A stretch of 64,000 bases of DNA, taken from the IMG/VR virus record IMGVR_UViG_2526164631_000023; one strand, given 5' to 3'. Below, piece after piece: positions 1-64,000 of this stretch. The position numbers and the translations under genes were made by a program. The DNA is from a virus. Its lineage: Duplodnaviria > Heunggongvirae > Uroviricota > Caudoviricetes. The first letter of the stretch is position 1. Every line of letters begins with the position of its first letter. Below the pieces are notes generated by a model. The model was given only the letters and a program-made list of their open reading frames with translations. It had not been told where the DNA came from and did not search any database.

Positions 1-860
1 TCCCAGCCTTCAACGTGCTTGTCGGTCACCAGCAGGTTCAGCTTACGCTTGGACATCACAGTGTATTCCAGATTCAGGCGCGAAAATTCGTACTGGCGCG
101 GGTGAACAGGAATGGTGATGTTGTCCAGTACCCAGTCATACAGACGACGGTTGTCCTGGAACTCAAGCGTACACAGAGAGTGCGTAATACCTTCCAGCGC
201 ATCGCTGATGCAGTGGGTGAAGTCGTACATCGGGTAGATGCACCACTTGTTGCCAGTCTGGTGATGTTCAGCAAACTTAATGCGGTACAGCACCGGGTCG
301 CGCATCACGATAAACGGCGAAGCCATGTCGATTTTCGCACGCAGGCAGGCTTTACCTTCTTCAAAACCACCGGCACGCATTTTTTCGAACAGCGCCAGGT
401 TCTCTTCAACGCTGCGGTCGCGGTACGGGCTGTTTTTACCCGGCTGCGTCAGGGTGCCGCGGTATTCGCGGATCTGTTCCGGCGTCAGTTCGTCAACATA
501 CGCCAGGCCTTTGTTGATCAGTTCAACAGCATAGGCATGGAGTTTGTCAAAATAATCGGAGGAGTAACGGATGTTGCCAGACCAGTGAAAACCTAACCAT
601 TCAACGTCGTTTTTAATCGACTCGACGTACTCGATATCTTCTTTTACCGGGTTAGTGTCGTCGAAACGCAGGTTGCACTGGCCTTTATAGTCCTGGGCGA
701 TCCCGAAGTTCAGGCAGATAGATTTCGCATGACCAATATGCAGATAGCCATTCGGTTCCGGCGGGAAACGGGTATGTACTGTGGTGTGCTTACCACTGGC
801 CAGATCTTCATCGATGATCTGACGAATAAAGTTAGTCGGGCGGGCTTCTGCCTCACTCAT
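1..860 (-). CDS. glnS: Glutaminyl-tRNA synthetase, N-terminal ~286 codons; gene continues beyond window start
   Basis: Reverse-strand translation from ATG (complement of 858-860) reads [47 protein letters not shown]... with class I HIGH motif; recognised from memory as enterobacterial GlnS. Absent from ORF track because there is no stop inside the window. Confidence 0.85.
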
Positions 861-1015
861 TGTGGATTCCTCAAAGCGTAAACAACGTATAACGGCGTAT
901 GATCTTATAAGCAGAATAGGCTGACAACCACTAGTTGGTTAGAAATTACTTTCTATAGTTGTTTCAATAATGAGCTTTTTCATCAAGCCCACTTCTGCTC
1001 ATAAGTAAACCAGTG

Positions 1016-1095
1016 CTAAATGGTACACAATTGGCACCAAAAAGGATGTAAAGGTGCACCAAATCGGTGCTACATTGGTACACCTTTGGTTCAAT
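1016..1095. repeat. Cluster of degenerate GGTRCA / GGYACC hexamer repeats between glnS start and the small partition gene
   Basis: tGGTACAcaattGGCACCaaaaaggatgtaaaGGTGCACCaaatcGGTGCtacattGGTACACCtttGGTTCa; related motifs recur upstream of parA (2086-2260) and at 5026-5046. Confidence 0.3.
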
Positions 1096-1128
1096 AATTT
1101 TTAAGTTCTAAAACCAACCTGAAAGACA

Positions 1129-1413
1129 TTATTTTGCTTCCTCAGACTCCGCTAACATGAGGATTGCATGCCGAATCAAGTTCAATTTGCTGCGGTTCAG
1201 TTTTTTGCTTAAATCATCGAGTACGCCGTACTCATATTCATTAAAGCTCACGCGTATGGATTTAAAGTCACGCGGCGCATCTTTATCTGGAGTTTGAGTT
1301 GCAGCCTCAACGCCCGGCACCAAATCGGCTTTAATGGCGAACTCTTCAATGCGGCGCTCTAGTTCAGGGTCTTTTACAGCTTGTGCATTCACTGGCTCAC
1401 GGCGCTTAATCAC
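1129..1413 (-). CDS. Small partition protein, ParG-like ribbon-helix-helix centromere-binding partner of ParA
   Basis: 94 aa, immediately downstream of and overlapping (4 bp) the ParA gene; C-terminal KSIRVSFNEYEYGVLDDLSKKLNRSKLNLIRHAILMLA resembles RHH fold. Confidence 0.55.
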   Translation of the reverse strand: MIKRREPVNAQAVKDPELERRIEEFAIKADLVPGVEAATQTPDKDAPRDFKSIRVSFNEYEYGVLDDLSKKLNRSKLNLIRHAILMLAESEEAK

Positions 1414-2042
1414 GATAACAACTCCTTAATCAACATCTGGATCTCGCCCTTTGCTTTCCCGTTGTCCATTTCAACAACCCCCTTCCCTTCTGCCATGCAG
1501 TCACGATAAATCTTACGGTCACGGACGACAGTTTTCAGGAGTTCAAGTTGCGGGTATTCAGCAAGATATTCCCTTGCCTCATTGGCTTCGTTAACGACCG
1601 GGTTGGATGGTGCCATAGTCAGCATGGCATACGCCTTAAGTTTAGGGTTGAAATCCATCGCCTCAGCTATAACCTCAACAAGGTGCGGTAGAGTATCCAG
1701 ATCCGGCTGGGAAGGACGGAACGGCACCAGAAGCACATCTGCCGCTGTCATGCCTGTACGCATCTCACGACTGTCGCGACCAGCAGTATCGACGACAACG
1801 TACTCGTAACGTTTATCCAGATCGAGCAGCGTCTCACGAATATTATCGAACTTCTGCACGCAGTGAATGACAGGGGCAACCTCACCTGCATTACGGTCTG
1901 ACGCCCATCGAGCTGCCGTTCCCTGCTTATCAGCATCAATCAAGACGACATCTTTGTTTTTTCGGGCCAGCTCGGCACAAATATTGACGCTGGTGGTTGA
2001 CTTGCCACAGCCTCCCTTTTGACTTGCTACCAGGATAATCAT
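1410..2042 (-). CDS. parA: ParA/ParF-family partition ATPase (small type Ib, 210 aa)
   Basis: N-terminal deviant Walker A MIILVASQKGGCGKSTT; size and operon arrangement typical of type Ib partition ATPases. Confidence 0.85.
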   Translation of the reverse strand: MIILVASQKGGCGKSTTSVNICAELARKNKDVVLIDADKQGTAARWASDRNAGEVAPVIHCVQKFDNIRETLLDLDKRYEYVVVDTAGRDSREMRTGMTAADVLLVPFRPSQPDLDTLPHLVEVIAEAMDFNPKLKAYAMLTMAPSNPVVNEANEAREYLAEYPQLELLKTVVRDRKIYRDCMAEGKGVVEMDNGKAKGEIQMLIKELLS

Positions 2043-2280
2043 GTCCGCACCTCGGCTTTATTACGGCTCTATTTTCACACTAAAACGGTACCGATTTAAC
2101 ACATCAACGGTACAGCAATAGCACCATTCTTAATGCCGGGAGTATAACATCAAATCAGATGGATGCTGGTACACGTTTTGCGCCTGAATAGCACTAAATT
2201 AGTACCAAATATATACCAGTACATTAACAACACCAATTCGGCGTTGTTTTGGTGCCACTTCAACACCATTTTGACACCAA
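2043..2280. promoter_or_regulatory. parA upstream region with repeated GGTAC / TGGTGCC motifs: probable promoter-operator and/or centromere
   Basis: ggtaccg, ggtacag, gctggtacacg, agtaccaaa, ccagtacatt, tggtgccac within 240 bp; type Ib centromeres usually lie upstream of the ATPase gene. Confidence 0.35.
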
Positions 2281-2288
2281 ATTTGAAC

Positions 2289-2313
2289 AAAAAAGGCTGC
2301 AATTTGCAGCCTT
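2289..2313 (-). terminator. Intrinsic terminator downstream of parR
   Basis: Perfect 9-bp stem aaggctgca/tgcagcctt with 3-nt loop; on the minus strand followed by TTTTGTT. Confidence 0.55.
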
Positions 2314-2331
2314 AAGATAGAGTATGAACCG

Positions 2332-2676
2332 TCAATCAGGTAGAGAGTCAGCCAGATTGCGCGCCGACGCGCTTTTGGCAACAACTTGCTCCTTCACTGG
2401 CTCAATGGAGGCAGGTCGCTCTTCAACCGCAGCAGGTAGTTCCAGGAAGGATGCCAGCATTTTTCGGATCAGCTCCGGGTTATTGTCTTCGGTCAGCAGG
2501 GAAGCCAGTAATCCTGGAAGCCTGCTATCGACTTCTCCCAGCGCAAGCCCTGCCAACAATGCAGTTCTTGCCATATCGCTATGTTTTTTTATCTTCTCGC
2601 TCGCCGCCTTTTCATTGGCATAAGCCTCTGGGCGAAGATAAATCATCACTTTCTTACGTTCCTGAGACATGGACAT
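2332..2676 (-). CDS. parR: ParR/StbB-like centromere-binding adaptor of the ParM system
   Basis: 114 aa directly downstream of parM; segment HSDMARTALLAGLALGEVDSRLPGLLASLLT resembles R1 ParR as remembered. Confidence 0.6.
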   Translation of the reverse strand: MSMSQERKKVMIYLRPEAYANEKAASEKIKKHSDMARTALLAGLALGEVDSRLPGLLASLLTEDNNPELIRKMLASFLELPAAVEERPASIEPVKEQVVAKSASARNLADSLPD

Positions 2677-2682
2677 ACCTCG

Positions 2683-3663
2683 TTAACCGATTGCTTTCAG
2701 GCCATGAACAAGAGCAAGTTGCGGGTCATCCGCCACGAAGAAACGGTCATCACGAATATTAACTTGCTCGCGAATTGCATCTGCCACCAGCGGTGCGCCA
2801 CCACCGATCACCATGACATGCGTATATCCTTTAAAGTCGCCAATCACATCAAGAACGCGGGTACGCAGACGGTCAATGCTTGCGGCAATGGCCTTTTTCA
2901 CATCACCAATCGCTGATGGGTCATTGATATTGTCGTTCAGATAATCTTCATCGTGGCGGTTAATAATGAGCTGATCAACATTGTAATTTGACGTTTCGGT
3001 ATTGGCTCTGGCAAGTGCTTGCCTTACTTCCCTGGTAACCAGAGAGACGCCAAGATTCGAATCGCCAAAAACACGGGAAACTGCCGTCATTTGCCCGGCG
3101 ACCATTGAAACATCAAGGGTAGTTCCACCCAAATCGACGATAAGAACAGAATGGGCAGGGTTCAGATTGTCGCACAGGCCAATTCCTGCCGGAATAGACT
3201 CCGGGCGTACCGTAACTTTCTTAATCGTGAACACATTGCCTTTATTCAGCGTGACGGGGCGCATAAGGCTGGCTTTCTTGCGCTCGATGTTATCGAGATT
3301 GTATTGCGCGTCGTCGTCGTAAAACTCCGCCAGAGGCAGCGTGACCACAATTTCTACTTCCTGCGGCTCAATGCCACTTGTCAGCAGGGCATGGTGAACA
3401 GCCAGGACGTTAAGCGGGCTGTATTGCCATTCCACGTTATTCGTCGGCAGAACATCTGGCGAGATCAAATCATACGAATACTTTTCGTCGTCAATGACAT
3501 AGTTAAACGGCTTGCCAGCACAAAATGTTGCTGACCATCCGCGCTTAAAGCTGTTAGGGCTGATGTGAGTGCGAGTTTCCCCGTCGTGCTCCCACAGCAT
3601 TTTGATATTGGTTGAACCATCATCGATAAAAATGCGCATCTTCTTGCTCCACTTCTGAGACAC
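2683..3663 (-). CDS. parM: ParM/StbA actin-like plasmid segregation ATPase (type II partition)
   Basis: MRIFIDDGSTNIK..HISPNSFKR..WQYS..NVLAVHHALLTSG..ESIPAG..DLGGTTLD..YGDSNLGVSLVT..THVMVIGGGA: actin-fold phosphate and adenosine motifs closely matching R1 ParM as remembered. Confidence 0.85.
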   Translation of the reverse strand: MSQKWSKKMRIFIDDGSTNIKMLWEHDGETRTHISPNSFKRGWSATFCAGKPFNYVIDDEKYSYDLISPDVLPTNNVEWQYSPLNVLAVHHALLTSGIEPQEVEIVVTLPLAEFYDDDAQYNLDNIERKKASLMRPVTLNKGNVFTIKKVTVRPESIPAGIGLCDNLNPAHSVLIVDLGGTTLDVSMVAGQMTAVSRVFGDSNLGVSLVTREVRQALARANTETSNYNVDQLIINRHDEDYLNDNINDPSAIGDVKKAIAASIDRLRTRVLDVIGDFKGYTHVMVIGGGAPLVADAIREQVNIRDDRFFVADDPQLALVHGLKAIG

Positions 3664-3825
3664 ATTTGAGAATCAAAATGCAATTTTAAAAGAGAAGCAC
3701 CCAAAAATCCACACCAAAAGAGATAAAAAAGAGTGATTATTGAGTTCATTTTGAGAATATCTTAATCACCCAATGAATGATGGTCTGACAGTGAGATTTA
3801 TTTGAGAATGAATTGAGAATACAAA
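3664..3825. repeat. parC-like centromere: iterated TTGAGAAT repeats upstream of parM
   Basis: TTGAGAAT at 3666, 3751, 3802 and 3813 plus a degenerate copy near 3740, in AT-rich DNA immediately upstream of parM. Confidence 0.45.
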
Positions 3826-3905
3826 AATATTCCGAAATTTAACTCTCAGTTTGAATGACGAAATAACAAAGTGATGACAATAGGAGGATAACCAGGAGGT
3901 GAAGA

Positions 3906-4190
3906 ATGAGCGCAATAGCCACCAGCGACACCCTTTGTTCTGGTCACGGAGGATTTCCGCCGCGACTGGTAGCTGAAACTGTTCCCTGGTTCACCGTTAA
4001 CGGTAAGCCAATTGTTGTAGATGGTGCCATGTTTCCCAGTCACACTGACGGTAACAGTGCACATCCAGGGGCAGCTGTATCGACGCGAGTATGGTTTTCG
4101 ATAGGTGGAAAGGGAGTTGTCTGTGTAGGCGATCCGCTTTCTTGTGGTTCTGTTATCGCCAACGGCGAGGATATTTTTCAGGTTGCATAA
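3906..4190 (+). CDS. PAAR-like domain protein (spike-tip type)
   Basis: 94 aa with CSGHGG, VNGKPIVVDG, IGGKGVVCVGDPLSCGS repeats typical of PAAR domains; good SD aggagg upstream. Confidence 0.5.
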   Translation: MSAIATSDTLCSGHGGFPPRLVAETVPWFTVNGKPIVVDGAMFPSHTDGNSAHPGAAVSTRVWFSIGGKGVVCVGDPLSCGSVIANGEDIFQVA

Positions 4191-4993
4191 TGCTTGATTC
4201 AATAGGTGAAGTTAAAGCCTTCAAAATTCTGTCAGATGCCGGTATCTCTACACCAGAATCTATAACCATAAGCCGGGCAGCGTCTGTAAAAGCCTCATCA
4301 CTCGCCAGCGCCATACAGGGAATAGTTCACGCCGATAAAACCTATCCTGATTCTGTTTCGGCCTGGACTACTCAATTGCTTGGCTTTTCTGAACAGCTAA
4401 ATGAGGCCAGCAAAGCGTCTTCATTACTGGCTGATTCTCTTTCCCCATACACCAAGCCATCAGAGCTGTTACAGATGAAGATTGGCTGGGAATGCTACGT
4501 AAAAGGTAACGAGCTGACCCCCATACCTGCTTTCGCCCTTGTTGAGGGGATGGGGAATGTTTCCATTCCGCAATCTCTAACGGACGCATTGACGGCGCTA
4601 AAACTTGATGCTCTGAAAACCGCCATGAACGCCATTAACGCAAAAATAGAAGCTGCTGGAAGTGCTGGTGGTGATAGCAATGGTGGACAGGGTGGTGCTG
4701 GGGGCGCTCAGGCTCCAGTCATTACTCAGGATGAAATTGAAGCTTTACGGGAAGCAGTGACAGCCGCCGAAGTTTTACTCTCCGAAATTAACTCAGCAAG
4801 TGAGAGTGTCGTAGCCCTTACAGGTCGCATTAAAACGTCAACCACTCAGGCAACCAAAGGTTTAGAGAACGCTGTCGCCATCACGTTAACTGGTTCTCTA
4901 CTGGATGATGCAGTAATGAGTCCGGCAATCAGTTTAATCATGCCACAAGGCGTTATCGATGCGCTCCAAAAGAACACCAAAAAGGAACCATAG
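4190..4993 (+). CDS. Hypothetical protein with Gly-rich linker, translationally coupled to the PAAR gene
   Basis: ATG overlaps the PAAR stop (TAATG at 4188-4192); 267 aa; GSAGGDSNGGQGGAGGAQAP linker; the track start at 4091 is an upstream alternative. Confidence 0.45.
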   Translation: MLDSIGEVKAFKILSDAGISTPESITISRAASVKASSLASAIQGIVHADKTYPDSVSAWTTQLLGFSEQLNEASKASSLLADSLSPYTKPSELLQMKIGWECYVKGNELTPIPAFALVEGMGNVSIPQSLTDALTALKLDALKTAMNAINAKIEAAGSAGGDSNGGQGGAGGAQAPVITQDEIEALREAVTAAEVLLSEINSASESVVALTGRIKTSTTQATKGLENAVAITLTGSLLDDAVMSPAISLIMPQGVIDALQKNTKKEP

Positions 4994-5018
4994 CAACACC
5001 ACTTAGGAACACAAAAGG

Positions 5019-5522
5019 ATGCGAATTGGTACATGTTTAACACCAAAAATGAACCTGGAGAGGATGGTTTTGAAAAAGATAATTTTGATTGTAATTGCGC
5101 TTTTAGCCATTTCTGGAATTTACCGAACAACGACGGCAGTTATCGAACACATCAGGTATGTCCGATCGCTTGAAGACTCAAAATCACAACTGGAAAGCAC
5201 GAACAACACGCTTTCTACCGCATTACAGTTAAGTGAGAACGCTCGCTCAGCCATGCTGACCGAAAACGAAAGAATTAAAGCACTGGAAAAGGAGTACCAG
5301 CGCAAAACAGCAGAACTGAATGCCAACCTAATCAAACAACGAGAGGAAAGCCAGAATGAAATCACTCGCCTTGAAAATGCGTTGCGCCGTGCTGGGATTA
5401 ACGATGTGCGTGTGCCTGATGACGTTATCAGGATGCAGCGGGAACGGGCAAAAGCCATCAACCAGCGTGCCAGTGAAAATTACCGTAGAAGCCACCAGCA
5501 AGCCGCAGGCAAATCTGATTGA
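5019..5522 (+). CDS. i-spanin (Rz-like): N-terminal membrane anchor plus periplasmic coiled coil
   Basis: Hydrophobic KKIILIVIALLAISGIY followed by charged heptad-rich region; true start may be an internal ATG (5049 or 5064). Confidence 0.5.
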   Translation: MRIGTCLTPKMNLERMVLKKIILIVIALLAISGIYRTTTAVIEHIRYVRSLEDSKSQLESTNNTLSTALQLSENARSAMLTENERIKALEKEYQRKTAELNANLIKQREESQNEITRLENALRRAGINDVRVPDDVIRMQRERAKAINQRASENYRRSHQQAAGKSD

Positions 5523-5688
5523 TTACTCCCCTTGTTTAGTGCCAGAAGACACGCCAGTGCTGTTAAACAAGTATCCGACATACGCTGAACAGTTATTCAG
5601 CACGATCGACGAATGCAACCAACGAAACGCACTGAATAACCAAAGAAACAGGGAGATTTGGGAAGGGAAGGGGGATCAAGGCTCCTGA
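5356..5688 (+). CDS. o-spanin (Rz1-like) outer-membrane lipoprotein, out of frame within and beyond the i-spanin 3' end
   Basis: Signal peptide with lipobox LMTLSGC; SD gaggaaag 8 nt upstream of ATG; overlaps 5356-5522 of the i-spanin gene in another frame. Confidence 0.5.
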   Translation: MKSLALKMRCAVLGLTMCVCLMTLSGCSGNGQKPSTSVPVKITVEATSKPQANLIDYSPCLVPEDTPVLLNKYPTYAEQLFSTIDECNQRNALNNQRNREIWEGKGDQGS

Positions 5689-6134
5689 AGCCAGATGTCC
5701 TGGCTGTCAGCTTCTTCGAAACCGTGACAGACGTTAAAGTCACTCAAACGATACTGACGCTGACGGCCCCTATTTCGCTCATGCCAATGCATATATCCAC
5801 CAGCAAATGCCAGCGGACAATCGCTATAGTCTATGTAACCAATACCATTCCCCAAACGTGCTTCGCGCGCACCAGCTTTCCAGGACAGTAGAAAAGAGTC
5901 ACGATCCGCCAGCATAACAACAAAATCGTCCGGATCTCCGATACAGTGAAGAATACCTGCCTTACATAACTGCTTGAGCGCTTTTGACTGGCTCAGGATG
6001 TCTTCTCCGTAATACTGAAAACAATCATCAACAACAGCGGGATAGCCTGTCGGGGGATTCAGGCTGGTTGGTATAGCTGACGCGATCGCCAGCATTAAGC
6101 GATATTGTGTTTTTGATGGGTTGACGTGACTCAT
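5676..6134 (-). CDS. Hypothetical protein (152 aa, Cys/His-rich)
   Basis: ORF only; second gene of a leftward two-gene unit downstream of operator-like site at 6557. Confidence 0.3.
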   Translation of the reverse strand: MSHVNPSKTQYRLMLAIASAIPTSLNPPTGYPAVVDDCFQYYGEDILSQSKALKQLCKAGILHCIGDPDDFVVMLADRDSFLLSWKAGAREARLGNGIGYIDYSDCPLAFAGGYMHWHERNRGRQRQYRLSDFNVCHGFEEADSQDIWLQEP

Positions 6135-6150
6135 TTTGTCCCTTGTTTAC

Positions 6151-6543
6151 TCATTGTCGCCATGCATTTTTTAACTCAGGAATATCTGCCATTTCAATTA
6201 ACTTGCGAAGTCCAGCACTGACTTTCCCATTGCCAACCATAGCAAGCCAATCTCTTACAGCTTTCGGCATGTAGAGCGTTGCAGTTACCGGCTCTTCAAC
6301 CCTGGCAGGACATCCGCATACAGGCCATTTAATTGATTCCATAACTTCGGATGCCGGGGTGAGGGCGGGGACATTGAGTATATCTCTACCAGAAAACTGG
6401 ATAACGATCCGTTCAGCGAGCGAGAGTATCTCACTTTCGGCAAGAATTGATGCCAACTGCGCCTCAACAAGAAAGCGACTTGTTGTGTTCAGAGAGTGGC
6501 TCTTAGCGCCATTTTTATACGAAACAAAGATTCGATACGCCAT
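6151..6543 (-). CDS. Hypothetical protein (130 aa)
   Basis: ORF only; first gene of the leftward unit; operator-like motif just upstream of its start. Confidence 0.3.
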   Translation of the reverse strand: MAYRIFVSYKNGAKSHSLNTTSRFLVEAQLASILAESEILSLAERIVIQFSGRDILNVPALTPASEVMESIKWPVCGCPARVEEPVTATLYMPKAVRDWLAMVGNGKVSAGLRKLIEMADIPELKNAWRQ

Positions 6544-6556
6544 AACTCTAATGATT

Positions 6557-6575
6557 TGTGTTAGAAAACTAAAAT
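6557..6575 (+). promoter_or_regulatory. Operator-like motif copy a (TGTGTTAGAAAACTAAAAT)
   Basis: Member of a dispersed family of asymmetric ~19-bp sites, consensus tGTGTTAGAAA(a/t)(c/t)TAA(a/t)T. Confidence 0.45.
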
Positions 6576-6701
6576 TAAATCACATAACAACATGAGTGTT
6601 AATATATTTTATTTTACTAAACCTATTGACTAAATCACAAAGTAGGTATTGTTAGCCCGTCAAAAGAACCTTCACGCCGCGCCCGAATTTAGGGCTTAAC
6701 C

Positions 6702-8399
6702 GTGAATAAAAACATTCAGCCAGCTCGTGATCGCGAGCGCGAGATTATGAATCGGGCGGCAAGCGTCATGGCTATGACCGTCGATCCGACCACCGATGCA
6801 GCAGGCAACATGATTGCTGACCAGGCAGTAATGATGGAAAACCTGGATAAAGCAATCCAGAAAGTGCCTATGTTTGAAGGCGTAAATCCAGAGGTCGCTC
6901 GTCAGATCACTGGTGGGTGGGCTATGTCTCTGCATGAGTATAAACGTCAACATGGTCATTACCCGGCAAGTGACATCCTGGCGAACGCACACATGGCTCT
7001 TGAGCGCCTGATGACTGAATGTGCCAGTGATACCCATGAAGGCACGGGTAAGGCAATGTTTGAGTCTGTCGCGCAATCAATGCGTAGCTCTGACGGCGTA
7101 ATGAAAGTTGCTCAATATGCTGCTCTAATTCTGCCTGCCTCTCTGGGCGCTGCTACCAGTGATGCCTGTACTTTTGTTCCTTGTGATCGTGACGAGTCAA
7201 ATATTTATGAACTGGTCAACGTAGCAGGCACAAAATTCGGCACCTTCAACCAAGGTGACGAACTGAATATGCAGTCAGCTGGTGTTTATTCTCAAATGAA
7301 GCGCCTGTATGCCCTTTCCACTAAAGGGGATGGCAGCACCAAAACCTTCCAGTTCAACATCCAAAATTTTGAGGGACAATCCTGCCCGCTTCGCGCTGGT
7401 TATAACAAACTGCTGATCAACCGCAAACCGTCCAAAGTTGACGACGGCGATGGCAACCTTTATTTCAATGCTAAAGACAGCAAAGGTAATGCTTTCTCAG
7501 CGACTGCCAAAGTTGCCTATGACACTGGTGTCATTGACATTACATTTACCCAGGCTCCGCCAGAAGGTACTGAAATTGCTGTTCAGGTCGAAATTAACAT
7601 CGAGCGCAATCCAAGCCTGATTCCGGTGATCAACCAGGCTATGCGTAAGTACGAAGTTCGTCCGTCCCAGTACGTACTTGCTTCCGAACACACGGTAATG
7701 TCCGCATCCGATTTAAGCCGTGAGCACGGCCTTGAATTAGCGGCACTTCAGTTCTCCGCGATGCGCAACTGGATCTCCCATGAAACCGACATCATGCGTC
7801 TGCGCACCCTGGTATTCCATACCGTTTATGGTCGTGAATTTGATGTGGCTCTGCCGGAAGCTCAAAACTATGAGTCCTGGGTCGGTCTCCTGCGTCACGT
7901 AGTAAACGCTCTGTCTCAAGAAATGGCAAATCGTACCCTGACAACGGGTATTCGTGGCGGCTTTGCTGGTAGTGACGCCGCGAACTTCCTGCGCTCTCTG
8001 CCTCCACAGCACTTCCAGATCGCACCAGGTTACGTTCAGTCGCCGTATGTACAGTACATCGGCACCCTGTTTGGCACGATTCGTATTTACGAAGTGCCGC
8101 AACCTGTCTGTGAGCAATTCCAGGCACAGGGATATGACTTCGGGCTGGATGACATCTTCTTCTATGGGCGTGGCGAAGGCATCGGTAAAGCCGGTCTGAT
8201 TGCTGGTGATGCAGTCCCAGCAATCCCTTACGTTCACGAAACCAATCCGTCTCTCGTTAACCGTACCACTCTCTGGGGCAGTGCCATCAACGAAGTACAT
8301 CCTCGCAACGGTGAAAACTACTTCACCCGCCTGCGTCTGACTCGTGCCAAAGAAGGTGCTATCGACATGCTGACAGGCAAGGTTAACGAAAAAAAGTGA
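6702..8399 (+). CDS. Virion structural protein, candidate major head protein (565 aa)
   Basis: Large ORF opening the structural block; size close to the P1 major head protein as remembered; assignment by size and context only. Confidence 0.35.
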   Translation: MNKNIQPARDREREIMNRAASVMAMTVDPTTDAAGNMIADQAVMMENLDKAIQKVPMFEGVNPEVARQITGGWAMSLHEYKRQHGHYPASDILANAHMALERLMTECASDTHEGTGKAMFESVAQSMRSSDGVMKVAQYAALILPASLGAATSDACTFVPCDRDESNIYELVNVAGTKFGTFNQGDELNMQSAGVYSQMKRLYALSTKGDGSTKTFQFNIQNFEGQSCPLRAGYNKLLINRKPSKVDDGDGNLYFNAKDSKGNAFSATAKVAYDTGVIDITFTQAPPEGTEIAVQVEINIERNPSLIPVINQAMRKYEVRPSQYVLASEHTVMSASDLSREHGLELAALQFSAMRNWISHETDIMRLRTLVFHTVYGREFDVALPEAQNYESWVGLLRHVVNALSQEMANRTLTTGIRGGFAGSDAANFLRSLPPQHFQIAPGYVQSPYVQYIGTLFGTIRIYEVPQPVCEQFQAQGYDFGLDDIFFYGRGEGIGKAGLIAGDAVPAIPYVHETNPSLVNRTTLWGSAINEVHPRNGENYFTRLRLTRAKEGAIDMLTGKVNEKK

Positions 8400-8544
8400 T
8401 GGTGGCGAACGTGTCGGTATCACCAACGTCACTTGACGTAGATGAAGGTGAAACTATCGCCGCGAACACTTCAAAGGCACAGAAAAAACAAAGCAGAAGT
8501 AAGGCAAAAACACGCCCCTGATTAAGGGGCGTTCAGGAGAAAAA

Positions 8545-8823
8545 ATGGCAAACATTCAAGTAACTATCACGCCATCTGACGCAACAGACAAATCTTTCAC
8601 TGTTGAGTCAGATCACCCTGATATTGTCCGGGTTGATGGCACTACATGTACCGCTCTTAAGGTCGGGCAGGCAGTGCTGACAATCAAAACAAATGACGGC
8701 AATAAAACCGCACAGTGCACAGTCACTGTTAGGGAGGCACATAAAAGCGTAAGCACCGTCAGTGTTGAACCAACTACGAAAGAAGTTACCGTAGGCGATA
8801 ACTTCACGGTAAGCCAATCCTGA
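8545..8823 (+). CDS. Bacterial Ig-like (Big_2-type) domain protein, probable virion decoration
   Basis: 92 aa with beta-rich ITPSDAT..FTV..DIVRVDGTT.TALKVGQAVLTIKT..GNKTAQCTVTV pattern typical of phage Ig-like domains. Confidence 0.5.
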   Translation: MANIQVTITPSDATDKSFTVESDHPDIVRVDGTTCTALKVGQAVLTIKTNDGNKTAQCTVTVREAHKSVSTVSVEPTTKEVTVGDNFTVSQS

Positions 8824-8890
8824 TCAGAGGCTGCCCATTAACCGTGGGTAGCCTTGCCTCGTTCTCTCGCTTTAGAGGATAAGAACCAGC

Positions 8891-10549
8891 ATGAATAAGA
8901 TTAGTTTTTCGGTAGGGCAGGCAGCTGGCGTTGCTGTAATGTCAGTAAATGCTGACGCTACCCTCACCAATACCAGCGGTGGCGCATCCGTCTTTGCTGG
9001 GCTTGTAATATCGCGTCGTGGCGCACCGGGTAAGGTACTGAAAGTTGACGATACGACTTATCAAAGCGTATTAGGTTCACCGATTCACCCTCGCCAGGGC
9101 GCGGCATTTGAACCATATCGCCACGTGGAGCGTGCAGTAAAAGGCGGCTCTGGATATGTCGTTCGAGTTTGCGCTAAAGACATGAAGGTGCCGGGTATTT
9201 CTGTTTCCGTTGTGGGCAAAGCAAAAGCGGCAAAGGCGAGCAAAGAACTTTCCGTTGAACCTACTGAAACCACAGTAAATCCAGGTGACACATTAAGCGT
9301 TGGTGTTGCTTCAACTGCAACGACTCAATCAGTGACCTTCACACCCAAAGAGACGCCCCAGATTAAAGGTGGAGAGAAGGCATTATTCTTCATCAAAGAT
9401 GGTGATGCATCTCAAAATCGCACGTTATCACTAACTCGCGATGATGAAGAAAGCGAACTCTTTACGCTGACGCTGAAAGAAAAACAAACCGATGGGTCCA
9501 TTGAGGTGCTGGAAAGCCACCAAGTGTCTTTCAATCCAGAAGGCACCAACGACATGGGCCAACCAGCATGGATTCCGACACTGCTTGAAAGCCAGTCCTC
9601 TCGCATTGGTGCCGTACTGGCAGATAATGCAGAAGCATCCGCTGCTCAACTCATTTTTGAGGATGTAGCTTTTGAAGGTGGTACTGATGGAAATCTGTCC
9701 GAAATTAACGCTGCAGACTATCTGGAAGCATTAAAGGTTCTCGAAGCTTCAGAGGTTAATTACACCGCATTGCTGTCATTGGGTTGTTATGACGCATCCG
9801 CCTTAGCCGCAATCAAAAAGCTGGCTGAAGATGTTCGCGTAGACATGTTCTATGACCTGAAGGGCAACCAGACACCTGAAAACGCTATTTCAGAAGCGAA
9901 AAGCCATAGTTTTGGCGGCTCACATCAACCAAGCCGTTACTACTTCCCGCTCTCCTGCCGAGATACCTTCACTGGGATGAATGTCGTCTATGGCATTAGT
10001 TGCGACGCATTCGTAGCAAAAGCAAAAGGGGTAGCGCTGGTACCGGATGTTGGTGGTTGGCATTACGCACCGGCAGGTATATCACGCGCGATTATTGATC
10101 GACAGAACATTGCCCGAATTCCAAATATCGGTGCAGTTGATCGTGAAGCGTTCGTTCTTGCGCGCATTAATCCGGTTTCAGTTGCTGCTGATGGGTCCGT
10201 TTACATTGACGACTCTTTAACAACTTACAGCAAAAACAACTATCTGCGATTCCAGCATGTGTCTTCCTTGATGAACGCCATCGCCAGAGATTTCTATGAA
10301 GTAGCTCAGGCGATTAAGCACGAACCGGATGGCATTACCAAAGAAACGCTAATGAAAGCAATGACTGAATTGCTTGACCGTTACGTTGCAGCCGGTGCGC
10401 TGGTTACTCCACGTGACAAGTCCCAGGGTGAAGATCCATACGTTGTTCAGGTTGTCCAAAAGGACATCGATCTGTGGGAAGTGTCCTGGTCTGTTTGTCC
10501 GACCGGTACAGCTCGCCGAATCGTCGGTAAGCCAATTCTGATGCGCTGA
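8891..10549 (+). CDS. Candidate tail sheath protein (552 aa)
   Basis: Size and position beside candidate tube gene; C-terminal ARINPVSV..SVYIDDS segment sheath-like; unverified. Confidence 0.35.
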   Translation: MNKISFSVGQAAGVAVMSVNADATLTNTSGGASVFAGLVISRRGAPGKVLKVDDTTYQSVLGSPIHPRQGAAFEPYRHVERAVKGGSGYVVRVCAKDMKVPGISVSVVGKAKAAKASKELSVEPTETTVNPGDTLSVGVASTATTQSVTFTPKETPQIKGGEKALFFIKDGDASQNRTLSLTRDDEESELFTLTLKEKQTDGSIEVLESHQVSFNPEGTNDMGQPAWIPTLLESQSSRIGAVLADNAEASAAQLIFEDVAFEGGTDGNLSEINAADYLEALKVLEASEVNYTALLSLGCYDASALAAIKKLAEDVRVDMFYDLKGNQTPENAISEAKSHSFGGSHQPSRYYFPLSCRDTFTGMNVVYGISCDAFVAKAKGVALVPDVGGWHYAPAGISRAIIDRQNIARIPNIGAVDREAFVLARINPVSVAADGSVYIDDSLTTYSKNNYLRFQHVSSLMNAIARDFYEVAQAIKHEPDGITKETLMKAMTELLDRYVAAGALVTPRDKSQGEDPYVVQVVQKDIDLWEVSWSVCPTGTARRIVGKPILMR

Positions 10550-10592
10550 TTTATAACCCCCGCTAAATGATGCGGGGGAGAGAGGTTTGAAT

Positions 10593-11327
10593 ATGAAAAA
10601 TTATACTGCTGATCCTTTTATGCGTGCGATTTTCGGTTCTGGCTGCTTTGAAAGCGGTGATAAATCCACGCAGGACAATAATGATAACGCCATGCTGGAA
10701 AGCGCAGGACAGAAAGGAAAGGACACTCAACCAAAGCCCAAAGACGACATTGAAACCGCGATGATGGAAGCGGTTGAATCCCGTGCACAAGGTGATATGC
10801 GCAGCCTGGCAGCTTCCATGCTTGCTGGTTGGGTTGAAGATGGTGATCCGGAGGCTGACTCATTTGATGCATTAGCAATCACTATGGCTGGCCTGGCTGA
10901 TATCGATGAAGACACCGATTTCACCGATGAGCAAATCGATGCTTATAATGATGCACTCGCAGCTCTTGCTGATGCAGCTGTTGCGCTTGGCGCTGATCAG
11001 GATGATGTAACCGAAATGATCGACGATGAAGATGACTCAGCTGCCGAACGTGTTTATGACGCTCTTTCCGAAAGCGACACCGACATGATGGAAACAGCTA
11101 TTGCCATTTACACCGTTGCTGGTGGTGATAGCGCAATGCTGGAAGCGGTACGTAAAAAAGTGGTTCGTGATGGCAAGGTAACCATCATCCGTAAACGCCC
11201 GCGTCCTCGCCGCATGACGTCATTGCAAAAACAGGCGCTGAAAAAAGCACGCCGCAAAGCACATACATCCGTAGCGAATATCAACCGCAAAAAATCAATG
11301 CGCATTCGCAAAAAACGCGGTTTGTAA
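10593..11327 (+). CDS. Strongly acidic protein with a basic C-terminal tail
   Basis: ATG at 10593 with SD ggagagagg; Asp/Glu-rich body and C-terminal RKRPRPRR..KKARRK..RKKSMRIRKKRGL; hairpin cccccgc/gcggggg just upstream. Confidence 0.35.
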   Translation: MKNYTADPFMRAIFGSGCFESGDKSTQDNNDNAMLESAGQKGKDTQPKPKDDIETAMMEAVESRAQGDMRSLAASMLAGWVEDGDPEADSFDALAITMAGLADIDEDTDFTDEQIDAYNDALAALADAAVALGADQDDVTEMIDDEDDSAAERVYDALSESDTDMMETAIAIYTVAGGDSAMLEAVRKKVVRDGKVTIIRKRPRPRRMTSLQKQALKKARRKAHTSVANINRKKSMRIRKKRGL

Positions 11328-11376
11328 GTGACATAGGCCGTCTGCAAAGGTGGCCTCTACCTGGGAGAAATAGCGT

Positions 11377-11967
11377 TTGATTTGCGGCGCGATAATGCCT
11401 GACGGAATAAGTCCGTTAATGAAGGTTTATATCCTCTCTTCAGAGGATATGGTCGTCGGTTATATCGGTGAAGGATCTACCGCAGAACTGTCATCAATGT
11501 GGCAATCACCATTTGAAAACCAGTCAGTAGGAGGTTTGCTTGGTGGTATTAGCGCTGCGGCTGGCTCTCTTGCAGATACGCTTCAGACCGCAACCGGCGT
11601 AACAACAAAAACCCTCTTCAACTCAATGCTTGTTTGGGAAGGTCAGCAACCGCCTGAATTTAATCTGGTAATTGATTTCATGGCGACAACGAACGCGCAA
11701 CTTGAAGTGAACGCAGCCATTACAGCATTGCTGAAGATGGAATCGCCGGAACTGAACAATGTAGCGCCATTCGGTCGTCGCCCGGAGACAGTAACGTTAA
11801 ACATAGGTAGGAACATAGCCCTTACCGACGTTGTTATCAAAAGCGTGAGTTACCAACTGGACGCCCCACGCACACCGGAAGGCTATTTCACTCATAACAC
11901 GGTAACCCTGCAATGCAGCGGAAACACCTCGATTAACCGTAGCAACATATCATCTGTTTTTGTGTAG
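11377..11967 (+). CDS. Hypothetical structural-module protein (start uncertain)
   Basis: ORF in structural block; several possible starts. Confidence 0.3.
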   Translation: MICGAIMPDGISPLMKVYILSSEDMVVGYIGEGSTAELSSMWQSPFENQSVGGLLGGISAAAGSLADTLQTATGVTTKTLFNSMLVWEGQQPPEFNLVIDFMATTNAQLEVNAAITALLKMESPELNNVAPFGRRPETVTLNIGRNIALTDVVIKSVSYQLDAPRTPEGYFTHNTVTLQCSGNTSINRSNISSVFV

Positions 11968-11975
11968 GAGTATTT

Positions 11976-12467
11976 ATGTCCGGTTTTGCAAATACAAAAG
12001 CCGATATCGCTTTTCTGAAATCCCGGTTGAACAAAAACCTGGCAGCGGGCGAAAAACTTATTGGTTCAGAATTCTGGATGACTATTAAAGGTTACGAAAA
12101 ACTATCTGTACTTGTTCGTACCACTCAGTTGCCGGAAATGACTCGCGAAGACGTGGAAGACTATGGTCCTGGCGGCATGAAGATCAACCAGCACGGGCCA
12201 TTGCGTAACTCAGGTGAATTCCAGGTTACCTGCTCTGAAACCATCGAAGGGGATGTTCTGGCCGCCGTAAAACAAATGGTATATGGCAAAGAATATCTGG
12301 AAATTACCTTACAGGCAGCGGCTGAATCCAATAGCGGTAACCATAAAGGTCTGATCCGCACATATTATCACTGCAAAGTGTATTCCGACGCAGTGGACTT
12401 CTCCACCGAAGACGTAACAGCAGTCGTTAAGCCTTCCCTGCGTATTGTTTACAACTGGGTAGAGTGA
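11976..12467 (+). CDS. Candidate tail tube protein (163 aa)
   Basis: Size and position after candidate sheath; SD aggag upstream of ATG. Confidence 0.35.
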   Translation: MSGFANTKADIAFLKSRLNKNLAAGEKLIGSEFWMTIKGYEKLSVLVRTTQLPEMTREDVEDYGPGGMKINQHGPLRNSGEFQVTCSETIEGDVLAAVKQMVYGKEYLEITLQAAAESNSGNHKGLIRTYYHCKVYSDAVDFSTEDVTAVVKPSLRIVYNWVE

Positions 12468-12519
12468 TCTCTTTCCCGCCCTTGTGGCGGGAACTCCTTG
12501 TATTTGAGTTGTAGGTACG

Positions 12520-13071
12520 ATGACACCAACCGAATTATTAGAAAGCGTTAAAGCACGATTTAATCCACTGCTTGTGCGTGAAGAAGAAACGCTGAAAGCC
12601 TTCCTGATCAAAGCTCTGACCACGTATCAGGACAGGGCAGGGGTAGTGAAAACGTTAAAACTTGAAAAAGCTGGTGGTACTGCAATCCCATTACCAGAAG
12701 ATTATCTCTCTCTGGTTCATGTTACCGACAACAATGGCCTGTTGGTCTATTCGGATGAATTATCCGGATTTATTGAATTAGAGCTAACAGGTTCAGAGCG
12801 CTGGCCTTTTCGAATGCTGTATCTGGTTAATCTACACGACAGAAAGCTGGATGAATGGCAAGTGCCTCCTGCAATCATTGGAATGCTGGAGGAATATCTA
12901 GAGGCGCTTATCAATGTAAGAAATGTCGCCCGGCAGCGTAGAGCGTCCATCGACGGGAAATTTGACTACTCCGATCTGCCCGATGAAGCCACGCTATATG
13001 CCCGCGTGCAGGAGATTGAGGAAAAAATGTCCTCAAACCGGGCCATTATTCCGGGGGCTACCATTTTTTAA
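12520..13071 (+). CDS. Hypothetical protein (183 aa)
   Basis: ORF only. Confidence 0.3.
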   Translation: MTPTELLESVKARFNPLLVREEETLKAFLIKALTTYQDRAGVVKTLKLEKAGGTAIPLPEDYLSLVHVTDNNGLLVYSDELSGFIELELTGSERWPFRMLYLVNLHDRKLDEWQVPPAIIGMLEEYLEALINVRNVARQRRASIDGKFDYSDLPDEATLYARVQEIEEKMSSNRAIIPGATIF

Positions 13072-13086
13072 CGCTGGAGGCGCAGA

Positions 13087-13794
13087 GTGAGTATTTTCAG
13101 CAGCGTTGGTAGAACGTTGACCACCGCATTGTCATTTAACACGAAATCATTCACCAGCAACCTCATTAGCGACATTCTTGATAAAGCCATATCAGGCGGC
13201 GGGGTAAGCGGGAATTACAGTAGCGATATTGCCTACGGGAAAAATATTGTTGCTGCCGCTATGCGTATCCGTTACGCCCAGGGGTGGCAGTGGACCGTTG
13301 AAGTGGATGGCCTGAACGGCTTCGATATGTTCGTGAAGGATATCACCTACAGCAGTGGAAACATTGAGACAGAAAGCAAGGTGATCGGCAGCGTAGAATT
13401 CAGCAAGCCAACCTATGTTAGCGCCGGACCGGTCACTATGACCGTGAGGGATACCGAAGATGGCAAGATCATGGACTGGTTCAAAGAGCGTCGTTCTCGT
13501 GTAACAAATCCTGATGGAACAATAAACCTTCCTCCGGAATATCTGATGAAAATCCGTGTCTACCGGGTAACTCAGGACGGCGGAAAAGAACTGGAAGAAG
13601 AAATGCGCGTATTTCCTACACAACTTGGGGAAATCACTCGCTCACGTGATCAGGTGTCAGAGTTCTTGTCATACCCAATCACTTTCCAGAAATACACATC
13701 TGCAGGCTCAGGTGTTTCTGCTTTGGTCAACGGTGCCGCTGGCATGGCTACAAGTGCGTTAAAGGGGGCTATCAGTGGAGTGATCAAATTCTGA
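13087..13794 (+). CDS. Hypothetical protein (235 aa)
   Basis: GTG start with SD ggagg; ORF only. Confidence 0.3.
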   Translation: MSIFSSVGRTLTTALSFNTKSFTSNLISDILDKAISGGGVSGNYSSDIAYGKNIVAAAMRIRYAQGWQWTVEVDGLNGFDMFVKDITYSSGNIETESKVIGSVEFSKPTYVSAGPVTMTVRDTEDGKIMDWFKERRSRVTNPDGTINLPPEYLMKIRVYRVTQDGGKELEEEMRVFPTQLGEITRSRDQVSEFLSYPITFQKYTSAGSGVSALVNGAAGMATSALKGAISGVIKF

Positions 13795-13805
13795 AATGCT
13801 TTAAT

Positions 13806-14028
13806 TATGTGTGCTGTAGGGAAAGGTTTACGTTAAATGTGTGCTGCCGGGAAACCCCATTGCTCAAGATGTGTTGTAGAGGGAATGGTAATGGCAACAT
13901 GTGTGCTGGAGGGGAATTTCGCATGTAAAGAGCGTCATTTATCCCTCCAGCACACATCTGAAATAAGCAATCCTCTGAAATTCCCTCCACCACACATCCA
14001 GACATGAAACTATCCCTTCAGCACACAT
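13806..14028. repeat. incA-like iteron array downstream of repA: ~7 RepA iterons in both orientations
   Basis: ATGTGTGCTG(t/c/g)(a/c)GGGAA copies at 13807, 13836, 13869, 13899 and reverse copies CAGCACACAT at 13948, 13989, 14020. Confidence 0.8.
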
Positions 14029-14892
14029 TTAATCTGTTGGTTTAAGTTTCGGATTCCGAGAGTGAACGATAATGAAGTTTTCACGACCTTGCTTTTCAAT
14101 GGTGCAATCGAGATAACCTATTGTTTTTAACTGGTCTATAGCTTTTTTTATCGTTCTGTTTTGCTCACTTACCGATGACATCAAGGCTAATCTTTCACGT
14201 ATTCTGGCAAATGAAATAGGTATTGGACGTGCCGGGAGGCTTTCTATAAAGGTATATATGGCCTGGGCTGCTTCTTTTTTAGGTAAAGCGCGAAGTGCGT
14301 GTTGCTGTAGAAGCACCCGATAGTCTAGCTGGAAGATTTCCCATAACTTGGAATCAGCCTCCAGTTCAACGACATCTGTTTCAAAGTCAAAATATCCCGT
14401 TTTAAGCAGGCCAGTATTGTAGCTTCCACGAGCACTTTTCCCTCTTTTGAATGAGATGCCTTTGTTGCGTAACCGACCTAAAGAATCGTGGATCGTGTTT
14501 CTTAATTTCCCATCAAGTCGCTTAGATGGAAATCCGCACGCCTTTGCAAATTCTTGAAAAGAAAGGCGAATTGTATTCGATGATAAGCCATACTTGCTAA
14601 ATGAGTAGATTACCCCAATCCAGACTTTGAAATCAGTATCCATGTCCAAGCGAGGGCCAGTGATCTTGATGTTGTCGTAGCCTTCTGCTTGAGCTATTTC
14701 CAATTTGGAAAAAACAGATGATGCATCTATCTCGTTGTTTTCACCCTGTTTTTTAGTTGGTTTAGGGACGAAAACACCAAGCCGCATAAGTGCGACAGGT
14801 TGAACAGTATTGTTCGAATTAACTGTTAATTCTTTAGCCTTGCTTTCAATGTCAGCATAAAGAATATCAGAGATAAATGACTTATCCATCAA
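14029..14892 (-). CDS. repA: Plasmid replication initiator RepA (P1 R-replicon type)
   Basis: 287 aa beginning MMDKSFISDILYADIESKAKELTVNSNNTVQPVALMRLGVFVP, closely matching P1 RepA as remembered; flanked by cognate iterons. Confidence 0.85.
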   Translation of the reverse strand: MMDKSFISDILYADIESKAKELTVNSNNTVQPVALMRLGVFVPKPTKKQGENNEIDASSVFSKLEIAQAEGYDNIKITGPRLDMDTDFKVWIGVIYSFSKYGLSSNTIRLSFQEFAKACGFPSKRLDGKLRNTIHDSLGRLRNKGISFKRGKSARGSYNTGLLKTGYFDFETDVVELEADSKLWEIFQLDYRVLLQQHALRALPKKEAAQAIYTFIESLPARPIPISFARIRERLALMSSVSEQNRTIKKAIDQLKTIGYLDCTIEKQGRENFIIVHSRNPKLKPTD

Positions 14893-14949
14893 TAAGTTAC
14901 CGTCATGTTGTGAATAAAGTTTACGACAGTGGATATCCGGCTTTTTTTC

Positions 14950-15050
14950 CCATCAGCACACATCCTACATCCCGCCAGCACACATGTAAAACCCTCCAGC
15001 ACACATATTTTTCCCGTCAGCACACATCGTTCTCCCTCCAGCACACATCT
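14950..15050. repeat. incC-like iterons: five direct CAGCACACAT-containing repeats at ~21-bp spacing upstream of repA
   Basis: Copies at about 14954, 14976, 14997, 15019 and 15039. Confidence 0.8.
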
Positions 15051-15089
15051 GAATAGTGGTTAAAGCCTTATGTGGCGCGGCCTGAAGAG

Positions 15090-15160
15090 CTACGGGATCT
15101 ATTTGGTACTATATGGATCTAATCAGGATCTATATATTGGATCTATCCTGTGGATAAAAA
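15090..15160. promoter_or_regulatory. oriR core: GATC repeats and a DnaA box
   Basis: gggATCTatttggtactatatgGATCTaatcagGATCTatatattgGATCTatcc then TGTGGATAA (reverse complement TTATCCACA) at 15149-15157. Confidence 0.65.
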
Positions 15161-15243
15161 AGAAGAATTACAAAGCTCCACCCAATTTCACACACTACCT
15201 ATCCTCCAACGAATAAACAGACATCTGCTTATCGGAGGAATAC

Positions 15244-16065
15244 TTGAACATTCCAAAATTCCCATTGCCTTCCCGTCCTGAGACAGAAATTCAGTTCCAC
15301 GCCCCTACCGTGAAGGATGCGCTGAAATATTCTGACCTGAACCCGGCAGAAGATGAGGCAACTACTACAGAGTACCTTAACTCTATGCAGGATGGTGAAA
15401 TTAACGACAGTGCTTACTGGACAGTCCAAGATCGCAGAACTGCCCTTTGGTGGATATTTGTTAATTCGCGCCCCGATGCAGTAATGACCTACTCCTATGA
15501 GTGCAGTCACTGCGGTAATACGCATCATGCAGATATTAACCTGAGCGACCTGGCCCAAACAGTAGAAATACTCACTGTACCTCCTTACGTGAAAACCAAC
15601 GTACCAGTAAATGGAGTACCAACTGACTGGATACTTAAACCATTAACCGGGAAAGGTGTGGAACTCCTTGAACGAATGCGAGCGTCACTTCCTGATATGA
15701 AAAGTCCCGAATACAGTGCTGGCGTAGCACGGATGCGAATTGCTGAACTCGCTTTATGCACGGCGCTTGAAGACGATCCGGAGGACTTCACGCAGGCCGC
15801 TAACCGACGCTTTGACATCATTGAAAGCATGGCGCTTGAAACCGAATTTACTCCGCTTGTGGCTCGCATACAGCTTATGCAAAAAGACCTACGCCACGGC
15901 CTGAAAATGTCTATTGAGAGAGGCTCAAGCCGACTGATCCTGCCTCCGCAACATTGCAAAAACGCTAAGGAGGGTGCAGATGTGACAACCACACTGTACG
16001 TCCCCTTTCTCAATAGAGAGTTTATCCCATCAATTAGATCTGAATGGATGGCTAACCATTATTAA
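15244..16065 (+). CDS. Hypothetical protein with Cys/His cluster (CSHCGNTHH)
   Basis: TTG start 6 nt after strong SD ggagg; 273 aa. Confidence 0.35.
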   Translation: MNIPKFPLPSRPETEIQFHAPTVKDALKYSDLNPAEDEATTTEYLNSMQDGEINDSAYWTVQDRRTALWWIFVNSRPDAVMTYSYECSHCGNTHHADINLSDLAQTVEILTVPPYVKTNVPVNGVPTDWILKPLTGKGVELLERMRASLPDMKSPEYSAGVARMRIAELALCTALEDDPEDFTQAANRRFDIIESMALETEFTPLVARIQLMQKDLRHGLKMSIERGSSRLILPPQHCKNAKEGADVTTTLYVPFLNREFIPSIRSEWMANHY

Positions 16066-16079
16066 CAACCTGACTCTGT

Positions 16080-19000
16080 ATGGATATCAGCCCGTTAGTG
16101 ACGTTGAACAATTGCCACAATGGCGAGCACTCCATATGTCAAAAGCCCTGGAAGAAAAATACAAAGCTCAAGCCGGGAAACGTTGTCGCCGCTGGTAAAA
16201 GAGAGGTTATTTTGAAAGAGAATAAAGACCGTATCGCAATAATTGACGCTATTCAGGGGGCGAGCACAAACGAACTTAAGGCTCTTGCTGAGATCAAAGA
16301 CGCCATTCTCTCTGGTAGAGGGTCTATAACTCAACTTGGTGAAAATCAAGGTAAAGTAAGTCAAAGACTATCCCGTAGACTCATAGCAAGCGAACCCTAT
16401 GTCTCTGGTGATGCCAAGAATACCCAACCTAACCCATATATAAAACGCCTTCCGATGAAAAAAGGGAGGAAGCAGGTCAACAACGGAGAAGAACGTCTCA
16501 TTGTTGCAACCAACACATCAGAGCGCGTTCATTTTGCGTCATCACTCCAGTCCGCCCAAAAGTTGAAAGGTTCTGTGCCAGTAGCCGCTAATTCTGCTCC
16601 TCTTGAACCACAATCCCCCCAAAGCCAAAAAGGACCGCTTCGGGATAGTAATGGACGCTTTGTATCCCAGAAAAACAACGAAGATATAGCCAGAAAAAAA
16701 GAATGGCAGAACGCACGTAAGGCCGACGCCAAACTACAAGAAGGCTTCCTCCGGAAATTAGGCTCCATTATAGGGGTAGATGGCAATCAGTCTTCCAGTG
16801 AAGAGTCTTTAACAGATGCCGCAGGTATCGGCGCTGGTGGTCCGTTGTGGATAGCTGCTCGCGGCATGTACGACATTACTAAAGAGATCACAGGTAAAGC
16901 AGAATCTCTTAAAGAATGGATAGAAAAGGGGAAAGGTGAGGCTTCATCTTCGAAAGCGACATCACCAGCTATCACTTATCCGGCGGTGGTGAATACTCAA
17001 AAAGCAACCTCTGCAACAGCATTTAATAATGCTGTTGAGACAAAATCAGCACAAGCAGTAGAAGAGCAAACAAAAATTCTTCAGACCAATGACAACAAAA
17101 TAATTGATGGTCTGGAAAATGTCTCCGACGAAGTAGTTAAGCTACGCAAATCAGTATCTTCTGGAAATAAGTTCGGCTTAAGTGATCTCTGGAGAAATCG
17201 AGCAAGCAGAAGAAATAAAATCAATATTGGCGATCAGGCTGGTAAAAATAAACGGAACAAACCGAAAAGGAAAGGTCGCAATCTGGGGAAAAAAGCCCTT
17301 TCTGTTGGTGAAAAAGCCGCTGCCGGAAGCGCTGCTGCTGGAGCTGGTGCCGGAGCTGCAAAGACTGTTAAAACAAAGGTTAGTAAAGCCAAAGACATCA
17401 GCACCACAAGCGACGCATCTAAGGGTATTGCTAAAGAAACAAAAAACACAGCAAAGGCAGTTAAGCCAGCAGGTGTTGTTGCCGAAGAGGCCACAATTAA
17501 AACAGGTGAAACTGTTGCAAAGAAAAAAACCGAATCCGTAGCCCTCAAAAGTGCTGCAAAAATAGGTGTTAAATCAGCGGCTTCTACAGCTGCAAGAGCT
17601 ATCCCGATCATCGGATCGCTGGCTATGGCGGGATATGACGCTATAGATGGTTACACTGATACAGATGCGCAAAAGGCAGCCTTTGGATTAAGTGACGATG
17701 ATGCTGTATCCGAACAGCAAAAAACGGCTTACGCAACAGCTAATGTGCTCGATATGGGGGGCTTGGTGTCGGGCACAACGAACTTGATAGGGAAAGGAAT
17801 TTCTGCGCTAGGATTTGAAAGAGCAGGTGAAAAACTTCAGAATTTTGATACCGGAGATATTGCTCGTGGTGTTAACGGCGCGGTAGATATCAACAAATCT
17901 GTTTTTGGTAGCCTTAAGGATACATTTTTATCCACTGACGAAAACACGAAACAAGTAAAAAAAGCTGTTGAAGACGGCACCAAAAAAACTGTCGATGCGA
18001 TTCATTCTCTTGGTGAACAATTACAAGGTGGGCGTAATGGCGAGGATGGAGTTGGTGAGCACGGGTATACTTCTCCAACTGAATTTAGTGCACCTGCCAA
18101 CAACACCATTGCAGCGGATCTGAATATTGGCGGCAGCAACGCTAAAAACCGCAATTACCGAAATAATAATCTCGGCAATCTTGTTTTTGCCAACCAGGAA
18201 GGGGCGACGCTGGAATCGCCAAATGTAAAAGGTGAACAACGTTTTGCGCGATTTAACACACCTGAAGAAGGGATCAGGGCACTGGCAAACCAGGTTTCCA
18301 GCTATTACAACGGCACCAGTGCCGCAGCGGGATATCAGAAGTTACAGACGGTATCCAGCATCATTTCAAAATGGGCACCGCCAAATGAGAACAATACTAA
18401 CCAATATATTGATAACGTCAGTAAATATCTTGGTGTATCGCCTAATGAAAAAATAGATGTCAGCAAACCAGAGGTTATGACGCAATTAGTTCGTGCAATT
18501 GCGACGAAAGAAGGCGGAAATCCGGCAGTTAATAATGAGTTCATTAAGAACGCACTTGGAGCATTTAACACAAACACTGGTCGATGGGAGGGACAATTCT
18601 CTGACGAAACATTGGCGCGGATTAATAAAATTCAGAAAGAAAATGGTGGTCAGCTAATTGCCCGCGATTCGCAATATAGTGTTGGTCGCAAGGTAAAATA
18701 TGCTAATGGAAAATCTCCAGCTCAACCAGTTTTGAATGCCGTTCCGACAGCAACACAACAGCCAATTGAGGTTGCACAACATGCCCAGGCAGTCAAAAAG
18801 CCACAAAAAACAGGTAACCAACCACAACCGATTAATCCAGAGAACGCTGATGTTAATACCGGCTCTCCATCGAGTTTGCTTGAGCGGTTAATCGCAATAA
18901 ATGAAAGCGGAATCAGTGGTGCAAGTAATTTATTTGGCGGCGCGGCTACCAGCCTTGCTGGAACAAGTCTGGACCTGGTAAAGGATTTTGCGTTAGCTAC

Positions 19001-19949
19001 TTCGTTTGGTTCTATATCTTCGCTTTCCGAAAAAGCGAAAGGAATGGATCAGGCTCTTACTGAAAAGATATCCGGCTTAACCGGTAAATCTTTTGGATTT
19101 AAAAAAGCTTCTCAAGTGGCTGATATCGCAACAGCCATACAACAAAAACGCGCTGTTAATCGTGATACAGAAATCATTGATCTACTTCCGGGAGATCAAG
19201 TATCCCCTTCTACTCCGAAAACTCCACAGCAGGAGCAGGCTCTAGCAATCAGCCAGGCTATAGAGGGAGCTGCGCCAGTAGTTGCCTCTGGAAAACGAAC
19301 TATCACGGCACCAAGTGATGTGCAGATTTATGACAACGGCTACAAGGTGGTTACAGGTGAGGATAAGAGCTTCTTTGGTTCGCTATTTGATTCCACGGTG
19401 TCAGGGATTAAACAGACAGGAACCGCAGCAATTCCTGCCGTTGGCGATAACCTTTCACGACTTGTTGGGGGGATTGATAGTACAGGGATATTGAACGATC
19501 TTGTAATGCAGTCTACTGGGCAGAATAGTGCGATTGCGCGAGCTATTAGCCCATTAACAAGAAATGTTGGAGACTGGCTGAATGGGGGGATTCAACAAAC
19601 CGCTAATAGCATTAGGGGAATAGCAACTGGTGCCAATAACGCCATATTTGGCTCTGCTTCAGCTGTGCAAGAACCTTTTCTTGCTATGCCGCCACAACTC
19701 CCTACTGTAACCGATCTCGCACGAAGCGGAATAAGACAACCATTAACTACTGACACTATAAATAACGATCCTGCTATGTTGAAGGCGCTGGATAACATCT
19801 GCTCTATCCTGAACGATCTGCTGAATGTGAGCAAGAACAATACAAAAGGCGATCCGGATAATGTTGTCAAAACATCGCAGCCGCAGCCGCGACCACGTGC
19901 GAGCACAACTATTAATGACCAGTCGCTGGATGCTCTGCTTGAGGATTAA
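16080..19949 (+). CDS. Tail tape-measure / virion injection protein (P1 Sit-like), 1289 aa
   Basis: Very long low-complexity Ala/Gly/Lys-rich protein upstream of baseplate and fibre genes; start uncertain. Confidence 0.5.
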   Translation: MDISPLVTLNNCHNGEHSICQKPWKKNTKLKPGNVVAAGKREVILKENKDRIAIIDAIQGASTNELKALAEIKDAILSGRGSITQLGENQGKVSQRLSRRLIASEPYVSGDAKNTQPNPYIKRLPMKKGRKQVNNGEERLIVATNTSERVHFASSLQSAQKLKGSVPVAANSAPLEPQSPQSQKGPLRDSNGRFVSQKNNEDIARKKEWQNARKADAKLQEGFLRKLGSIIGVDGNQSSSEESLTDAAGIGAGGPLWIAARGMYDITKEITGKAESLKEWIEKGKGEASSSKATSPAITYPAVVNTQKATSATAFNNAVETKSAQAVEEQTKILQTNDNKIIDGLENVSDEVVKLRKSVSSGNKFGLSDLWRNRASRRNKINIGDQAGKNKRNKPKRKGRNLGKKALSVGEKAAAGSAAAGAGAGAAKTVKTKVSKAKDISTTSDASKGIAKETKNTAKAVKPAGVVAEEATIKTGETVAKKKTESVALKSAAKIGVKSAASTAARAIPIIGSLAMAGYDAIDGYTDTDAQKAAFGLSDDDAVSEQQKTAYATANVLDMGGLVSGTTNLIGKGISALGFERAGEKLQNFDTGDIARGVNGAVDINKSVFGSLKDTFLSTDENTKQVKKAVEDGTKKTVDAIHSLGEQLQGGRNGEDGVGEHGYTSPTEFSAPANNTIAADLNIGGSNAKNRNYRNNNLGNLVFANQEGATLESPNVKGEQRFARFNTPEEGIRALANQVSSYYNGTSAAAGYQKLQTVSSIISKWAPPNENNTNQYIDNVSKYLGVSPNEKIDVSKPEVMTQLVRAIATKEGGNPAVNNEFIKNALGAFNTNTGRWEGQFSDETLARINKIQKENGGQLIARDSQYSVGRKVKYANGKSPAQPVLNAVPTATQQPIEVAQHAQAVKKPQKTGNQPQPINPENADVNTGSPSSLLERLIAINESGISGASNLFGGAATSLAGTSLDLVKDFALATSFGSISSLSEKAKGMDQALTEKISGLTGKSFGFKKASQVADIATAIQQKRAVNRDTEIIDLLPGDQVSPSTPKTPQQEQALAISQAIEGAAPVVASGKRTITAPSDVQIYDNGYKVVTGEDKSFFGSLFDSTVSGIKQTGTAAIPAVGDNLSRLVGGIDSTGILNDLVMQSTGQNSAIARAISPLTRNVGDWLNGGIQQTANSIRGIATGANNAIFGSASAVQEPFLAMPPQLPTVTDLARSGIRQPLTTDTINNDPAMLKALDNICSILNDLLNVSKNNTKGDPDNVVKTSQPQPRPRASTTINDQSLDALLED

Positions 19950-19954
19950 TACTG

Positions 19955-20329
19955 ATGCTTTACGAAATAGACGCAAGACTTCAAACGAATGAGAGCGGTG
20001 TCATTATTGCAGAAGGAAGTACCGCAGCATGGATGGCCCGACTTGAGGAGTGGCTACGAACCCCTGAAGGGAGTGTTTATGGTTTACCCTCTTGGGGGAG
20101 TCCAATGGAAGAATTTAAGCATGAACCATTCGGCTCTGAAACTTCGCACATAGTTGAAGTGGCTATTGAAGGGAGAATGATGAAAAAACTACGACAAGAC
20201 TTGCCAGGTTTGGATGTGCAGGGGATTCGTTGCACATCAATTTCTGAAGATTCTTTATTAATTAGTTTTTATGCGAAAGGTGGGAGCATGGATATTGTTA
20301 TGCAGAAATCAAGTGGGGTGGGCGCGTGA
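19955..20329 (+). CDS. Small baseplate protein (gpW/gp25-like size)
   Basis: 124 aa, SD gagga; overlaps next gene by 4 bp. Confidence 0.3.
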   Translation: MLYEIDARLQTNESGVIIAEGSTAAWMARLEEWLRTPEGSVYGLPSWGSPMEEFKHEPFGSETSHIVEVAIEGRMMKKLRQDLPGLDVQGIRCTSISEDSLLISFYAKGGSMDIVMQKSSGVGA

Positions 20330-21756
20330 CGATTACAGAATTACTGGACAAATTTAACGCCAAGTTAAATGAAAACACATGGTGGTCACGATTTGTAAAT
20401 AGTCAGTTTGTGCAGATGCACGCTATATTCGGATCGCAGCTTATTTATATTGCCCGTACATTTGCAAGCCGCGGCCTCACTGAGGGACTTATTTCAACGG
20501 CAACGCGTCGCTCAAGTATTTTAGCGGTTGCTGAAGACCGTAGCTACGTAGGGCGATTTGTTAGTGCTTCATACGGAACAACGTCTATAACCAATAAAAC
20601 TGATCGGGATATTACGTTACCAGCCGGGGCTGAATTGCTTGCCAATGACCAAACACCTTTGGCAATTATTAACAGTGTTGTAATTCCTGCTGGAGGAACT
20701 GTTTCTGGCGTAGAAACTAAACAGCATGAAGCTGTTAGCATTACATTTGATATTGAGAAGGAAACTTTATTTCTGACATTGTTGCTTTCCAGAGAGTTAA
20801 CAAAAGAAGTCTCTAGCCTGGATGTTTATGTTATTACAGATGGAGTAGAAGAAAAATGGACATATAACCCATTATTTAGAATGTCCAGAGACAAGAGTAA
20901 GCACTATTCATTGGCATATAAACCTACAGAACAACTTGGAGTCAAGTTTGGTGATGGTTCTATGGGTATGATGCCTCCAGCAGGCTGTCAGGTTCGAATC
21001 GATGTTATGGCTAGCCTTGGCGACTATACTTTGGCTGAAGGACAAAAGTTAGAACCGGCTGGAAATATCGCTCAATATGTGGAGTCACTAGAGTTTAAAA
21101 CTGATTCGATCATTACCGGTGGTAGTGGTATGGAAACTACAGAAGAAACTCGAAATCGTGCTCAGTATTATGTTGCATACGATGAACAAGTGGTATGGGG
21201 CGGTGATTATCGCCAATTCATTCAGAATGTTGTTCATGGAACTTCATGGTTGAACGTTTGGGGCGAAGCGTTGCAAGAGAAAATAACTGGGTTTGACGTT
21301 CGAAACATAAACAAGATTTTCTTTTGCGGACATAAGCCAGGTGTAAGCCAGGCTCAGCTAAAATCAGAAATACTGAAAGCTCTAGAGAATGTTCCAAATG
21401 AGTTGAACAAGCGGTTTGAGTATGTAGATACAAATGAACAACCATTTACTATAAAATTTACAGGTATTGCACGTAAAAATGTTCTGATAGACGACGCTCA
21501 AAATGCTATTAAAGCAGCGTTGGAAGATAATTTTGGTCGTGATTCGTCATCATTCAGTTTATTACTACAGAGTGATGATGATTCTCAGCAATGTTATGCA
21601 CAGGTAAAAGTTAAAGATATTTGGCGAGTAATAGAGTCGCTGGATATGTTTCTCTCTTATGACATAACAATACAAAATATGAAAGATGCAGTTTACTTTA
21701 ATGACTTCATTTATCTTGACGTGAAATCTTCAACGTTCAGCATTTCTTACCCGTAA
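20326..21756 (+). CDS. Candidate baseplate wedge protein (476 aa)
   Basis: Position and size within baseplate operon. Confidence 0.3.
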   Translation: MTITELLDKFNAKLNENTWWSRFVNSQFVQMHAIFGSQLIYIARTFASRGLTEGLISTATRRSSILAVAEDRSYVGRFVSASYGTTSITNKTDRDITLPAGAELLANDQTPLAIINSVVIPAGGTVSGVETKQHEAVSITFDIEKETLFLTLLLSRELTKEVSSLDVYVITDGVEEKWTYNPLFRMSRDKSKHYSLAYKPTEQLGVKFGDGSMGMMPPAGCQVRIDVMASLGDYTLAEGQKLEPAGNIAQYVESLEFKTDSIITGGSGMETTEETRNRAQYYVAYDEQVVWGGDYRQFIQNVVHGTSWLNVWGEALQEKITGFDVRNINKIFFCGHKPGVSQAQLKSEILKALENVPNELNKRFEYVDTNEQPFTIKFTGIARKNVLIDDAQNAIKAALEDNFGRDSSSFSLLLQSDDDSQQCYAQVKVKDIWRVIESLDMFLSYDITIQNMKDAVYFNDFIYLDVKSSTFSISYP

Positions 21757-21766
21757 TGAGGTTAGC

Positions 21767-22612
21767 ATGAAAGATAATTGGCTTAAGGAACGATTAACTA
21801 AAGTAAAACAGGATTCACATCTCTGGAGTGCATTTATAGACGCTTTACAGGATGTCTGGAATGAGGCAGTAGAACCAATATTAACAAGAATAAGTAACAG
21901 AAAATCCTTCTTCACTATGGACAGTGAGGACATGGATGCCCGCATTGCTGAATACGGGCGTTTTTTCGTTATCACTGAAAAAGATAAGGACCGTAGGCCA
22001 ATGCTGCTGGCGCAACGTTTAGATGAAGTGCACTTTAAAGGCACTATCTTGCCTATTGAGCAGACATTCTGGCGTGAATTCGGTTGTATTCCTGTTAGTT
22101 GGGAACCGCTGTATGCACCTGTAAATATAGAAAAACACCCCTATGGTTCATATTTTGCGACCGAAATAGAAATACCTACGGCACAGGCTCAATTCGGTGA
22201 GTTCTTCCTGACATCAAGGGGGCTGGTCGTTGTTGATCAGAACAAGCTATATCGCTCATATGGAGAGCAGGATAAAGAAGCCGCTGTGCAGAAATTGTTA
22301 TCTGACTTCGAAACAGTAATAGCCCCTTTGTTGCCATTGCATATTGTTTTTGATGGCGTCTCGTTTCGGCTTAGTGCTGTATTCCCTGAAGTGGCAGAAA
22401 TACTAAATTGCTTGTCTACGGATGTTTCGGTAATTGAAGGTGTTTATGTTACTGAGAGTATGGCTGATATGCTATCCCGTAGTGATACCTCCTGCCAGGT
22501 AAACAATATTTCTCTTAACGCCATACCGAACAGAACGGCAGAAAAGCAATTACATCTTGATGTAACCCCACTCGATGCGTGGCCTTTGGATTACCACCTT
22601 CAACCTGTTTAA
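21767..22612 (+). CDS. Candidate baseplate/tail protein (281 aa)
   Basis: Position only; followed by hairpin cttccccc/gggggaag at 22618-22640. Confidence 0.3.
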   Translation: MKDNWLKERLTKVKQDSHLWSAFIDALQDVWNEAVEPILTRISNRKSFFTMDSEDMDARIAEYGRFFVITEKDKDRRPMLLAQRLDEVHFKGTILPIEQTFWREFGCIPVSWEPLYAPVNIEKHPYGSYFATEIEIPTAQAQFGEFFLTSRGLVVVDQNKLYRSYGEQDKEAAVQKLLSDFETVIAPLLPLHIVFDGVSFRLSAVFPEVAEILNCLSTDVSVIEGVYVTESMADMLSRSDTSCQVNNISLNAIPNRTAEKQLHLDVTPLDAWPLDYHLQPV

Positions 22613-22706
22613 TAATTCTTCCCCCAAATGCGGGGGAAGAACAACGGAAATCACAAACTGAGCATACTCTCCTTTGGTTCATTGCTTATGAAGGGGCTAT
22701 GTTCGT

Positions 22707-23153
22707 ATGGCTGAAAATTTAAAGGCAAGAGATGGTAACCGCCTGTATAAGGCGCAATTGCTTTCCTACTATTATTCACGCCGCGCTGAGTCGGCGATCG
22801 GCAAAGGTGCGCGTTTTGTTATCTCTAAGGCGTATTGGTGCAAATCTAGTCTGGTAACTGCTAATGGTGCAGGAGGCTGGAATATAGCGGACATTCCACT
22901 CGATTTTAAATTGAGAAACGCTCAGCAGTTTGCTGTGTCCGATCTGATATTGTCCAGTGTGGATGGGATTATCACTATCAATGCAGCCTTCCCTCAAGAA
23001 AGAATGCCGGATAACACGCCTTACGACTTTAACACGCTTGTGCTTGTTGATGCTGAGGAACAGGCTTTTGCTGTGCTTTGCACCCAGCAAGACACCCTCT
23101 ATAAAGGTAAACGTTACAGTATTCTCATGACAATCGAGCAAGTTGAGGGTTGA
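22707..23153 (+). CDS. Tail-fibre operon protein (R-position), 148 aa
   Basis: Immediately upstream of and overlapping the tail-fibre gene. Confidence 0.35.
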   Translation: MAENLKARDGNRLYKAQLLSYYYSRRAESAIGKGARFVISKAYWCKSSLVTANGAGGWNIADIPLDFKLRNAQQFAVSDLILSSVDGIITINAAFPQERMPDNTPYDFNTLVLVDAEEQAFAVLCTQQDTLYKGKRYSILMTIEQVEG

Positions 23154-26100
23154 TTATGGGTGCTGATAAAACGAACAACATAATGACACTATCCTCTGGT
23201 GTCTCACAGCCGTTGCTTGCTGATGTTCAATATTTCGAACTCTATAGTAGTTCGGCTCTTAACAGAAAACTTAAAAATATTGTTTTGCCGGGCTTTTACT
23301 GTGGATTTGAACCAGTTCCCGGCGCAGGGTTGAGAGTCCGTATAACTTCTGAAAACTCAGAAGGTAAAGGGGCTGCTTCAGTAGATGTAAATAATGTTCA
23401 GATATCCGTTCAGCAAATAGAAGATGTGACTGTCTCGGTAAAGGCTGGGGCTACCAACATTATTGTGCTAGAAGCCAATTTTGAACATGGTGTAAAAACG
23501 ACACAGGTAGAGAGCGCATCTTCTGTCAGTGCTGCAAGAATTTACGCGCGTACGGACAATACTATTGGGCAGAATCAAATTGAATTATGTCGAGTTATCG
23601 TGCCTAACGGCGCAACGGCTGTGACGAAAGAAATGATTGTGCTTAAATACCGGGTTAACCGTGCTGTTGGTGTCGAATTCTCTAATGAAATAAGCAGTAC
23701 AGAAGAAAGAAAAGCGGCTACACCTCTGGCTGTCAAAACTCTCCATGATTTGGTTGATACAAAAGCTCCGCTCGATAGTCCACATCTGTCAGGTACGCCG
23801 ACAGCACCTACGGCCTCACAAGGCACAAATAGCACGCAGATTGCAAATACAGCCTTTGTTAAGGCAGCTATAACTGCACTTATCAACGGTGCACCTGGCA
23901 CACTGGATACGCTGAAAGAAATAGCGGCTGCGATCAATAACGACCCGAATTTCAGCACAACTATCAACAATGCCCTGGCTCTCAAAGCGCCTTTGGCAAG
24001 CCCGGCGTTCACAGGTACGCCGACAGCACCTACGGCCTCACAAGGCACAAATAGCACGCAGATTGCTACGACCGCTTATGTAAGAGCTGCCATATCCGCA
24101 TTGGTTGGTTCATCACCAGAAGCTCTTGATACCCTGAATGAGCTTGCCGCAGCACTTGGTAATGACCCGAACTTTGCGACAACAATGACAAATGCGCTGG
24201 CAGGCAAACAGCCTCTGGATGCAACTTTAACCGCTCTTGCTTCCCTTGCGACTGGTGCAAACAAACTGCCTTATTTCACGGGTAAGGATACGGTAGCTCA
24301 GACTGATTTAACGTCAGTCGGTCGCGATATTCTGGCTAAAACAAGCATACTGGCCGTTATCCAATACCTTGGTTTAAGAGAACTCGGTACCAGCGGTGAA
24401 AAGATCCCCCTGTTAAGCACAGCTAACACATGGAGTGCGCGCCAGACTTTCAACGGCGGGATCACCGGGGCGCTGACAGGGAACGCCGACACCGCGACGA
24501 AATTGAAAACCAAAAGGTCGCTTCAAGTTGACCTCCAAAGTGATAACGCCATCGACTTTGATGGTTCATCAAATGCTCTTCTGGGCATAAAAGGTATTTT
24601 ACCAATTACTCATGGGGGATTAGGTGCATCCAGCGTCTCTGGAGGGCGTACTAATCTTGGATTAGGTGTTGCGGACGTCCCCCAATTTAAGGGTATCAAT
24701 CTTGTTAACTCAACAGACGCTGATTTAGCCGCGTCAGGGATTGTAAGTGGTTATCTGAATAATTCAGCTGGGGTACAGAGGAGTCGTTTCAGAATTTATT
24801 CAGAGATAAGGAGTGGCAACCGCTCATGGCTGACGTTACATCTACAATCTGATACCAACACCAATAAATATGCCGGATTAGACATTGACGGTAACTTTCT
24901 GATTACCGGAGATAGCAAATGCCGAGCATTAGAACCAACTGATGCAGCGTTAACAAGAAAAAATATTGATGTTTACAGCAAAGCCGAAGTAGACCTTAAA
25001 AAAGGGATGAAATTCACCAGAGTCAATGCTCCTTCTGGAGCTGAAGAGGGTAAATTCTATCCTGTAGTCATCAAGAGATCTGCAACGAGCAATGGTGAAC
25101 TTGCTTCTCGGGTTATTATTTCCACTGCGTCGCGCCAAGCTGCACATCGCATGAACAACTGCGAATTCAATGGTTTTGTGATGCCTGCTGGTTGGAGTGA
25201 CAGAGGGCGGTACGCATACGGGATGTTCTGGCAATATCAGGATGCAGAACGGGCGATTCATTCTATTGCGATGAGCAATAAAGACGATGAAGTTAGCTCA
25301 GTTTTTTATATTGAAGGCGGAGCATTTCCAGTATGCGTTCTTGTGGAGGAGGGGCTTTCTGTTGTTGTCCCTACAACGGATTATATTGTTGGACAAACCA
25401 CATACAAATGGGGGGCTACCAACCCTAAAGCTGAATGTATAGCTGCCGACATAATTATTGATTTTAGCAATGGTCGTGGTTTCTATAGCTCTGGAAACCT
25501 CAATGGTAATGCTGCAACAGCAACTAAATTACAGACCGCCAGAACAATCAACGGAGTAACCTTCGATGGCACTACTGATATTTCGTTGACACCAGAGAAC
25601 ATTGGCGCGCTGTCTCTATCCGGAGGCACATTATTAGGAGGTCTGACAGCTCCATTACTTACCACTAAAAGCGATCTTATTTTTAGTAGCCATACAAGCC
25701 GTCATATCCGCTTTACATATACGAAAAATGACGGCACAACACTAACTGATGGGTACATATTTAAAGATGGCGTCGATAACCCTAACAGACGACCAGGCAT
25801 CCGGATAAATTGTGCTGCGCCGAATAAAGAAACCGGCAATGGTACTAATTCAGGTGATTGGATATTCGGTGAAGATGGCATTTTTACCATGCCGGGTGGC
25901 ACTGTTCTTCGGGGAGGAATCAATAGCAATGGCGTGCCGCAAAGTGAGTATAAACATGACATGCTCACGTCAGTTGTTGACGATGCAAAAATGTATCTGC
26001 GACGTTTCCGCTCCAGCACAGGTGCAAGCATATGGCATGAAACAATAGAGAATAATGTTTATCGCTTATGCACAGGAACAACTGACGCTCAGGAAGAGTT

Positions 26101-27475
26101 AGTCTTGAGGACTGGTTCCTATGCGAAATTCGCTGGCGAGATTATTTCCAAATCGGCGAATGGTCTGCGCATTGTCTATGGCAACTATGGATTCTTTATC
26201 CGAAACGATGGTTCAAGCACATACTTCATGTTGACCGATTCGGGTAACAGCCTAGGAACCTATAATAGGTTAAGGCCGCTTATCATTAACAATGCCAATG
26301 GTGCTGTTACGATCGGTAATGGACTCAATGTTACTGGCGGCATCAATGGTAGTTTGAACGGTAATGCTGCAACTGCAACAAAACTGCAAACAGCACGCAC
26401 AATAGGCGGTGTGTCATTCGATGGCTCCGCCAATATCAACCTGCCGGGTGTAAACATTGCTGGTAACCAGAACACAACCGGTAATGCAGCGACAGCGACC
26501 AAGTTGCAGACAGCATGTACTATCAACGGCGTCTCGTTTGATGGTTCTAAAGATATTGAACTTAACCCACGGTCTATAGGCACGATCAACTCCACAACAA
26601 TGTCTTTTAGTGGTGGTGCTGGATGGTTCAAGCTAGCAACTGTAACCATGCCACAGGCCAGTTCCGTGGTTTACATAAGCCTGATTGGTGGTGCAGGGTA
26701 TAACGTTGGCTCCCCGCATCAAGCAGGCATCTCTGAGCTGGTTCTGCGTGCCGGAAATGGAAATCCAAAAGGTATTACTGGTGCATTATGGCGACGGACC
26801 TCGGTTGGATTTACTAATTTTGCATGGGTGAATACATCTGGTGATACCTATGATGTTTATGTTGAAATAGGTAATTACGCCACAGGTGTTAATATTCAGT
26901 GGGATTATACCAGTAACGCCAGCGTAACGATTCATACATCACCAACTTATACAGCGAATAAACCAACAGGCCTGACAGATGGAACTGTATATGTAATTTA
27001 CAGTTCGCACATTAAACCGACTGCTGCTGATGTTGGGGCGTTGTCATTATCTGGAGGTCAATTGAATGGTGCACTGGGCATCGGAACATCCAGTGCTCTT
27101 GGCGGTAACTCGATTGTTTTGGGTGATAATGACACGGGCTTTAAACAAAATGGCGACGGTAATCTGGACGTTTATGCTAATAACGTCCATGTTATGCGCT
27201 TTGTCTCCGGCAGCATTCAAAGTAATAAAACCATAAATATTACAGGGCGTGTTAACCCCTCGGATTACGGTAACTTTGATTCCCGTTATGTGAAAGATGT
27301 TCGCCTGGGTACGCGTGTTGTTCAATTGATGGCGCGTGGTGGTCGTTATGAAAAAGCCGGACACGCAATTACCGGATTAAGAATCATTGGTGAAGTAGAT
27401 GGCGATGATGAAGCCATCTTCAGACCAATACAAAAATACATCAATGGCACATGGTATAACGTCGCACAGGTGTAA
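23150..27475 (+). CDS. Tail fibre protein S: constant N-terminal part fused to the currently expressed variable C-terminal cassette
   Basis: 1441 aa with repeated GNAATATKLQTARTI(N/G)GV(S/T)FDGS motifs and C-terminal ..INGTWYN; shares internal segments with reverse-strand cassette. Confidence 0.8.
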   Translation: MIMGADKTNNIMTLSSGVSQPLLADVQYFELYSSSALNRKLKNIVLPGFYCGFEPVPGAGLRVRITSENSEGKGAASVDVNNVQISVQQIEDVTVSVKAGATNIIVLEANFEHGVKTTQVESASSVSAARIYARTDNTIGQNQIELCRVIVPNGATAVTKEMIVLKYRVNRAVGVEFSNEISSTEERKAATPLAVKTLHDLVDTKAPLDSPHLSGTPTAPTASQGTNSTQIANTAFVKAAITALINGAPGTLDTLKEIAAAINNDPNFSTTINNALALKAPLASPAFTGTPTAPTASQGTNSTQIATTAYVRAAISALVGSSPEALDTLNELAAALGNDPNFATTMTNALAGKQPLDATLTALASLATGANKLPYFTGKDTVAQTDLTSVGRDILAKTSILAVIQYLGLRELGTSGEKIPLLSTANTWSARQTFNGGITGALTGNADTATKLKTKRSLQVDLQSDNAIDFDGSSNALLGIKGILPITHGGLGASSVSGGRTNLGLGVADVPQFKGINLVNSTDADLAASGIVSGYLNNSAGVQRSRFRIYSEIRSGNRSWLTLHLQSDTNTNKYAGLDIDGNFLITGDSKCRALEPTDAALTRKNIDVYSKAEVDLKKGMKFTRVNAPSGAEEGKFYPVVIKRSATSNGELASRVIISTASRQAAHRMNNCEFNGFVMPAGWSDRGRYAYGMFWQYQDAERAIHSIAMSNKDDEVSSVFYIEGGAFPVCVLVEEGLSVVVPTTDYIVGQTTYKWGATNPKAECIAADIIIDFSNGRGFYSSGNLNGNAATATKLQTARTINGVTFDGTTDISLTPENIGALSLSGGTLLGGLTAPLLTTKSDLIFSSHTSRHIRFTYTKNDGTTLTDGYIFKDGVDNPNRRPGIRINCAAPNKETGNGTNSGDWIFGEDGIFTMPGGTVLRGGINSNGVPQSEYKHDMLTSVVDDAKMYLRRFRSSTGASIWHETIENNVYRLCTGTTDAQEELVLRTGSYAKFAGEIISKSANGLRIVYGNYGFFIRNDGSSTYFMLTDSGNSLGTYNRLRPLIINNANGAVTIGNGLNVTGGINGSLNGNAATATKLQTARTIGGVSFDGSANINLPGVNIAGNQNTTGNAATATKLQTACTINGVSFDGSKDIELNPRSIGTINSTTMSFSGGAGWFKLATVTMPQASSVVYISLIGGAGYNVGSPHQAGISELVLRAGNGNPKGITGALWRRTSVGFTNFAWVNTSGDTYDVYVEIGNYATGVNIQWDYTSNASVTIHTSPTYTANKPTGLTDGTVYVIYSSHIKPTAADVGALSLSGGQLNGALGIGTSSALGGNSIVLGDNDTGFKQNGDGNLDVYANNVHVMRFVSGSIQSNKTINITGRVNPSDYGNFDSRYVKDVRLGTRVVQLMARGGRYEKAGHAITGLRIIGEVDGDDEAIFRPIQKYINGTWYNVAQV
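24357..24382. other. gix/cix-like 26-bp recombinase crossover site (site A), in frame inside the fibre gene
   Basis: TTATCCAATACC TT GGTTTAAGAGAA matches remembered Gin-site TTATCCAAAACCTCGGTTTACAGGAA at ~20/26; encodes VIQYLGLRE. Confidence 0.5.
26132..26365. repeat. 234-bp inverted repeat, copy 1 (inside S), ~98% identical to reverse complement of 29167-29400
   Basis: Both copies encode EIISKSANGLRIVYGNYGFFIRNDGSSTYFMLTDSGNSLGTYNRLRPLIINNANGAVTIGNGLNVTGGINGSLNGNA. Confidence 0.8.
26196..26221. other. Candidate crossover site B inside the inverted repeat
   Basis: TTATCCGAAACG AT GGTTCAAGCACA; left half fits Hin-family half-site; inverted copy at 29310-29335. Confidence 0.3.
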
Positions 27476-27478
27476 ATT

Positions 27479-28006
27479 ATGCAGCATTTAAAAAATATTA
27501 AGTCAGGAAATCCAAAAACAAAAGAGCAATATCAGCTAACAAAGAATTTTGATGTTATCTGGTTATATACAGAAGACGGTAAAAACTGGTATGAGGAAGT
27601 AAATAACTTTCAGGACGACACCATAAAGATTGTTTACGATGAAAATAATATTATTGTCGCCATCACCAAAGATGCATCCACGCTTAACCCTGAAGGTTTT
27701 AGCGTCGTTGAGGTTCCCGATATTACAGCCAACCGCCGCGCTGATGATTCAGGAAAGTGGATGTTTAAGGATGGAGCTGTAGTTAAACGGATTTATACGG
27801 CAGACGAGCAACAACAACAGGCCGAATCACAAAAGGCCGCATTGCTTTCCGAAGCTGAATCAGTCATCCAACCGCTGGAACGCGCTGTCAGGCTGAATAT
27901 GGCAACAGACGAGGAACGCACACGACTGGAAGCATGGGAACGCTACAGTGTTCTGGTCAGCCGTGCGGATACGGCAAATCCTGAATGGCCACAAAAACCA
28001 GAGTAA
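27479..28006 (+). CDS. Tail fibre assembly chaperone (U/Tfa) for the current cassette
   Basis: 175 aa; N-terminal half ~70% identical to reverse-strand paralog 28035..28568; starts 4 nt after S stop. Confidence 0.8.
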
Positions 28007-28010
28007 AAAT

Positions 28011-28030
28011 TAAGGCCCGATAGCGGGCCT
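28011..28030. terminator. Bidirectional hairpin between convergent U and U' genes
   Basis: aaggcccgatagcgggcctt: 7-bp stem aggcccg/cgggcct. Confidence 0.45.
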
Positions 28031-28034
28031 TCTC

Positions 28035-28568
28035 TCATTCTGGTTGTTCGGGAAACGTTACTGGCAGGCCGGAAGTGTCTGTAGATTCGACTTTCTGCGC
28101 ATAGAGCATCCACTCGGTTAATTTTTGTTTATTCTCGTCGGAAATGATGCCCAGCCGTAGCTGTGAGTCCCATAGCTGGGTTTTATCCCTGACAAGTTGC
28201 AACAGGCTTTGCTTTTCATTTTCCGCTTGTTGCCTCTGCTCTTCCTCGGTATAAGTTCGCTTTATCACTACGCCATCTTTGAACATCCATTTCCCCGAAA
28301 TATCAGCCCGGCGATTTGCTGTAATATCAGGTAATTCAACGACGCTTGCACCCTCTGGATTAATTGCTGAAACATCCTTTTCAATACAAATAATAACGCC
28401 GTTATGGTCATAGACCATTTTCAAAGTGTCTGGCTGGAAATTCTTTTGTTCCTCATACCAGTTTTTTCCATCATCTGAATAAAGCCATTTGATGTTAAAT
28501 TGCTTTGTTAGCTGGTATTGCTCTTTTGTTTTAGGGTTGCCAGCAGTAATGTTTTTTAAGTGCATCAT
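28035..28568 (-). CDS. Alternative tail fibre assembly chaperone (U')
   Basis: 177 aa paralog of U on the opposite strand, directly downstream of the alternative fibre cassette. Confidence 0.8.
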   Translation of the reverse strand: MMHLKNITAGNPKTKEQYQLTKQFNIKWLYSDDGKNWYEEQKNFQPDTLKMVYDHNGVIICIEKDVSAINPEGASVVELPDITANRRADISGKWMFKDGVVIKRTYTEEEQRQQAENEKQSLLQLVRDKTQLWDSQLRLGIISDENKQKLTEWMLYAQKVESTDTSGLPVTFPEQPE

Positions 28569-28570
28569 CG

Positions 28571-30241
28571 TTAAATACTCCCCGCGTTATACCACGTCCC
28601 ATTAATGCAATACTGAATTGGCCTTGCCTGAGTTGTATCAATTAATTCATCACGGTTTCCGTTAACTGAACCCGTAACGACATAACCTGACCTGTCAGAC
28701 CAGCCGGGACCATTCCATGTCTGAACAGATGACAGACCGCCAAGGCGAATACCTGTAATAAACCTTGAGTTACATTCTGCCTGCGTGTATGCACCAACAT
28801 CTCCCGCAGAGGGTTTGCGGGTCGTGGTGTAAAACTCTGACCAGTCAGCCTCAAATCCATAACCATCACGCGCTGAACGATAAAAGATACCGCCGTTTTT
28901 ATAATTCACGCGGAACTGTACAGCAGGGCAACTCCCCGCATTCATATTAAAGTGGAGGATTAATGTCGATGCGCCACCAATGTTTGCGTTATAGACCCCG
29001 CTATTCCAGTTCCAGCCAACAGCTTTATCATTTGCGACCCTGCTTCCTGTTTGCCCTAGAGCAAACGCACCTACATGACTTGCTTTTAATGTGATATCGG
29101 AGGAACCATCAAAAGCCACGCCACTTATTTTTCTGGCAGTTTGTAACTTTGTAGCCGTAGATGCATTACCGTTCAAACTACCATTGATGCCGCCAGTAAC
29201 ATTGAGTCCATTACCGATCGTAACAGCACCATTGGCATTGTTAATGATAAGCGGCCTTAACCTATTATAGGTTCCTAGGCTGTTACCCGAATCGGTCAAC
29301 ATGAAGTATGTGCTTGAACCATCGTTTCGGATAAAGAATCCATAGTTGCCATAGACAATACGAAGACCATTCGCCGATTTGGAAATAATCTCGCCAGCAG
29401 CAGTTAATCCGCCAGTTAACGCTCCTCCAGATAGTGGTAAAGCTCCGACATCAGCCGCAGTAGGCTTGTTTTTAGTGTTATACGCTCTGCGCCATCCTGG
29501 TGAATAACTTGTGCCATTAGACACATAGATAAATTCAGCATTAGTGAGTGCGCCAGATACACTTGTCATCGTTGCCGTTGTTATTCGAATGGTGTAATTG
29601 TTGGTATTATTGCTGAATACTTCTATCACAGCACCCGCCAGTGGAATAATGCCACAACCAGTTTCACTGTCTGGTATGGATGCACTATTTGCATACGCCC
29701 AAGCACAACGAGCGAACCATGCTTTCGTATTGAATGCCCCGTTATTTTGCAACAAAGTAACTAACTGGGCTGTCGTTATTGACTCACCGTTATTACCTGT
29801 TGTTAACCAACCAGTAGGAGATGCCGGGCAACCAATATTTGCTGGTGACAGTGAAATATTCGCAGAACCGTCAAATGAAACCCCATTAATGGTACGTGCT
29901 GTTTGTAATGTCGTGGCAGACGCCGCATTTCCTGTTGTGTTCTGGTTGCCCGTTGTATTTACGCCCGGTATGGAGTCTTTCGATGTATAGACCTGTGCCC
30001 ACTCAGACCATGCCGCACCTGTGTAATCTCTTCGGGAGCGAATGAAAACTGGCGCATGTGCACCGCTCGTACCACTCCAGCCAATAAGCAACTCGCCCTC
30101 ACCAGCAGCACTCGCACCTTTCATGTGCAATACGTTGCCATACGTGGTCGGGTAGCTATTGTTGTACGCCTCGTACATTTGAATGCCAGCAGCGCCTTGA
30201 GTAGAGCCGCTTAACGCCGTAACTCGGCCACGAGATACCAA
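28571..30241 (-). CDS. Alternative tail fibre C-terminal cassette (Sv'): promoterless, no credible start
   Basis: Track start is TTG without SD and frame closes 15 codons upstream; fibre repeats (GNQNTTGNAASATTLQTARTINGVSFDGS) and C-terminal ..INGTWYNAGSI. Confidence 0.7.
   Translation of the reverse strand: MVSRGRVTALSGSTQGAAGIQMYEAYNNSYPTTYGNVLHMKGASAAGEGELLIGWSGTSGAHAPVFIRSRRDYTGAAWSEWAQVYTSKDSIPGVNTTGNQNTTGNAASATTLQTARTINGVSFDGSANISLSPANIGCPASPTGWLTTGNNGESITTAQLVTLLQNNGAFNTKAWFARCAWAYANSASIPDSETGCGIIPLAGAVIEVFSNNTNNYTIRITTATMTSVSGALTNAEFIYVSNGTSYSPGWRRAYNTKNKPTAADVGALPLSGGALTGGLTAAGEIISKSANGLRIVYGNYGFFIRNDGSSTYFMLTDSGNSLGTYNRLRPLIINNANGAVTIGNGLNVTGGINGSLNGNASTATKLQTARKISGVAFDGSSDITLKASHVGAFALGQTGSRVANDKAVGWNWNSGVYNANIGGASTLILHFNMNAGSCPAVQFRVNYKNGGIFYRSARDGYGFEADWSEFYTTTRKPSAGDVGAYTQAECNSRFITGIRLGGLSSVQTWNGPGWSDRSGYVVTGSVNGNRDELIDTTQARPIQYCINGTWYNAGSI
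29167..29400. repeat. 234-bp inverted repeat, copy 2 (inside Sv')
   Basis: Reverse complement nearly identical to 26132-26365. Confidence 0.8.
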
Positions 30242-30265
30242 TGTATTAATGTTGGTTTAAGAGAA
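30240..30265. other. Second gix/cix-like site (site C), same orientation as site A
   Basis: AATGTATTAATG TT GGTTTAAGAGAA; right half and next ~130 bp identical to site A flank. Confidence 0.4.
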
Positions 30266-30568
30266 CTCGGTACCAGCGGTGAAAAGATCCCCCTGTTGAG
30301 TACGGCTAACACATGGAGTGCACGCCAGACTTTCAACGGCGGGATCACCGGGGCGCTGACAGGGAATGCCGACACCGCGACGAAATTGAAAACAGCACGC
30401 ACGATTGGCGGTGTGGTATTTGATGGCTCGGCCAATATCAACCTTCCAGGTGTAAATACAACAGGTAACCAGAACACCACCGGGAATGCTGCTACCGCGA
30501 CAAAACTTGCGACGGCAAGAAACATCAACGGTGTTAAGTTTGATGGCTCAGGCGATATCAAGGTTTAG
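30252..30568 (+). pseudogene. Third, short tail-fibre 3' cassette (S'') lacking a start codon; possible remnant
   Basis: First 142 bp ~96% identical to 24369-24510; encodes ..GLRELGTSGEKIPLLSTANTWSARQTFNGGITGALTGNADTATKLKTARTIGG..GDIKV; stop overlaps invertase stop. Confidence 0.5.
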
Positions 30569-31125
30569 GATTGAAATGATGACGCCGGAAACTTCTTATA
30601 AAGCGTGGAAACAGCCACATCATAGATGATTGCAACCTGCTTACGGGGGATGCCCTTCTCCAGCAATCGCCGCATTTGCTGCCATGTTTCTTCTTGGTAT
30701 TTAGGCCGACGCCCACCTATACGACCTTCTGCGCGAGCTGCATCAAGTCCAGCGCGTGTACGTTCAACGATAAGCTCGCGTTCCATTTCTGCCAGCGCCC
30801 CCATTACGTGAAAGAAAAAGCGCCCCATTGGTGTACTGGTGTCGATGGAGTCAGTGAGACTCCGGAAGTTAATGCCTTTGTCACGAAGCTCTTCCACCAG
30901 CACAACCAAGTGACGCATGCTGCGCCCAAGACGATCTAACTTCCATACGACTAGGGTGTCACCTCTGGAAAGCATACGGAGAACCTTTTTTAACCCAGGG
31001 CGTTCAGCCTTTTTGCCGCTCGCCTTATCCTCAAAAATTAGCTCACATCCTGCGCTTTCAAGGGCGTTTCGTTGTAAAGCTGTGTTTTGGTCATTAGTTG
31101 ATACGCGAATGTATCCAATAAGCAT
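30565..31125 (-). CDS. Serine DNA invertase, Hin/Gin/Cin/Min family
   Basis: From ATG (complement 31125) MLIGYIRVSTNDQN..GDTLVVWKLDRLGRS..MGALAEMERELIVERT.. with catalytic Ser in the YxRVST motif and C-terminal HTH; SD aagggg upstream; track start 31185 is an in-frame upstream extension. Confidence 0.9.
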   Translation of the reverse strand: MLIGYIRVSTNDQNTALQRNALESAGCELIFEDKASGKKAERPGLKKVLRMLSRGDTLVVWKLDRLGRSMRHLVVLVEELRDKGINFRSLTDSIDTSTPMGRFFFHVMGALAEMERELIVERTRAGLDAARAEGRIGGRRPKYQEETWQQMRRLLEKGIPRKQVAIIYDVAVSTLYKKFPASSFQS

Positions 31126-31229
31126 ATGTCCCCCTTGTATGTTAAGGAGGGAGATTTTAGAAGATGTCCTGTAAGGAAATAACAAACTGACTAAGTTAGT
31201 GGCGCATTAGATGTTATTTCTGGAGGGGT

Positions 31230-31556
31230 ATGTTTGCAGATTATGAAAATCTGGCTGTAGTAGTCATAACATCCCTACTAAGTGGAACCGGCGTATTCCT
31301 TCTCGGAGTTAGAGACGGGCGCATTTCTGCGTCCCTGCTCAATCTTGCGAGTGAATTGTTTACTGCGGTAACAGCCGGGCTTGCGGGGTATGGGGTGGCG
31401 GTTAGCCAAGAATGGCCTGAAGGTATCATTTTCTGCGTTGTTCTGATTGCCAGTAACAACGGTAGTGAAATTTTACAGGGCTTAAAGTCCAGAGCTAGTA
31501 ACGTCTTGAATCTCTTAAGCGTAATAGCGAATGGGGGAAAAGGTGGAGAGAAATAA
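31230..31556 (+). CDS. Holin-like small membrane protein (P1 LydA position)
   Basis: 108 aa with hydrophobic segments; SD ggagggg; first gene of a long rightward operon. Confidence 0.4.
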   Translation: MFADYENLAVVVITSLLSGTGVFLLGVRDGRISASLLNLASELFTAVTAGLAGYGVAVSQEWPEGIIFCVVLIASNNGSEILQGLKSRASNVLNLLSVIANGGKGGEK

Positions 31557-32002
31557 TGGGTAACTTTGGAAATTATTTCATTTTTATCATGGCATTTGTT
31601 GCCATCATTGACCGTTTCATTTTTCGTCGCAAGAGTGTTGAGATTTTGAGTATTGGTGACGCTGTAGTGAAAGAATCCGCTATAGCATTTCCTGTTTCGC
31701 TACGTGTTAAGCGAAGCTGGGTCAGCAATGCTCAAATCGAATATTGGTTGCAAGACCTGAAAAATCCATCTGTGGTTATTTCAGGGAAAACGCGACCAGT
31801 TGACGCCTCAAAACGCGGTGAGAGAGAAGAGTATTTGCTCATCGATACGAAATATCTTGAGCCAACGAAGTGGGATCTGAAAGTCACATTGACTAACGGT
31901 AACTGTCGACTGAATCCGCTTTATCGCATTTTCCCTATCAATGACTGCATAGAGCGCCAGTTTACGATCGAAAAGCGTGAAGGAGACTGGGATGTCAAAT
32001 AA
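31556..32002 (+). CDS. Membrane-anchored protein (P1 LydB position; possible antiholin)
   Basis: 148 aa, N-terminal hydrophobic FIFIMAFVAIIDRFIF; start overlaps previous stop. Confidence 0.35.
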   Translation: MGNFGNYFIFIMAFVAIIDRFIFRRKSVEILSIGDAVVKESAIAFPVSLRVKRSWVSNAQIEYWLQDLKNPSVVISGKTRPVDASKRGEREEYLLIDTKYLEPTKWDLKVTLTNGNCRLNPLYRIFPINDCIERQFTIEKREGDWDVK

Positions 32003-32612
32003 GAATAATTATGTTCTTCTTAATTATGATGAGTTAAACGAAAAGGGGCTGTCAAAACTCGTCAAAGAAATCAGCAAAGGTGGTTACAAGATAGCGAGGG
32101 TGATCCCTGCAAGTAATGGCAGGAAGAAAGATGGGATCATGACGCGCACGTTTACCCTTATTGGTATTGATGAACAGACAATGGAAGTTCAGGTTAACGA
32201 TACCGGTGATATATCTGGGATCAAACTGAATGGTAAAACAGTACCGTTCAAGCCAGTAAAAACAATGTCGGCTTTGGGGCAATCTCTTGCGGCTTTATTT
32301 AATCGCGGAGCAACTTCTTTCCAGAAGTCATTAGCTCGAAAACTTGCTCGTGCAGCAAAAAATATTGATGACGGAAATAAGAAGCGGCAGGGAGTTAAAT
32401 CTAACGCTCAGAAATTAGCTGAAGCGAAAGAATCACGTGATGCACTCCGTGAAGATATCGCTAATGCTAACGACAAACTGTCTAAACTCCAGAGCAAGTC
32501 AGACAAAGTAATGCAAGATACGGGTAATGTTAAAGCTGCCTTGTCTCAGGAAGTAGCTAAGACACGTGCTCTTAAAGAAGAAATCGCGCGCCTGGAGGAT
32601 GAGCATGATTAA
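31992..32612 (+). CDS. Coiled-coil protein (P1 Hdf position)
   Basis: About 206 aa from internal ATG (MSNKNNYVLL); track ORF starts 31977. Confidence 0.3.
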   Translation: MSNKNNYVLLNYDELNEKGLSKLVKEISKGGYKIARVIPASNGRKKDGIMTRTFTLIGIDEQTMEVQVNDTGDISGIKLNGKTVPFKPVKTMSALGQSLAALFNRGATSFQKSLARKLARAAKNIDDGNKKRQGVKSNAQKLAEAKESRDALREDIANANDKLSKLQSKSDKVMQDTGNVKAALSQEVAKTRALKEEIARLEDEHD

Positions 32613-34541
32613 CAATCCTTTACGAATTAATATTCAGTCTACTTTTGCTGATACGATCCCCGGCTATATGCCAAGTCGCTGGTCTTCAGAAGAATTAAGC
32701 GAAGATGACCTGATTTTTGAGGCGGCGACCTTAGAAGATATTGAGCTTGCCTATATGGGCAATGAAATTCTGGTTGTGTCTGACGAAGCTATGTTTGAGT
32801 CCATAACTACAACCAGAATTCGGTTAGCTCAAACAATGCGAGCTTTCGTCCGTGCGCTGAATCGTGGCCTGAATGGTACGAATATTATGGCAGGGACTGA
32901 TGAAGCCGGGACCGATGAAAATGGACGTAATTGTATTGGTGGTGCGATTATCGGTCGTGTACGTCGGGTAGCTAATATCCCTGTTTTGACCGCGCAGATA
33001 CCGCTTACTGACGGGCAGAGTACAAGCATAATTTTCCACTCTCCAACAGCTGACGGGGCAAAAATAAAGAGTAACGACGAGCTTGTTGCATTTCAGTTTT
33101 TACTTAATAAGCGTAACGTAACTCACGTTGTCGCCCCGATTGGTGGGAGAGATGTTTCTTTAAGCCAGGTATGCCAGGCGCTATCTAATTTGATTGAGCG
33201 TAACAGCGAAAAATTTAAGAAGGCAAAAGAGCGCCAGGACAAAATGAAGGCAGATATTGAGAGTTATCTCAATGAAGCAGATAAACTGGCAGAAGAACGG
33301 TCAATAATGATTGATCAGGTGGACGTTGCGCAACGTGGGCTGACTGAAAAGCGTGCTGCTCTTACGGAGATGCAAAAAAACTTGATGCCCAGAAAGCCAT
33401 CAACGAGGAATTACAAGCAAAACGCGATAAATTGTTGTCTGCTAAAGGTGAAAAAACGAAAGAACGAGCGTTTAGCGACCAGCTGCGACATGTAAAACAT
33501 AATCTTGCCATTGACGGAAAAACAGTGCTGGATAATGGCGCTGAAGTTAATTATGTCACGTCCGGCAGTGACAATTTCGTTACGATAGTAGCACCTGAAG
33601 GTAAATTCAGTATTGATGCCAGTGCTGTCAAAGGAGGCAGTTTGGCAGATGCTGCAACCAAATTACTTAAAGCCTACCGAGAGCATAACGCAGATAAATA
33701 TAAAGTTGATGTGTTACCAGGCCAGCAGGAAGACCCCGAACCACCACAGACAGACCCCGAGACGAACCCAGTATCACAACCAGAGAGCCAGGATGTAGGT
33801 AAATACCACTATGCACTTCAATCTCGCCCGGCTGGTGTTGGTGCTGTGCCGGATGGAAATAAAGCCGTGCTTGATCGTCCTGACCAGGCTGATCAGTATT
33901 ACGAATATGCTCGTCACGGTATCATTACGTATGACCGTAAACTGACAGATGAAGAAGTCAGCCAGTACGAGTTGCTCTATCTTCCTGATGAAGATGAGCT
34001 GAAAGATTTTGCAGGCCAATTGGTTGTGTCCAGCATGTCGAAACATATTGATGGCTATGTAGACCTGTTTGGCAGTGACCTGAAAACATTCAAGGCGCAA
34101 GTGAAAATTCTTTTCCGCAAAGCGTTTCCAAACGTGGCGTATCCACTTGGTGATGGGGAGAACCTTTTCATTATGGACGTATATAACGCCCTTCAAAATC
34201 ATTCAAACGAAGTAACGCCAGAGCCTGAATTAGCACCTGTAGTTGAGCCAGAATCACACCCACAAACAGCACCAGAGCAACAGCCAACGCCGGAAGACGC
34301 TGAAGAAGCGGCAACTGAAGCTGATCAGGAAGCAGATAAAGCACTGGAGTACCTAAAATCCGTCCCGGTGCAGTTTACATCTCGCGATCTGACGGTAATC
34401 AGTGCCGAACTTGACCATGTGCAGGAAGCTGCAAACGCTCTTATCAGTGCTGGTCGATACGACGAGAACGAATCAACGGTTGGCGCAGCAGTTGACTACC
34501 TGATCAACATTCTGGCTGAAATTCAGCAGGGAGGTGCTTAA
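32604..34541 (+). pseudogene. darA-like virion antirestriction/head gene split by +1/-2 frameshift in an A7 tract (33374-33380)
   Basis: ORFs 32566..33495 and 33432..34541 overlap in different frames; one extra A gives a continuous ~645-aa protein (..TEMQKKLDAQKAINEELQAKRDKLLSAKGEK..), size close to P1 DarA as remembered. Confidence 0.5.
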
Positions 34542-34915
34542 TGACTATCTCTGTTTTAGACCGTCTGAAATTGGGTAAAGAGCTATCAGATTTAATGCAG
34601 GCGCAGAAAACCGCGCCAGTATTACAACGCGTCGCCATTGGTAAGCAGATTGTTGATCTGATGCTTAAACTGGGGTTGGGTACTGCCGCTCAACCGATGT
34701 CGGAACCGCAACCACAACCACAGTCTGATCCTGTTGCAGATGAAGTTCCTAAGATAGTGACTGACTTCCTGGGCGGCGTGTTCACAAAGTCCACACAAAT
34801 GGAATTTATTGATGCGCTGCGTGGGATCTCAAACTATGTTGGCGAGTTCCTTACGTTGGAGCAGGCTAAAGAACAGACCATAAGCTGGGTGAAAGCCAAC
34901 GGTTATGCCGGGTAA
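34541..34915 (+). CDS. Hypothetical protein (P1 DdrA position), 124 aa
   Basis: ATG overlaps upstream stop; followed by a terminator. Confidence 0.3.
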   Translation: MTISVLDRLKLGKELSDLMQAQKTAPVLQRVAIGKQIVDLMLKLGLGTAAQPMSEPQPQPQSDPVADEVPKIVTDFLGGVFTKSTQMEFIDALRGISNYVGEFLTLEQAKEQTISWVKANGYAG

Positions 34916-34918
34916 TCA

Positions 34919-34941
34919 AAAGGGGGCGAAATGCCCCTTTC
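34919..34941 (+). terminator. Intrinsic terminator after the holin/darA-like operon
   Basis: aagggggc gaaat gccccctt then T-rich tcacttctctgttctc. Confidence 0.5.
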
Positions 34942-34997
34942 ACTTCTCTGTTCTCACATAAATCACACTCTTTTTACACTCACAGCTTTCTCTATAG

Positions 34998-36395
34998 TTG
35001 GAGTGTATTTTGAACAAATCAGTTACTTCTGCGCTTTCCGAGGCCGCAGATATTAACAGCGTCATTGCTCTGGTTTCTTCATTAGAGAGGAAAGAAACAC
35101 GCCTGGGGCGAAGTAGCTACGTAGTCACCAGCAAAGGTGCAGAGGTAAAGACGGCTTTTAAGGTCGTTGATGCCAGCAGTCTGATCATTTCGAACAACCT
35201 TGACGGTATGATTAACCCGGCCTTCCCGGAAGAACTCCAACCACGAGATCGTACCCGGCTATCCAGCAAACTCCAGGTTAACCGTATTGCCTCCAATTTA
35301 CGCCCGGCACAATTAACGGATTCCGGTATGAGCAGCCACGGAGCGCCGATAGTTGGTCCGGACAACGTTGTTGAATCCGGCAACGGAAGGAGTATGGGTA
35401 TCTGGCGTGCCTATGAGCAAGGACAGGCGGATGAGTATCGCCAGTACCTGATCGACCATGCGAAAGAGTTTGGTCTGAATCCTGACGAAATTTCGCAAAT
35501 GTCTATGCCCGTACTAGTGCGAGAAAGACTCACAGATGTAGACCGCGCTCAATTTGCCCGCGATTCAAACATTAGCGATCTGCAAGAGATGGCAGCAAGT
35601 GAAAAAGCGTATGCGGATGCGCAATTTCTCACTGAGAGCGTCATGGCGCTATTTAATCCTTCAGATGATGGAAATCTGCTGGCGCGGTCCAATGATGCGT
35701 TTATTCGTGCGTTTTTGCGCGAAATTGGCGATACAGCGACGGCAGGCTTGCTTACTGCCGATGGGCGTCCCACGAAACAGCTTATCGATCGCATCCAGAA
35801 TGCAATTTTTGCCAAAGCGTACAAGGATGAAAGGCTTGTTCGGCTAGTGTCGGAAGAGCCAGATCCGGAAATGCGTAATATCCTGACCGCATTAAATACG
35901 GCAGCCAGCGATTTTGCGCAAATGCAGTCGCTGTCTGGCGACGCTCACCATGACGCAGTAACAGGCTTAGTGGACGGTATAGAGCAGGTTAATGGCCTGG
36001 ATACACAGGCGATAGCAGCACTCCAGGAAGCAATTAATCTTGTACGTGAAGCCAAAGACAACGGTCAGGCCGTTGAAGAAGTGATCGCCCAAAGGGGGTT
36101 ATTCGGCGACAGTACACCGGAAGCTGAGGCATTGGCGTTATTCATCGTAGCAAATAATCGCAGTGCGAAGCGTATGGGGGCAGCATTCAAAAAAATGGCG
36201 CAAAAAATCAACGACGAGCTGACTCATAAACAACAGGCATTGGGCGATATGTTCGGCGGTGGCGATGTTGATCTGCGTCGTATTTTGTCTGCTGTATCTG
36301 ATGAAATTGAGGGTGAATTTGGCGAAGGGAAAGGTCTGAACTTTGCTATGTTTGAAAATTCTACAGATCTAAATAATTGCCGTACGGAAAACTAA
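34998..36395 (+). CDS. Hypothetical protein, 465 aa (start uncertain)
   Basis: ORF only; upstream AAATCACA late-promoter-like motif. Confidence 0.3.
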   Translation: MECILNKSVTSALSEAADINSVIALVSSLERKETRLGRSSYVVTSKGAEVKTAFKVVDASSLIISNNLDGMINPAFPEELQPRDRTRLSSKLQVNRIASNLRPAQLTDSGMSSHGAPIVGPDNVVESGNGRSMGIWRAYEQGQADEYRQYLIDHAKEFGLNPDEISQMSMPVLVRERLTDVDRAQFARDSNISDLQEMAASEKAYADAQFLTESVMALFNPSDDGNLLARSNDAFIRAFLREIGDTATAGLLTADGRPTKQLIDRIQNAIFAKAYKDERLVRLVSEEPDPEMRNILTALNTAASDFAQMQSLSGDAHHDAVTGLVDGIEQVNGLDTQAIAALQEAINLVREAKDNGQAVEEVIAQRGLFGDSTPEAEALALFIVANNRSAKRMGAAFKKMAQKINDELTHKQQALGDMFGGGDVDLRRILSAVSDEIEGEFGEGKGLNFAMFENSTDLNNCRTEN

Positions 36396-36459
36396 ACCAA
36401 CCGCTGAAATCACATACTGATTATGCTGCCGCAAAACTGGAAACAATTTGCGGTGATTC

Positions 36460-38142
36460 ATGGCAACGAAAGACAAAAACAAAGGCTTTCTGTCAGCATT
36501 GAAGAAAGCCTTCAACGGTGGTGATGTTACGCCCGCCGATCCGGTCGTTTTTACGAGCGGACATAGTGTCGTTGCTCGTTCCGGCCTGTCTGCTTTACGT
36601 CCAGGCATCCTGGGGAGCAATGGCGATGGCATTACGAGTGAAGCAGATTCAATTTCTTTATCCGCTGAACTGCCCGGCGAGCGCCTGCAAAAGTACAACA
36701 TCCTGGAAACGATGGCTAAAAGCCCGACTATCTCGACGGCTTTAAACATTCACATTGCACATGCGCTTGCGCCTTCAAAAAAAACCGGACAAGCATTTAT
36801 CCTTTCGCCAAAGGATGGTTCCGATGCCGAGGCAGTAAGTAGATGTGAAGAGTTAACCGCTGATTTGGGGGCGATGATTAATGACGGACTTCCTTCATGG
36901 GCCATGATTATGGCGATCTTTGGGGTGTCTTATGTCCGACCTTATGCTGAACAGGGCAGGGGGATAACAGGCATTGAGTCCAGTTATTACACTCTGCCAC
37001 ACTTCGTCCAGGAGTTTTATCGTGGTAGCCAGCTGGTAGGTTTCAGTGGTGATTACATTCTGGATACGCATAGTTTGCGCAGAGTAATAACCGAACCGTG
37101 GAATCTGGTTTCCATGAAAAATCCCTATTGGACGCCACAGCATAAAGTTATTCCGGTTAGCTACGGCACAAAAGGGTACTCACTGTTAAGTGATCAGGCT
37201 GATAAGCCGTTAATGGAGACGCAGAATTACGGAACTTCATTCCTGGAATACAGCTATGAACCTTACCTTAATTTATGTGCTTCGCTCGCCGCGCTGAAAT
37301 CAACGCGAAATAATGCAGCCAAAATTGACCGCCTGATTGCTCTTACGACGAACACACTGGACCCGGTTAATGCGGCGAACTATACGCGTGGCGTCAGCCA
37401 GGCATTGAAGCGTCATAGTGACCTGGTGGCGCAAAGGTCGATTAATGCCAACGCTATTCCGACTGTGCTTAACCATCTGATACCTGTTATGGGAGACGGG
37501 AAGAACGGCATCACCATTGATACGCAATCCATACCCGCAGATATCAGTGGTATCGAAGACGTTATGTTTCACCTCCGGCAGCTTGCTGCAAGCCTCGGCA
37601 TTGACGCAACAATGCTTGGCTGGGCTGATCAGATGAGCGGAGGGCTTGGAGAAGGCGGCTGGCAGCAAACTGCTATCCAGGCTGCATTGCGTGCGAACTG
37701 GATCAGACAGGCCGCCCAGCGAACTATTTATCGGCTTCTGGACATTCACCTCGCTTATAAATACGGCAAGGTTTACACCGAAACAAACCGCCCTTATGAC
37801 GTGCAATTCAACTCAATGAACACAGCTATCCAGGAAGAGGAAAACCGAGAACTGGATGCACGCGCCAACTTTGTTGCTGTCATCTCCCAAATTATGGACC
37901 AGATCCAGAACAACCCGAAACTGGCTGGTAGCGACGCGTTTATGCGTTATCTGTTCACTGAGCAGTTGCACATCGACGATGACACTCTCAACACCATGAT
38001 CAAAGAGTTTAAGGCGAATGAATCAGAGCAAAACAACGAGCATGGTATGTACGAATCCGCGCCGTTGTCGTCCGGTGACGATCCGGAAAACTGGACGCCA
38101 GAACAGTTAATAAACTTTGCAAAATTTGTGATGAGCAATTAA
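36460..38142 (+). CDS. Candidate portal protein (560 aa)
   Basis: Size and position immediately upstream of candidate protease/scaffold gene, as in P1 prt-pro; unverified. Confidence 0.4.
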   Translation: MATKDKNKGFLSALKKAFNGGDVTPADPVVFTSGHSVVARSGLSALRPGILGSNGDGITSEADSISLSAELPGERLQKYNILETMAKSPTISTALNIHIAHALAPSKKTGQAFILSPKDGSDAEAVSRCEELTADLGAMINDGLPSWAMIMAIFGVSYVRPYAEQGRGITGIESSYYTLPHFVQEFYRGSQLVGFSGDYILDTHSLRRVITEPWNLVSMKNPYWTPQHKVIPVSYGTKGYSLLSDQADKPLMETQNYGTSFLEYSYEPYLNLCASLAALKSTRNNAAKIDRLIALTTNTLDPVNAANYTRGVSQALKRHSDLVAQRSINANAIPTVLNHLIPVMGDGKNGITIDTQSIPADISGIEDVMFHLRQLAASLGIDATMLGWADQMSGGLGEGGWQQTAIQAALRANWIRQAAQRTIYRLLDIHLAYKYGKVYTETNRPYDVQFNSMNTAIQEEENRELDARANFVAVISQIMDQIQNNPKLAGSDAFMRYLFTEQLHIDDDTLNTMIKEFKANESEQNNEHGMYESAPLSSGDDPENWTPEQLINFAKFVMSN

Positions 38143-38155
38143 CCGGAGGGAAATA

Positions 38156-39154
38156 ATGCAATCACTGAATACTGTTACGGATCGCTTCTCCCTGGTAGAG
38201 AAAATCCGCAAACACACACCGCAGAACAACCGAAATTACGTCATTCAGTCGGTACGAGACACATTCAACTCGCCAGAAACAAAAGAGCGTATCGCGCTGG
38301 GTGAGATGTATGGTTATTACGGTCATGGTCGCCGGGCGATGCACTATAACAAAACGAAAAGCCTGAACTTGCCGGAAGTCTCTGTTGTGATGGTAGATGG
38401 GAAGCCTGTTGTATTGGAGAACGTGCCGTCAAACAGGACTATCGACATTTCGATTGACGACAACGGCATTGTTACTCATACGCAGGAAATACTGAATACA
38501 GACACCGGGCATATTGTTCAGGGCATGATTAATTCTGGTGCTGGTGGTTGGTCGTGGGCTACATCTGGTCCAGATTCATCGGTATCCCTGGTAAAGTCTT
38601 TCCACGGCTTTGATTACGTAACTGTGCCTAACTATATCAGCCTCGACAAGAAAAGCCTGATGCTTGAATCAGCAGAAGAGCGCGATGCGGCTATTCATGC
38701 AGCACTTATCGAACAAGGTTTTACCGATAACGCTGCTACGGATCTGGTTCACCACTTTTCAGCAATGAAAAATCAGCAAGCCATGCTCGAATCTGCACAT
38801 CGTGAAGCCCTGGAATCAGAATTGATGCTCCTTGAAGTGGAAAACATACAGCTTCGAGATAAGCTGCGCGCTCAAACAGCGATGATGGAAAGCCAGGGGG
38901 AAAATGCAAAGCAATGCCGCCGGATTTTGCGTGAAGCTATCCAGGAAATGCCTGTTTTTATCAGCGCAGAACAGCGCCGGGCGCTCTGCCGTATGCAGTC
39001 TGAAGATGATGCCCGCATAGTGGCTGCGATGCTTGAATCTCTTGGGGCAAATGCTACTTATGGCTTACCGGTATCAGGCAAGAAAGAACCAGAGTTATCA
39101 CCGAAGGAGAACAAAAACACTACCCCGTTACTCTTCGTTTCCAGAAGGGGGTAA
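38156..39154 (+). CDS. Candidate prohead protease/scaffold protein (332 aa)
   Basis: Globular N-terminal domain (GYYGHG, GGWSWATSG) plus long C-terminal coiled coil; position after candidate portal. Confidence 0.35.
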   Translation: MQSLNTVTDRFSLVEKIRKHTPQNNRNYVIQSVRDTFNSPETKERIALGEMYGYYGHGRRAMHYNKTKSLNLPEVSVVMVDGKPVVLENVPSNRTIDISIDDNGIVTHTQEILNTDTGHIVQGMINSGAGGWSWATSGPDSSVSLVKSFHGFDYVTVPNYISLDKKSLMLESAEERDAAIHAALIEQGFTDNAATDLVHHFSAMKNQQAMLESAHREALESELMLLEVENIQLRDKLRAQTAMMESQGENAKQCRRILREAIQEMPVFISAEQRRALCRMQSEDDARIVAAMLESLGANATYGLPVSGKKEPELSPKENKNTTPLLFVSRRG

Positions 39155-39164
39155 TCGCCTTGTT

Positions 39165-39184
39165 AAGTTAAATTTCTAACATAG
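39165..39184 (-). promoter_or_regulatory. Operator-like motif copy g (reverse: CTATGTTAGAAATTTAACTT)
   Basis: Matches dispersed operator consensus. Confidence 0.4.
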
Positions 39185-39269
39185 TGTATTTATATACACT
39201 GTTGATCCTGGTGGATGGGATCGAGTAGGATCGCGGTCACTGCTCCGGTAGCGACTGCCAAAAAAGCAA

Positions 39270-39292
39270 AAGCCGCTGAGAAGCGGCTTTTT
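39270..39292 (+). terminator. Intrinsic terminator after candidate protease gene
   Basis: aagccgct gaga agcggctt followed by TTTT. Confidence 0.6.
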
Positions 39293-39354
39293 GGGTGTAT
39301 AAATCCACTGCCATAGATTTATACGGTAGATAGATTTTTTCACGGAACTATCTG

Positions 39355-39843
39355 GTGAGTATTTTAAATTCAGTTTCAGTAACTTTCAACACTTCTGAGT
39401 ATAAAAACAACACTGAATACCACAAAAAAATCAAAGGTCATCAGTTGAGTTTTTTTGCTCGTCATAGCGGTCTTCTTTCCCCTTCACATAGCGCCATTAT
39501 TGCCGAGTTCGCCAACCTGGCAGGGTCTACCGATGAATACATGATCCGTCGCTCATATGCTGATATGTCCGAGATTACAGGACGCAGTATTTCTACTGTG
39601 CGCCGGGCATTTGCTGAAGCGACGAAGTGCGGAATGCTTGTTAAGCAACATCAGGTAGCGAATAACAATGCCCAGGTGTGTAACGTATATCGGTTTACGA
39701 CACAATTTCTCCACTTCATTCATGTAGCAATGGAGATAGGGGGTAAGCAGGGCATCAAATTTGCCAACGCCACAAAACTGGTTAAGCAGTTGATTTCAAA
39801 GGTTCGTTATTTTTTGAAACTGGGACCCCCCTGTTCAAATTGA
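39355..39843 (+). CDS. Helix-turn-helix DNA-binding protein (162 aa)
   Basis: MSEITGRSISTVRRAFAEATKCGML resembles an HTH. Confidence 0.4.
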   Translation: MSILNSVSVTFNTSEYKNNTEYHKKIKGHQLSFFARHSGLLSPSHSAIIAEFANLAGSTDEYMIRRSYADMSEITGRSISTVRRAFAEATKCGMLVKQHQVANNNAQVCNVYRFTTQFLHFIHVAMEIGGKQGIKFANATKLVKQLISKVRYFLKLGPPCSN

Positions 39844-40316
39844 ACAAGTCCCCCCATGTTCAAAATGAACAGCCAATAGAAAATAAGAGTCACTCTATAG
39901 CCAAAAGAAGAGAAAGATCATGCGCGGTTCAGCCAAAGGCTTCACCAGCAGATAGTTCTCAAACGGCTAACGTGGTGCTGGATAAAAAACCAGTAATCAG
40001 GGAAGAACATACCAACCACTGCCTGGCGGCGGCAAAAGCGAGAGCTGCAAAGCGTCGTTCAGACGAGGGGCACGCAAAACGGCAGGCTCTGTATCGTACC
40101 GCTGAAAAGCTGGCAAAAAAATTTGCATGGATACGTAGTGCCGCTACCGCAGTGAATAAGCCTAAACAATCCAGTGCCCTGGATTTCTCAATGGATTATT
40201 CTGGCTCCCAGGGGTGTGCAACCATTGGTGAAGCCTTTGACCTGATGAAACAGCGTGGCTATCGGTCTGAATTTGACCGTGAGGATTGGTCAATCCCGGC
40301 TGGCTTTAGGGGATGA
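39840..40316 (+). CDS. Hypothetical basic protein (158 aa)
   Basis: ORF overlapping previous stop. Confidence 0.3.
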   Translation: MNKSPHVQNEQPIENKSHSIAKRRERSCAVQPKASPADSSQTANVVLDKKPVIREEHTNHCLAAAKARAAKRRSDEGHAKRQALYRTAEKLAKKFAWIRSAATAVNKPKQSSALDFSMDYSGSQGCATIGEAFDLMKQRGYRSEFDREDWSIPAGFRG

Positions 40317-40368
40317 CCTGTGCGTCTACAAAACATCCCAATGATCGGAAAATGCTCGCTCAATAATT

Positions 40369-40387
40369 TGTGTTAGAAAATTAATTT
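40369..40387 (+). promoter_or_regulatory. Operator-like motif copy b (TGTGTTAGAAAATTAATTT)
   Basis: Heads a ~400-bp non-coding leader upstream of the small ORF and Rha-like gene. Confidence 0.45.
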
Positions 40388-40731
40388 GATGTTTCTAAAT
40401 CGGAATGTATGATCTGCATCATCGACTGAAGTCATCCATTGCTGAAATTTTTAGTTGATCTTCCATGTTTTCAGGCTTATATTCATGTCGTCGTAGCAAA
40501 TTCTGCGACCGGGTTTAGCAGCCTGAATACGAATGCGGACAACCGCAGATATCCGATATTGCGGTATTTTTGTGTCCGTAAAACCACGTTACGCCCGAAT
40601 TATGGTGGGGCGTGATGGGGAGGCTTCGGCCTGCTGGTTTCATTCGTGCCAGTCTGCTAACCCCGTCACGTCCTGCCACCCGTTTAGCAGCGGGTGCGCA
40701 GGTTGTTAAACCTACGAATGAGGCCGTAACT

Positions 40732-40956
40732 ATGGTTAATGCCAATCCTTGCTCGCGCCCGGAATTTATCTGGCGTTTCCACTCCCTGCAAAAACACTGC
40801 GATCACTTCGCAATTGCCGCAACTGAAAAAGAAGCCCGTTCTCTGATCCCTGATCAACATGGCGTCCTGACTGGCCGTTTCTCTACTTCATCACAACCAA
40901 ACACTAATCCTTGGTATCGCAATATTACCAATCCCGGAATTGCGGAGGCACACTGA
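40732..40956 (+). CDS. Small ORF (~74 aa) whose stop overlaps the start of the Rha-family gene (P1 icd-like arrangement)
   Basis: ATG at 40732 with SD gagg; TGATG overlap at 40954-40958. Confidence 0.3.
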   Translation: MVNANPCSRPEFIWRFHSLQKHCDHFAIAATEKEARSLIPDQHGVLTGRFSTSSQPNTNPWYRNITNPGIAEAH

Positions 40957-41663
40957 TGGATATCTGCATTCTTGAAAAGCCATCAATGACCAGCATTGAG
41001 ATCGCGGAGCTGGTGGGAAAACGTCATGACAATGTGAAGCGTACCATTGAAACATTAGCCGAATCCGGCGTTATTGTTCGTCCTCAAATTGAGGATGAAC
41101 CAAAAATAGATGTAATGGGGCGTTCTCGATTAATTCAGGTGTTCCGATTTAGCGACGAGCAAGGCAAACGAGACAGTATCATTGTAGTCGCACAGCTTTG
41201 TCCTGAGTTTACTGCCCGGCTGGTGGACCGCTGGCGCGAACTGGAAGAACAAGCACGCCAGCCGTTGACCGAAATAGAGATGATCGCCGCAATGGCTGCA
41301 AATGCAGTTCAGCAGCAAAAGCGGCTTCATGTTGTTGAGTCAAAGGTTAGCCAGGTGGTAGAAACCGTCGAGCAAATCAAGAAGGGCAACATGCCGGAAG
41401 GTTACATTGGCTACCGCCAGCTGGCGGCAAAATGCGGCCTGACCGAAGCCAAATGTCGCAACCTGGTTAACGCTTACCGGATTCCCACCGATACACATGA
41501 GTTTTTAACTCCAGAGGGGGTATTGTCGCGTCGTTCCATCGTGGCCTTATCTCCCTTCATGAATGCTTTTAACCGGATGATGTCGGAGGCTGAACACCGA
41601 GGAAAACGCTGGTATCACCCCAAAATGGGGCAATTCCAGGTGATCGGTTGGGGAGGTGAGTGA
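40956..41663 (+). CDS. Rha-family phage regulatory protein / antirepressor-like
   Basis: N-terminal MTSIEIAELVGKRHDNVKRTIETL typical of Rha domain; ATG at 40956 with SD ggagg. Confidence 0.6.
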   Translation: MDICILEKPSMTSIEIAELVGKRHDNVKRTIETLAESGVIVRPQIEDEPKIDVMGRSRLIQVFRFSDEQGKRDSIIVVAQLCPEFTARLVDRWRELEEQARQPLTEIEMIAAMAANAVQQQKRLHVVESKVSQVVETVEQIKKGNMPEGYIGYRQLAAKCGLTEAKCRNLVNAYRIPTDTHEFLTPEGVLSRRSIVALSPFMNAFNRMMSEAEHRGKRWYHPKMGQFQVIGWGGE

Positions 41664-41860
41664 TGGACATCATGCAGGCGGTAAAAAAAATCAGGGAAGG
41701 ACATGCTGAAGTGTGCCGCCGTAAAGCATGGAGTGTTGGTGTATGGGCCTGGCCTGATAATTACTCTACTACCGGATGGTTTTGTATTAATGGACTCCAG
41801 ATCCGGGAAGTTGATTTATCGACGGCTGATATAGTCGGTAATGATTGGATCGTGACTTGA
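41660..41860 (+). CDS. Small hypothetical protein (66 aa)
   Basis: ORF overlapping previous stop. Confidence 0.25.
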   Translation: MMDIMQAVKKIREGHAEVCRRKAWSVGVWAWPDNYSTTGWFCINGLQIREVDLSTADIVGNDWIVT

Positions 41861-41892
41861 AGCGTGATGCCCCGGCCTGGCCGGGGCTTTTT

Positions 41893-42378
41893 TCATGCCT
41901 CATTAGTTGAGGTTGCTGCGTCTCCGACTGGTAACAGAGCGGTATTGCGTGGTTCGCCAGCAGGCCAGCGATAGCCAGACACTCTTGATGTTGGGAATGC
42001 GCGAATATTAACCGCATCCCCCTGGTTCCCACCCAGGACAAGCAGATCGCCATTGGCGCGGCGTCCGACAACGAAGCCTACGTGCCCACCGCCTACGCGG
42101 GTAAATACAACGATACATCCGTATGCCGGTGTATCTAATTTCTCGCCCCAATCCAGATAGGATTTTGCCGACTCAAATCTTGTTGAGCGGATGCCTACAC
42201 GTTCCAGCATTGCACCGACAAATGCTGCGCACCACGGCGTTTCATCGTCTTTAATTCCGCCGCGCTTGATGTCGCGCCAGAACTGAACGATTTCAGGGTT
42301 GTGTTTAGCGCCTTTTATTTCAGTCAGGCCAATGTGCTTACGGGCTTCAATTAGCCAGCGAGGTTCAATGTTTGCCAT
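41893..42378 (-). CDS. CHAP/NlpC-P60-like Cys-His peptidase domain protein
   Basis: ETPWCAAFV (Cys) and GGHVGFVV (His) spacing typical of CHAP-type hydrolases; divergent from the DarB-like gene. Confidence 0.45.
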   Translation of the reverse strand: MANIEPRWLIEARKHIGLTEIKGAKHNPEIVQFWRDIKRGGIKDDETPWCAAFVGAMLERVGIRSTRFESAKSYLDWGEKLDTPAYGCIVVFTRVGGGHVGFVVGRRANGDLLVLGGNQGDAVNIRAFPTSRVSGYRWPAGEPRNTALLPVGDAATSTNEA

Positions 42379-42453
42379 ATTTTTCTCCCGGTCATGGGTT
42401 AATAAGTAGGCAAACTATGGGGAGTATGTGATTTTGACGGTAGTATCGTCCCC

Positions 42454-45400
42454 GTGAAAATAACATTCTCCATACCCTCTCAACCGTACCGCATAGCGGA
42501 ATTTTTACGGTTTAGAGGGGGAAATCCTTTGGACAAACTACTTCATTCAATCAGTGAAGCCTCCAGCTTAGGCGAACTGATTGAAATTGTTAGTCGGTTG
42601 CATAAATTACGAGCTGTTGCGACCTTTGGCGTCAGGAAAGCCGATGGCGTCAGTATTCAGAAAACACGCCGGGCAGCAAACAATGCCGCAGTAAATCTTC
42701 TTAATTCCCTTCCGCCCGGCTTCGATGGGGCGAAATTAACTGACGAACAACGTCAGATTCTTGCCGGGTATACCGGTGAAGGCGGCCTGACAGATGGTGA
42801 GGGCAGCCAATACGAATACTACACGCCACAGTTTATGGCTGAAGGTATATGGGATCTGTTTGCTGGCTACGGTATTGATGGCGGGCACGTACTGGAACCA
42901 TCAGCGGGCACAGGTATTTTCCAGGAGACAAAACGACAGGGCATGATAATGACCAGCGCCGAACTGTCTCCGATTTCCGGTCGAATAAACCAGCTTTTGC
43001 ACCCGGAAGACGATGTGAATATCGGGGCGTTTGAGGCGCTGGCGGCGAAAGACGCAATGTATGATCACGCTGTTGGTAACGTACCGTTTGGTGAAGGGCG
43101 TTCCGGTGTCGCCGGGCTTGATCCGGCATATGCAAACGAGAAGAACGTTGGCAATTACTTTGTGCTGCGCACGATCGACAAGGTTAAGCCTGGTGGGCTT
43201 ATCGTATTGGTGGTGCCGAATGGCATGACCGATGGTGCGAAATATAAAAAATTGCGCGATAAAGTCAGCCGTAAAGCGGAATTTTTGGGCGCGCATCGTA
43301 TGCCTTCCGGTACGTTCAGTGAATCAGGTACAGATACCGTGGTGGACGTATGGGTATTGCGTAAACACCCGGAAGCCTTCCTGGAGATGATCCCCGATAC
43401 GGATGATTCGACGCTCAAATCGGCAAACGTCCTTTGGGATACCTTCCTCAAAGGAAAATGGTTTACAACCGAAGGGAAGCGATTTGTTTACGGCGACATG
43501 GAACGTACCAGCTTCCGCAATACCCTGGTGGTGAAAAAAGACGGTCGTGTATCCAATGAGTCGATGAAAACCGCGCTATCTCGTCGCTTTGATAGTCGCA
43601 TCAATTGGGATTTGCTCGGCGTAACTACTCAGGCATGGCAGGGCGCGAAAGTGGGCGATAAACGCCTTGTAGGCGGTATCTGGCATGAGTTTGATGGTCT
43701 GAAATGGGTTAAGGACACGACAACCAAATCCTCCGCGCTTGATGTAAGTCGATATGGTGTTTCGACGTTTGGCGATCTGCAGATCGCGTTTCAGTCAACA
43801 AATGGCATTCTGGCTTTGTCATGGGACCAGATATCGGCGATCGCGTCTGACTATCCATCGGTTGTCAGTGATGAAGTGGCAGCAATGATTCGCTTTGCTG
43901 GCAAGCAGCGAGAAAAAGACAGGGAGCGCGTTATGCGCGGTGCACTGATAGGTCAGTTGATCAACAAGGCACTTGATTTGCGTAACCTGGGGGTGAACGT
44001 TGATGACAAACTGGCAGATGCATCCCGCCTGGCGGCAGCAGAAGTTGCGAAGTATGGACCACCGCACGCGATTAAGCTGAATGGGCTTGCTGAAGCTGGC
44101 GCTAAAAACTGGATGACGTTCACTGGCAATGTGAAACAGGATGGTTCCACTTCTGACCTTCTGGCAGGGCGACTTGATGTAACGGATGGTGCTGCCGGTA
44201 TTGACTTTACGCGTCCTGAACAAGTGATAGCACATCTTTTTAGTGATGTAGCCCTTAATCCTATAACGCTGGGCGACTTTCGTGAGGCGTTTGCTGGTGA
44301 ACTGCCAGAGGACGACGACGCGGCCCTTGAATACCTGGCGAAATTTGATGATATCGCTATTGATGGGTATGGCTGTCTGCTGCCGATGGACCGCGCCACC
44401 AGCGGCGATGTTGCAACCAAAACAGCACTGCTGATGGGCTGGCGTGATGCGTCAACAGGTGAGCAGAAAGCGAACTTTGAGCGTCAGTTGGCGAAAATCG
44501 AAGAGAAACGTATTTTCACGCCACTAAATAAAGTCACCGTTAATCTGAATGCCCGCTGGCTGGATCGCCGCTTGATAAAAGAGTTCCTGGCAGAGCAGGG
44601 CTATGACGAGTTTAAGTACACTGAACCTGATCTGAAGGTCGTCGATGGCATTCTGGTATCTCCGGACGATTACGAAGGTAAGGACGGGGTATTTACCGGC
44701 TATCAGCTACGAACCGTAAACGGCAAAAACGGGAATGAGTTCAAGAAGGCCAACAATAAAGACGGCTTCCTGAACCAGTTAGAAAACTACCTGAACGGTG
44801 TTAAACCGCGTGGGCAGAACGCTAACGAGTACCTGGATAAAATTGCTCAACTGGAAGTTAGTTTTAACGACTGGTTACGCACTCACCCGCAGGCTGATCA
44901 GATAGCCCGCGAGTATAACGACGCATTCAATGGTTTCATTCCGTTCACGCATTCTGACGCACCGCTTGGCCTGGAAGGGCTTAGTGGAAAGCGCATTCCT
45001 CTTACTTATCAGAATGAAGAAGTTCGGCGCTTGTCAGAAGATGGGCGCGGCATCATGGGATTTGGTACCGGGCTGGGTAAAACCACGACCGCGCTTGCGC
45101 TTGAGGCGTATAACTTCGAAACAGGTCGCACTAAACGCACGTGTATTGTTGTTCCGAAGGCGGTTTATCAGAACTGGTATCACGAGGCACAGAGTTTCTA
45201 CAGTGCTGATGCCTTCGCCAATATGATGTTTATCGGTTTGGATGAAGTTCGTGATGACAGCGGAAATATTCTGACCGCGCCGGTGCTTGATGAAAATGGC
45301 GAACCACGCCTCGACAGTAACGGGCAGCCTCTTACCAGAAATGTTGTGAAAGAGTCCGCCAGCGCCGTTATCGTTCAGCGTATGAACATGATCCCGTCGT

Positions 45401-48400
45401 CAAATTGGCGAACGGTCATCATGACAAAAGAACAATTCGCGTCTATCCCGCTACGAGAAAAAACCATCGAGGAGAACTCACAGCAAGCTGTCTTTAATGC
45501 TGTGGAAATGGGGCGTCTTGACCTGGCGTCCGGTAAACACCGTGATGCGCAGAAGAAGAACAAGATTAAGGATCAGGCCGCGAATACCGGTACAACGAAG
45601 AAGCAGAATATCCCGTACTTTGAGGATATGAACTTCGATAGCGTGATTGCCGACGAGGGGCATAATTACCGCAACTCCTTTAATGCCGGGCGTGAAGCGG
45701 GACAACTGGCATATTTGCCTAACCCGGCAGTATCCAAGATGGCCCGCGACATGGCTGTAAAAGCTGCGTACATGATGAAACGCAACAACGGGCGTGGTGT
45801 AGTCATGCTGACGGCAACTCCGCTGGTGAACAGTCCGATTGATGCCTTCAACATGCTGTCTACTGTCATTCCGCAGGAAGAGTGGATGCGCATGGGTATT
45901 GTTACGCCGGATGATTTCGTTCGCGTGTTCGGCAAAACAGCCACAGTTCAGGTTCAGAAAATTTCCGGTGAGGTGGAAGAGAAGCAGGGGCTGGTGGGCT
46001 TCCAGAACCTTGATGGTCTGCGTGGTATTTTCCACCGTTGGACCACTCTGAAGACTGCCGCAGATGTCGGAGCGACGGTTAAAATTCCCGATATCATCGA
46101 GAACACCTTGCAGATCCCGATGACAGGGGAGCAGGAGGCTGCTTATGAAGAGCTTCGTAAGCGTGCTCAGGAGTTAAGTCGCAATGATGAGCTGACAGTC
46201 GATGAAAACGGGCATATCACTAACGACAAACCGGATGATTTCATCTTCTCCATCATCCGCGACATGGATAAGGTTGCTATAGATCCGGATCTGTATGCCA
46301 GTGCGATTACATTCCAGTTCCCCGTTGAGCTTGCAGACAAGGTAAAAGCTATTGCTGATGCCCTGCCAAAAGTCGCAGGCGGTAAAGTGGCAGATGATGC
46401 AGACGAGGCCGAAGAAGACGGCGCTGGTGGACTGGTCAGTACGCGTACCAGCAAGGTAGTGAAGACCACCTTTAGTGAACATCCGGCGCATGTTGAAATA
46501 CGCGCCAGCATTGAACTGGAAGCTGAAATACTGAAGGCCATTGCTGCCGCCGGGATTGATCTGCAGCAGGTATCACACCCCATCCCACCGAAGTATGCCG
46601 CGCTGATCGAAAACCTTCGTGAAGGTCTGAAGAACGGTAAACAAATTGTCTTCATTGATGAAAAAGCCCAGCACCAGAAGCTGCGCCGTATTATCGCCAG
46701 TGCACTGCAAATGCCGGAGCAGGAGATAGGCATTATCAATGCGACGACCGTTAGCCAAGCTGGCGGCATCAAGCTGAAGAAGGTGAATAAACCGACTGAA
46801 CCTACTCCGAATAAAAACGGTGAATACAAAGAAGGGGCATGGGAAACCTACTACAGCAAACTTGCCCAATATGAGGATTATCTCTCAGCTAAAAATGATG
46901 CTGGCCTTGAGGGCATGGAAGGTATTGCCGCCGACTATAACGAAGGTCGCACGCGCATCATAATCTGTAACAAGAAGGCTGAAGTAGGTATTAACCTGCA
47001 CATCGGGACAACCGATATCCACCACCTGACACTACCCTGGACACCAGCCAGTATCGACCAACGAAATGGGCGCGGTGCGCGCGTAGGGTCACCGCAAGAG
47101 AAGGTCAATGTTCACTACTATTGTGGCAAAGGCACATTCGATGACTTCCGTCTGGATACGCTTAAACGTAAGAAAGACTGGATCAAGATGGTGATGACCT
47201 CCGACATGTCAGAGATCGCCAATGGTGATGCGGATGATGCTGATGAACGCGCCATTATGCTGGCGGCAAACCCGGAAGAACGCCGCGCAATCATGGCTCG
47301 CCAGGCGCAAGAGCGTGAAGAACGTCTGAAACTGAAAGCACAGCGCGAGGCCAACAATGCTCTCGATATCTACCTGAAAGCGGCAAACGCCGCCGGAAAA
47401 GATATCGGCATGATGGAGACAGAACTGAAAAGCGCGATGGAACAGATAGAGTATTACCAGCGAAATCTTGACGACCTGATAAAAGCGGGTACGAACAGGA
47501 ATGGGCAAAAATACGCGCTTGAGCAGTTGAGTAGCTACAGAAAACGTGCGCGGGTGCTGCGGTTTGCGATCACCAGGGCAAAAGACGCGGATACCATAAT
47601 GAAACGCTCTCGTGGTGATGTGGAGCGCGCTATTAAGTCTGGTGTGCTGGATATCAGTATCGATGTTATTCAGAACCCACAGGAATATATGCGCACTGAC
47701 AAGAATATCCTGTTGCATAAAGGTAGTTATTACCGTGCAGTCATTGATGATCGCGAAACAACAGCGATTGTCCGGGTGGAAAAAATTGACGGTGAAAAAG
47801 CACAATACCTCTGCCGTATCGCCTGGCTGGATAGAGCAAGTCGTTACGCTCGAGCACCGGGGTCAATCATTACATTGCCGTTTGACTCTGTGATTGAAGC
47901 GGTAACTTTTGAAGAGGGGGTAGCTGAATCGCGCGCAACGGCTGCGCGAGGTGTTCAGTGCCACCAGCTATCAACAATACTTACTCGCGATCAGTTCTAT
48001 GATGCTATTCGCAATGGGGTAATGAATGTTATTGCTGGTAAACCTGGTAATGCATGGGGCGGTGGGTCAGCTATTAAATACTGGGCATATCGCACAGATG
48101 ATGGTCAGATCGCGCTGTCATCGGCCTATGATGGCGTGATAGGCCAAAAAATCGGGCGAGCATCGGATATAGCACCTGAGCGATGGATATATCCTGATGG
48201 CAACGACGAGGCGCTGAAGCGTGAAGTGGCAAAAATACAAGCCAGTGATAACCCGCTGAATATCGTGGACGGCGAGGGATTCCTCCAGGCATTGTATGGG
48301 TATGATTACATCCAGGGAATGCAGGCATGGGGCGCACAGGCAACGATGGATGATGTTGCCCAGGAGTTCGAAAACTGGATGGCTGGGCGTGGTCTGTCAG

Positions 48401-49365
48401 GTCGTTCGCTTAATAAAGTCACTTCTGAAGATATTCTTAGCTTGTTCCGCAAACCGTCCGGAGAAGGTCTGGAATCATTCTGGAGGACCGTGCTGGCATA
48501 CCGTTTATTCCAGGGCAGGATGAAAGCCTTTAGCAATATCGATGATATTGAACGGATGTTTAATCAGGTCAAGATCGCGAAAATTAAGGCGAAGATCGAA
48601 AAAACACGTTCTGCGCTGGTGGCCTGGCGCGATGCATTGTTTGAGCAATATAAATCACTCAGTGATGCAGATGGATGGGCGGCATTGGAACAGCTGGCGA
48701 ATAATGGGGTAGATGGAGCGAAACTCGCCATTGTTCAGGCTGATAACCCCCTGGAATCACCGGCAGCACAGTGGATTAAGGTGGGGGCTGTCATCAATGC
48801 ATTTGATGAAAAACACATTAGTAAGGACGATTTTGCTGATGCTGTTTCTGTTAATCGCCTGGTAGAAATGGCTACCCGCCGCGCCCGTGAGTTGAAAGAC
48901 GGCGACTATGTGAATGAGTTGCCGGATACGCTCAAATCGGCAACGTGGCAGGACTATGTATCGCTGAAAAACGGCGGGGCCACTGAATCAGAGATCGCGG
49001 AAAGGCTTGAGCAGGCTGAAAGCAAAAGAGAAGAGCAGGCGGCAGTGGCTGAAGCCAGAGCTGATGAAGCGGCGAATGATGACTATATCATTGTGGTTAA
49101 TGATAAGCCGATTCGCGCTAAGGCGCGTGTTCGCGGGCGCTGGTGGAGCGTCAGCGAGGACGTTGGCGCGGTTTATCTCATTGCCGACCAACCAGGTTCC
49201 TCGACAATACGGAACGCCAAAGACGCGATTAAGAAGATTGGCGGGCGTTTCTGGAATTTTGAAGCAAACCCGGTTGCTGATGTGAACTTTGACCGTCCTG
49301 CATGGATGGTATCTACGCGTTACTCGGTAGATGAACTGCGTAAAATAATCGCCGATGCGGCCTAA
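42454..49365 (+). CDS. darB: DarB-like giant antirestriction protein: N6-adenine methyltransferase plus SF2 helicase (2303 aa)
   Basis: MTase motifs VLEPSAGTGIF and VGNVPFGE; helicase GFGTGLGKTT and DEGHNYRN; size close to P1 DarB as remembered; start uncertain. Confidence 0.75.
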   Translation: MKITFSIPSQPYRIAEFLRFRGGNPLDKLLHSISEASSLGELIEIVSRLHKLRAVATFGVRKADGVSIQKTRRAANNAAVNLLNSLPPGFDGAKLTDEQRQILAGYTGEGGLTDGEGSQYEYYTPQFMAEGIWDLFAGYGIDGGHVLEPSAGTGIFQETKRQGMIMTSAELSPISGRINQLLHPEDDVNIGAFEALAAKDAMYDHAVGNVPFGEGRSGVAGLDPAYANEKNVGNYFVLRTIDKVKPGGLIVLVVPNGMTDGAKYKKLRDKVSRKAEFLGAHRMPSGTFSESGTDTVVDVWVLRKHPEAFLEMIPDTDDSTLKSANVLWDTFLKGKWFTTEGKRFVYGDMERTSFRNTLVVKKDGRVSNESMKTALSRRFDSRINWDLLGVTTQAWQGAKVGDKRLVGGIWHEFDGLKWVKDTTTKSSALDVSRYGVSTFGDLQIAFQSTNGILALSWDQISAIASDYPSVVSDEVAAMIRFAGKQREKDRERVMRGALIGQLINKALDLRNLGVNVDDKLADASRLAAAEVAKYGPPHAIKLNGLAEAGAKNWMTFTGNVKQDGSTSDLLAGRLDVTDGAAGIDFTRPEQVIAHLFSDVALNPITLGDFREAFAGELPEDDDAALEYLAKFDDIAIDGYGCLLPMDRATSGDVATKTALLMGWRDASTGEQKANFERQLAKIEEKRIFTPLNKVTVNLNARWLDRRLIKEFLAEQGYDEFKYTEPDLKVVDGILVSPDDYEGKDGVFTGYQLRTVNGKNGNEFKKANNKDGFLNQLENYLNGVKPRGQNANEYLDKIAQLEVSFNDWLRTHPQADQIAREYNDAFNGFIPFTHSDAPLGLEGLSGKRIPLTYQNEEVRRLSEDGRGIMGFGTGLGKTTTALALEAYNFETGRTKRTCIVVPKAVYQNWYHEAQSFYSADAFANMMFIGLDEVRDDSGNILTAPVLDENGEPRLDSNGQPLTRNVVKESASAVIVQRMNMIPSSNWRTVIMTKEQFASIPLREKTIEENSQQAVFNAVEMGRLDLASGKHRDAQKKNKIKDQAANTGTTKKQNIPYFEDMNFDSVIADEGHNYRNSFNAGREAGQLAYLPNPAVSKMARDMAVKAAYMMKRNNGRGVVMLTATPLVNSPIDAFNMLSTVIPQEEWMRMGIVTPDDFVRVFGKTATVQVQKISGEVEEKQGLVGFQNLDGLRGIFHRWTTLKTAADVGATVKIPDIIENTLQIPMTGEQEAAYEELRKRAQELSRNDELTVDENGHITNDKPDDFIFSIIRDMDKVAIDPDLYASAITFQFPVELADKVKAIADALPKVAGGKVADDADEAEEDGAGGLVSTRTSKVVKTTFSEHPAHVEIRASIELEAEILKAIAAAGIDLQQVSHPIPPKYAALIENLREGLKNGKQIVFIDEKAQHQKLRRIIASALQMPEQEIGIINATTVSQAGGIKLKKVNKPTEPTPNKNGEYKEGAWETYYSKLAQYEDYLSAKNDAGLEGMEGIAADYNEGRTRIIICNKKAEVGINLHIGTTDIHHLTLPWTPASIDQRNGRGARVGSPQEKVNVHYYCGKGTFDDFRLDTLKRKKDWIKMVMTSDMSEIANGDADDADERAIMLAANPEERRAIMARQAQEREERLKLKAQREANNALDIYLKAANAAGKDIGMMETELKSAMEQIEYYQRNLDDLIKAGTNRNGQKYALEQLSSYRKRARVLRFAITRAKDADTIMKRSRGDVERAIKSGVLDISIDVIQNPQEYMRTDKNILLHKGSYYRAVIDDRETTAIVRVEKIDGEKAQYLCRIAWLDRASRYARAPGSIITLPFDSVIEAVTFEEGVAESRATAARGVQCHQLSTILTRDQFYDAIRNGVMNVIAGKPGNAWGGGSAIKYWAYRTDDGQIALSSAYDGVIGQKIGRASDIAPERWIYPDGNDEALKREVAKIQASDNPLNIVDGEGFLQALYGYDYIQGMQAWGAQATMDDVAQEFENWMAGRGLSGRSLNKVTSEDILSLFRKPSGEGLESFWRTVLAYRLFQGRMKAFSNIDDIERMFNQVKIAKIKAKIEKTRSALVAWRDALFEQYKSLSDADGWAALEQLANNGVDGAKLAIVQADNPLESPAAQWIKVGAVINAFDEKHISKDDFADAVSVNRLVEMATRRARELKDGDYVNELPDTLKSATWQDYVSLKNGGATESEIAERLEQAESKREEQAAVAEARADEAANDDYIIVVNDKPIRAKARVRGRWWSVSEDVGAVYLIADQPGSSTIRNAKDAIKKIGGRFWNFEANPVADVNFDRPAWMVSTRYSVDELRKIIADAA

Positions 49366-49401
49366 CAGATAAGGAGCGGCCCCAACCGGGGCCGAATTTG
49401 A

Positions 49402-49836
49402 ATGACGACATTAATTGACACTGTAAAACCGACGGAATCCTACCTTGATGACAATTTGCCGCAGGCGCTCAATGGCAGGAGTGAAGAGGCGTTTCTGGAT
49501 GCATATCTGAATGGCATGGTGGAAAGGCTGAAACGAGATCCACAGCTTTATCACCTTTATGGGCCGTGGTGGCCTGCGCTTAAAACGTTATTGCTGGAGC
49601 GCGGCGACATATCATTTGGACAAGTTGTAGATAGTGATGTGGCAGAGATCTACAAAATGAGTCGCCCGGCGCTTACGGTTTTGGCTGGGCATCTGTATTC
49701 GAGCGATCGCCTGGAAAATGACGCGGTATACAATCCTGTTCATGCTCTGGAAGTCGCACCTTATGCCGATGATACAGAGCCATACGTGTACACAAGTTAC
49801 GACGAGTCTATAGAGAAATATCGAATCATGGGGTAG
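49402..49836 (+). CDS. Hypothetical protein (144 aa)
   Basis: ORF only. Confidence 0.3.
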   Translation: MTTLIDTVKPTESYLDDNLPQALNGRSEEAFLDAYLNGMVERLKRDPQLYHLYGPWWPALKTLLLERGDISFGQVVDSDVAEIYKMSRPALTVLAGHLYSSDRLENDAVYNPVHALEVAPYADDTEPYVYTSYDESIEKYRIMG

Positions 49837-49838
49837 CC

Positions 49839-50099
49839 ATGCGAAAGAATCGTAGGTTTACGGTCGAAGACCTAAAGGAATATTCCATATCGAAGGGGTA
49901 TATCCTTGAGTTCCACCGATACAAGAAGGTTTTTACGCTGCGAAAAGCAGAAAACCCTGCGAACTGGAGCTGGATATACTTTCCTCACACCGATGATAAG
50001 TTGGTAGAACTTGTTGATGATTTAACCTATGAAGGTTGGTTGATCGCAATCGACAAGACAATCAAAGAATTATCCGAACAGGATAAAATAACCCTTTAA
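49839..50099 (+). CDS. Hypothetical protein (86 aa)
   Basis: ORF only. Confidence 0.3.
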   Translation: MRKNRRFTVEDLKEYSISKGYILEFHRYKKVFTLRKAENPANWSWIYFPHTDDKLVELVDDLTYEGWLIAIDKTIKELSEQDKITL

Positions 50100-50270
50100 A
50101 AATAACAGGTTGGGTAAATGCCATGCGATTTACCCTCCTTGTTGATTAAGGTCACTCTTTACTCTAAAAGCAAATCCGACCTGTTGCATATAGACCATCC
50201 TTGAGTAGTATCTCTCTTGTTTTACAAATCTAACGTTGTTGTTATTATTTCGCATATTTACTATCAATGA

Positions 50271-50287
50271 GTGTGTTAGAAAAATAG
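50271..50287 (+). promoter_or_regulatory. Operator-like motif copy c (GTGTGTTAGAAAAATAG)
   Basis: Upstream of the VRR-NUC gene. Confidence 0.4.
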
Positions 50288-50433
50288 CGCGAAAGAGAAG
50301 GCGTCGCAGTGAATATTCTGAAACATCCCCACATGCCGCAGCTCTTAGAGAACTGGAGAAAAACCCAGATCTAATCAAAAGGAACCATGAGCATTACGAG
50401 CAGGTTCGCGTCCTGGACTGGTTGTATCGCAAT

Positions 50434-50730
50434 ATGCGTTATGTGTATGAGCATACTCACGCCACTCCAAACGGTGGTCTGCGAGGCATAAGGACGGCAA
50501 TAAAAATGGTGGCAGAGGGCCAAAAGAAGGTATATCCCGATCTTTCTATAGACCTTGCTTGTGGGGGATACCACGGAATGCGCATTGAGATGAAACATGG
50601 GAGAAATCGCCTGACTCCCGAACAACTCGTCTGGATGACTCGCCTCACTGAAGCCGGTTACTACTGCTTTGAGGCGCGCAGTGCCGCTGAAGCCATAAAA
50701 GCTATCACGGAGTATGTTTGTCTTGATTAA
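50434..50730 (+). CDS. VRR-NUC domain nuclease (PD-(D/E)xK superfamily)
   Basis: YPDLSIDL..GMRIEMKHGRNRLTPEQLVWMTRL matches VRR-NUC pattern; the 5' part of track ORF 50236..50730 covers the operator, so start likely internal. Confidence 0.45.
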   Translation: MRYVYEHTHATPNGGLRGIRTAIKMVAEGQKKVYPDLSIDLACGGYHGMRIEMKHGRNRLTPEQLVWMTRLTEAGYYCFEARSAAEAIKAITEYVCLD

Positions 50731-50744
50731 ACGGAGAAATCGTT

Positions 50745-50945
50745 TTGCGTTTACTTAACGTGGCAGAACTTATCCCTGCAGGAACTAATGCTATCGCTCG
50801 TCGTCGCTCATGGCAGCAGGCTCTATGTATTGAGATCTCGAAACGTATCAATGGAAGTTTTGAAGCTCGCAATATTGTTACTGGCGATAAGGTTCACATA
50901 ACCCCGGAAAGTGCAAGCGCTGATGATTGGGAGTTTGTACATTGA
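50745..50945 (+). CDS. Small hypothetical protein (66 aa)
   Basis: ORF only. Confidence 0.25.
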   Translation: MRLLNVAELIPAGTNAIARRRSWQQALCIEISKRINGSFEARNIVTGDKVHITPESASADDWEFVH

Positions 50946-51241
50946 GCAAAAAATATTATGTGAGTCTGGCGTTCGCTGACGATGCGGGGAGGACGCGGAG
51001 TATCACGTTGAGCACACCGGTTAAGGCTGTGACAGCGCCGTTAATCCGTGAAGCTCTCAGAGAGCTGGAATTGGGGGAAAACTCGGCACTGTTGTCGGTT
51101 AGTTGGTTCGGGAAAATGTCAGAGAAACAATACGTGGATGGAGTTACCCCAATAACAGTAATGAGGCTACTTTCATTGCTGCAATGGGCCATCGTACCTG
51201 TATTTATCGCGTATCTTATTTATCAGGCTGCAACACAGTAA
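50927..51241 (+). CDS. Small membrane protein (104 aa, C-terminal TM)
   Basis: C-terminal VMRLLSLLQWAIVPVFIAYLIY hydrophobic segment. Confidence 0.3.
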   Translation: MGVCTLSKKYYVSLAFADDAGRTRSITLSTPVKAVTAPLIREALRELELGENSALLSVSWFGKMSEKQYVDGVTPITVMRLLSLLQWAIVPVFIAYLIYQAATQ

Positions 51242-51248
51242 TTGCATA

Positions 51249-51275
51249 AAAACCCGCCAATTAGCGGGTTTTTTG
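51249..51275 (+). terminator. Intrinsic terminator
   Basis: aacccgc caatta gcgggtt followed by TTTTGTTT. Confidence 0.7.
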
Positions 51276-51315
51276 TTTATTGCATCTTCCGATACCGTCA
51301 TCAAACTAATAAAAT

Positions 51316-51333
51316 ATGTTAGAAAACTAATTT
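51316..51333 (+). promoter_or_regulatory. Operator-like motif copy d (ATGTTAGAAAACTAATTT)
   Basis: Immediately upstream of gene at 51340. Confidence 0.4.
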
Positions 51334-51339
51334 AAAAAA

Positions 51340-52563
51340 GTGACGGGAACAGCAATGAGTCAACACACTGATACTTCTAATCTGGAAATTATCTCGACAG
51401 CAATTGAAACGCTGCGCACACAAATCGCTCTTATACAGAAACGGAATCCGGGTGATGACCTGTCAAAGCGACTGCACGAGAGTGTCATTGCCACTACAGA
51501 TAACCTGGTGGCGGAAATCAACAAGCTGCTTGATGATGGGGCAGTTGATTACAATAAGCTGGTGGATCAGTTTGAGGAATACCAACAAGCAGTTAATGAT
51601 GGCTTGATCCGTTTTTCACAAGTCACAGGCGTATCAGCGACAGTTGAAAGCCTGGGTGATGCAGTTAATCAATTTGCCGCGAATATGCGTAATGAGATCG
51701 GCAATCTGGAAGCGCGTCTTGAACAGGCAAATACACTGCGTAAATCTGCCGAAGCCGATTTGAACCGTTACAAAAAAGACTATCCGCCAAGCCTGACAAA
51801 GCGGCTGGATGTTGCGGAGAAGGATAACCGCACGCTGAAAAGAGAGCGCCGGGAACTAAAAGAGCGTTTAACCAAGCTCAATCAGCAATGCATTGATTAT
51901 CAAGGCGAAGGCGTCACACTGCGTAAAAAGTTGGCTACAGCGCAGAGCATTATCGAAACATTAAAGCGAGAGTGCTCACAGCTTGGTCACGATCTGAACC
52001 GTGCTTGTGGCATGGGACAAAGACCAGAGACATTTCCACTTATGTATGATGGAAGGGATGCCATTGCCTACATCCATGAGTATCCGCACGGCCTGGTTGC
52101 GGAAACTGGGCAGCGTGGCGAAGCACTGCTGACGGCTAATTACCATCAACAAATCAGAACCAATCGCCTGTTAACGATGGATGTGATCCCATCGGTATGG
52201 GGAACGCCGCTTTACTATCGCCTGCCGGGCTTCGAAAAGGACTGGAATACCGACATAGACGAATGTCTCGCAGATAAAATTATGGCGTACCTGGAGACGG
52301 ATTTTCCGCGCTTATATCGCCGGATTATGGACTCTAAGGATGCGCCAATCGATGAATTAAAAATGCGTCCGGAGACGCTGGAGGCAATCAAGCAGACGGA
52401 GTTTGATACTGTATTCAGTGTGGCCTGCATTCCAAGCTGTTTCCATGAAAGCATCCCGTTCATGCAAGGAGATCGTCGTCAGGAAATCATTGACGCTTGC
52501 CGGGTATGGGCGAACGAATGGGATAAGAAGAATGGGGGTGTAGAAGATCTTTATGGGAAATAA
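51340..52563 (+). CDS. Hypothetical protein, N-terminal coiled coil plus C-terminal globular domain (407 aa)
   Basis: GTG start; alternative ATG at 51355. Confidence 0.3.
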   Translation: MTGTAMSQHTDTSNLEIISTAIETLRTQIALIQKRNPGDDLSKRLHESVIATTDNLVAEINKLLDDGAVDYNKLVDQFEEYQQAVNDGLIRFSQVTGVSATVESLGDAVNQFAANMRNEIGNLEARLEQANTLRKSAEADLNRYKKDYPPSLTKRLDVAEKDNRTLKRERRELKERLTKLNQQCIDYQGEGVTLRKKLATAQSIIETLKRECSQLGHDLNRACGMGQRPETFPLMYDGRDAIAYIHEYPHGLVAETGQRGEALLTANYHQQIRTNRLLTMDVIPSVWGTPLYYRLPGFEKDWNTDIDECLADKIMAYLETDFPRLYRRIMDSKDAPIDELKMRPETLEAIKQTEFDTVFSVACIPSCFHESIPFMQGDRRQEIIDACRVWANEWDKKNGGVEDLYGK

Positions 52564-52564
52564 T

Positions 52565-52582
52565 GTGTTAGAAATCTAAAAT
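52565..52582 (+). promoter_or_regulatory. Operator-like motif copy e (GTGTTAGAAATCTAAAAT)
   Basis: Start of the non-coding region upstream of the tRNA cluster. Confidence 0.4.
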
Positions 52583-52720
52583 CACAATTCGAATGTATTG
52601 ATTGTGAAGATAACTTAACATAGAATTTTCCTTGCTGGTGGGCGGTACCCACGTTTCGCTTGCTGGGCTTGATAGTCACTTATTGGTTATTGTTCGCCCA
52701 CCAGCATTTAACAAATTAAA

Positions 52721-52737
52721 GTGTTAGAAATGTATAG
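52721..52737 (+). promoter_or_regulatory. Operator-like motif copy f (GTGTTAGAAATGTATAG)
   Basis: Second copy in the same non-coding region. Confidence 0.4.
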
Positions 52738-53798
52738 TAATGCAAGAGCACGCTTTGGCACCGTGCAGGCCAAAGTTCAGCAGGTTTAGTGCGGAAAGTG
52801 GTTTCAGAGAGAGCACTTTGCGGAGTAAACGACAATACATGTTGAGCCACGGAAGGTCTTTTTAAGGTGTTCATTGATGATGGTCCGGCAGAGAGTAACG
52901 GTACATGCTGCATCTAATCATCAATGCACATCTTCAACATTAAGGAGGCATAGGGATTTTTGTGGCGGTTACCTTTTGCCCTGAGTCTCCTTAATGTTGC
53001 GGTAATGCACCTATGCGGATGTGGCCTTGCATTGTGTCTTGAAAGAATGGGGTAAGGCCGGGGATATCCCCAGGGGGAGGCACCCCCGCTGCAACGAACA
53101 GCCACAGACGGCAGTCGAGTGATGGAAACGTGTAAAGACTTTAAACCTCGTTACGGCTGGCGTGGCAAACGCGACAACCGAGACAGAGCGGTGACGGGCG
53201 GAGAGAGTGCCGCATCAAGAAAGAAGCCGACTTGTGATCCCTTTCAGCGGGCATTTGAAAGTGAATCCAGCTCAGGCAGTCGGCTTCTTTCTTGTGTGAG
53301 ATGTAGCGTATTTGCCCATCTTCGGGTGGGCTTTTTTAGGGTTTTCGTCATGGTTAGCGACTTTGCGGCGGTTTAGAAACTGACCATTAAAGTAAATGCA
53401 AACGATGATCTGATGATGGTAGCGGCCTAAGAAGCCAGACGCCACGGGGTATGAGTCGTCCCCCGTCAAAAAAATCGACCGCAGAGTGTCCCCGTCTGTG
53501 TATTAGGGAACGGGGAGGCATAACAGGCAAGGGCGCTGGTGTGATTAACCAGATGAATGAGAAGGGTCAGGTCTTTCTGGTCAGCGCCCTTACCTGTTGC
53601 GTCCTTCCCGCGTAACAGCCATTGCTTAATGGCATCCTGGGAGAACTTCTTGTAACGGGTATATCCCGTCATGCTGAAGGCGCTAATCACGCTGGAAGCC
53701 AGGGTTGTGCATCCCCTGTTACCGAATTGCAGCCAGGGCGCGGTGCGCCGAAAAGCATACGGAGGTGGAAGCCCTCGCCGGAGACGTACCCGGCAAGT

Positions 53799-53874
53799 GA
53801 TGGTGTAGCTCAGTAGGATAGAGCAGCAGCCTTCTAAGCTGTCGGTAGGTGGTTCGAATCCACCCACCATCGCC
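53799..53874 (+). tRNA. tRNA-Arg (anticodon TCT)
   Basis: Hand-folded cloverleaf: acceptor gatggtg/caccatc, T-arm ggtggTTCGAATccacc, anticodon loop cTTCTAa, 3' CCA encoded. Confidence 0.65.
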
Positions 53875-53879
53875 AATTT

Positions 53880-53967
53880 AGGGGAGTTAGTCCGTAGGGG
53901 TAGCGGGGTAGACTGTAAATCTACTGTCATTGCGACTCGGGTGGTTCGACTCCATCACTCCCCACCA
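53880..53967 (+). tRNA. tRNA-Tyr (anticodon GTA), long variable arm
   Basis: Acceptor ggggagt/actcccc, anticodon stem-loop gtaga-cTGTAaa-tctac as in E. coli tRNA-Tyr, T-loop TTCGACT, CCA encoded; D-arm irregular. Confidence 0.55.
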
Positions 53968-53971
53968 AATT

Positions 53972-54047
53972 GCCGGTTTAGCTCAGTTGGTAGAGCAGTC
54001 GCTTTGTAAGCGAATGGTCAGCGGTTCGATCCCGTTAACCGGCACCA
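53972..54047 (+). tRNA. tRNA-Thr (anticodon TGT)
   Basis: Acceptor gccggtt/aaccggc, D-arm gctcAGTTGGTAgagc, anticodon loop tTTGTaa, T-loop TTCGATC, CCA. Confidence 0.65.
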
Positions 54048-54501
54048 ACACAACAGGTAAGAGCATTTGTAGAGTTCGACTCTCTACCGTGGGCTTTTTC
54101 CCGCGATGCGAGCCATAAATGCTCTTACCGTTGTGATGAAGTGCAGCTCTTTGAAGCAACCAGAAGATAAGCATCTGGCTTCACAACATAAACCGCAGGA
54201 ACGACCAATAAACGGTAGTCCGTATGGAGAACACCCCGTTGAGGAAGAGGTCTGGCCGGAACCGTAACCGGCACTACAACGTTGAGAACACTGGCGTAAC
54301 GGGGTCATATCCCAATCTACGAATAAATGTTGCGTTGCAGCGTGACAACCAGTGTTCTCAACATTGTGGTGAATGCGCAGGCTGATGCGCGAAAGACATT
54401 GCAGCTATTGCGGAAAAGAGCTGTTCGGCGGGGCAATTAAACGCCCGTGAGAGTCTGAAATAACCGCAAGCCGGAGATCAGCACCGGTCGCCACAATAAC
54501 G

Positions 54502-54588
54502 GGAGAGTAGGGAGCATGGTGCTCAAGCGGTCTTGAAAACCGTCCCATTGCGCAAGCGATGATGGTTCGATTCCATTACTCTCCGCCA
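54502..54588 (+). tRNA. tRNA-Ser (anticodon TGA), long variable arm
   Basis: Acceptor ggagagt/actctcc, anticodon stem-loop gcggt-cTTGAaaa-accgt (as in E. coli serT), T-loop TTCGATT, CCA. Confidence 0.55.
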
Positions 54589-54879
54589 GTGCAACGTTAA
54601 GAGTATTTGGCTAATTAAGCGAATGCCGGAAGCAGAACCGGATCACCAAATGCGTACAGGCGTCATCGCCGCCCAGCCAGCCAAGTGCTCTTACCATTGC
54701 GGTGAATGCGGCTAAGCGCACGCGGAACAGTTAAAACAGTAAAGGTGGTCTTTTTACTGGCGTAACGAGAATCCATAAGTGATCCGGCGTTAATTGTTAA
54801 CTGGTTAACGTCACCGGGAGGCACCCGGCACCGCAACCTAACAGCAATGGCGTTTTGTCTTAAAAGGTGGCTGCAAGTG

Positions 54880-55008
54880 ATGGATTTTTGGGCGTTTGCC
54901 GATAAAAACCCGGAGTGGACATTATTGTTTCTGCTGGTGGTTGCATACGGGGTAGAGCAAGCGGCAAAAGCCTTACGCGGTTCTGGCAAAAAGCGTAAGC
55001 GTAATTAA
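54880..55008 (+). CDS. Candidate small hydrophobic peptide (42 aa) between tRNA-Ser and tRNA-Ile
   Basis: SD aaggtgg 9 nt upstream of ATG; MDFWAFADKNPEWTLLFLLVVAYGVEQAAKALRGSGKKRKRN. Confidence 0.25.
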   Translation: MDFWAFADKNPEWTLLFLLVVAYGVEQAAKALRGSGKKRKRN

Positions 55009-55017
55009 CAGTAATCT

Positions 55018-55093
55018 GGCCCTTTAGCTCAGTGGTTAGAGCGGGCGACTCATAATCGCACGGTCACCGGTTCAAGTCCGGTAGGGGCCACCA
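55018..55093 (+). tRNA. tRNA-Ile2 type (anticodon CAT, ileX-like)
   Basis: ggccctttagctcagtggttagagc..gactCATAAtcgc..ggttcaagtcc..aggggccacca is near-identical in layout to E. coli ileX as remembered. Confidence 0.7.
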
Positions 55094-55545
55094 CATTTGG
55101 TTGTAACACGGCGTATGGCACATGCGTCGTTAGCGGTCTGGTGTAGCTGTTAGGTACCTTTTACTAACACTGCATGGGCACACCAGGTAGCCGGAATGTG
55201 CAAGCCCCGTTCATAGCGTCGGACTGCGGATTCACCATCCTGGCGATTCGGTGTGACAGCCGGAAGAGCACGGCGCACAACAGGAAAAGGCGTTTAATTA
55301 GCGTGAGCGCCGTTTCCGTTGTGGTAATTGCGGCTATGCGCTCGTGACGAAGCCATTTTCATTCACTACGTTCTGATAAGTGACGTCGCCAGGAGTGGCT
55401 AACCTGGCAGGTGGAGGCACCACCGCCACAACTCCTTTCAATTCATCATATAGCCGCTCAGGCTGTACCCCTTAATTAATACGAAGTTACGACATCACTA
55501 CCGGTACTTCCGGGGGATAGTCGCGCGTGTAAAAAAGGAGACGTT

Positions 55546-56121
55546 ATGTTAATGGCGAACGATAACGCATATGCAGAAGAAGATCTCATTTTGAGTGACT
55601 TCATAGGGAAGCGGGAACGCTGGACCAAAAAGCGAGAGGAACTTTACGCCTCATTAGTTCGCAAAGGCGTCAATATCGAAACCGCACAGAGCGGTGATAT
55701 GACAGTGGTAAGCGTGGATTTGCACGGTGTAAGCGTGTCAGCAATCAATCATGAGCCATACGTTGCGTTATCCGAGTCAATGGTAAGGTTAGTTAAGTTC
55801 CTGAAGTACACAGAAGCGAATAATGTAATCATTGGCAAAAAGAATATCCCTTTTTCCTCGGCTTTTTACTGGATGATGAAAGGGCTTGATGCCCGGCGGA
55901 CATCATGGCCTAAAGGGAGCTATATATCGATGTTCCGTGGCAGCATTGGCAGCAAAGAAAAGCTCTTCGAATTCTTGCCGGAAGAGGCATTCGATATTGT
56001 GGAAGGGTGCGATGTGATGGTGATGCCTCGCCTGGTAATGATGAATGGTGATTTACAGGCGCAGACAGACTGGTTTGCAACTGGTGTGGATATTATCGCG
56101 ACTGACTGGGAGGCTTTCTGA
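55546..56121 (+). CDS. Hypothetical protein (191 aa), C-terminal ..ATDWEAF
   Basis: ORF; C-terminus resembles small phage DUF-type domains. Confidence 0.3.
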   Translation: MLMANDNAYAEEDLILSDFIGKRERWTKKREELYASLVRKGVNIETAQSGDMTVVSVDLHGVSVSAINHEPYVALSESMVRLVKFLKYTEANNVIIGKKNIPFSSAFYWMMKGLDARRTSWPKGSYISMFRGSIGSKEKLFEFLPEEAFDIVEGCDVMVMPRLVMMNGDLQAQTDWFATGVDIIATDWEAF

Positions 56122-56513
56122 TGTACGGGACTACCAAATTAAGCACTCAACAGGCCACCAATATGGAGTGGTCTATCGCTAACTGTAAGATCGTGTCATG
56201 CAATGCCACGCGTACTGATGTGGGCCATAAAAGCACTATAACAGGCTATCTAGTAATGACCACCAGGGGGATGAGGGTTAGATTTCGCTGGAAAGCAGAG
56301 CAAGTAACGCCATTCAGAGAGCCATCAATGCCGCTGCAGGTTGAGCAGGATTATCTATGTTTACCAGAAATAGATGGAGGAATGCTGGTGGAGTCTGATG
56401 GTAGTAAGGCTGATTTTGAAGCCAATTTGAAGCTGGCACAGGCCGTAATCAATAGTTATCGCGGACAGTGGATCGCAAAAGTGAAACATGTTGTTCGTTT
56501 GTCTCGCTGGTAG
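56121..56513 (+). CDS. Hypothetical protein (130 aa)
   Basis: ATG overlaps previous stop. Confidence 0.3.
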   Translation: MYGTTKLSTQQATNMEWSIANCKIVSCNATRTDVGHKSTITGYLVMTTRGMRVRFRWKAEQVTPFREPSMPLQVEQDYLCLPEIDGGMLVESDGSKADFEANLKLAQAVINSYRGQWIAKVKHVVRLSRW

Positions 56514-56620
56514 TGTTAGGTATTTAATATTAATTTTCTAATATAATCATCTTTTTACCAGTCTATACAGTTTTAACATTCTCATTATCATCCCCTCGGT
56601 CATTTCCTGCCGGGGGATTA

Positions 56621-57013
56621 ATGGAACAAATCAGCAGCGCAGAAATTGCGGATATCATGATCAGGGCTGACTGCTATCTGACAGTCACTGAAATTACCAC
56701 TCTCGCCAAAGAAAAATACCCTCATCTCCATGTTTCACGAGTAAGTGTAACTAACATCATTCGTCATTTTGTTCGTTCAAGCAGGGCAATCTGTGAGCTT
56801 GATGATCGTGTTTACCCACGAAAATACTGGTTGCATGGCCTGAACGGATATCAGTTCAAGGTGCGTGGGCGAACCCCTGAATACGGCAGTTTACTGGTTA
56901 AAAACTGTAGCAGGAAATCAGTCGAACAGGCGCGAAAAGAGCAACGAGAGCTGGTGGACATGGCGAATAAGCTGTGGAATGCCGCCGTTAAAAAGCGTGG
57001 TGTTGCTTTATGA
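56621..57013 (+). CDS. Hypothetical protein (130 aa), possibly DNA-binding
   Basis: ORF upstream of and overlapping (ATGA) pacA start; degenerate operator-like sequence at 56511-56550. Confidence 0.3.
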   Translation: MEQISSAEIADIMIRADCYLTVTEITTLAKEKYPHLHVSRVSVTNIIRHFVRSSRAICELDDRVYPRKYWLHGLNGYQFKVRGRTPEYGSLLVKNCSRKSVEQARKEQRELVDMANKLWNAAVKKRGVAL

Positions 57014-58374
57014 GTCTGGTTAATTGGGAGGAGCACCGCGCCCGCTTTATAGCGTTGCGTGAAGAAAAAGGGATCACTGTAAAGGAATACTGTGAGGAGC
57101 ATGGCCTTAGCTTCAATACAGCCAGAAAGCATCTCAATATGAAAAAAAATGAGGTGCGGTCGCAGGTAAAGACAACAAAAAAAAGCACCAAATCACCTGA
57201 AAAAAAACGGGCAGGAAGAGCAACAAAAAAGCAGGAAGAGGGTGCAGAAAAAACAAAATTTACAGAAATTGACAATTCGCAGGGCGCAGGTTCTTTCCGA
57301 AGTATGCCGAGAAAGAAAACTTCGGATCATGAAAATAATTTAAATAATAACAATGAGATAAAAGAATCCGTCAGGAGATCATTGCGCGAAAAAATGGCGA
57401 AAATGATCCCCGAAGAAGATAAAAGTGCCCCAAAAATTGAGGGATCTTCTGCAATGATCCCTGACGGTGCTGTGCAGCGTGCCACATTGCCAACTACGAA
57501 TGTGGCTCGCGATATGATGAAGAACGGCGCAGAAGAACACCTGCGGTTAGCAATTCAAATGGCGCAAGAGCGCGCACTTCAGTATCAAAGCATTGTTGAT
57601 CAGGAGGCCGAACGTCTACAGGCGGAAATAGACACCTTGGGCGATAAAGAGCCAGAAGGAATGCACCCTGGGCAGCGCCTTCTCGGTCTAATCAGTGACG
57701 CGGCCTACTACATGAATGATTTTATCAGTAGGTTGGCAGCTATATATCAGTCCGAACAAAAGCTGCGACAGGGGGATGAAAAGCTTCGTCAGAGCGCTCG
57801 CCAGCAAGCATTCAAAGAGGCTGAGGCCAGAGAAAAACTCGAATTAGCACGCCTACAGGCCGAACAGCGTGGCAAAGAGATTGAATATCGCATTGGCGCT
57901 GACGCACGCGCAGCCAGAGTTATCGCCGCCGCTATACGTATGCGTGAGCGCGAGGAACTGGATGATATCGGTGTTGCTGAATACATCGAGCGCCAGGGTG
58001 TCAGCGTCCCGGCTATCCTCGCGGCGCGCGCGGCGAAAGCTATCACTCTTCTCGAACCACCTGTTTCTGACGTCAATGATGTTGATGATGAACAGCTGGA
58101 CAAAGAGGCAAGGGAGTTTGCAACGCTTCAGGCTAACCATCCGCTATGGCTGGCAGAGCGCCGGGCGGATGTGGCAACCATTGTTGAAGAATTGGGTTGC
58201 GGAGATTACGACCGCAATGGCGAGCGTAAAGCTGGAGAATTCGAGGCCAACGACGAAGAGCTGGATATTGACCCTTCGGCAACGGCTGAAATTTACGGTG
58301 ATTATGATGCATCTGATGCAGGGTATGACGCCGGAGATGATGATATCGCGATAGAACCGCCGGAGGATGATTAA
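57010..58374 (+). CDS. pacA: Terminase small subunit, PacA-like (454 aa)
   Basis: Directly upstream of and overlapping the large terminase gene; N-terminal HTH-like region, acidic C-terminus; contains a GATC cluster. Confidence 0.5.
   Translation: MSLVNWEEHRARFIALREEKGITVKEYCEEHGLSFNTARKHLNMKKNEVRSQVKTTKKSTKSPEKKRAGRATKKQEEGAEKTKFTEIDNSQGAGSFRSMPRKKTSDHENNLNNNNEIKESVRRSLREKMAKMIPEEDKSAPKIEGSSAMIPDGAVQRATLPTTNVARDMMKNGAEEHLRLAIQMAQERALQYQSIVDQEAERLQAEIDTLGDKEPEGMHPGQRLLGLISDAAYYMNDFISRLAAIYQSEQKLRQGDEKLRQSARQQAFKEAEAREKLELARLQAEQRGKEIEYRIGADARAARVIAAAIRMREREELDDIGVAEYIERQGVSVPAILAARAAKAITLLEPPVSDVNDVDDEQLDKEAREFATLQANHPLWLAERRADVATIVEELGCGDYDRNGERKAGEFEANDEELDIDPSATAEIYGDYDASDAGYDAGDDDIAIEPPEDD
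57320..57605. other. Candidate pac site: cluster of six GATC-containing repeats inside pacA
   Basis: GGATCATG, AGATCATT, TGATCCCC, GGATCTTC, TGATCCCT, TGATCAGG within ~280 bp. Confidence 0.3.
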
Positions 58375-59882
58375 TGGCTGGCGGGCGCAAGGTTAAATGC
58401 GTCACCAGAGATCCACGCTGGCGCGATATGGTAATCAAATACCGCTACAACTTTACCCAGGCTGTTGTCGATATTTTTGGGATGTTCCCCTCCCACCAGC
58501 AGCAGCAGATCATTCAGTCCGTACAGGAAACGGGGAGTAGGACTACCGTCACGTCCGGACACGGAACGGGGAAGTCGTCCCTTACCGCGATGTTGCTGTT
58601 GATTTTTATGATCCTGTTCCCCGATGCCCGTGTCATCATTGTTGCTAACAAGATAGGCCAGGTAAAAACAGGCGTATTCAAATACGTTAAACAGTATTGG
58701 GCGAATGCAGTTAAGCGTCATGGGTGGTTGCAGACCTATTTTGTCCTCTCTGACACCATGTTTTATGAGCGCTCCCGTAAGGGGATTTGGGAAGTTCTCT
58801 GCAAAGGTTATCGACTCGGCAACGAAGAAGCGCTGGCGGGGGAACACGCGGCACATTTGCTTCTAATTCTGGATGAAGCATCTGGTATATCTGATAAGGC
58901 GATCGGCGTAATGACCGGTGCTCTTACTGAAGAAGATAACCGGATGTTGATGCTATCCCAGCCAACAAGGCCAAGTGGTTATTTCTACGATTCGCACCAT
59001 TCTCGAGCAAAAACCCCAGGCAACCCGAAAGGGATCTGGACAGCAATTGTTCTTAACTCGGAAGAATCACCGTTCGTCACACCACAATTCATCAAGGAGA
59101 AGCTTCTGGAATATGGCGGGCGCGATTCTATTGAGTACATGGTCAAGGTGCTTGGTCAGTTCCCACGAGAAATTAACGGCTATTTGCTTGGTCGTGATGA
59201 ATGCGATCGCGCTGCTCGCCGCAAGGTGTTGTTGGAGAAAAACTGGGGATGGGTGGCAACGGCTGACGTTGGTAATGGGCGAGATAAGTCGGTCCTCAAC
59301 ATCTGCAAGGTATCAGGTCACAGGGATAAGCGGCGCGTTGTTAACTTTAAGGTAATGGAGATGCCTGGCACTATGGACCCATTGGCCTTTGCTGACTTCA
59401 TATATAACGAATGTACGCCGGAAAAATACCCGAATATAACAATCGCGGTTGATGCTGATGGTTTTGGTTCTGATACGTGTGCGCAGTTGGTGCGTCGTGG
59501 TGCGAACCCGGTACGTATTCGGTGGGGAAAACCCATGTTTGCGAACAAAGACAGGGAGCGATTTGTTAATCAGCGTGCCTACGCAAATATTATGGCGCGT
59601 GATGCCATAAAGTCAGGGCGTATGCGGATAGACAGTGACCCTAAAACGGCAGAGCAAGCGTCAAAAATCCCCTTTTTACTGAATGAAGAGGGGAAAATGG
59701 CGATGATGCGCAAAGAGCACATGCGGCAAAAGCTAAACATCAAATCGCCTGACCGATGGGATACCTACTGCTTCACTATGCTGGTGGACTATGTGCCTGC
59801 TAATGAAGATATTGGTGCCGAAATGGCAACTTTCCGAGATCAGGTTCTGGCGGATATCGAAATGCCGGATCTGGATATATAA
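58374..59882 (+). CDS. pacB: Terminase large subunit, PacB-like (502 aa)
   Basis: Walker A TSGHGTGKSS, Walker B LLILDEASGI, C-terminal nuclease region with acidic residues (AVDADGFG). Confidence 0.8.
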   Translation: MAGGRKVKCVTRDPRWRDMVIKYRYNFTQAVVDIFGMFPSHQQQQIIQSVQETGSRTTVTSGHGTGKSSLTAMLLLIFMILFPDARVIIVANKIGQVKTGVFKYVKQYWANAVKRHGWLQTYFVLSDTMFYERSRKGIWEVLCKGYRLGNEEALAGEHAAHLLLILDEASGISDKAIGVMTGALTEEDNRMLMLSQPTRPSGYFYDSHHSRAKTPGNPKGIWTAIVLNSEESPFVTPQFIKEKLLEYGGRDSIEYMVKVLGQFPREINGYLLGRDECDRAARRKVLLEKNWGWVATADVGNGRDKSVLNICKVSGHRDKRRVVNFKVMEMPGTMDPLAFADFIYNECTPEKYPNITIAVDADGFGSDTCAQLVRRGANPVRIRWGKPMFANKDRERFVNQRAYANIMARDAIKSGRMRIDSDPKTAEQASKIPFLLNEEGKMAMMRKEHMRQKLNIKSPDRWDTYCFTMLVDYVPANEDIGAEMATFRDQVLADIEMPDLDI

Positions 59883-59884
59883 AA

Positions 59885-59901
59885 GCCCCGCGGTGCGGGG
59901 C
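59885..59901. terminator. Hairpin between convergent pacB and repressor-position gene
   Basis: gccccgc ggtg cggggc. Confidence 0.4.
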
Positions 59902-59910
59902 CGGTGGTGA

Positions 59911-60948
59911 TTACCAGAGCTTTGCGGCGTGCTGCGTTTGGGGGAATGTGTATCCGTAACGTTCTTCGATTGCTTTGCCGTATTTTTTACGCGCTTCATT
60001 CAGTTTGATGCCGGTCAGGTCGTCTCCAGAGGCCATCATTACGTCTAACAATTCCAGATCCATTTTATCCAGCCTTGCCATTGCTTCACGCGATGTACGA
60101 ATCTTACGTTCAATGATATGGCGAATGGCCGGATCGGCATCCTCCAGCATCTTAGCGGATTTCTGCTTAAGGTTTTCGTTGCGAATATCGATGTTCCTTA
60201 AGATGTACGACTTCGCAACGTAGCTTGGCTGGTGTTTTTCCAGGTCACGAACACGATATAAGTTAAAATCGCCGAGAAGGCTGCAAGGTACCGATTCGAC
60301 GCCAGAATAAATTGTAATGCTCCGGCGTTCACCAACATTATTGACAACGGGGATCGTTGTCTTCGGTAGTCTTGCGAAAACCAATGCGCCATGTGCGCCA
60401 ACTCTAAAGCGAGAAAGGGCATTGCTGCCTTCGATGTTTGTTGTCAGCACAACATCTGTATATGCCTCTTTACGCGCCCGGTAGATCTCGCCTTCAGGCT
60501 CAGCTTCAAAGAAGCGCTGTTCTTCTTCAAGAGCACCTACGATTTGAGAAAAAACCCTATTTTTCAGGCTTTTCTTTATGATTTTGTCGTATTTTTTGAG
60601 CAATTGCTCACGTGTAAATGTACGTGTTGTTGTAGCGCTTTGCACAACAACATGCGTGCTTTGATTGGTGTCCTCAATGATGAATGGGATCGGAGAATAT
60701 ACAGACTCAACAATGTTCGACGCTTTGCCGTCGGCATCGCGACACATGTCAACGAAGGCTTTCCATTCAGCAAGACATTTTTCAGCTTCTTCTAATATGT
60801 TTTGGTCATGCGTTAATGCAACATGGCGGAATTCCTCGCCAGCATAACTGGTATCATGGAAAACAGAGTTTGCGACCACCAGCTCTTTCCACCGTTCAGC
60901 GGTTTGCAGGAACCGTTTGTACTCTTTCTCGATCGACTTCTTACTCAT
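59911..60948 (-). CDS. Protein at the P1 c1 position (345 aa): candidate master repressor
   Basis: Divergent from the recombinase across the rox region; operator-like motif overlaps its upstream region; no sequence-level confirmation. Confidence 0.3.
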   Translation of the reverse strand: MSKKSIEKEYKRFLQTAERWKELVVANSVFHDTSYAGEEFRHVALTHDQNILEEAEKCLAEWKAFVDMCRDADGKASNIVESVYSPIPFIIEDTNQSTHVVVQSATTTRTFTREQLLKKYDKIIKKSLKNRVFSQIVGALEEEQRFFEAEPEGEIYRARKEAYTDVVLTTNIEGSNALSRFRVGAHGALVFARLPKTTIPVVNNVGERRSITIYSGVESVPCSLLGDFNLYRVRDLEKHQPSYVAKSYILRNIDIRNENLKQKSAKMLEDADPAIRHIIERKIRTSREAMARLDKMDLELLDVMMASGDDLTGIKLNEARKKYGKAIEERYGYTFPQTQHAAKLW

Positions 60949-60960
60949 TATTCCTACTCG

Positions 60961-60980
60961 ATTTAGTTTTCTAACATAAA
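60961..60980 (-). promoter_or_regulatory. Operator-like motif copy h (reverse: TTTATGTTAGAAAACTAAAT)
   Basis: 13 bp upstream of the repressor-position gene start. Confidence 0.45.
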
Positions 60981-61157
60981 ATTACTATGACAAATTTATG
61001 TCGAATAACAGAGTGAGTAAAGGATAGAGCTGTGATTTTTTGTCATCAATTTTAGAAAACCAACTGTATAAACCACACTTCGCAAATTAAAGACCATGAA
61101 GGCAACGTGTTACTGGTCAGAATCAATCTGTGATGGATTAAAAAAATCGCCATTTTA

Positions 61158-61189
61158 TAACTTTAAATAATTGGCATTATTTAAAGTTA
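61158..61189. other. rox-type recombination site (Cre/lox-like 14-4-14 palindrome)
   Basis: TAACTTTAAATAAT TGGC ATTATTTAAAGTTA: perfect 14-bp inverted arms around 4-bp spacer; reverse complement of the rox sequence as remembered. Confidence 0.8.
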
Positions 61190-61341
61190 GGCTATAATCA
61201 TGTGTAGATGAACAGTGTTGACATCACTGAAAATACGTGCCTCGAATCAAAGGCTTGTATTTTGAAAATTAACTTATAGCTACCCTGTCATTTTTATATT
61301 TTTCGCGTAGCGTCATCTGTATATAGAGGTCAAATAGTTTC

Positions 61342-62370
61342 ATGAGTGAATTAATTATCTCTGGCAGTTCCGGTGGTTTTCTGCGCAACATTGGCAAAGA
61401 GTACCAGGAAGCCGCAGAAAACTTTATGCGGTTCATGAATGACCAGGGGGCTTATGCGCCGAATACTCTGCGCGACCTCCGGTTGGTGTTTCATTCCTGG
61501 GCGCGCTGGTGTCACGCTCGCCAGCTTGCCTGGTTTCCGATCTCACCAGAAATGGCCCGCGAGTATTTTCTTCAGCTGCATGATGCCGATCTGGCTTCGA
61601 CCACCATTGATAAGCACTACGCCATGCTGAACATGCTGCTTTCGCATTGTGGCCTTCCGCCACTTTCGGATGATAAAAGTGTTTCTCTGGCTATGCGGCG
61701 CATCCGGCGCGAAGCGGCAACTGAAAAAGGCGAACGAACAGGCCAGGCTATACCGCTTCGGTGGGACGATCTGAAACTGCTCGACGTCCTGTTGTCCAGG
61801 TCAGAACGGCTGGTAGACCTGCGCAACCGGGCTTTTCTCTTTGTTGCATACAATACGCTGATGCGTATGTCGGAAATATCGCGTATTCGTGTAGGTGATC
61901 TGGACCAAACAGGTGACACTGTCACGCTACATATTTCACACACGAAGACAATAACGACCGCCGCCGGGCTTGATAAGGTGCTTTCCCGTCGCACTACTGC
62001 TGTGCTGAATGACTGGCTGGATGTTTCCGGGCTTCGTGAACATCCTGACGCGGTGCTGTTCCCGCCGATACACCGTAGCAATAAGGCCAGGATTACGACA
62101 ACGCCCCTTACTGCACCTGCAATGGAGAAAATATTCAGCGACGCCTGGGTGTTGCTGAATAAAAGGGATGCCGCGCCAAACAAAGGGAGATACCGGACGT
62201 GGACCGGGCATAGTGCTCGTGTCGGGGCCGCTATCGATATGGCTGAAAAGCAGGTGTCTATGGTGGAGATCATGCAGGAAGGAACCTGGAAGAAACCGGA
62301 AACACTTATGCGGTATCTGCGCCGTGGCGGTGTGTCTGTGGGGGCTAATAGCCGCTTGATGGATTCGTAA
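61342..62370 (+). CDS. dre: Tyrosine site-specific recombinase of the Cre family (Dre-like)
   Basis: 342 aa with Cre-like blocks VSLAMRRIRRE, AFLFVAYNTLMRMSEISRIRVGDL, WTGHSARVGAAIDMA, LMRYLR (catalytic R..HxxR..Y); adjacent to rox-type site. Confidence 0.85.
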   Translation: MSELIISGSSGGFLRNIGKEYQEAAENFMRFMNDQGAYAPNTLRDLRLVFHSWARWCHARQLAWFPISPEMAREYFLQLHDADLASTTIDKHYAMLNMLLSHCGLPPLSDDKSVSLAMRRIRREAATEKGERTGQAIPLRWDDLKLLDVLLSRSERLVDLRNRAFLFVAYNTLMRMSEISRIRVGDLDQTGDTVTLHISHTKTITTAAGLDKVLSRRTTAVLNDWLDVSGLREHPDAVLFPPIHRSNKARITTTPLTAPAMEKIFSDAWVLLNKRDAAPNKGRYRTWTGHSARVGAAIDMAEKQVSMVEIMQEGTWKKPETLMRYLRRGGVSVGANSRLMDS

Positions 62371-62371
62371 A

Positions 62372-62389
62372 TTAAATTTCTAACACATC
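62372..62389 (-). promoter_or_regulatory. Operator-like motif copy i (reverse: GATGTGTTAGAAATTTAA)
   Basis: Immediately downstream of recombinase stop. Confidence 0.4.
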
Positions 62390-62431
62390 TTTTTAGATTG
62401 ATATCTTTGCTGTAAAGTACCCTCGCCTATT

Positions 62432-62788
62432 TTGGAGGGTGCTTTGCAGAGTCAAATCACGGAATCAAGACGCTTCACGGTGGATGGTTACACCGTAACC
62501 TTCGCCGCTGGTGTTAAGAACAGTCATGCTGTCGTTGTATTCGGCATCATGACCGGGCTTGAGGCCGTCACTGTGTTTACCCTCGAAAAAAACTGGCGAA
62601 ATCTGGAGGAAGCAGAAAGCTACGTCCGGAAAGTAACCATCATTGCCGCCGAAAAACTCCTGGCCCACTATCAGGAAAATTATCGCACTATGGTCGAGAA
62701 GATTAATCTCGCTTTCACTCGCCCCACTACCGGCTTTATTGCACCGGATACTAATGCAGGTCGCTATCCTGCAAGGGGGCGTCGGTGA
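62432..62788 (+). CDS. Hypothetical protein (118 aa)
   Basis: ORF only. Confidence 0.3.
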   Translation: MEGALQSQITESRRFTVDGYTVTFAAGVKNSHAVVVFGIMTGLEAVTVFTLEKNWRNLEEAESYVRKVTIIAAEKLLAHYQENYRTMVEKINLAFTRPTTGFIAPDTNAGRYPARGRR

Positions 62789-63261
62789 AAACTTATTACA
62801 CATCTCTGAATTGTTACCCGTCTTCCTATCCAGAATTGTCCGGGAAGCTGTTAGCTCTATTAGCTAAAGCACCTACGGAATGGTTTAAGCCAGTCATTAT
62901 CAATCCACACTTCCTGGATTACGGATCTGTTCGCACTCGTAACGAACTCAAAAACCTACTGGCGCATGGATTCATTCGACACCGTGCCGGGAAAGGCTAT
63001 CAGTTAGCGATTGCGCCAGAAGAGGCCGTGCGGCTATTCGCATATCGTGACAGCCAGACAAAAGCTCGGGTAATAGCTCAAATACTTCATAACGGCAGCA
63101 CCTATGCCCGCCAGTTTGGCGGCGATACGTCGCAGTTCTTGCGGGCGGTGCGATCGCTGGAGGAGCAAGGGGTTATTGAAAGTTCCTGTCTTCCTGTTCC
63201 TACCGTTCCACATATCAAACGTCGGGTTTACACCTTCACGCAGAGAGCTAAAAAACAATGA
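62785..63261 (+). CDS. Hypothetical protein (158 aa)
   Basis: ORF only. Confidence 0.3.
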   Translation: MKTYYTSLNCYPSSYPELSGKLLALLAKAPTEWFKPVIINPHFLDYGSVRTRNELKNLLAHGFIRHRAGKGYQLAIAPEEAVRLFAYRDSQTKARVIAQILHNGSTYARQFGGDTSQFLRAVRSLEEQGVIESSCLPVPTVPHIKRRVYTFTQRAKKQ

Positions 63262-63752
63262 TTTACGTAAAAGTGAAACGCCTACATCCGGCAGCAAAAC
63301 TTCCAGCTTATGCCACCTCCGGATCGGCGGCGATGGATTTTGAGGCTGTTGAAATAAAACCATGCGTCGATAGCAATGGTGCAATTTCCTCAAGCTGGTG
63401 GGTGTATACCGGACTGGCTATGGAGATCCCGCCCGGCTGGTGTCTGAAACTCTATCCGCGATCCGGATTGGGCTGCAAAAAACATACTCGCCTGGCTAAC
63501 TGCGTAGGAATTATCGACTCCGATTATCGCGGCGAAATCATGGCAAAACTGATTACTGATCCCGGCGGGGAAGGCGTTTGTCTCAAGCCTGGAATGGCTG
63601 TCATGCAAGGAATTTTTGAGCGTGTTGAACAAGTCTCACTAGTCGAGGTTGAGGAACTCAACGAAACGGAACGTGGTGCTGGTGGCTTTGGTAGCACATC
63701 GGAAGGCCACTTTGAAATTAAGCGTTCACCGCTTCAGTACGAAAAGTTATAA
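63258..63752 (+). CDS. dut: dUTP diphosphatase (trimeric dUTPase)
   Basis: Motifs AMDFEAV, PRSGLG, GIIDSDYRGE, RGAGGFGSTS. Confidence 0.8.
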   Translation: MIYVKVKRLHPAAKLPAYATSGSAAMDFEAVEIKPCVDSNGAISSSWWVYTGLAMEIPPGWCLKLYPRSGLGCKKHTRLANCVGIIDSDYRGEIMAKLITDPGGEGVCLKPGMAVMQGIFERVEQVSLVEVEELNETERGAGGFGSTSEGHFEIKRSPLQYEKL

Positions 63753-63765
63753 GCAGAGAAAAGAC

Positions 63766-64000
63766 TATGAATAACATGGCAACGAAAGAGCTTTTTAAGC
63801 TCCTTCCCAAATACAAAGCTCACAAAAACGTTAGTGCATCGAAAATCAAAAATGTTGTTATTTTCGGAGTAACTGATGCCCCACTTTGGGGCAGCATCGA
63901 ACTCGTTGAACCTAAAGGGGCAACAGTTTGTGTTGACGCAATGTTTTTACAAAAACACCGACCAAAAACTGGCGGGTATCTGATCGTTTATGAAAACGGT
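63766..64000 (+). CDS. Hypothetical protein, 5' part (runs off window end)
   Basis: ATG at 63766, open to window end. Confidence 0.25.

Follow-up and report, generated by a model that had tools for sequence, protein, structure and literature searches.

Do two overlapping genes that lie far from any holin or endolysin gene in a relative of phage P1 encode a two-component spanin, or does the small lipoprotein specified by one of them serve another purpose in the cell envelope? The question is raised by positions 5019-5688 of a viral DNA of 64,000 nucleotides (IMG/VR record IMGVR_UViG_2526164631_000023; hereafter referred to as the window), for which a first-pass annotation, made by a model from the sequence alone, had proposed an embedded, out-of-frame spanin pair of the Rz/Rz1 type. 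The window corresponds to Escherichia phage D6, a P1-related phage-plasmid, at 98.9% identity, and positions 4900-5800 are 100% identical to the E. coli plasmid NZ_CP066033.1. Phage-plasmids of the D6 type occur frequently in E. coli, Salmonella and Shigella, and the region carrying the putative spanin genes was found in 123 plasmids of PLSDB. Our comparison, which used the features of two-component spanins described by Summer et al. 2007 and Kongari et al. 2018, makes it very probable that the two genes form an overlapped two-component spanin, that is the D6-lineage orthologue of P1 PpfA (i-spanin) and Mlp (o-spanin). The relevant features of the locus are:

5070..5522, plus strand: predicted i-spanin gene, 150 aa; TTG start, Shine-Dalgarno (SD) sequence AGAGG at 5059-5063
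5356..5688, plus strand: predicted o-spanin gene; ATG start at 5356, SD sequence GAGG at 5343-5346 (9-nt spacer); 110-aa precursor, 84 aa when mature
5356-5433, plus strand: predicted o-spanin signal peptide; lipobox L-S-G-C at 5425-5436, Cys27 codon at 5434-5436
5356..5522, plus strand: dual-coding overlap of 167 nt; i-spanin (...VPDDVIRMQRERAKAINQRA...) in frame 0, o-spanin signal peptide, lipobox and N-terminal linker in frame +1

The upstream gene encodes a predicted membrane-anchored helical protein

The reading frame of the upstream gene is open from position 5007 to the stop at 5522 and has its first ATG at 5019, which had been taken as the start in the first-pass annotation. Comparison of seven related loci revealed that the frame is unconserved upstream of KK(I/T)II, whereas a TTG or GTG start codon is conserved, with AGAGG in front of it at a spacing of 6 nt. 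For this reason, ATG 5019 probably lies 51 nt too far upstream, and the conserved start, which in the window is TTG 5070, is to be preferred. The deduced protein has a short, basic N-terminus (K2, K3) followed by a putative membrane anchor comprising residues 4-18 (IILIVIALLAISGIY), where the Kyte-Doolittle profile reaches its 15-residue maximum of 2.9; the profile contains no second hydrophobic segment. The anchor is also modelled as a helix by AlphaFold2 (mean pLDDT 86.5; helix 2-107, linker 108-116, helix 117-146). Hydropathy and model thus agree on a single N-terminal transmembrane domain, as in a type II inner-membrane protein, and on a periplasmic domain of ~130 residues predicted to consist of two helices joined by a short linker. 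This domain is devoid of cysteines.

Profile searches assigned the protein to the 'Rz-like spanin' families phrog_214 (E=4.7e-16) and phrog_89 (E=2.7e-7). Its best PDB sequence match is the coiled-coil protein ZapB (E=0.0018), a match of coiled-coil composition, which together with the hydropathy anchor and the modelled helices agrees with the earlier description of a membrane-anchored coiled-coil gene. A Foldseek search of the AlphaFold2 model against BFVD yielded no match with E<3, as is to be expected for a long single helix. Likewise, hhalign comparisons of the i-spanin profile with lambda Rz, P2 LysB and P7 PpfA returned no significant similarity (E 0.02-0.15).

The second gene specifies a predicted outer-membrane lipoprotein

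The lipoprotein signal was judged by a PS51257-like pattern rule. The N-terminus of the second protein, MKSLALKMRCAVLGLTMCVCLMTLSGC followed by Ser-Gly at positions +2/+3, satisfies this rule with Cys27 as the lipobox cysteine and thus carries a predicted signal-peptidase-II signal with a lipobox and without Asp at +2. Lipidation would take place at Cys27 and, since Ser rather than Asp occupies position +2, the protein should be Lol-sorted to the outer membrane. When all six frames of the window were considered, three ORFs conformed to the rule as compared to ~0.9 expected per shuffled 64 kb, and among these three only the ORF at 5356-5688 has a hydrophobic core. The first-pass annotation had read from the letters a lipoprotein gene with lipobox LSGC and its own SD sequence, which begins in the 3' part of the anchored gene and runs past its stop; the ORF map and the pattern rule, with Cys27 and Ser at +2, bear out this reading.

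The mature lipoprotein is predicted to comprise an extended, Pro-containing linker and then a C-terminal helix, with two invariant cysteines. In the AlphaFold2 model, a signal helix is followed by an extended linker, and residues 74-102 form a C-terminal helix; the family alignment shows C60, Y76, C87 and N88 to be invariant. Periplasmic cysteines are therefore present in the o-spanin (Cys60 and Cys87). Similar to its partner, the protein matches 'Rz-like spanin' families, in this case phrog_456 (E=2.8e-5) and phrog_30284 (E=7e-4), so that both members of the pair fall into PHROGs of this designation. The strongest PHROG matches of the pair, 17671 and 17138, are labelled 'unknown function' and represent truncated versions of the same two proteins. 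PDB sequence searches with both family profiles revealed no relative with a solved structure; apart from ZapB, the only match was RcsF (E=0.15), due to the signal peptide.

The public records offer a different picture: they call the i-spanin 'hypothetical' and give the o-spanin in an N-terminally truncated form or not at all. In the GenBank record of D6, which does not mention spanins, the lipoprotein gene appears as orf54 in a short form of 73 aa beginning at GTG 5467, and the truncation removes the lipoprotein signal; orf55 of this record starts at TTG 5070, that is at the conserved i-spanin start. The plasmid records annotated by PGAP have no CDS at the position of the lipoprotein ORF. One could argue from these records that the second ORF is a chance frame, or that it begins only at GTG 5467, leaving neither a lipoprotein nor a spanin pair. 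We regard this as highly improbable and rejected it, as every relative, down to 41% identity, has retained ATG 5356, the SD sequence, the hydrophobic core and the LSGC lipobox, the lipobox is also conserved in P1 and P7, and the downstream part of the frame is under purifying selection (see below). Moreover, o-spanin genes are missed or truncated by gene callers in 260 of 528 systems (Kongari et al., PMC6139136). Protein searches with the o-spanin retrieved six matches in a word-index search and 12 in an exhaustive search of representatives, many of them N-terminally truncated, and the family appears to be small mainly because the gene is rarely called.

Both frames are conserved and under purifying selection

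Read in the +1 frame, the lipoprotein gene has its start at 0.63 of the i-spanin length, and its last 166 nt lie beyond the i-spanin stop. Out-of-frame coding, as claimed in the first-pass annotation, is thus confirmed, and the same-strand arrangement with an overlapping o-spanin gene is one of those known for two-component spanins. The label 'embedded' was wrong, as the o-spanin frame is not contained within the i-spanin gene (stops at 5688 and 5522, respectively): the arrangement belongs to the overlapped class, represented by P2 and P1, and not to the embedded class, represented by lambda. The proposal of a spanin pair as such stood, in so far as the sequence features of spanins are present.

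The start of the lipoprotein, comprising ATG 5356, the SD sequence and the residues MKS, is conserved across the ten D6-type loci compared; at the two P1/P7 loci, the lipoprotein begins with MNQ and the upstream sequence is different. The ORF and the lipobox are intact in all relatives examined, and the overlapped arrangement is kept in loci L012 and L014, which are relatives with 41-48% identity. Across comparisons, pN/pS ranges from 0.25 to 0.5 for the i-spanin and from 0.09 to 0.37 for the non-overlapped part of the o-spanin. In the comparison of the window with locus L006 (~83% identity), pN/pS was 0.28 in the zone coding only for the i-spanin (Fisher p=5e-7) and 0.16 in the zone coding only for the o-spanin (p=2e-10), whereas the control frames gave values of 0.9-1.6, which were not significant. 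Divergence per nucleotide in the same comparison was 0.097 in the overlap as compared to 0.175 and 0.224 in the flanks (p=0.005). As judged from these substitution patterns, each gene is under purifying selection in its own frame, and divergence proceeds more slowly in the overlap than on either side of it.

The pair resembles PpfA/Mlp of P1 and P7

P1 ppfA/mlp is listed as an overlapped two-component spanin in SpaninDB and has been described as a pair of spanin genes unlinked to other lysis genes (PMC9025707). The likeness to this pair is extensive. In P1 and P7, ppfA/mlp likewise follow upfC, encoding a PAAR protein, and upfB, in the same strand order and with the o-spanin gene in the +1 frame; the overlap annotated in P7 measures 167 nt, exactly as in the window, and the o-spanin precursor has 110 aa in both cases. 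The lipobox contexts are alike (LTLSGCSG in the window, MTLSGCSG in P1/P7), and the lipobox Cys codon has the same phase and the same aligned i-spanin position in P7 (PDDVIRMQRE versus PADTQRLLRE). At the protein level, the o-spanin is 31% identical to P1/P7 Mlp in BLASTP (E=9e-9), and hhalign aligns it to P7 Mlp with 98% probability (E=2.8e-13). Similarity of the i-spanin to P1/P7 PpfA is lower (~20% identity, E=0.015), and neither protein reaches the 40% identity demanded by the SpaninDB family rule, which is at least 40% identity over at least 40% of the length. Nonetheless, P7 PpfA and Mlp match the same PHROGs as the window proteins (214/89 and 456/30284, respectively). The hhalign result supports homology of the o-spanins, and synteny supports orthology of the pairs.

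There are also differences. P1/P7 Mlp lacks the second conserved cysteine, corresponding to C87 of the window o-spanin. In P1, upfA follows on the same strand, whereas the operon in the window ends against a convergent gene. Finally, the P1 endolysin is the SAR lysozyme Lyz, while the candidate in the window is a CHAP/TIGR02594 enzyme.

A genome-wide CRISPRi analysis of P1 scored mlp, ppfA, upfB and upfC as non-essential for plaque formation (PMC10695390). This result counts against a lysis function of the pair and would also suit a genuine but redundant or vestigial spanin, with another factor mainly disrupting the outer membrane and the pair being useful only in particular hosts or conditions, the more so as lysis in shaken laboratory cultures does not require the spanins (PMC9025707). 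Yet the same screen, while scoring lambda Rz as essential, scored the lambda endolysin R as non-essential and hence misses some lysis genes. Redundancy is furthermore difficult to reconcile with the clear purifying selection on both genes (pN/pS 0.09-0.5) and with ORFs that are intact at all loci examined, in a region present in 123 plasmids. In addition, a lipoprotein-signal scan of the 64-kb window, outside of which lie ~27 kb of a D6-type genome, detected no second o-spanin or u-spanin candidate. We therefore consider a redundant or vestigial spanin unlikely and favour a functional, overlapped spanin.

A shared late-promoter-like motif may connect the pair to distant lysis genes

The spanin genes are preceded by two genes on the same strand and by a sequence resembling a promoter:

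3861..3881, plus strand: late-promoter-like motif, AAATAACAAAGT-GAT-GACAAT, 25 nt upstream of the upfC start codon
3906..4190, plus strand: upfC homologue (PAAR-motif protein), operon gene 1; Pfam PAAR_motif E=8e-6, phrog_281 E=1e-28
4190..4993, plus strand: upfB homologue, operon gene 2; phrog_1559 E=8e-111

The first gene is annotated in D6 as 'similar to P1 gene upfC', and the product of the second shares 27-28% identity with P1/P7 UpfB over 98% of its length (tblastn). The motif at 3861..3881 is likely the promoter of an operon composed of upfC, upfB and the predicted i-spanin and o-spanin genes. The P1-type late-promoter box AAGTKAYT-N6-WA, when searched for directly, had 0 matches in the window, and its 8-mer with one mismatch occurred at chance level; the D6-type box was consequently derived de novo. 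The resulting pattern, AAATMACAWAST-N3-NANNNT, has six exact occurrences and one with a single mismatch as compared to 0.20 expected, although this count is partly circular, as it covers the very upstream regions that had served to define the motif. Every occurrence lies upstream of late genes in the correct orientation, preceding the spanin operon, lydA, the endolysin candidate and the capsid, portal and tail-fibre genes. Upstream of upfC, the motif is conserved in D6 and in loci L006, L007, L009, L010 and L011, and with one change in L014 and L008. The D6-type motif also resembles late promoters of P7.

The other lysis genes identified in the window are:

31177-31197, plus strand: late-promoter-like motif of lydA, same motif as at the spanin operon
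31230-31556 and 31556-32002, plus strand: lydA and lydB (holin/antiholin), 100% identical to the D6 proteins (tblastn)
41893..42378, minus strand: CHAP/TIGR02594 endolysin candidate, 161 aa; Pfam CHAP E=2.7e-7 (above cut-off), TIGR02594 E=5e-42
42434-42414, minus strand: late-promoter-like motif of the endolysin candidate, same motif as at the spanin operon

Profile matches place lydA with the holins (phrog_1527 'holin', E=8e-39) and lydB with Pfam LydB (E=1e-24). The 161-aa endolysin candidate also matches PHROG 'endolysin' families (E ~9e-7) and has no N-terminal hydrophobic segment. As the first-pass annotation had pointed out, the spanin pair is far from these genes, and the holin and endolysin genes of P1 are likewise unlinked to ppfA/mlp.

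This distance is one reason to consider that the lipoprotein might be of the lysogenic-conversion or superinfection-exclusion type, such as T5 Llp, Cor or lambda Bor, modifying or blocking an outer-membrane receptor; the helical protein would then be unrelated or accessory, and the overlap would reflect genome compaction. Such roles are frequent among small phage lipoproteins, and knock-down of P1 mlp and ppfA had no effect on plaque formation (PMC10695390). But the operon is preceded by a single promoter-like element, namely the motif that also stands before capsid, portal, tail-fibre, holin and endolysin genes, and a generic scan of 3500-6800 for σ70-like sites and terminators did not exceed chance level (5 σ70-like sites versus 4.5 expected). 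A receptor-directed lipoprotein would also leave unexplained why the partner has the exact layout predicted for an i-spanin (membrane anchor, helix, linker, helix), why the +1 overlap has been kept in the same register in P1 and in D6-like elements, and why both proteins match 'Rz-like spanin' PHROGs. On balance, we judge this type of lipoprotein to be very unlikely. Hardly more probable is that the pair and its P1 counterpart bridge the inner and outer membranes primarily for an envelope function other than lysis, which could be superinfection exclusion or, in particular hosts only, a conditioning of the envelope for the release of virions. Such a function is conceivable given the presumed constant co-transcription with genes for a PAAR tail-tip protein and UpfB, the distance from holin and endolysin genes in both lineages and the non-essentiality scored for the P1 genes. 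In a more modest version of this view, phages of the P1/D6 type would illustrate how a fully dispersed lysis system may be timed purely by a shared late-promoter box. An overlapped lysis spanin remains by far our preferred interpretation.

Comparison with other spanins and a proposed mode of action

P2 LysB/LysC is the prototype of the overlapped class; here, too, the start of the o-spanin gene, which is in the +1 frame, falls within the 3' part of the i-spanin gene, and its stop lies beyond that gene. The window o-spanin and LysC share a weak hhalign match in which both cysteines align (E=3.8e-4, 36% probability), whereas LysB and the window i-spanin have no significant similarity. Unlike the window pair, which lies apart, the P2 pair resides in the lysis cassette directly after holin, endolysin and lysA. 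Lambda Rz/Rz1 is the only spanin system that has been dissected mechanistically. It shares the protein topologies of the window pair and has its o-spanin in the +1 frame, and the mechanism is presumably the same; sequence similarity between Rz and the window i-spanin is undetectable. In contrast to the window o-spanin, Rz1 is encoded wholly within Rz. Rz has two periplasmic cysteines and Rz1 has one, as compared to none and two in the window pair. Rz1 is also an unstructured protein of ~40 aa (PMC6139136), while the mature window o-spanin has 84 aa and a predicted C-terminal helix.

In T4, the spanin genes are also located away from the holin and endolysin genes. T4 PseT.3/PseT.2 belongs to the separated class with non-overlapping genes, but shares with the window pair the distribution of cysteines (none in the i-spanin, two in the o-spanin), which is the commonest one in SpaninDB, and PseT.2 (83 aa) has a predicted C-terminal helix and a similar size (PMC6139136). 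At least one periplasmic cysteine for disulfide bonding is present in 507 of 528 spanin systems (Kongari et al. 2018). The combined periplasmic length of the window pair, ~214 residues, falls within the reported range of 62-300 (PMC6139136).

Searches with curated family models remained below threshold: Pfam PF17531 O_Spanin_T7 scored 16.0 bits against a cut-off of 25, the only other Pfam match, DUF6158, was also below threshold, no NCBIfam model reached its cut-off for either protein, and the window proteins were absent from the hits of TIGR03495 LysB and NF038368 P2_Rz1 at E<=0.1. Taken together, the pair displays all sequence-level features of two-component spanins, which supports the function that we infer for it.

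By analogy to lambda Rz/Rz1 and T4 PseT.3/PseT.2, both periplasmic domains would bind each other, generating a complex that spans the periplasm and is threaded through the murein meshwork. The cysteines of the o-spanin, arranged as in T4, probably form DsbA/DsbC-dependent disulfides needed for activity. Judging by the shared motif, upfC, upfB and the spanin pair would be transcribed as one late operon with the pair at its end. A common Lpa-type late promoter, and not physical linkage, would tie its timing to that of the distant holin and endolysin loci. LydA would permeabilise the inner membrane, upon which the CHAP-type endolysin would degrade the murein. Once the murein is gone, the spanin complexes could move freely, change conformation and fuse the inner with the outer membrane, thereby removing the last barrier to virion release.

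Implications for the D6 group

The pair is, as far as its sequence tells, a further putative member of the overlapped spanin class, namely a diverged counterpart of the P1 ppfA/mlp pair that had already been predicted. It raises no new biological question, and the finding may be regarded as correct but ordinary; its main value lies in the correction of annotation. Since the P1/D6 split, the overlapped architecture and the exact register of the lipobox over a conserved i-spanin motif appear to have been kept, while the proteins have diverged to 20-31% identity. Correct labels would complete the lysis set of the D6 group, consisting of the LydA holin, the LydB antiholin, the CHAP/TIGR02594 endolysin candidate and a spanin of the PpfA/Mlp type.

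Reading frames and architecture of the gene pair

The plus strand carries two partially overlapping reading frames, one ending at the stop at 5522 and one occupying 5356-5688 in the +1 frame relative to the first. The product of the first frame begins with MKKIILIVIALLAISGIYR..., followed by a charged, cysteine-free stretch, and the second product begins with MKSLALKMRCAVLGLTMCVCLMTLSGC and continues SGNGQKP.... The first-pass annotation had let the first gene start at ATG 5019. However, a TTG or GTG codon preceded by AGAGG at a spacing of 6 nt is conserved in seven loci and corresponds to TTG 5070 in the window, which makes ATG 5019 an unlikely start; among the relatives, no conservation of the frame was seen 5' of KKIILIV. 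Initiation at TTG 5070 yields a 150-aa i-spanin, the same as D6 orf55. The remaining description of the second gene, that is a lipobox LSGC, a Shine-Dalgarno (SD) sequence of its own, and a start within the 3' part of a gene for a membrane-anchored helical protein whose stop it passes, proved accurate. The label 'embedded' does not hold: as the second gene reaches 166 nt beyond the stop of the first, the pair belongs to the 'overlapped' class exemplified by P2 LysB/LysC rather than to the 'embedded' class of lambda Rz/Rz1 (class definitions in PMC6139136).

Downstream, the o-spanin stop region (5676-5688) shares 13 nt with the 3' end of a convergent gene, and the operon thus terminates at the o-spanin gene. 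No Pfam match was obtained for the products of the two genes that follow:

5676-6134, minus strand: convergent gene, phrog_8101, function unknown
6151-6543, minus strand: next gene, phrog_7830, function unknown

On the other side, a ParM/StbA-type partition gene (2683-3663, minus strand) lies just upstream of the spanin operon in divergent orientation, whereas the corresponding region of P1 holds upfA, oriR and repA, located 3' of the spanin pair. A partial reading frame at 1-860 (minus strand) corresponds to a D6 gene annotated as glutamine--tRNA ligase (GlnS-like), which is uncommon in a phage-plasmid.

Distribution, conservation and selection

Over positions 4000-9000 the window shares 98.9% identity with Escherichia phage D6, a myovirus related to P1 that has a plasmid prophage lifestyle, and positions 4900-5800 are 100% identical to the E. 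coli plasmid NZ_CP066033.1. The spanin region is present in 123 PLSDB plasmids from Escherichia, Salmonella, Shigella and Enterobacter.

A PS51257-like lipoprotein rule is expected to match ~0.9 reading frames per shuffled 64 kb in six frames and matched three in the window, only one of which, 5356-5688 with C27 in its lipobox, has a hydrophobic core, in support of the lipoprotein signal suggested earlier. Six diverged plasmids (from E. coli, E. marmotae, E. fergusonii, Shigella and Enterobacter) retain, as does D6, an uninterrupted o-spanin frame complete with its ATG, SD, hydrophobic core and LSGC lipobox. A lipoprotein frame with the same features is also intact in two metagenomic relatives of 41-48% identity, and the lipobox frame is intact in P1/P7 as well. 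With each zone read in its own frame, Nei-Gojobori counts against the diverged loci gave pN/pS ratios of 0.25-0.5 where only the i-spanin is encoded and 0.09-0.37 where only the o-spanin is, as compared to 0.8-3.3 when these zones were read in the wrong frame. Relative to L006, a related plasmid locus ~83% identical to the window, the synonymous excess was significant in both zones (p=5e-7 and p=2e-10, respectively), and no significant excess was seen in the control frames. In the same comparison, the 167-nt overlap accumulated 0.097 differences per nt versus 0.175 and 0.224 in its flanks (p=0.005), which is about half the flank rate and is the signature expected of two simultaneous constraints. 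Thus, the lipoprotein frame and the overlapped arrangement exceed chance, and the sequence evidence supports a real, conserved pair of overlapped two-component spanin genes of predicted function, in agreement with the first-pass annotation.

The o-spanin C-terminus is variable: in one E. coli plasmid the protein has 126 aa (L010 1957-2337), its tail reaching into the convergent gene; the form found in an E. marmotae plasmid has 107 aa (L009 1957-2280). The last ~8 residues (EGKGDQGS) are probably dispensable.

Relation to the predicted spanins of P1 and P7

In P1 and P7, upfC (PAAR), upfB, ppfA and mlp follow each other in the same order and on the same strand as in the window, and mlp, as annotated, begins 167 nt before the end of ppfA. 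The P1 spanin genes were predicted from features alone, as a partially overlapping pair in an operon unlinked to other lysis genes (PMC9025707); SpaninDB lists them as 'ovl' (overlapped), with PpfA as i-spanin. P7 Mlp shares 31% identity with the window o-spanin (E=9e-9), and the family profile of the latter recovers Mlp at a probability of 98% (E=2.8e-13). The i-spanin is collinear with PpfA at only ~20% identity (E=0.015), and both pairs match the same 'Rz-like spanin' PHROGs. Moreover, the lipobox Cys codon falls in the same phase at the same aligned i-spanin residues (PDDVIR-MQ-RE in the window, PADTQR-LL-RE in P7), and the overlap is hence older than the P1/D6 split. Judged by synteny and profile homology, the window pair and ppfA/mlp are orthologues; under the SpaninDB family rule, which asks for 40% identity over 40% of the length, the window proteins would be placed in families of their own, apart from P1's. 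Beyond this group, P2 LysC matched the o-spanin weakly, with alignment of both cysteines (E=3.8e-4, 36% probability), and neither lambda Rz nor P2 LysB was detectably similar to the i-spanin profile.

Predicted protein anatomy and mode of action

The i-spanin has K2 and K3 ahead of a hydrophobic stretch of 15 residues, consistent with a type II (N-in/C-out) topology. Its AlphaFold2 model, built on a 10-sequence alignment (mean pLDDT 86.5), consists of a helix (2-107), a linker (108-116, AGINDVRVP) and a second helix (117-146); the family-invariant motif is PDDVIRMQRERAK. The o-spanin signal peptide ends in L-S-G-C27. The residue at +2 is Ser and there is no Lol-avoidance signal, so that, by established lipoprotein-sorting rules, the protein is expected to be sorted to the outer membrane. 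The mature o-spanin comprises 84 residues including 7 prolines, and its model (mean pLDDT 73) combines an extended region with a confidently predicted C-terminal helix (74-102); C60, Y76, C87 and N88 do not vary within the family. The i-spanin has no periplasmic cysteine and the o-spanin has two, a combination that is the commonest in SpaninDB and is shared by the T4 spanin, and the combined periplasmic length of ~214 residues lies inside the SpaninDB range of 62-300 (PMC6139136).

By analogy with lambda Rz/Rz1 and T4 PseT.3/PseT.2 (PMC6139136), late expression would let the i-spanin build up in the inner and the o-spanin in the outer membrane, where their periplasmic domains would bind each other and the complexes would be restrained by the murein; its removal by holin and endolysin would then allow the complexes to fuse both membranes. 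Some probability must be kept on a redundant or condition-specific role, as mlp (EOP ~0.2), ppfA, upfB and upfC were non-essential for plaques in a P1 CRISPRi screen that found lambda Rz essential (PMC10695390), and as spanins are dispensable under shaking (PMC9025707). However, the same screen also scored the lambda endolysin R as non-essential, making its negatives unreliable for lysis genes (PMC10695390).

Dispersed lysis genes and a shared late-promoter-like element

The spanin pair lies, as described in the first-pass annotation, far from the holin and the endolysin candidate (~25 kb from lydA/lydB and ~36 kb from the CHAP/TIGR02594 gene):

31230-31556: lydA, P1-like
31556-32002: lydB, P1-like
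41893-42378, minus strand: endolysin candidate, 161 aa, CHAP/TIGR02594

The latter is the only peptidoglycan hydrolase candidate in the window outside the tail genes, and it has neither an N-terminal hydrophobic segment nor a signal or SAR segment. P1 Lyz, a SAR lysozyme encoded next to lydD in P7, is an unrelated protein, and neither lydA nor the hydrolase gene was seen to have a lydC or lydD homologue as its neighbour. P1-like holin/antiholin and spanin genes are thus combined with an unrelated endolysin candidate in a mosaic lysis gene set.

Upstream regions of late genes share the element AAAT(C/A)ACA(A/T)A(C/G)T-N3-NANNNT (AAATMACAWAST-N3-NANNNT), whose final hexamer is -10-like:

3861-3881, plus strand: upstream of upfC
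31177-31197, plus strand: upstream of lydA
42434-42414, minus strand: upstream of the endolysin candidate
6632-6652, 22648-22668, 36407-36427 and 42458-42478, plus strand: upstream of capsid gene 23, tail-fibre gene R, portal gene prt and darB

All seven matches are correctly oriented 5' of these late genes. Six are exact and one has a single mismatch, as compared to 0.20 expected, a count that is partly circular as the motif was derived from the same upstream regions but still informative, there being no match elsewhere on either strand of the window. The element 5' of upfC is kept in D6 and five diverged plasmids; in the most distant relatives it differs by one substitution. The Lpa-dependent late promoters annotated in P7 (-22 box AAGT(G/T)A(C/T)T, 4-5 nt, then a -10 hexamer) are similar to it, and the element looks like a form of the P1 Lpa-dependent late promoter particular to the D6 lineage. 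From its presence at the spanin, lydA and endolysin-candidate loci we infer that a common late promoter would synchronise these three dispersed lysis loci.

The upfC (PAAR-motif) and upfB genes (3906-4993) are co-oriented with the spanin pair in both the P1 and D6 lineages and are apparently co-transcribed with it; no terminator-like site was found in 4993-5070, and sigma-70-like sites around the operon occur at chance level only. A PAAR-motif protein and UpfB are unusual partners for lysis genes, and both genes are non-essential in P1 by CRISPRi (PMC10695390).

Annotation status

Both spanin genes are 'hypothetical protein' in the GenBank and RefSeq records of D6, where orf54 begins at GTG 5467 (V38; NC_050154.1 55088-55309, L001 7471-7692) and, at 73 aa, loses the signal peptide. 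PGAP-annotated D6-like plasmids (L006-L011) have no CDS for the o-spanin, and most remote homologues in large protein collections are N-terminally truncated (among them P0026-P0035). Gene callers are known to be biased against o-spanin genes of the overlapped kind, with 260 of 528 systems affected (PMC6139136), and these omissions and truncations are an instance of that bias. In a paper on D6-like Salmonella plasmids, the lysis functions named are limited to LydA/LydB and a peptidoglycan hydrolase, and our literature search found no paper connecting D6 with spanins. The spanin pair described here belongs to an already known kind of system and is useful mainly for annotation.

Follow-up and report, generated by a model that had tools for sequence, protein, structure and literature searches.

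A scattered asymmetric motif as the probable operator of the C1-type repressor in a D6-like, P1-related plasmid prophage

The 64 000-nucleotide stretch of viral DNA analysed here (the window) repeats a short motif in many places, which raises the question of whether the motif is the operator of a master repressor and how it relates to the operators of phage P1. The whole window was found to be D6-like (P1-related) plasmid prophage DNA, with ~98 % identity to phage D6 and 99.97 % identity to the E. coli plasmid NZ_CP066033.1. The initial annotation had proposed a C1-like operator network and our study supports it, based upon a product of the C1 family, positions that match those of P1, a word that changes with C1 and a late-promoter role that is taken by a different motif. 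The motif, t-RTGTTAGAAAWYTAAnn-t with core word TGTTAGAAA, probably serves the D6-type C1 repressor, the product of 59911..60948, as its operator. As we infer both C1 binding and the exact promoter overlaps, this verdict rests on comparative inference.

A scan of the window with GTGTTAGAAAWYTAAWT against 100 dinucleotide-preserving shuffles bore out the repetition noted in the initial annotation, as seven matches with up to two mismatches were found where 0.13 were expected and none of the shuffles reached seven; allowing three mismatches gave 10 matches, compared to 1.46 expected. Across the whole 95.5 kb element there were 18 half-sites at 13 loci, which yielded a 17 bp core of 18.5 bits with TTAG invariant at core positions 4–7. 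T is also conserved on either side of this core, at −1 and +18, so the length of ~19 bp originally given is a fair one, and the description of the motif as asymmetric holds because only 4 of the 17 core positions are self-complementary. All nine good copies of the initial annotation were confirmed where it had placed them (the single sites of Table 1 other than the c1-rox copy) and its weak copy near 56511 is real, forming part of an inverted pair upstream of lpa, whereas that near 935 has five mismatches and was rejected. Among frequent 10- and 12-mers, the motif was the only dispersed word to stand out, plasmid iterons aside, and the P1-type operator word was not the over-represented motif in the window. 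The TGTTAGAAA sites were also found in phage D6 itself. The D6 GenBank records carry no annotated operators or promoters, and a full-text search of the literature returned nothing relevant on the motif word, D6 operators or a link between C1 and Tus; a prior description may still exist.

Table 1. Candidate C1 operators in the window and the gene of the proposed repressor
Feature	Position	Strand	Sequence or remark
Putative operator, divergent region between 6151..6543 (−) and capsid gene 6702..8399 (+)	6558..6574	+	GTGTTAGAAAACTAAAA
Putative operator between pro-like gene and repL-like lytic replication gene	39166..39182	−	ATGTTAGAAATTTAACT
Putative operator heading immI-like region (c4 RNA, icd, antirepressor)	40370..40386	+	GTGTTAGAAAATTAATT, exact match
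Putative operator upstream of pmgM-like/VRR-NUC gene (likely start GTG 50311)	50273..50289	+	GTGTTAGAAAAATAGCG
Putative operator upstream of pmgS (ATG 51355)	51316..51332	+	ATGTTAGAAAACTAATT
Putative operator 2 nt past pmgS stop codon	52565..52581	+	GTGTTAGAAATCTAAAA
Putative operator upstream of tRNA/tci region	52721..52737	+	GTGTTAGAAATGTATAG, 3 mismatches
Putative bivalent operator, 32 bp tail-to-tail inverted pair upstream of lpa (56621..57013)	56513..56544		
c1, C1-family master repressor, proposed motif binder	59911..60948	−	345 aa, annotated c1 in D6 records
Putative operator at c1 itself, 12 nt before c1 ATG	60961..60977	−	ATGTTAGAAAACTAAAT
Weak second copy, c1-rox intergenic region, opposite orientation	61049..61065	+	ATTTTAGAAAACCAACT, 3 mismatches
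Putative operator immediately after dre stop codon	62370..62386	−	GTGTTAGAAATTTAATT

The intergenic placement claimed for the motif was upheld by the ORF map and annotations, with the qualification that the pmgM-like copy lies inside the long version of that ORF in the D6 record, for which GTG 50311 is a better start. The sequences flanking the copies are unrelated to each other, and footprinting revealed the sites as invariant islands amid the diverged intergenic DNA of relatives. Single sites and fixed 32 bp tail-to-tail inverted pairs both occur; at lpa the halves are 56513–56529 (+) and 56528–56544 (−), and the same geometry recurs at ppp/DUF968, ref and rdgC and in relatives. Four reverse-oriented copies lie antisense directly after stop codons, namely those of dre, pro, ref and ppp. 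Predicted sigma-70 promoters (−35/−10 pairs) were located at variable offsets from the sites, as is expected of operators rather than of promoter elements.

The 59911..60948 product matches PHROG 1678 (phrog_1678, E 2e-169), the family that also contains P1 C1, to which it is 21 % identical in pairwise comparison (E 2e-8), and its homologues carry PF27008 (Phage_P7_repressor_C1). Its gene is also syntenic with that of P1, adjoining pacB and a Cre-like recombinase, and ~130 PLSDB plasmids carry a C1 of the D6 type. Unlike P1, there is no credible ORF for Coi upstream of c1 and no recognisable Lxc: in a comparison confined to close homologues, an 86-aa ORF at the lxc position has no similarity to Lxc, and Lxc has likewise been reported as not detected (PMC6799933). 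The candidate orf13 was rejected as Lxc, having no similarity to it. As no homologue of either factor was found, the regulatory circuit may differ from that of P1.

The P1 operator consensus is ATTGCTCTAATAAATTT (P1 record; PMC8546580), as correctly given in the initial annotation, and P1 lacks the core word TGTTAGAAA, in agreement with the claim that the two differ. This difference suggests another specificity within the C1 family, and not the P1/P7 immunity type. Despite the different word, 11 of the 13 loci match annotated places of P1 C1 operators (c1, lpa, c4-icd-ant, repL, pmgM, pmgS, tRNA/tci, downstream of the recombinase, ref, ppp and rdgC-dam), the operators matched being Oc1, Olpa, Oc4, OrepL, O26, OpmgR, Oban/OpmgT, Oref/Omat, Oppp and Odmt. 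The ref, ppp/DUF968 and rdgC-dam loci lie outside the window.

The site before c1, which corresponds to P1 Oc1, is a conserved island in relatives with C1 80, 69 and 68 % identical; it overlaps a candidate promoter found by eye, TTGTCA (60993–60988)-17 nt-AAAACT (60970–60965), and lies just downstream of a conserved TTTACT-17-TAAATT. The TTTTCTAA core of the weak c1-rox copy is invariant in four relatives. The inverted pair at lpa has its P1 counterpart in Olpa, with a predicted promoter TATACA-16-TATCAT nearby (56564–56591). At the immI-like region, a predicted −35, TTGATG (40386–40391), abuts the 3′ end of the site as at P1 Oc4/P2c4, and Rfam places c4-a1b1 at 40477–40529 and the C4 RNA at 40598–40683, so that the P1 order of operator, −35, a1b1 and C4 RNA is reproduced. 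The repL site has the palindrome AGTGTATTTATATACACT beside it together with three GATC sites, an arrangement similar to that of P1 OrepL beside the Dam sites at PkilA, and the site is syntenic in two relatives (L008 and L012).

A predicted promoter at 50221–50248 puts the pmgM site at about +18, and its P1 counterpart is O26 (Op82), upstream of pmgL-pmgM; the site before pmgS is preceded by a terminator (51248–51273) and corresponds to OpmgRa and OpmgRb. The copy behind pmgS, whose 3′ end overlaps a candidate late-promoter box (52579–52599), is syntenic in L007, L008, L010, L012 and L014, and the next copy, kept in L007 and L008, stands ahead of the tRNA/tci region (tRNA genes at 53799–55093) as P1 Obanab stands ahead of the tRNA-tci-ban operon. 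The site behind dre precedes the orf2-orf3-dut operon, which starts at TTG 62444, by 57 nt. Its P1 counterparts are Oref and Omat downstream of cre, and all relatives, even distant ones with the word CCTTAGAAT, have a site in this place and orientation. The copy beside the capsid gene, at a distance of 14 nt from the start codon (ATG) of the gene running leftward, is an extra site without a P1 counterpart, and the capsid gene is preceded by a candidate late promoter of its own (6632–6652).

A comparison of relatives found the word to change with C1. The word TGTTAGAAA is kept where C1 is 44–100 % identical (relatives at 80, 69, 51, 48 and 44 %), CCTTAGAAT stands at the same positions where C1 is ~30 % identical, and P1, with C1 21 % identical, has the third word, ATTGCTCTAATAAATTT. 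In L012, six copies of CCTTAGAAT were found where 0.31 were expected, each of them at a syntenic position, and the window has no copy of this word. However, C1 and Lpa diverge in parallel across relatives and no natural C1/Lpa swaps are evident from the identity bands, and covariation on its own is therefore insufficient to distinguish C1 from Lpa.

The sites might instead serve another DNA binder encoded by the element, such as the Rha-like protein (40911..41663) or an HTH protein, given that other putative binders are present and that C1 binding to the sites is something we infer. We consider this improbable, as the positions mirror the P1 C1 regulon almost one for one and the Rha/Ant-type protein is in P1 an antirepressor rather than an operator binder. 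The mosaic remnant pK91 further argues for C1, as it keeps c1-dre and the conserved site before c1 even though lpa and the lytic genes have been lost.

Somewhat less probable again is a mere core-promoter element of early genes, an extended −10-like TGnTAGAAA to which no repressor binds. This word fits an extended −10 except at its last base, the distant clade has TAGAAT, a good −10, and seven of the nine single copies face the downstream gene at leader-like distances. However, the sigma-70 extended −10 is TGnTAnnnT with T last, and of the 18 copies 17 have A at the end of the hexamer, one has C and none has T, while conservation extends ~8 bp beyond the hexamer. Nor do fixed inverted pairs where only one side has a gene (lpa, for example), antisense copies behind four stop codons or variable offsets of the predicted −35/−10 pairs suit such an element, and a C1 homologue needs operators, a role for which the element offers no other dispersed motif. 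By eye, only the c1 copy has a fixed −35 ahead of it, and a fixed promoter module is therefore excluded. The motif word may well overlap with promoters, like the P1 operator at PkilA, and such overlap is compatible with a C1 operator.

Our analysis also revealed a second motif, AAATCACA-N7-TAnnnT, with eight matches compared to 1.62 expected, upstream of R, lydA, ddrB, prt, the hydrolase gene, darB and gene 23, positions that are those of P1 LPs, LPdar, LPpro, LPlyz and LP23. As in P1, the element combines an Lpa homologue (PF25716, 31 % identical) with a box-plus-(−10) motif scattered over the same gene positions; the Lpa late promoters of P1 read AAGTGACTT-N4-TAnAAT. A P1-type late box, ACAAGTGACTT, was not enriched in the window (15 matches, 17.6 expected). 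It is very unlikely that the TGTTAGAAA motif is itself the late promoter of the D6 type, a −22-type box plus −10 activated by Lpa as in P1. In favour of it, the window lacks the P1 box AAGTGACTT, so that a different word is required for D6 Lpa, and RTGTTAGAAA followed by 2 nt and TAAWWT loosely resembles the P1 arrangement of 9 bp box, 4 nt and −10, with one copy upstream of the capsid gene. However, AAATCACA-N7-TAnnnT fills the tail-fibre, lysis, head, portal, hydrolase and capsid positions, whereas the TGTTAGAAA motif is absent from those operons and is instead found at c1, lpa, c4-ant and repL. Tail-to-tail pairs and copies antisense into gene 3′ ends would make no sense as late promoters, and the late box stays similar in distant relatives despite their changed operator word.

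Functionless chance matches or relics of duplicated DNA have next to no probability. The motif is A+T-rich and sits in A+T-rich intergenic DNA, but this reading is already refuted by the shuffles, none of which reached the observed counts, and by conservation of the sites as islands across relatives, and the flanks are unrelated.

Under the C1-operator explanation, and on the model of P1, each asymmetric site would be bound by one C1 and each 32 bp inverted pair by two. Bound sites would occlude or block the sigma-70 promoters of c1 (autoregulation), lpa (late-gene activator), the c4-icd-antirepressor operon and repL (lytic replication), and further of the genes pmgM and pmgS, the tRNA/tci operon and the orf2-dut operon, with ref, ppp/DUF968 and rdgC-dam as targets outside the window. 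With lpa repressed, the late promoters would stay silent and the element would persist as a plasmid.

A fold search of the C1 model against the PDB matched only Tus (E 3e-8 to 1e-6), at TM-scores of only 0.34–0.45; by sequence, C1 has no relative in the PDB and no similarity to Tus. The Arg and His residues that are invariant in the C1 family fall in predicted beta strands. In the Tus–Ter system of E. coli, a monomer is clamped on an asymmetric site of ~21–23 bp as a polar roadblock, and the match is compatible with one protein per asymmetric operator, as proposed here, although Tus arrests replication forks and C1 regulates genes. An operator likeness to TerB (ATGTT..CTAAA) was unconvincing, with a mean score of 7.27 compared to 6.61±0.36 for shuffles. 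It is a tentative and rather doubtful suggestion, based upon modelling, that C1-family repressors (P1, P7, D6 and relatives) have the Tus fold, that a monomer clamps each ~19 bp operator in an orientation that matters and that the antisense copies are polar roadblocks. If so, the copies after dre, pro, ref and ppp would block read-through transcription or replication forks, rather than being simple promoter occluders.

Phage-plasmids of the D6-like kind occur commonly among E. coli, Salmonella and Shigella and can carry accessory genes. The operator word and regulon would define the immunity specificity of the D6-type group and predict which genes are silent in lysogens, and the repressor/operator pair, orthogonal to that of P1, would be of use in engineering. 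Furthermore, three related words (P1, D6-type and Citrobacter/Pantoea-type) at the same positions provide a natural series in which the joint change of specificity by a monomeric repressor and some 20 dispersed sites can be studied. Nothing is overturned by these results, as operators of its own were to be expected for a C1 homologue.

In summary, the element most likely has the same design as P1 with a different DNA word, which is largely expected. P1 and P7 have 22 dispersed operators (Op/O sites) per genome for a homologous repressor, likewise asymmetric intergenic sites of 17–19 bp, and the target set of c1, lpa, c4-ant, repL, pmg genes, ref/mat, ppp, dmt and the tRNA/ban operon is common to both. 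The reverse complement of the motif (TTCTAA[CA]YAAATT) was compared to the P1 operator (CTCTAATAAATTT) for possible homology, an idea that was dropped because the likeness is only loose and needs a 2 bp insertion. C1 is 345 aa here and 283 aa in P1. P1 likewise mixes monovalent sites with inverted bivalent pairs, yet the two inverted, overlapping sites have a different geometry, 32 bp with a 2 bp overlap here compared to 28 bp with a 6 bp overlap in P1 Obanab. In both, some sites lie beside late promoters or directly after stop codons, and P1 too has reverse-oriented operators right behind stop codons (Omat and Oppp). Phage lambda CI/Cro is similar in that a master repressor keeps lytic promoters off and regulates itself, but the operators of lambda are symmetric sites that are bound by dimers and cluster at two loci, whereas the sites described here are asymmetric and scattered genome-wide.

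Our analysis confirmed that the asymmetric word GTGTTAGAAAWYTAAWT is dispersed through the window. With up to two mismatches allowed, the window held 7 copies against 0.13 expected from a shuffled background, and with up to three mismatches 10 against 1.46; no shuffle attained the observed count at either threshold. All nine of the copies rated as good in the initial annotation were present, and the weaker one that it placed near 56511 proved to be a pair of inverted copies ahead of lpa, the gene for the late-gene activator; its other weak copy, near 935, was not credible. Plasmid iterons aside, the motif was the sole dispersed word to stand out among the frequent 10- and 12-mers. Extending the scan to the 95.5 kb element, by adding the remainder of the near-identical Escherichia coli plasmid NZ_CP066033.1, gave 18 half-sites (single motif copies) at 13 loci. 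Across these half-sites the 17 bp core carried 18.5 bits, TTAG was invariant and T was kept at −1 and +18, while the upstream flank showed only general A/T-richness. At several loci two copies lay tail to tail with an overall span of always 32 bp, for example at lpa in the window and at ppp/DUF968, ref and rdgC outside it; related elements had pairs at lpa, at ppp/DUF968, at ref and after pmgS.

The window represents a D6-like plasmid prophage. Across 50000–63000 it shared 97.6 % identity with phage D6 and was all but identical to NZ_CP066033.1, and over its full length it matched this plasmid at 99.97–99.99 %. Differences from the plasmid were placed at 39816, 61147, 8489, 33381, 32–34 kb and 24.4–30.5 kb. 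The window has four 1 bp deletions, of which that at 39816 breaks the repL-like gene into two frames, lacks the IS100 found in a head gene of the plasmid, and carries the tail-fibre invertible segment in flipped orientation. D6 records supply P1-homologue names for c1, dre, lpa, pacA/B, pmgS, pmgM, darB, repL, icd, pro, prt and other genes. The product of the second gene upstream of lpa contains a Tad2-like (Thoeris anti-defence 2) domain (PF11195, E 1e-9), a family also flagged in relatives L014–L016. Repeats of CCAGCACACAT (ATGTGTGCTGG on the opposite strand; 10 copies of the 10-mer in the window) adjoin a RepB-type initiator gene, followed by a GATC cluster, and look like plasmid origin iterons.

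The proposed binder, the 345 aa product of c1, shares its PHROG with P1 C1, and database homologues of D6-type C1 carry Pfam PF27008 (Phage_P7_repressor_C1). Its identity to P1 C1 is only 21 %, and a different operator word is therefore expected; the motif does differ from the P1 operator, as first suggested, with P1 containing neither the D6-type word nor the CCTTAGAAT word of distant relatives. The only PDB fold match of the C1 model was Tus, with low TM-scores (at most 0.45), and no signal of C1–Tus sequence similarity was found. In the C1 family, R41, R157, R159 and H186 are invariant and fall within predicted beta strands; a Tus-like clamp would be compatible with a single monomer on each asymmetric site. 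A resemblance of the operator to the Tus site TerB was without statistical support, and our literature search found no paper connecting C1 with Tus. No coi-like ORF was found upstream of c1, and an 86 aa ORF at the position of P1 lxc (after darB-ulx) showed no similarity to Lxc.

In plasmids whose C1 is 80, 69 and 68 % identical, the same word occupies the same positions as conserved islands in diverged spacers; in contigs with C1 at 51, 48 and 44 %, TGTTAGAAAA is retained and the 3′ half is altered. Elements of Citrobacter, Leclercia and Pantoea (C1 ~30 % identity, Lpa 35–41 %) carry CCTTAGAAT(T)nnnnGTTA in place of the D6-type word. This word has no copies in the window and six exact copies at the Citrobacter locus (0.31 expected), all syntenic with D6-type sites: rdgC, ref, after the recombinase, lpa, after pmgS and the pro-repL spacer. 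As the word differs by C1 clade at syntenic positions, it tracks C1 clades while the positions are fixed. C1 and Lpa diverge in parallel and no natural C1/Lpa swaps were found, so their covariation is not enough by itself to identify C1 as the binder. The conjugative IncFIB resistance plasmid pK91 of Salmonella Typhi (L009), whose lytic genes were lost to IS26, retains a D6-type c1-dre-dut fragment (18558–21038) with both flanking operators. Chi words (GCTGGTGG / CCACCAGC) are among the commonest 10-mers in the related plasmid prophages L008, L010, L011 and L012.

The question arose whether the motif has a promoter component, as TGnTAGAAA within the word is extended −10-like and the majority of single copies point toward the next gene. 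However, the final hexamer base is never T when half-sites are aligned, conservation extends ~8 bp past the hexamer, one copy within a pair often faces no gene, and the placement of predicted −35/−10 pairs relative to the sites varies (overlapping at c1, the −35 abutting at c4, about +18 at pmgM and upstream at lpa). We concluded that the word is a predicted operator that sometimes overlaps promoter elements, as the P1 operator does at PkilA. That the motif might be the D6-type late promoter was excluded, since this job is already filled by a second motif, AAATCACA-N7-TAnnnT, at P1 late-promoter positions (LPs, LPdar, LPpro, LPlyz and LP23), which leaves the first motif as the predicted operator.

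This second motif, which emerged on inspection of the DNA ahead of the structural and lysis operons, has 8 hits in the window against 1.62 expected, and two further hits outside it. Its copies precede R, lydA, ddrB, prt, the peptidoglycan hydrolase gene, darB and gene 23, and a further copy follows pmgS; the gene classes downstream are capsid, tail-fibre, lysis, head, portal, hydrolase and darB. It is unlike the P1 late promoter (AAGTGACTT-N4-TAnAAT), and the window lacks the P1 late box. The AAATCACA box is retained in distant relatives with a changed operator word (L011 and the Citrobacter locus L012), and we regard the second motif as a candidate for the Lpa-dependent late promoter of D6-type phages.

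Features of the D6-like element, with P1 counterparts of the motif sites
Feature	Coordinates	Strand	P1 counterpart	Source
Site upstream of c1			Oc1	
Site upstream of lpa			Olpa	
Site at head of c4-icd-antirepressor region			Oc4	
Site upstream of repL, beside GATC cluster			OrepL, with Dam sites	
Site upstream of pmgM			O26	
Site upstream of pmgS			OpmgR	
Site ahead of tRNA/tci region			Oban/OpmgT	
Site after Cre-like recombinase			Oref/Omat	
ref site, outside window			Oref	
ppp site, outside window			Oppp	
rdgC-dam site, outside window			Odmt	
AAATCACA-N7-TAnnnT	6632-6652, 22648-22668, 31177-31197, 34960-34980, 36407-36427, 42458-42478, 52579-52599	+		
AAATCACA-N7-TAnnnT	42414-42434	-		
c1	59911..60948	-		D6 records
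glnS, full glutamine-tRNA ligase gene	1-860	-		Annotation of near-identical plasmid
Five tRNA genes (Arg-tct, Tyr, Thr, Ser-tga, Met-cat)	53799-55093	+		Annotation of near-identical plasmid
Tad2-like gene	55546-56121	+		
CCAGCACACAT repeats	14930-15050, 15090-15150			
RepB-type initiator gene	14029..14892	-		
86 aa ORF	49839-50099	+		
AGTGTATTTATATACACT palindrome and three GATC sites	39183-39235	+		
CCCCTCGG...CCGGGGG hairpin	56592-56616	+		

For comparison, P1 C1 operators and late promoters were taken from the annotated P1 record. The copy at 6558 is the sole window site without a clear P1 analogue; a divergent, leftward gene without known function starts 14 nt away from it, and the capsid gene, on the opposite side, is preceded by a candidate late-type promoter of its own. 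At the c4 locus the operator is followed by a predicted −35 that abuts it, then the a1b1 targets and C4 RNA, both confirmed by Rfam. Adjoining the repL-side operator, the palindrome AGTGTATTTATATACACT and three GATC sites are reminiscent of the Dam sites in the P1 PkilA/OrepL region. The hairpin CCCCTCGG...CCGGGGG covers the Shine-Dalgarno of lpa (ATG at 56621), is kept in three relatives and may provide extra translational control of the late activator. Taken together, statistics, synteny, conservation, co-divergence and the exclusion of the main rival support the C1-like network proposed in the initial annotation, as a predicted set of C1-type operators with a specificity distinct from that of P1. 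P1 too has both monovalent and bivalent operators (the bivalent being Obanab), as well as reverse-oriented operators directly behind stop codons (Omat and Oppp).

Follow-up and report, generated by a model that had tools for sequence, protein, structure and literature searches.

Genomic Context and Definition of the Element

The stretch of DNA analyzed here, referred to as the window (64,000 nucleotides, ~90% coding), is 97.8% identical to phage D6 and, judging by its sequence, is a D6-like plasmid prophage of the P1 family. Genes located 3' of the sites described below were named after the annotation of the D6 genome, whose records annotate no promoters, and by homology with P1; they include those for capsid, the R/S/U fibres, lydA/B, a ddrB-like gene, portal/pro, lysozyme, darB, and upfC. 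The window also carries lpa, a homologue of the late promoter activator gene of P1, which overlaps pacA (57010-58374). Upstream of lpa lie an operator-like site (56529-56543), with three mismatches to the core of the TGTTAGAAAAYTAAW motif, and a sigma-70-like promoter (56564-56591). The TGTTAGAAAAYTAAW motif is enriched separately from the element studied here and is found at the places occupied in P1 by C1 operators (c1, lpa, repL, icd/ant, and pmgR/S), from which we infer that it represents the D6 C1 operator.

A recurrent element, AAAT[C/A]ACA-NN-[C/G]T-NNN-[T/C/G]ANNNT, was found upstream of late operons, composed of a 12-bp box, 3 bp, and a -10 hexamer (Table 1). A sequence-only reading of this DNA had proposed a recurring octamer followed by N7 and TANNNT as a late-promoter element dependent on an activator, and the motif search with statistics confirmed that the recurrence is real. 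The exact form of that pattern, AAATCACA-N7-TANNNT, has three matches against 0.03 expected, all on the + strand (6632, 34960, and 36407), and the extended pattern AAAT[C/A]ACA-NN-[C/G]T-NNN-NANNNT has eight matches in the window against 0.05 expected, a number reached in none of the shuffles. The octamer alone is weakly enriched, since it occurs nine times against 3.3 expected (~2.7-fold) and nine occurrences were reached in 2 of 100 shuffles. The conserved box is 12 bp long, and not 8 as had been proposed. Searched alone, this box gave eight matches, every one of them followed by xAxxxT at a fixed distance, and the distance from its end to the hexamer is exactly 3 bp at all sites of the window (8/8), of D6 (11/11), and of NZ_CP085065 (10/10). 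Within the hexamer, A2 and T6 are invariant in the 18 non-redundant sites. Box matches with one mismatch are at chance level in the window and therefore yield no further members.

Table 1. Candidate late promoters and the lpa gene in the window. Elements are written as box-N3-hexamer; scores are weight-matrix scores in bits.
Feature	Position	Strand	Element or domain	Downstream gene(s)	Equivalent in P1	Score	Counterparts in relatives
Candidate late promoter	3861..3881	+	AAATAACA-AA-GT-GAT-GACAAT	upfC/PAAR-upfB operon (start 3906)	no late promoter annotated at the matching position	22.0	D6 56918(-); NZ_CP085065 L007 38980-39000
Candidate late promoter	6632..6652	+	AAATCACA-AA-GT-AGG-TATTGT	major capsid (gene 23 homologue, 6702-8399); sheath/baseplate/tube operon	LP23		aligned with NZ_CP085065 and Pantoea counterparts
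Probable member, degenerate copy	15185..15205	+	ATTTCACA-CA-CT-ACC-TATCCT	pmgB-sit-pmgA-bplA-16 (start 15244)	matches part of the LPsit operon	12.4	perfect AAATCACACACTCCCTATCCT in D6 and in NZ_CP085065
Candidate late promoter	22648..22668	+	AAATCACA-AA-CT-GAG-CATACT	tail-fibre operon R-S-U (start 22707)	LPs	27.8 (top)	
Candidate late promoter	31177..31197	+	AAATAACA-AA-CT-GAC-TAAGTT	lydA-lydB-hdf-darA-ddrA (start 31230)	LPdar		orthologue in NZ_CP085065
Candidate late promoter	34960..34980	+	AAATCACA-CT-CT-TTT-TACACT	ddrB-like gene (~35010-36395)			NZ_CP085065 L007 7682-7702
Candidate late promoter	36407..36427	+	AAATCACA-TA-CT-GAT-TATGCT	portal (prt, 36460-38142) and pro	LPpro		identical 21-mer in NZ_CP085065
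Candidate late promoter	42414..42434	-	AAATCACA-TA-CT-CCC-CATAGT	lysozyme gene (42378-41893, minus strand)	LPlyz		NZ_CP085065, box-to-(-10) block alone conserved, flanks diverge
Candidate late promoter	42458..42478	+	AAATAACA-TT-CT-CCA-TACCCT	darB (start 42529, D6 annotation)			D6 19191(-); Citrobacter darB with the same architecture
Possible weak late-type box, speculative member	56571..56591	+	TTTTAACA-TT-CT-CAT-TATCAT	lpa (29 nt downstream)			NZ_CP085065, TATTAACA-AG-CT-GAT-TATCAT
lpa, late promoter activator homologue	56621..57013	+	Pfam PF25716 BPP1_LPA, E = 5.1e-57				

A weight-matrix scan separated the eight sites (20-28 bits) by a clean gap from the next best position (15.5 bits), with shuffles giving ~2 hits above 12 bits; these scores are partly circular, since sites of the window itself were among those used to build the matrix. 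The next best position, 18161 inside sit, was rejected as a member, its score being at chance level. The copy at 15185 is degenerate in its box and keeps the ACA-NN-CT-N3-TANNNT core.

All eight sites are intergenic and co-oriented with a gene start lying 17-50 nt past the -10 (D6 gene starts), and the operons located 3' of them encode virion, lysis, or anti-restriction functions. In a scan for sigma-70 -35/-10 pairs, none of the four sites between 20 and 40 kb belonged to such a pair; an exception to the lack of a -35 is the site at 6632, which has TTGACT directly upstream, but at a spacing of 15 bp. With transcription assumed to start ~7 nt after the -10, the box would span ~-27 to -16 with its centre at ~-22 (-21.5 with the hexamer set at -12 to -7). 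The proposal that a conserved octamer replaces the -35 thus stands as regards the missing -35 at those four sites, whereas the box itself lies around -22, as in P1. No canonical + strand intrinsic terminators were found by the scan just upstream of the sites, and for this reason no terminator-then-promoter arrangement is claimed.

Four of the five sites named in the sequence-only reading belong to the set, with positions that were 1-15 nt off (6617 for 6632, 22650 for 22648, 34957 for 34960, 36406 for 36407, and 52575 for 52579). The TANNNT hexamer described there holds at 6632, 34960, and 36407, but the hexamer at 22648 is CATACT, whose first base is C. The sites at 3861, 31177, 42414-42434(-), and 42458 had been missed, as had the degenerate copy at 15185. 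The fifth site (52579..52586, +) was a false member: the octamer is present, but CT is lacking at box positions 11-12, there is no usable -10 (TGTATT), and its weight-matrix score of 11.2 bits is at noise level. This octamer overlaps an operator-like site (52566-52580) and precedes a sigma-70-like promoter (TTGATT-17-TAGAAT, 52598-52626), which is followed by a tRNA cluster. Together with 5181, 6577, and 61031(-), it makes up the four remaining octamers of the window, about the number expected by chance.

Conservation in Related Phages

Across the complete D6 genome, 11 sites were found, those of mat, gene 7, and pmgB among them. In NZ_CP085065, whose Lpa is 81.5% identical, ten sites occupy orthologous places, with changes falling mostly at N positions and with diverged flanks. 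More distant relatives from Pantoea (Lpa 43% identical) and Citrobacter (Lpa 37%) keep the arrangement A-rich-ACA-NN-CY-NNN-TANNNT before late genes. The 5' part of the box differs by lineage, being AAAT[C/A]ACA in D6, AAATTACA in Pantoea, AAnnnACA in Citrobacter, and AAGTGACTT in P1. In these sequences, variation in the 5' half of the box appears to follow the Lpa lineage, whereas the ACA-NN-CY-N3-(-10) core appears fixed. Another sequence considered as the Pantoea late box, ATTGCATAA, was rejected, as it had just two exact hits without enrichment.

Comparison with Phage P1

P1 belongs to the same family as the window phage, and each has a gene for an activator of the Lpa family. The annotation of P1 lists 11 late promoters, each described as a 9-bp '-22 region' followed by N4 and a -10, and five window sites occupy positions equivalent to those of annotated Lpa-dependent promoters (LP23, LPs, LPdar, LPpro, and LPlyz). 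In both sets, a sigma-70 -10 is combined at fixed spacing with a conserved element near -22, the -35 is missing, and the same late operons follow. A possible repressor-operator-like site lies before lpa in the window, as one does in P1. Lpa of P1 binds DNA in a sequence-specific manner at a site centred at -22, and it acts with E. coli SspA (PMC3152322, PMC1891329, PMC10695390).

However, the box itself is different. That of P1 (AAGTGACTT) is a 9-bp inverted repeat, whereas that of the D6 type (AAAT[C/A]ACA-NN-[C/G]T) is a 12-bp asymmetric element; its end lies 3 bp and its start 15 bp ahead of the -10, compared with 4 bp and 13 bp in P1. The divergent promoters also differ, with two separate back-to-back boxes in the D6 type (42414-42478, the lysozyme and darB promoters) and one palindromic box shared by LP26 and LPpmgL in P1. 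The P1-type box, allowing up to two mismatches, has three hits in the window against 5.2 expected, none of them at a late gene, and the D6-type pattern is not enriched in the P1 genome. The reverse complement of the D6 box matches AGTGACTT at six of eight positions. One exact match to the D6-type pattern in P1, a curious one, lies upstream of lydC.

Differences were also observed in the promoters present. Relative to P1, the window has extra sites before darB, upfC, and the ddrB-like gene. The region upstream of gene 26 in D6 has no match, unlike P1, where a late promoter is located there, and no separate pacA promoter corresponding to P1 LPpac is recognized in the window phage because lpa and pacA overlap.

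The Presumed Activator and the Proposed Mechanism

Lpa of the window has the same sequence as D6 Lpa (100% identity) and shares 31% identity with its P1 homologue (E = 1e-16). Its AlphaFold2 (AF2) model contains a winged helix and a long C-terminal helix, and the model gave weak Foldseek matches to winged-helix proteins (E = 0.01-0.09); no sequence relative of Lpa was found in the PDB. In addition, an RNA polymerase alpha C-terminal domain was not detected by Pfam in the window PmgS, though it is annotated for the Pantoea and Citrobacter homologues.

From the sequence evidence, it is highly probable that the motif marks late promoters in a plasmid prophage of the D6 type and P1 family and that these are the counterpart of the activator-dependent set of P1. 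The earlier idea of activator-dependent late promoters is thus supported by the presence of an Lpa homologue, the positional match with P1, the lack of sigma-70 pairs, and the conserved architecture. These promoters would keep a sigma-70-type -10 ([T/C/G]ANNNT) and carry the 12-bp asymmetric element where a -35 would otherwise stand. Going by its homology with the P1 protein, the prophage Lpa, a predicted winged-helix DNA binder, would recognize this element and then recruit or activate the host sigma-70 RNA polymerase, probably by way of the polymerase-associated host SspA. Derepression of lpa would in this way lead to expression of the operons for head, tail, tail-fibre, lysis, portal, and anti-restriction functions. 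We infer Lpa binding, SspA dependence, the start points, and late timing in this scheme. Because the box is not that of P1, being of another sequence, non-palindromic, and starting 2 bp further from the -10, it is family membership and co-occurrence that suggest recognition by Lpa. A more tentative suggestion, possible though somewhat short of probable, is that Lpa proteins of the D6 clade recognize a 12-bp element that is asymmetric, perhaps binding as a monomer or in an oriented complex, in contrast to P1 Lpa, which reads a palindrome.

Alternative Explanations

The weak enrichment of the octamer alone could suggest that the motif recurs by chance or for compositional reasons, or that it is a half-site of a host factor such as CRP, and that it serves no function specific to the phage; TCACA, found within the box, is one half of the CRP consensus. 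This is a most improbable reading and is effectively refuted by statistics and conservation, considering the frequency of the extended pattern, its strict spacing to the -10, its orientation and intergenic placement, and the conservation of orthologous sites amid diverged flanks. The CRP half-site was rejected in particular, as a second half-site is not visible at the sites inspected and the position is wrong, a centre at -22 not being a CRP activation position. It is also very unlikely that the boxes are operators through which a C1-type prophage repressor, or another immunity factor, silences the late operons. An element between -35 and -10 does occupy a typical operator position, and the non-member octamers at 6577, 52579, and 61031(-) lie near C1-operator-like sites. 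However, the places of P1 C1 operators are occupied by the different enriched motif TGTTAGAAAAYTAAW, late sites without a -35 would be weak unless activated, and the architecture parallels that of P1 promoters reported as Lpa-activated (PMC3152322, PMC1891329).

The box could also be read by a remodelled RNA polymerase and not be bound by Lpa directly, if an Lpa-SspA complex repositioned sigma-70 region 4, as in the sigma appropriation by AsiA/MotA in T4; Lpa would then be mainly a polymerase-binding factor. SspA forms a bridge between sigma-70 region 4 and the zinc-binding domain of beta' (PMC7515715), and the box occupies the spacer, a place where binding by sigma region 4 would not normally be possible. 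Nevertheless, we consider this unlikely, since P1 Lpa has been described as a sequence-specific DNA-binding protein working through SspA (PMC3152322, PMC1891329) and the D6-type Lpa is modelled with a winged helix. Moreover, the box varies among the Lpa lineages of P1, D6, Pantoea, and Citrobacter, whereas host polymerases are nearly identical, which suggests that it is the phage protein that reads the box.

Related Systems and Implications

Several other systems resemble the late promoters proposed here. The middle promoters of T4 (MotA box and -10) likewise have a phage activator box in place of the -35 together with a normal sigma-70 -10; however, there is no relationship between the proteins involved, the T4 box has its centre at -30 and not at -22, and its required co-activator AsiA remodels sigma region 4, while host SspA would be involved here. 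The late promoters controlled by Ogr/Delta of P2/P4 and by Mu C likewise depend on small phage activators and have poor -35 regions, but these proteins are also unrelated, and P2 Ogr acts through the alpha subunit. The activator sites of these promoters are located further upstream; Mu C binds at -30 to -55 (PMC3152322). In the PigR-MglA/SspA promoters of Francisella, a DNA-bound activator is likewise thought to act via a polymerase-associated protein of the SspA family, and P1 Lpa has been cited as a precedent for that model (PMC1891329), although the Francisella system is a host virulence regulon with an unrelated activator and a different DNA element.

The consensus and the operon map provide a set of candidate late promoters for D6-group phage-plasmids, and the consensus may aid their annotation and the interpretation of induction transcriptomes. 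A full-text search (P1/D6 late promoters, Lpa, SspA) found no paper on D6-type late promoters, and the consensus may still have been published. The result was to be expected and leaves the understanding of P1-family late transcription unchanged. The comparison with P1 suggests that the D6 activator/promoter pairs are orthogonal to those of P1. If the asymmetric reading by D6-type Lpa is true, the late regulons of P1 and D6 would be orthogonal to each other, with no cross-activation between P1-like and D6-like plasmid prophages residing in the same cell, and the P1 family would represent a natural set of orthogonal activator/promoter pairs dependent on host SspA. In PLSDB, ~100 plasmids encode an Lpa with 95% or more identity to that of the window. 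D6-group phage-plasmids are common in E. coli and Salmonella.

The same reading would give a role to the speculative box at 56571, which could add positive autoregulation of lpa and drive pacA and pacB as well. This box overlaps the sigma-70-like promoter, and the relaxed pattern that covers it has 15 hits against ~5 expected by chance. Its counterpart before lpa in NZ_CP085065 shows four changes, three at N positions and one at box position 2.

Extent and Distribution of the Candidate Late-Promoter Motif

Alignment of the sites showed that conservation extends past the octamer AAATCACA to a 12-bp box and a -10 hexamer starting 3 bp after it, AAAT[C/A]ACA-NN-[C/G]T-NNN-[T/C/G]ANNNT. This extended pattern has eight matches in the window against 0.05 expected, a number reached in no shuffle, and xAxxxT lies at the fixed distance in 8/8 window matches to the 12-bp box alone; with one mismatch allowed, box matches in the window were no more numerous than chance. 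The shorter form noticed in the sequence-only reading, AAATCACA-N7-TANNNT, does recur (three matches, at 6632, 34960 and 36407, all on the plus strand, versus 0.03 expected). Its coordinates were displaced by 1-15 nt, and the box does not sit at -35, as had been implied, since with the hexamer placed at -12 to -7 the 12-mer spans -27 to -16. At 22648 the element is present as reported, with the hexamer CATACT and not TANNNT. The octamer alone occurs nine times in the window versus 3.3 expected, and the four non-member copies (5181, 6577, 52579 and, on the minus strand, 61031) are about the chance number.

Scoring with a weight matrix derived from 18 non-redundant sites placed eight window sites at 20-28 bits, followed by a clean gap. 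The next-best scores were those of 18161 (15.5 bits, within sit, rejected as chance level), 15185 (12.4) and 52579 (11.2), the last having been counted as a fifth member and lacking a usable hexamer; shuffled sequence gives about two matches above 12 bits. All sites are intergenic in a window that is about 90% coding (D6 gene starts used), and at all of them a gene starts 17-50 nt past the hexamer in the same direction. Between 20 and 40 kb, none of the four sites takes part in a sigma-70 -35/-10 pair, and such pairs are depleted (17 vs 32.5 expected). A near-consensus -35, TTGACT (6626-6631), abuts the capsid late box with 15-bp spacing to the -10, so this promoter may have some activator-independent activity; P1 LP23 is likewise overlapped by an annotated sigma-70 promoter.

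Late-promoter candidates and associated features in the window
Feature	Position	Strand	Remarks
Late-promoter candidate	3861	+	before upfC/PAAR-upfB
TGTTAGAAAAYTAAW sites	6559-6573, 40371-40385, 51317-51331, 52566-52580, 52722-52736	+	
TGTTAGAAAAYTAAW sites	39167-39181, 56529-56543, 60962-60976, 62371-62385	-	
Late-promoter candidate	6632	+	before capsid-sheath-baseplate-tube
repA	14029-14892	-	
Five CAGCACACAT iterons	~14950-15050		
Degenerate ninth copy	15185-15205		ATTTCACA-CA-CT-ACC-TATCCT; before pmgB-sit
Late-promoter candidate	22648	+	before R-S-U tail fibres
Late-promoter candidate	31177	+	before lydA-lydB-hdf-darA-ddrA
Late-promoter candidate	34960	+	before ddrB-like gene
Late-promoter candidate	36407	+	before portal-pro
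Late-promoter candidate	42414-42434	-	before lysozyme
Late-promoter candidate	42458	+	before darB
Five tRNA genes	53799-55093	+	Arg-TCT, Tyr, Thr, Ser-TGA, Met/CAT; downstream of the 52598-52626 promoter
Possible tenth site	56571-56591		TTTTAACA-TT-CT-CAT-TATCAT; directly upstream of lpa
lpa	56621-57013		product 100% identical to D6 Lpa

Conservation in Relatives and Comparison with P1

Escherichia phage D6, a P1-like plasmid prophage, is 97.8% identical to the window over the 10-kb piece 6000-16000, in reverse orientation. In the D6 record most P1 late genes have a named homologue and an 'Lpa-like transcriptional activator' is listed, and promoter annotation is absent from the D6 records. The complete D6 genome contains 11 matches to the extended pattern, and plasmid NZ_CP085065, whose late promoter activator (Lpa) is 81.5% identical, contains 10 at orthologous positions, with most of the differences at the N bases or at position 5 (C/A). 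In the region ahead of this plasmid's lysozyme gene, the flanks have diverged and the box-to-hexamer block alone is conserved in the alignment. In late-gene upstream regions of a Pantoea element (Lpa 43%) the form is AAATTACA-NA-CY-NNN-TANNNT, and in a Citrobacter element (Lpa 37%) AAnnnACA-NA-CY-NNN-TANNNT precedes lydA, lysozyme, portal, darB, pacA, gene 7 and ddrB. Retention of the motif across these relatives indicates a clade-wide architecture with a constant core, ACA-NN-CY-N3-(-10), and a lineage-variable 5' half.

The P1 record lists 11 late promoters, each consisting of a 9-bp '-22 region', four bases and a -10 hexamer, which align as (A)ACAAGTGACTT-N4-TANNNT. By homologous genes, five window sites are positionally equivalent to LP23 (capsid), LPs (R-S-U), LPdar (lydA and following genes), LPpro (portal-pro) and LPlyz; the 15185 site matches part of the LPsit operon, and in D6 one more site, before mat, is equivalent to LPmat. 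The D6-type 12-mer is centred at about -21.5 (hexamer as -12 to -7), which is also where the P1 box lies. The two boxes differ in sequence: the D6-type box lacks symmetry, and its reverse complement TGTGATTT agrees with P1 AGTGACTT at 6/8 positions; the P1 box pattern was not above chance in the window, nor was the D6-type pattern enriched in P1. The divergent lysozyme and darB boxes lie back-to-back, 23 bp apart (42414-42478). These promoters have two separate boxes, whereas P1 LP26 and LPpmgL have one shared palindromic box, and the paired arrangement is consistent with an asymmetric site. The motif represents a known promoter class in its D6-lineage form, and such promoters are what a specialist would expect; full-text searches on P1/D6 late promoters, Lpa and SspA turned up no description of the D6 type, although earlier publication is possible, and a paper on D6-like plasmids leaves promoters unmentioned.

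P1 itself contains an exact D6-type match, AAATCACA-AA-GT-ACA-TACCGT (31571-31591, minus strand), intergenic and correctly oriented, with its hexamer ending 38 nt before the lydC start, which may be left over from an exchange with a D6-like phage or may have arisen by chance. A second exact match lies within parA.

The degenerate pmgB copy has perfect counterparts at the equivalent position in D6 and another relative, and falls within a swapped, diverged replicon segment. This plasmid replicon module (13800-15250) is unlike that of D6, which has TTGAGGGCAAATCTTACACC-type iterons in place of CAGCACACAT; nine E. coli and Salmonella plasmids, e.g., NZ_CP066033.1, carry it at 99-100% identity.

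Predicted Activator and a Candidate Site Upstream of lpa

The window Lpa shares 31% identity with P1 Lpa (E = 1e-16) and matches Pfam PF25716 BPP1_LPA (E = 5.1e-57). An AlphaFold model with 11 homologues as input (mean pLDDT 84.7) places residues 1-75 in an H-H-H-beta-beta winged helix, followed by a linker and then a long C-terminal helix. Its top PDB matches, all weak (E = 0.01-0.09), are winged-helix DNA-binding domains (Fur, PadR/LmrR, MecI, forkhead), and no Lpa relative was found in the PDB. The P1 Lpa site is centred at -22 and requires the host co-activator SspA (PMC3152322); P1 Lpa binds DNA sequence-specifically and is thought to make contact with SspA on RNA polymerase (PMC1891329), where SspA forms a bridge between sigma-70 region 4 and the beta' zinc-binding domain (PMC7515715). 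From this literature and the winged-helix model, we infer that D6-type Lpa would bind the 12-bp box and, once bound, would activate sigma-70 polymerase through SspA.

The possible tenth site overlaps a sigma-70-like, likely early lpa promoter. Its NZ_CP085065 equivalent, TATTAACA-AG-CT-GAT-TATCAT, has four changes, three at N and one at box position 2. The two genes lpa and pacA overlap in the D6 lineage, which is without the separate pacA promoter of P1; a late-type box at this position could thus serve Lpa autoactivation and late terminase expression (lpa-pacA-pacB). This reading is speculative, as the relaxed pattern gives 15 matches vs about 5 expected by chance.

Operator-like Motif and the tRNA Region

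The octamer at 52579 overlaps a second recurring motif, TGTTAGAAAAYTAAW, with 12 window matches at <=3 mismatches vs 2.4 expected. These sites adjoin c1, lpa, repL, icd/ant, pmgR/S and the tRNA cluster, and P1 has C1 operators at the corresponding places. TGTTAGAAAAYTAAW probably serves as the operator for a D6-type C1 repressor; it is unlike the P1 C1 operator, ATTGCTCTAATAAATTT. Downstream of the octamer lies a strong sigma-70-like promoter, TTGATT-17-TAGAAT (52598-52626), flanked by two operator-like sites. Together with the tRNA genes, these features give the 52579 region the look of an early promoter under repressor control, not of a late promoter. Only three tRNAs are annotated in the D6 record, against five in the window, and the region therefore differs from D6.

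Follow-up and report, generated by a model that had tools for sequence, protein, structure and literature searches.

A P1-type RepA/iteron replicon in a D6-like phage-plasmid, lying between tub and pmgB at a site of repeated replicon exchange among related plasmids

In the plasmid replicon of phage P1, replication can proceed without the incA locus, and either of the sets of DnaA boxes is enough. The mechanism by which replicons of this kind work is already known, as is the presence of a replication site between tub and pmgB (D6 annotation; PMC7969092). In P1-g2 elements, the replication and partition genes are found apart from each other (PMC7969092), and D6-like plasmids have been described to carry partition genes of the parM/stbB type (PMC6799933). 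Moreover, P1-like elements have been noted, in broad terms, to exchange replicases (PMC10879196), and the D6 'repB' marker serves to screen for D6-like phage-plasmids (bioRxiv 10.1101/2025.09.12.675607). In the accessible literature, which did not cover the D6 genome paper (PMC5800970), we found no description of a P1-type variant of D6-like plasmids, of relic or nested iteron scars, or of the Enterobacter intermediate presented below.

Within the 64-kb stretch of DNA that was analyzed here (hereafter the window), a segment of 1.45 kb separates the stop codon of tub from a pmgB-like gene, and its sole long open reading frame runs on the minus strand, at 14029-14889. Judged by its sequence, the region 13806-15157 is an intact replicon of the P1 RepA/iteron family, and the coordinates proposed in the initial annotation (13806-15160) were right to within 3 nt. 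The long open reading frame corresponds to repA, which would encode a replication initiator of 286 aa (14029-14889, minus strand, with the ATG at 14889-14887); the product is homologous to P1 RepA, and it matches the Pfam family Rep3_N with 28.6 bits, above the curated cutoff of 22.4. The alignment with P1 RepA, also a protein of 286 aa, is free of gaps and contains 237 identical residues out of 283 (84%). The repA reading frame is full length and shows no frameshift, and its product is 100% identical in eight plasmids of PLSDB and 99.7% identical in a ninth one. In addition, comparison with the homologue from plasmid p60214CZ_1 of Enterobacter gave 92.7% identity between the amino acid sequences versus 74.8% between the nucleotide sequences, and repA therefore appears to be under strong purifying selection. 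Several small open reading frames located in the iteron arrays (13805-14005, 13837-14007, 14877-15056 and 14889-15044) were rejected as by-products of the repeats, as they coincide with iterons that align to non-coding P1 DNA. Neither Rfam matches at the gathering score nor hits of the tRNA scan were obtained within 13800-15200.

Iteron arrays had been proposed to flank repA, and this was confirmed, with five iterons upstream of the gene (incC) and seven downstream of it (incA). When the whole 64-kb window was scanned with the P1 19-mer GATGTGTGCTGGAGGGAAA, allowing up to three mismatches, nine matches were retrieved, all of them within 13806-15049, where 0.01 would be expected by chance and none of 100 shuffles reached nine. 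A scan with the 15-nt core identified 12 iterons at the replicon locus, five in incC and seven in incA, and the 19-bp consensus is letter for letter the same as that of P1 (gATGTGTGCTGGAGGGAaA). The five origin iterons of incC, recognized by the iteron scans and by alignment with P1, share a single orientation on the minus strand (14946-14964, 14968-14986, 14989-15007, 15010-15028 and 15031-15049); they align one-to-one with P1 iterons 10-14, and the spacing of their cores (22, 21, 21 and 21) is exactly that of P1. The incA-type control locus (13806-14029), likewise supported by the iteron scans and by alignment with P1 incA, contains seven 19-bp RepA iterons in two orientations, four on the plus strand (13806-13824, 13836-13854, 13868-13886 and 13898-13916) and three on the minus strand (13940-13958, 13980-13998 and 14011-14029), spaced by 30, 32, 30, 44, 40 and 31. 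These iterons align in order with P1 copies 3-9, P1 copies 1-2 being without counterpart in the window, and the last of them shares 1 nt with the repA stop codon, as is also the case in P1. The number of incA iterons varies in the family, and relatives carry from 8 to approximately 10.

On the outer side of incC, a GC-rich spacer (GTGGCGCGGCCTG, 15072-15084), identical to P1 in the alignment, separates the iterons from the GATC repeats. The latter consist of four GGATCTA heptamers (Dam sites, starting at 15095, 15115, 15126 and 15139) in an A+T-rich, putative origin-opening region at 15095-15145; they are exact copies and align with the Dam-site cluster of P1, in agreement with the four GATC heptamers reported earlier for this origin. 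The GGATCTA motif occurs six times in the whole window, with four copies within 51 bp at the origin, and a density of four GATC per 60 bp is the maximum of the window, reached at the origin only. The DnaA box reported for the origin was also found: a perfect box, TGTGGATAA (TTATCCACA on the minus strand), lies at the outer end of oriR at 15149-15157, aligned with the first of the two tandem boxes of P1. It is the sole perfect DnaA box in the window, with 0.59 expected by chance, and, as one box is no more than chance would provide, its weight comes from its position. Moreover, a DnaA-box-like 9-mer with one mismatch, TGTGAATAA, is located between incC and the repA start (14909-14917, minus strand), and P1 has TGTGGATAG at the aligned position. 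A promoter-like site (TTTACA, 17 nt, TAGGAT; 14962-14990, minus strand) was detected within incC, at the position of P1 PrepA, with a score of 9/12 in the consensus scan, and it is the sole sigma-70-like match in 13600-15400. That same scan detected no promoter between the DnaA box and pmgB, and a search for a late promoter of the P1 type (-22 box plus -10) upstream of pmgB returned no convincing match. The replicon is oriented opposite to the tail genes that it separates, and pmgB and sit are located downstream of it.

The initial annotation considered this locus a complete R replicon of the P1 type. That description is sound in so far as all sequence elements are present, in the order and phasing of P1, but several of them occur in fewer copies than in P1, namely the incA iterons (seven versus nine), the GATC sites (four versus five) and the outer DnaA boxes (one versus two tandem ones). 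These shortfalls all fall where relatives vary too. Any of them could change the behavior of the replicon.

As the initiator and every cis element agree with those of P1 in kind, order and phasing, a P1 mechanism is the one best supported. The five phased iterons (19 bp) of incC would be bound by RepA monomers, and host DnaA would occupy its box at 15149-15157, possibly along with the weaker box at 14909-14917; RepA and DnaA would then jointly open the adjacent A+T-rich segment containing the four Dam-methylated GGATCTA heptamers. The location of the promoter-like site inside incC, at the PrepA position, implies that RepA would repress its own synthesis. Furthermore, the seven incA iterons may act by titration of RepA and by pairing with the iterons of the origin ('handcuffing'), which would keep the copy number near one per chromosome. 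Altogether, this locus very probably serves a D6-like phage-plasmid as its low-copy maintenance replicon, working by a P1-like mechanism and with a history of parAB loss.

Next to the replicon, the structural genes reported to abut it were indeed found. The tail tube gene tub (13087-13794, plus strand) makes up the left flank, with 12 nt between its stop codon and the first incA iteron, and the right flank is occupied by the pmgB-like gene (15244-16065, plus strand), followed by a sit-like gene (16080-19949, plus strand). The partition operon was said to be missing after incA, and we also found neither parA nor parB there, nor any parAB remnant between incA and tub; from the sequence, the P1 rep-par maintenance unit is absent, even though the replicon is of the P1 type. 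The neighborhood had been described as rearranged, but it represents the standard layout of D6-like (P1-g2) elements rather than a rearrangement particular to this one, with the rep gene of D6 at the same tub/pmgB site. Partition genes are present in another part of the window, where parM (2683-3639, minus strand; Pfam StbA_N, 6.8e-69, and ParM_N, 3.3e-55) is found together with a parR/StbB-like gene (2332-2670, minus strand; Pfam Plasmid_stab_B, 3.2e-11), and ATTCTCAA repeats are located upstream of parM. In addition, adjoining these genes, a gene for a small ParA-type ATPase (1410-2042, minus strand; Pfam matches to AAA_31, MipZ, CbiA and ParA) and the open reading frame of its 94-aa partner (1129-1413, minus strand) represent a possible second partition system. 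The presence of ParM/ParR, and of the small ParA, approximately 10 kb away thus explains the 'missing' operon, and partition would be uncoupled from this replicon, with a type II ParM/ParR system in place of parABS.

Regarding the element that carries the replicon, identity to phage D6 amounts to 97.9% over 5706-13821 (8.1 kb), through tub and iteron 1, and to 90-96% beyond 15188; therefore, by its backbone, the window is a D6-like phage-plasmid (P1-g2). It is also 99.97-100% identical to the E. coli plasmid NZ_CP066033.1 (97.4 kb). We rejected the possibility of both being the same sequence, as the window is without the IS100 of that plasmid (34008/34012 joins both sides) and the invertible tail-fibre segment is arranged differently; NZ_CP066033.1 is a near-identical sibling of the window, and IS100 is no feature of the latter. 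MOB-suite types a single replicon on this plasmid, and the PLSDB gene table, which is incomplete, lists for it no further plasmid initiator, only the lytic RepL.

The occurrence of the cassette was counted in PLSDB and in the RefSeq complete E. coli genomes. A P1-type cassette at this site was found in nine PLSDB plasmids, and in seven of the 5,426 complete E. coli genomes, where it resided in every case on a circular plasmid of 93-97.5 kb and never on the chromosome. The Salmonella record NZ_CP044179.1 (35 kb) was considered as a natural mini-replicon and rejected, as it is a linear record extending from parR to the portal gene and looks like a partial assembly, which says nothing in favor of autonomous replication. 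The best match to the replicon in the phage collection, Cronobacter phage JK004 (73.8%), was set aside as uninformative for the D6-like site; its layout and gene sizes look P1-like (capsid, parB, parA, repA), and all its genes are annotated as 'hypothetical'.

To put the replicon in the context of its site, 124 PLSDB plasmids with tub/pmgB flanks were sorted by cassette. The D6-type cassette, with a 251-aa Rep_3 initiator and unrelated iterons, accounts for 103 records, the P1-type cassette of the window, with its 286-aa RepA and P1 iterons, for nine, and a third type (rep_cluster_2164), with a 294-aa RepA and again unrelated iterons, for two. In D6 and other D6-type plasmids, the tub stop codon is followed, after 12 nt, by a P1-type iteron, by a second and degenerate iteron, and only then by their own Rep_3 replicon; the relic pair of D6 reads ATGTGTGCTGGAGGGTTGCTCATTTCCCGTCAGCACCCAC. 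The first relic iteron was within the alignment in all 20 of the flank-only records listed, of 116 matching. Scars of different types are also found together: plasmid pNCYU-26-73-5 carries nested P1-type and D6-type scars, in this order, followed by an active third replicon, and in NZ_CP085065.1 the third-type replicon is preceded by D6-type iterons and by the 3' end of a D6-type rep gene. In Enterobacter plasmid p60214CZ_1, the order is sit-pmgB-[oriR-repA-incA-parA-parB]-tub, with parM/parR present as well, and nucleotide identity to the window is about alike for repA (74.8%), tub (71.5%) and pmgB (73.6%).

The relic P1-type iterons of D6-type plasmids, together with the full module found alongside parMR in Enterobacter, suggest that parAB was lost as redundant and that a P1-type replicon was the first to occupy this site. 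In the simplest scenario, an ancestor of the D6-like elements would have had parMR and, between pmgB and tub, the complete P1-type module oriR-repA-incA-parA-parB; deletion would next have removed parAB-parS, which was redundant, along with the two distal iterons of incA; and, in most descendants (most of the E. coli and Salmonella members), the repA/iteron core would later have been replaced by other replicons. The replicon of the window is itself an ordinary one, and related plasmids have repeatedly exchanged their replicons at this site.

The main rival to an ancestral P1-type replicon is re-import by recombination at the relic iteron, according to which the cassette was recently reacquired in an exchange between a D6-type phage-plasmid and an IncY-like plasmid or P1-like phage-plasmid. 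Homology would have been provided by the relic iteron near tub and, on the other side, by conserved sequence preceding pmgB, and function would again follow a P1-like mechanism. Homology to D6 stops precisely where iteron 1 ends (13821) and is found again from 15188 on, between flanks that are 96-98% identical, as such an event would leave it, but the truncated incA/tub junction is common to D6-type plasmids, so that the junction predates the swaps. Similarly, the P1-type carriers are 99.4-100% identical across the cassette, suggesting recent spread, and the closest match to RepA (94.8% at the amino acid level) belongs to a Salmonella element with the P1-like order repA-parA-parB, versus 92.7% for Enterobacter; however, neither PLSDB nor the phage collection yielded a donor above approximately 76-77% nucleotide identity. 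Re-import would also be favored by the exchange of replicases that PMC10879196 describes, in general terms, for P1-like elements; against it, the interval between incA and tub contains no remnant of parA, whereas in every close relative examined repA is followed by parAB. Taking both sides into account, we regard re-import as somewhat unlikely.

Beyond parAB loss followed by replicon replacement, one may also conceive the tub-pmgB gap as a dedicated hotspot for replicon exchange, in which iteron arrays and the shared GATC/DnaA module are themselves the substrates of recombination, every exchange leaving behind a nested scar; the relic iterons kept near tub in more than 100 D6-type plasmids may then bind RepA of the IncY type, acting as a small incA-like determinant against P1-type replicons. 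This is a speculative proposal, and we consider it rather doubtful. Far less credible is that the replicon is a decaying, non-functional relic, with maintenance ensured by another origin, e.g., through low-level use of the lytic RepL/oriL: the shortened incA, the single DnaA box and the single GATC site fewer than in P1, the true relic iterons at the same site in other plasmids and the repL homologue present in the element would fit it, but repA is full length and under strong purifying selection, all five origin iterons are in exact phasing, the promoter-like site, the GC spacer and the heptamers are intact, the annotation of the 97-kb plasmid NZ_CP066033.1 lists no further plasmid Rep, and P1 itself tolerates loss of incA and has redundant DnaA boxes.

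Some practical consequences can be anticipated for elements of this kind. A nucleotide identity to P1 of approximately 71% is presumably too low for standard IncY typing tools to call the replicon, and the Rep_3 initiator of the D6 type, used as 'repB' marker, is absent from the window; therefore, elements with the P1-type cassette may be mis-typed or left untyped. Moreover, since the iteron consensus is that of P1, incompatibility with P1/IncY replicons is expected, which would apply to P1/IncY plasmids and to P1-derived vectors. The locus, its relatives and the neighboring scars can be read as a record of serial replicon replacement, and they would document how a redundant partition operon came to be lost from a lineage of phage-plasmids, both in keeping with the view, already published, that replicase exchange allows phage-plasmids to evade incompatibility. 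Nothing here alters the known workings of such replicons.

In comparison with named systems, the replicon agrees at the sequence level with the P1 RepA/iteron family, and the backbone with D6-like phage-plasmids. With the R replicon of P1/P7 (IncY), the locus shares the order and orientation of all elements (oriR-incC-repA-incA), the iteron consensus, the spacing of incC, an incA in two orientations, the GC spacer, the GATC heptamers and the outer DnaA box, despite the limited nucleotide identity and the fewer repeats mentioned above. The P1 replicon is located between upfA and gene 23, next to parAB, whereas that of the window lies inside a tail-gene operon, between tub and pmgB; these two genes are 14 bp apart in P1, in one late operon, and are separated in the window by the replicon. 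Phage D6 shares the backbone and has a putative plasmid rep gene, orf42, between tub and pmgB in the same orientation, as well as parM/parR at a distance, but D6 and the 103 PLSDB plasmids of its type differ in having the 251-aa Rep_3 initiator and iterons of the TGAGGGCAAATCTTACACC type, and comparison of orf42 with the RepA of the window revealed no significant similarity. The third cassette (MOB-suite rep_cluster_2164; pNCYU-26-73-5 and NZ_CP085065.1) resembles that of the window in site and overall architecture, and its outer origin (GC spacer, GATC repeats and TGTGGATAA) is approximately 89% identical to window positions 15073-15300, but its 294-aa RepA is 42% identical to that of the window and its iterons (ATCGCACATAGTCAACATTAA) are unrelated. 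It is approximately 76% identical at the nucleotide level to the replicon of about 396 other plasmids, mostly from E. coli (listed sizes of 88-133 kb), and we suspect that it corresponds to the p0111 type of P1-like phage-plasmids. Finally, plasmid p60214CZ_1 (NZ_CP085744.1) from Enterobacter hormaechei carries oriR-repA-incA of the P1 type, also between tub and pmgB, with the 92.7% identical RepA, the same style of right-hand junction, and parM/parR, there adjoining dmt; it differs in having kept P1-type parA and parB after incA and in having approximately 10 incA iterons, on a backbone with approximately 70-74% nucleotide identity to the window.

Immediately 3' of the stop codon of the tail-tube gene tub, D6-type plasmids carry two relic P1-type iterons, ATGTGTGCTGGAGGG ... 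TTTCCCGTCAGCACCCAC, which precede the plasmids' own unrelated Rep_3 replicon. The relics were located at 8106-8150 in phage D6, at 3700-3760 in the compared element L009 and at 2345-2400 in L010, whose arrangement matches pNCYU-26-73-5. L010 also holds D6-type relic iterons, which precede a third, active replicon, and its scars are therefore nested.

The divergent D6-like element of Enterobacter hormaechei plasmid p60214CZ_1 contains two partition systems (5469-6817 and 16946-20476): parM/parR adjoining dmt, and P1-type parA/parB, which lies between tub and pmgB and is joined there to a repA of the P1 type. This element looks like an intermediate state preceding the loss of parAB. In the window, two candidate partition systems are adjacent on the minus strand, namely a small ATPase of the ParA type accompanied by a 94-aa open reading frame that matches nothing in Pfam (1129-2042), and ParM/ParR (2332-3639). 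At the start of the window, a glutaminyl-tRNA synthetase gene on the minus strand (3-860, running off the window start; Pfam tRNA-synt_1c, 6.9e-113) encodes 286 aa from the N-terminus of the enzyme, and its counterpart in the near-identical E. coli plasmid NZ_CP066033.1 carries the annotation of a full-length glnS; an aminoacyl-tRNA synthetase represents unusual cargo for a phage-plasmid.

Alignment with this reference plasmid broke the tail-fibre region (24359-30561) into inverted and permuted pieces, and a small serine recombinase gene adjoins it, which fits a putative invertible host-range segment of the Cin type that has the opposite or another orientation in the window. Moreover, a head-protein gene of NZ_CP066033.1 is interrupted by IS100 (istA/istB) at the point matching window positions 34008-34012, where the flanking aligned blocks overlap by 5 bp; the window lacks IS100, and thus its copy of this gene appears intact. 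On the plus strand, Rfam matches to a C4 antisense RNA and its a1/b1 target element (71.9 and 52.2 bits, respectively) at 40477-40683 indicate a predicted P1-type immI immunity region, and five tRNA genes are clustered at 53799-55093 (Arg-tct, Tyr-gta, Thr-tgt, Ser-tga and Met-cat).

The replicon splits genes that form a single late operon in P1, yet the interval from the origin to the pmgB-like gene (15158-15243) yielded no promoter-like site. A ATCACACAC...CCTATCCTC...GGAGGAAT block upstream of pmgB is conserved regardless of the cassette present, and may represent a pmgB leader or promoter.
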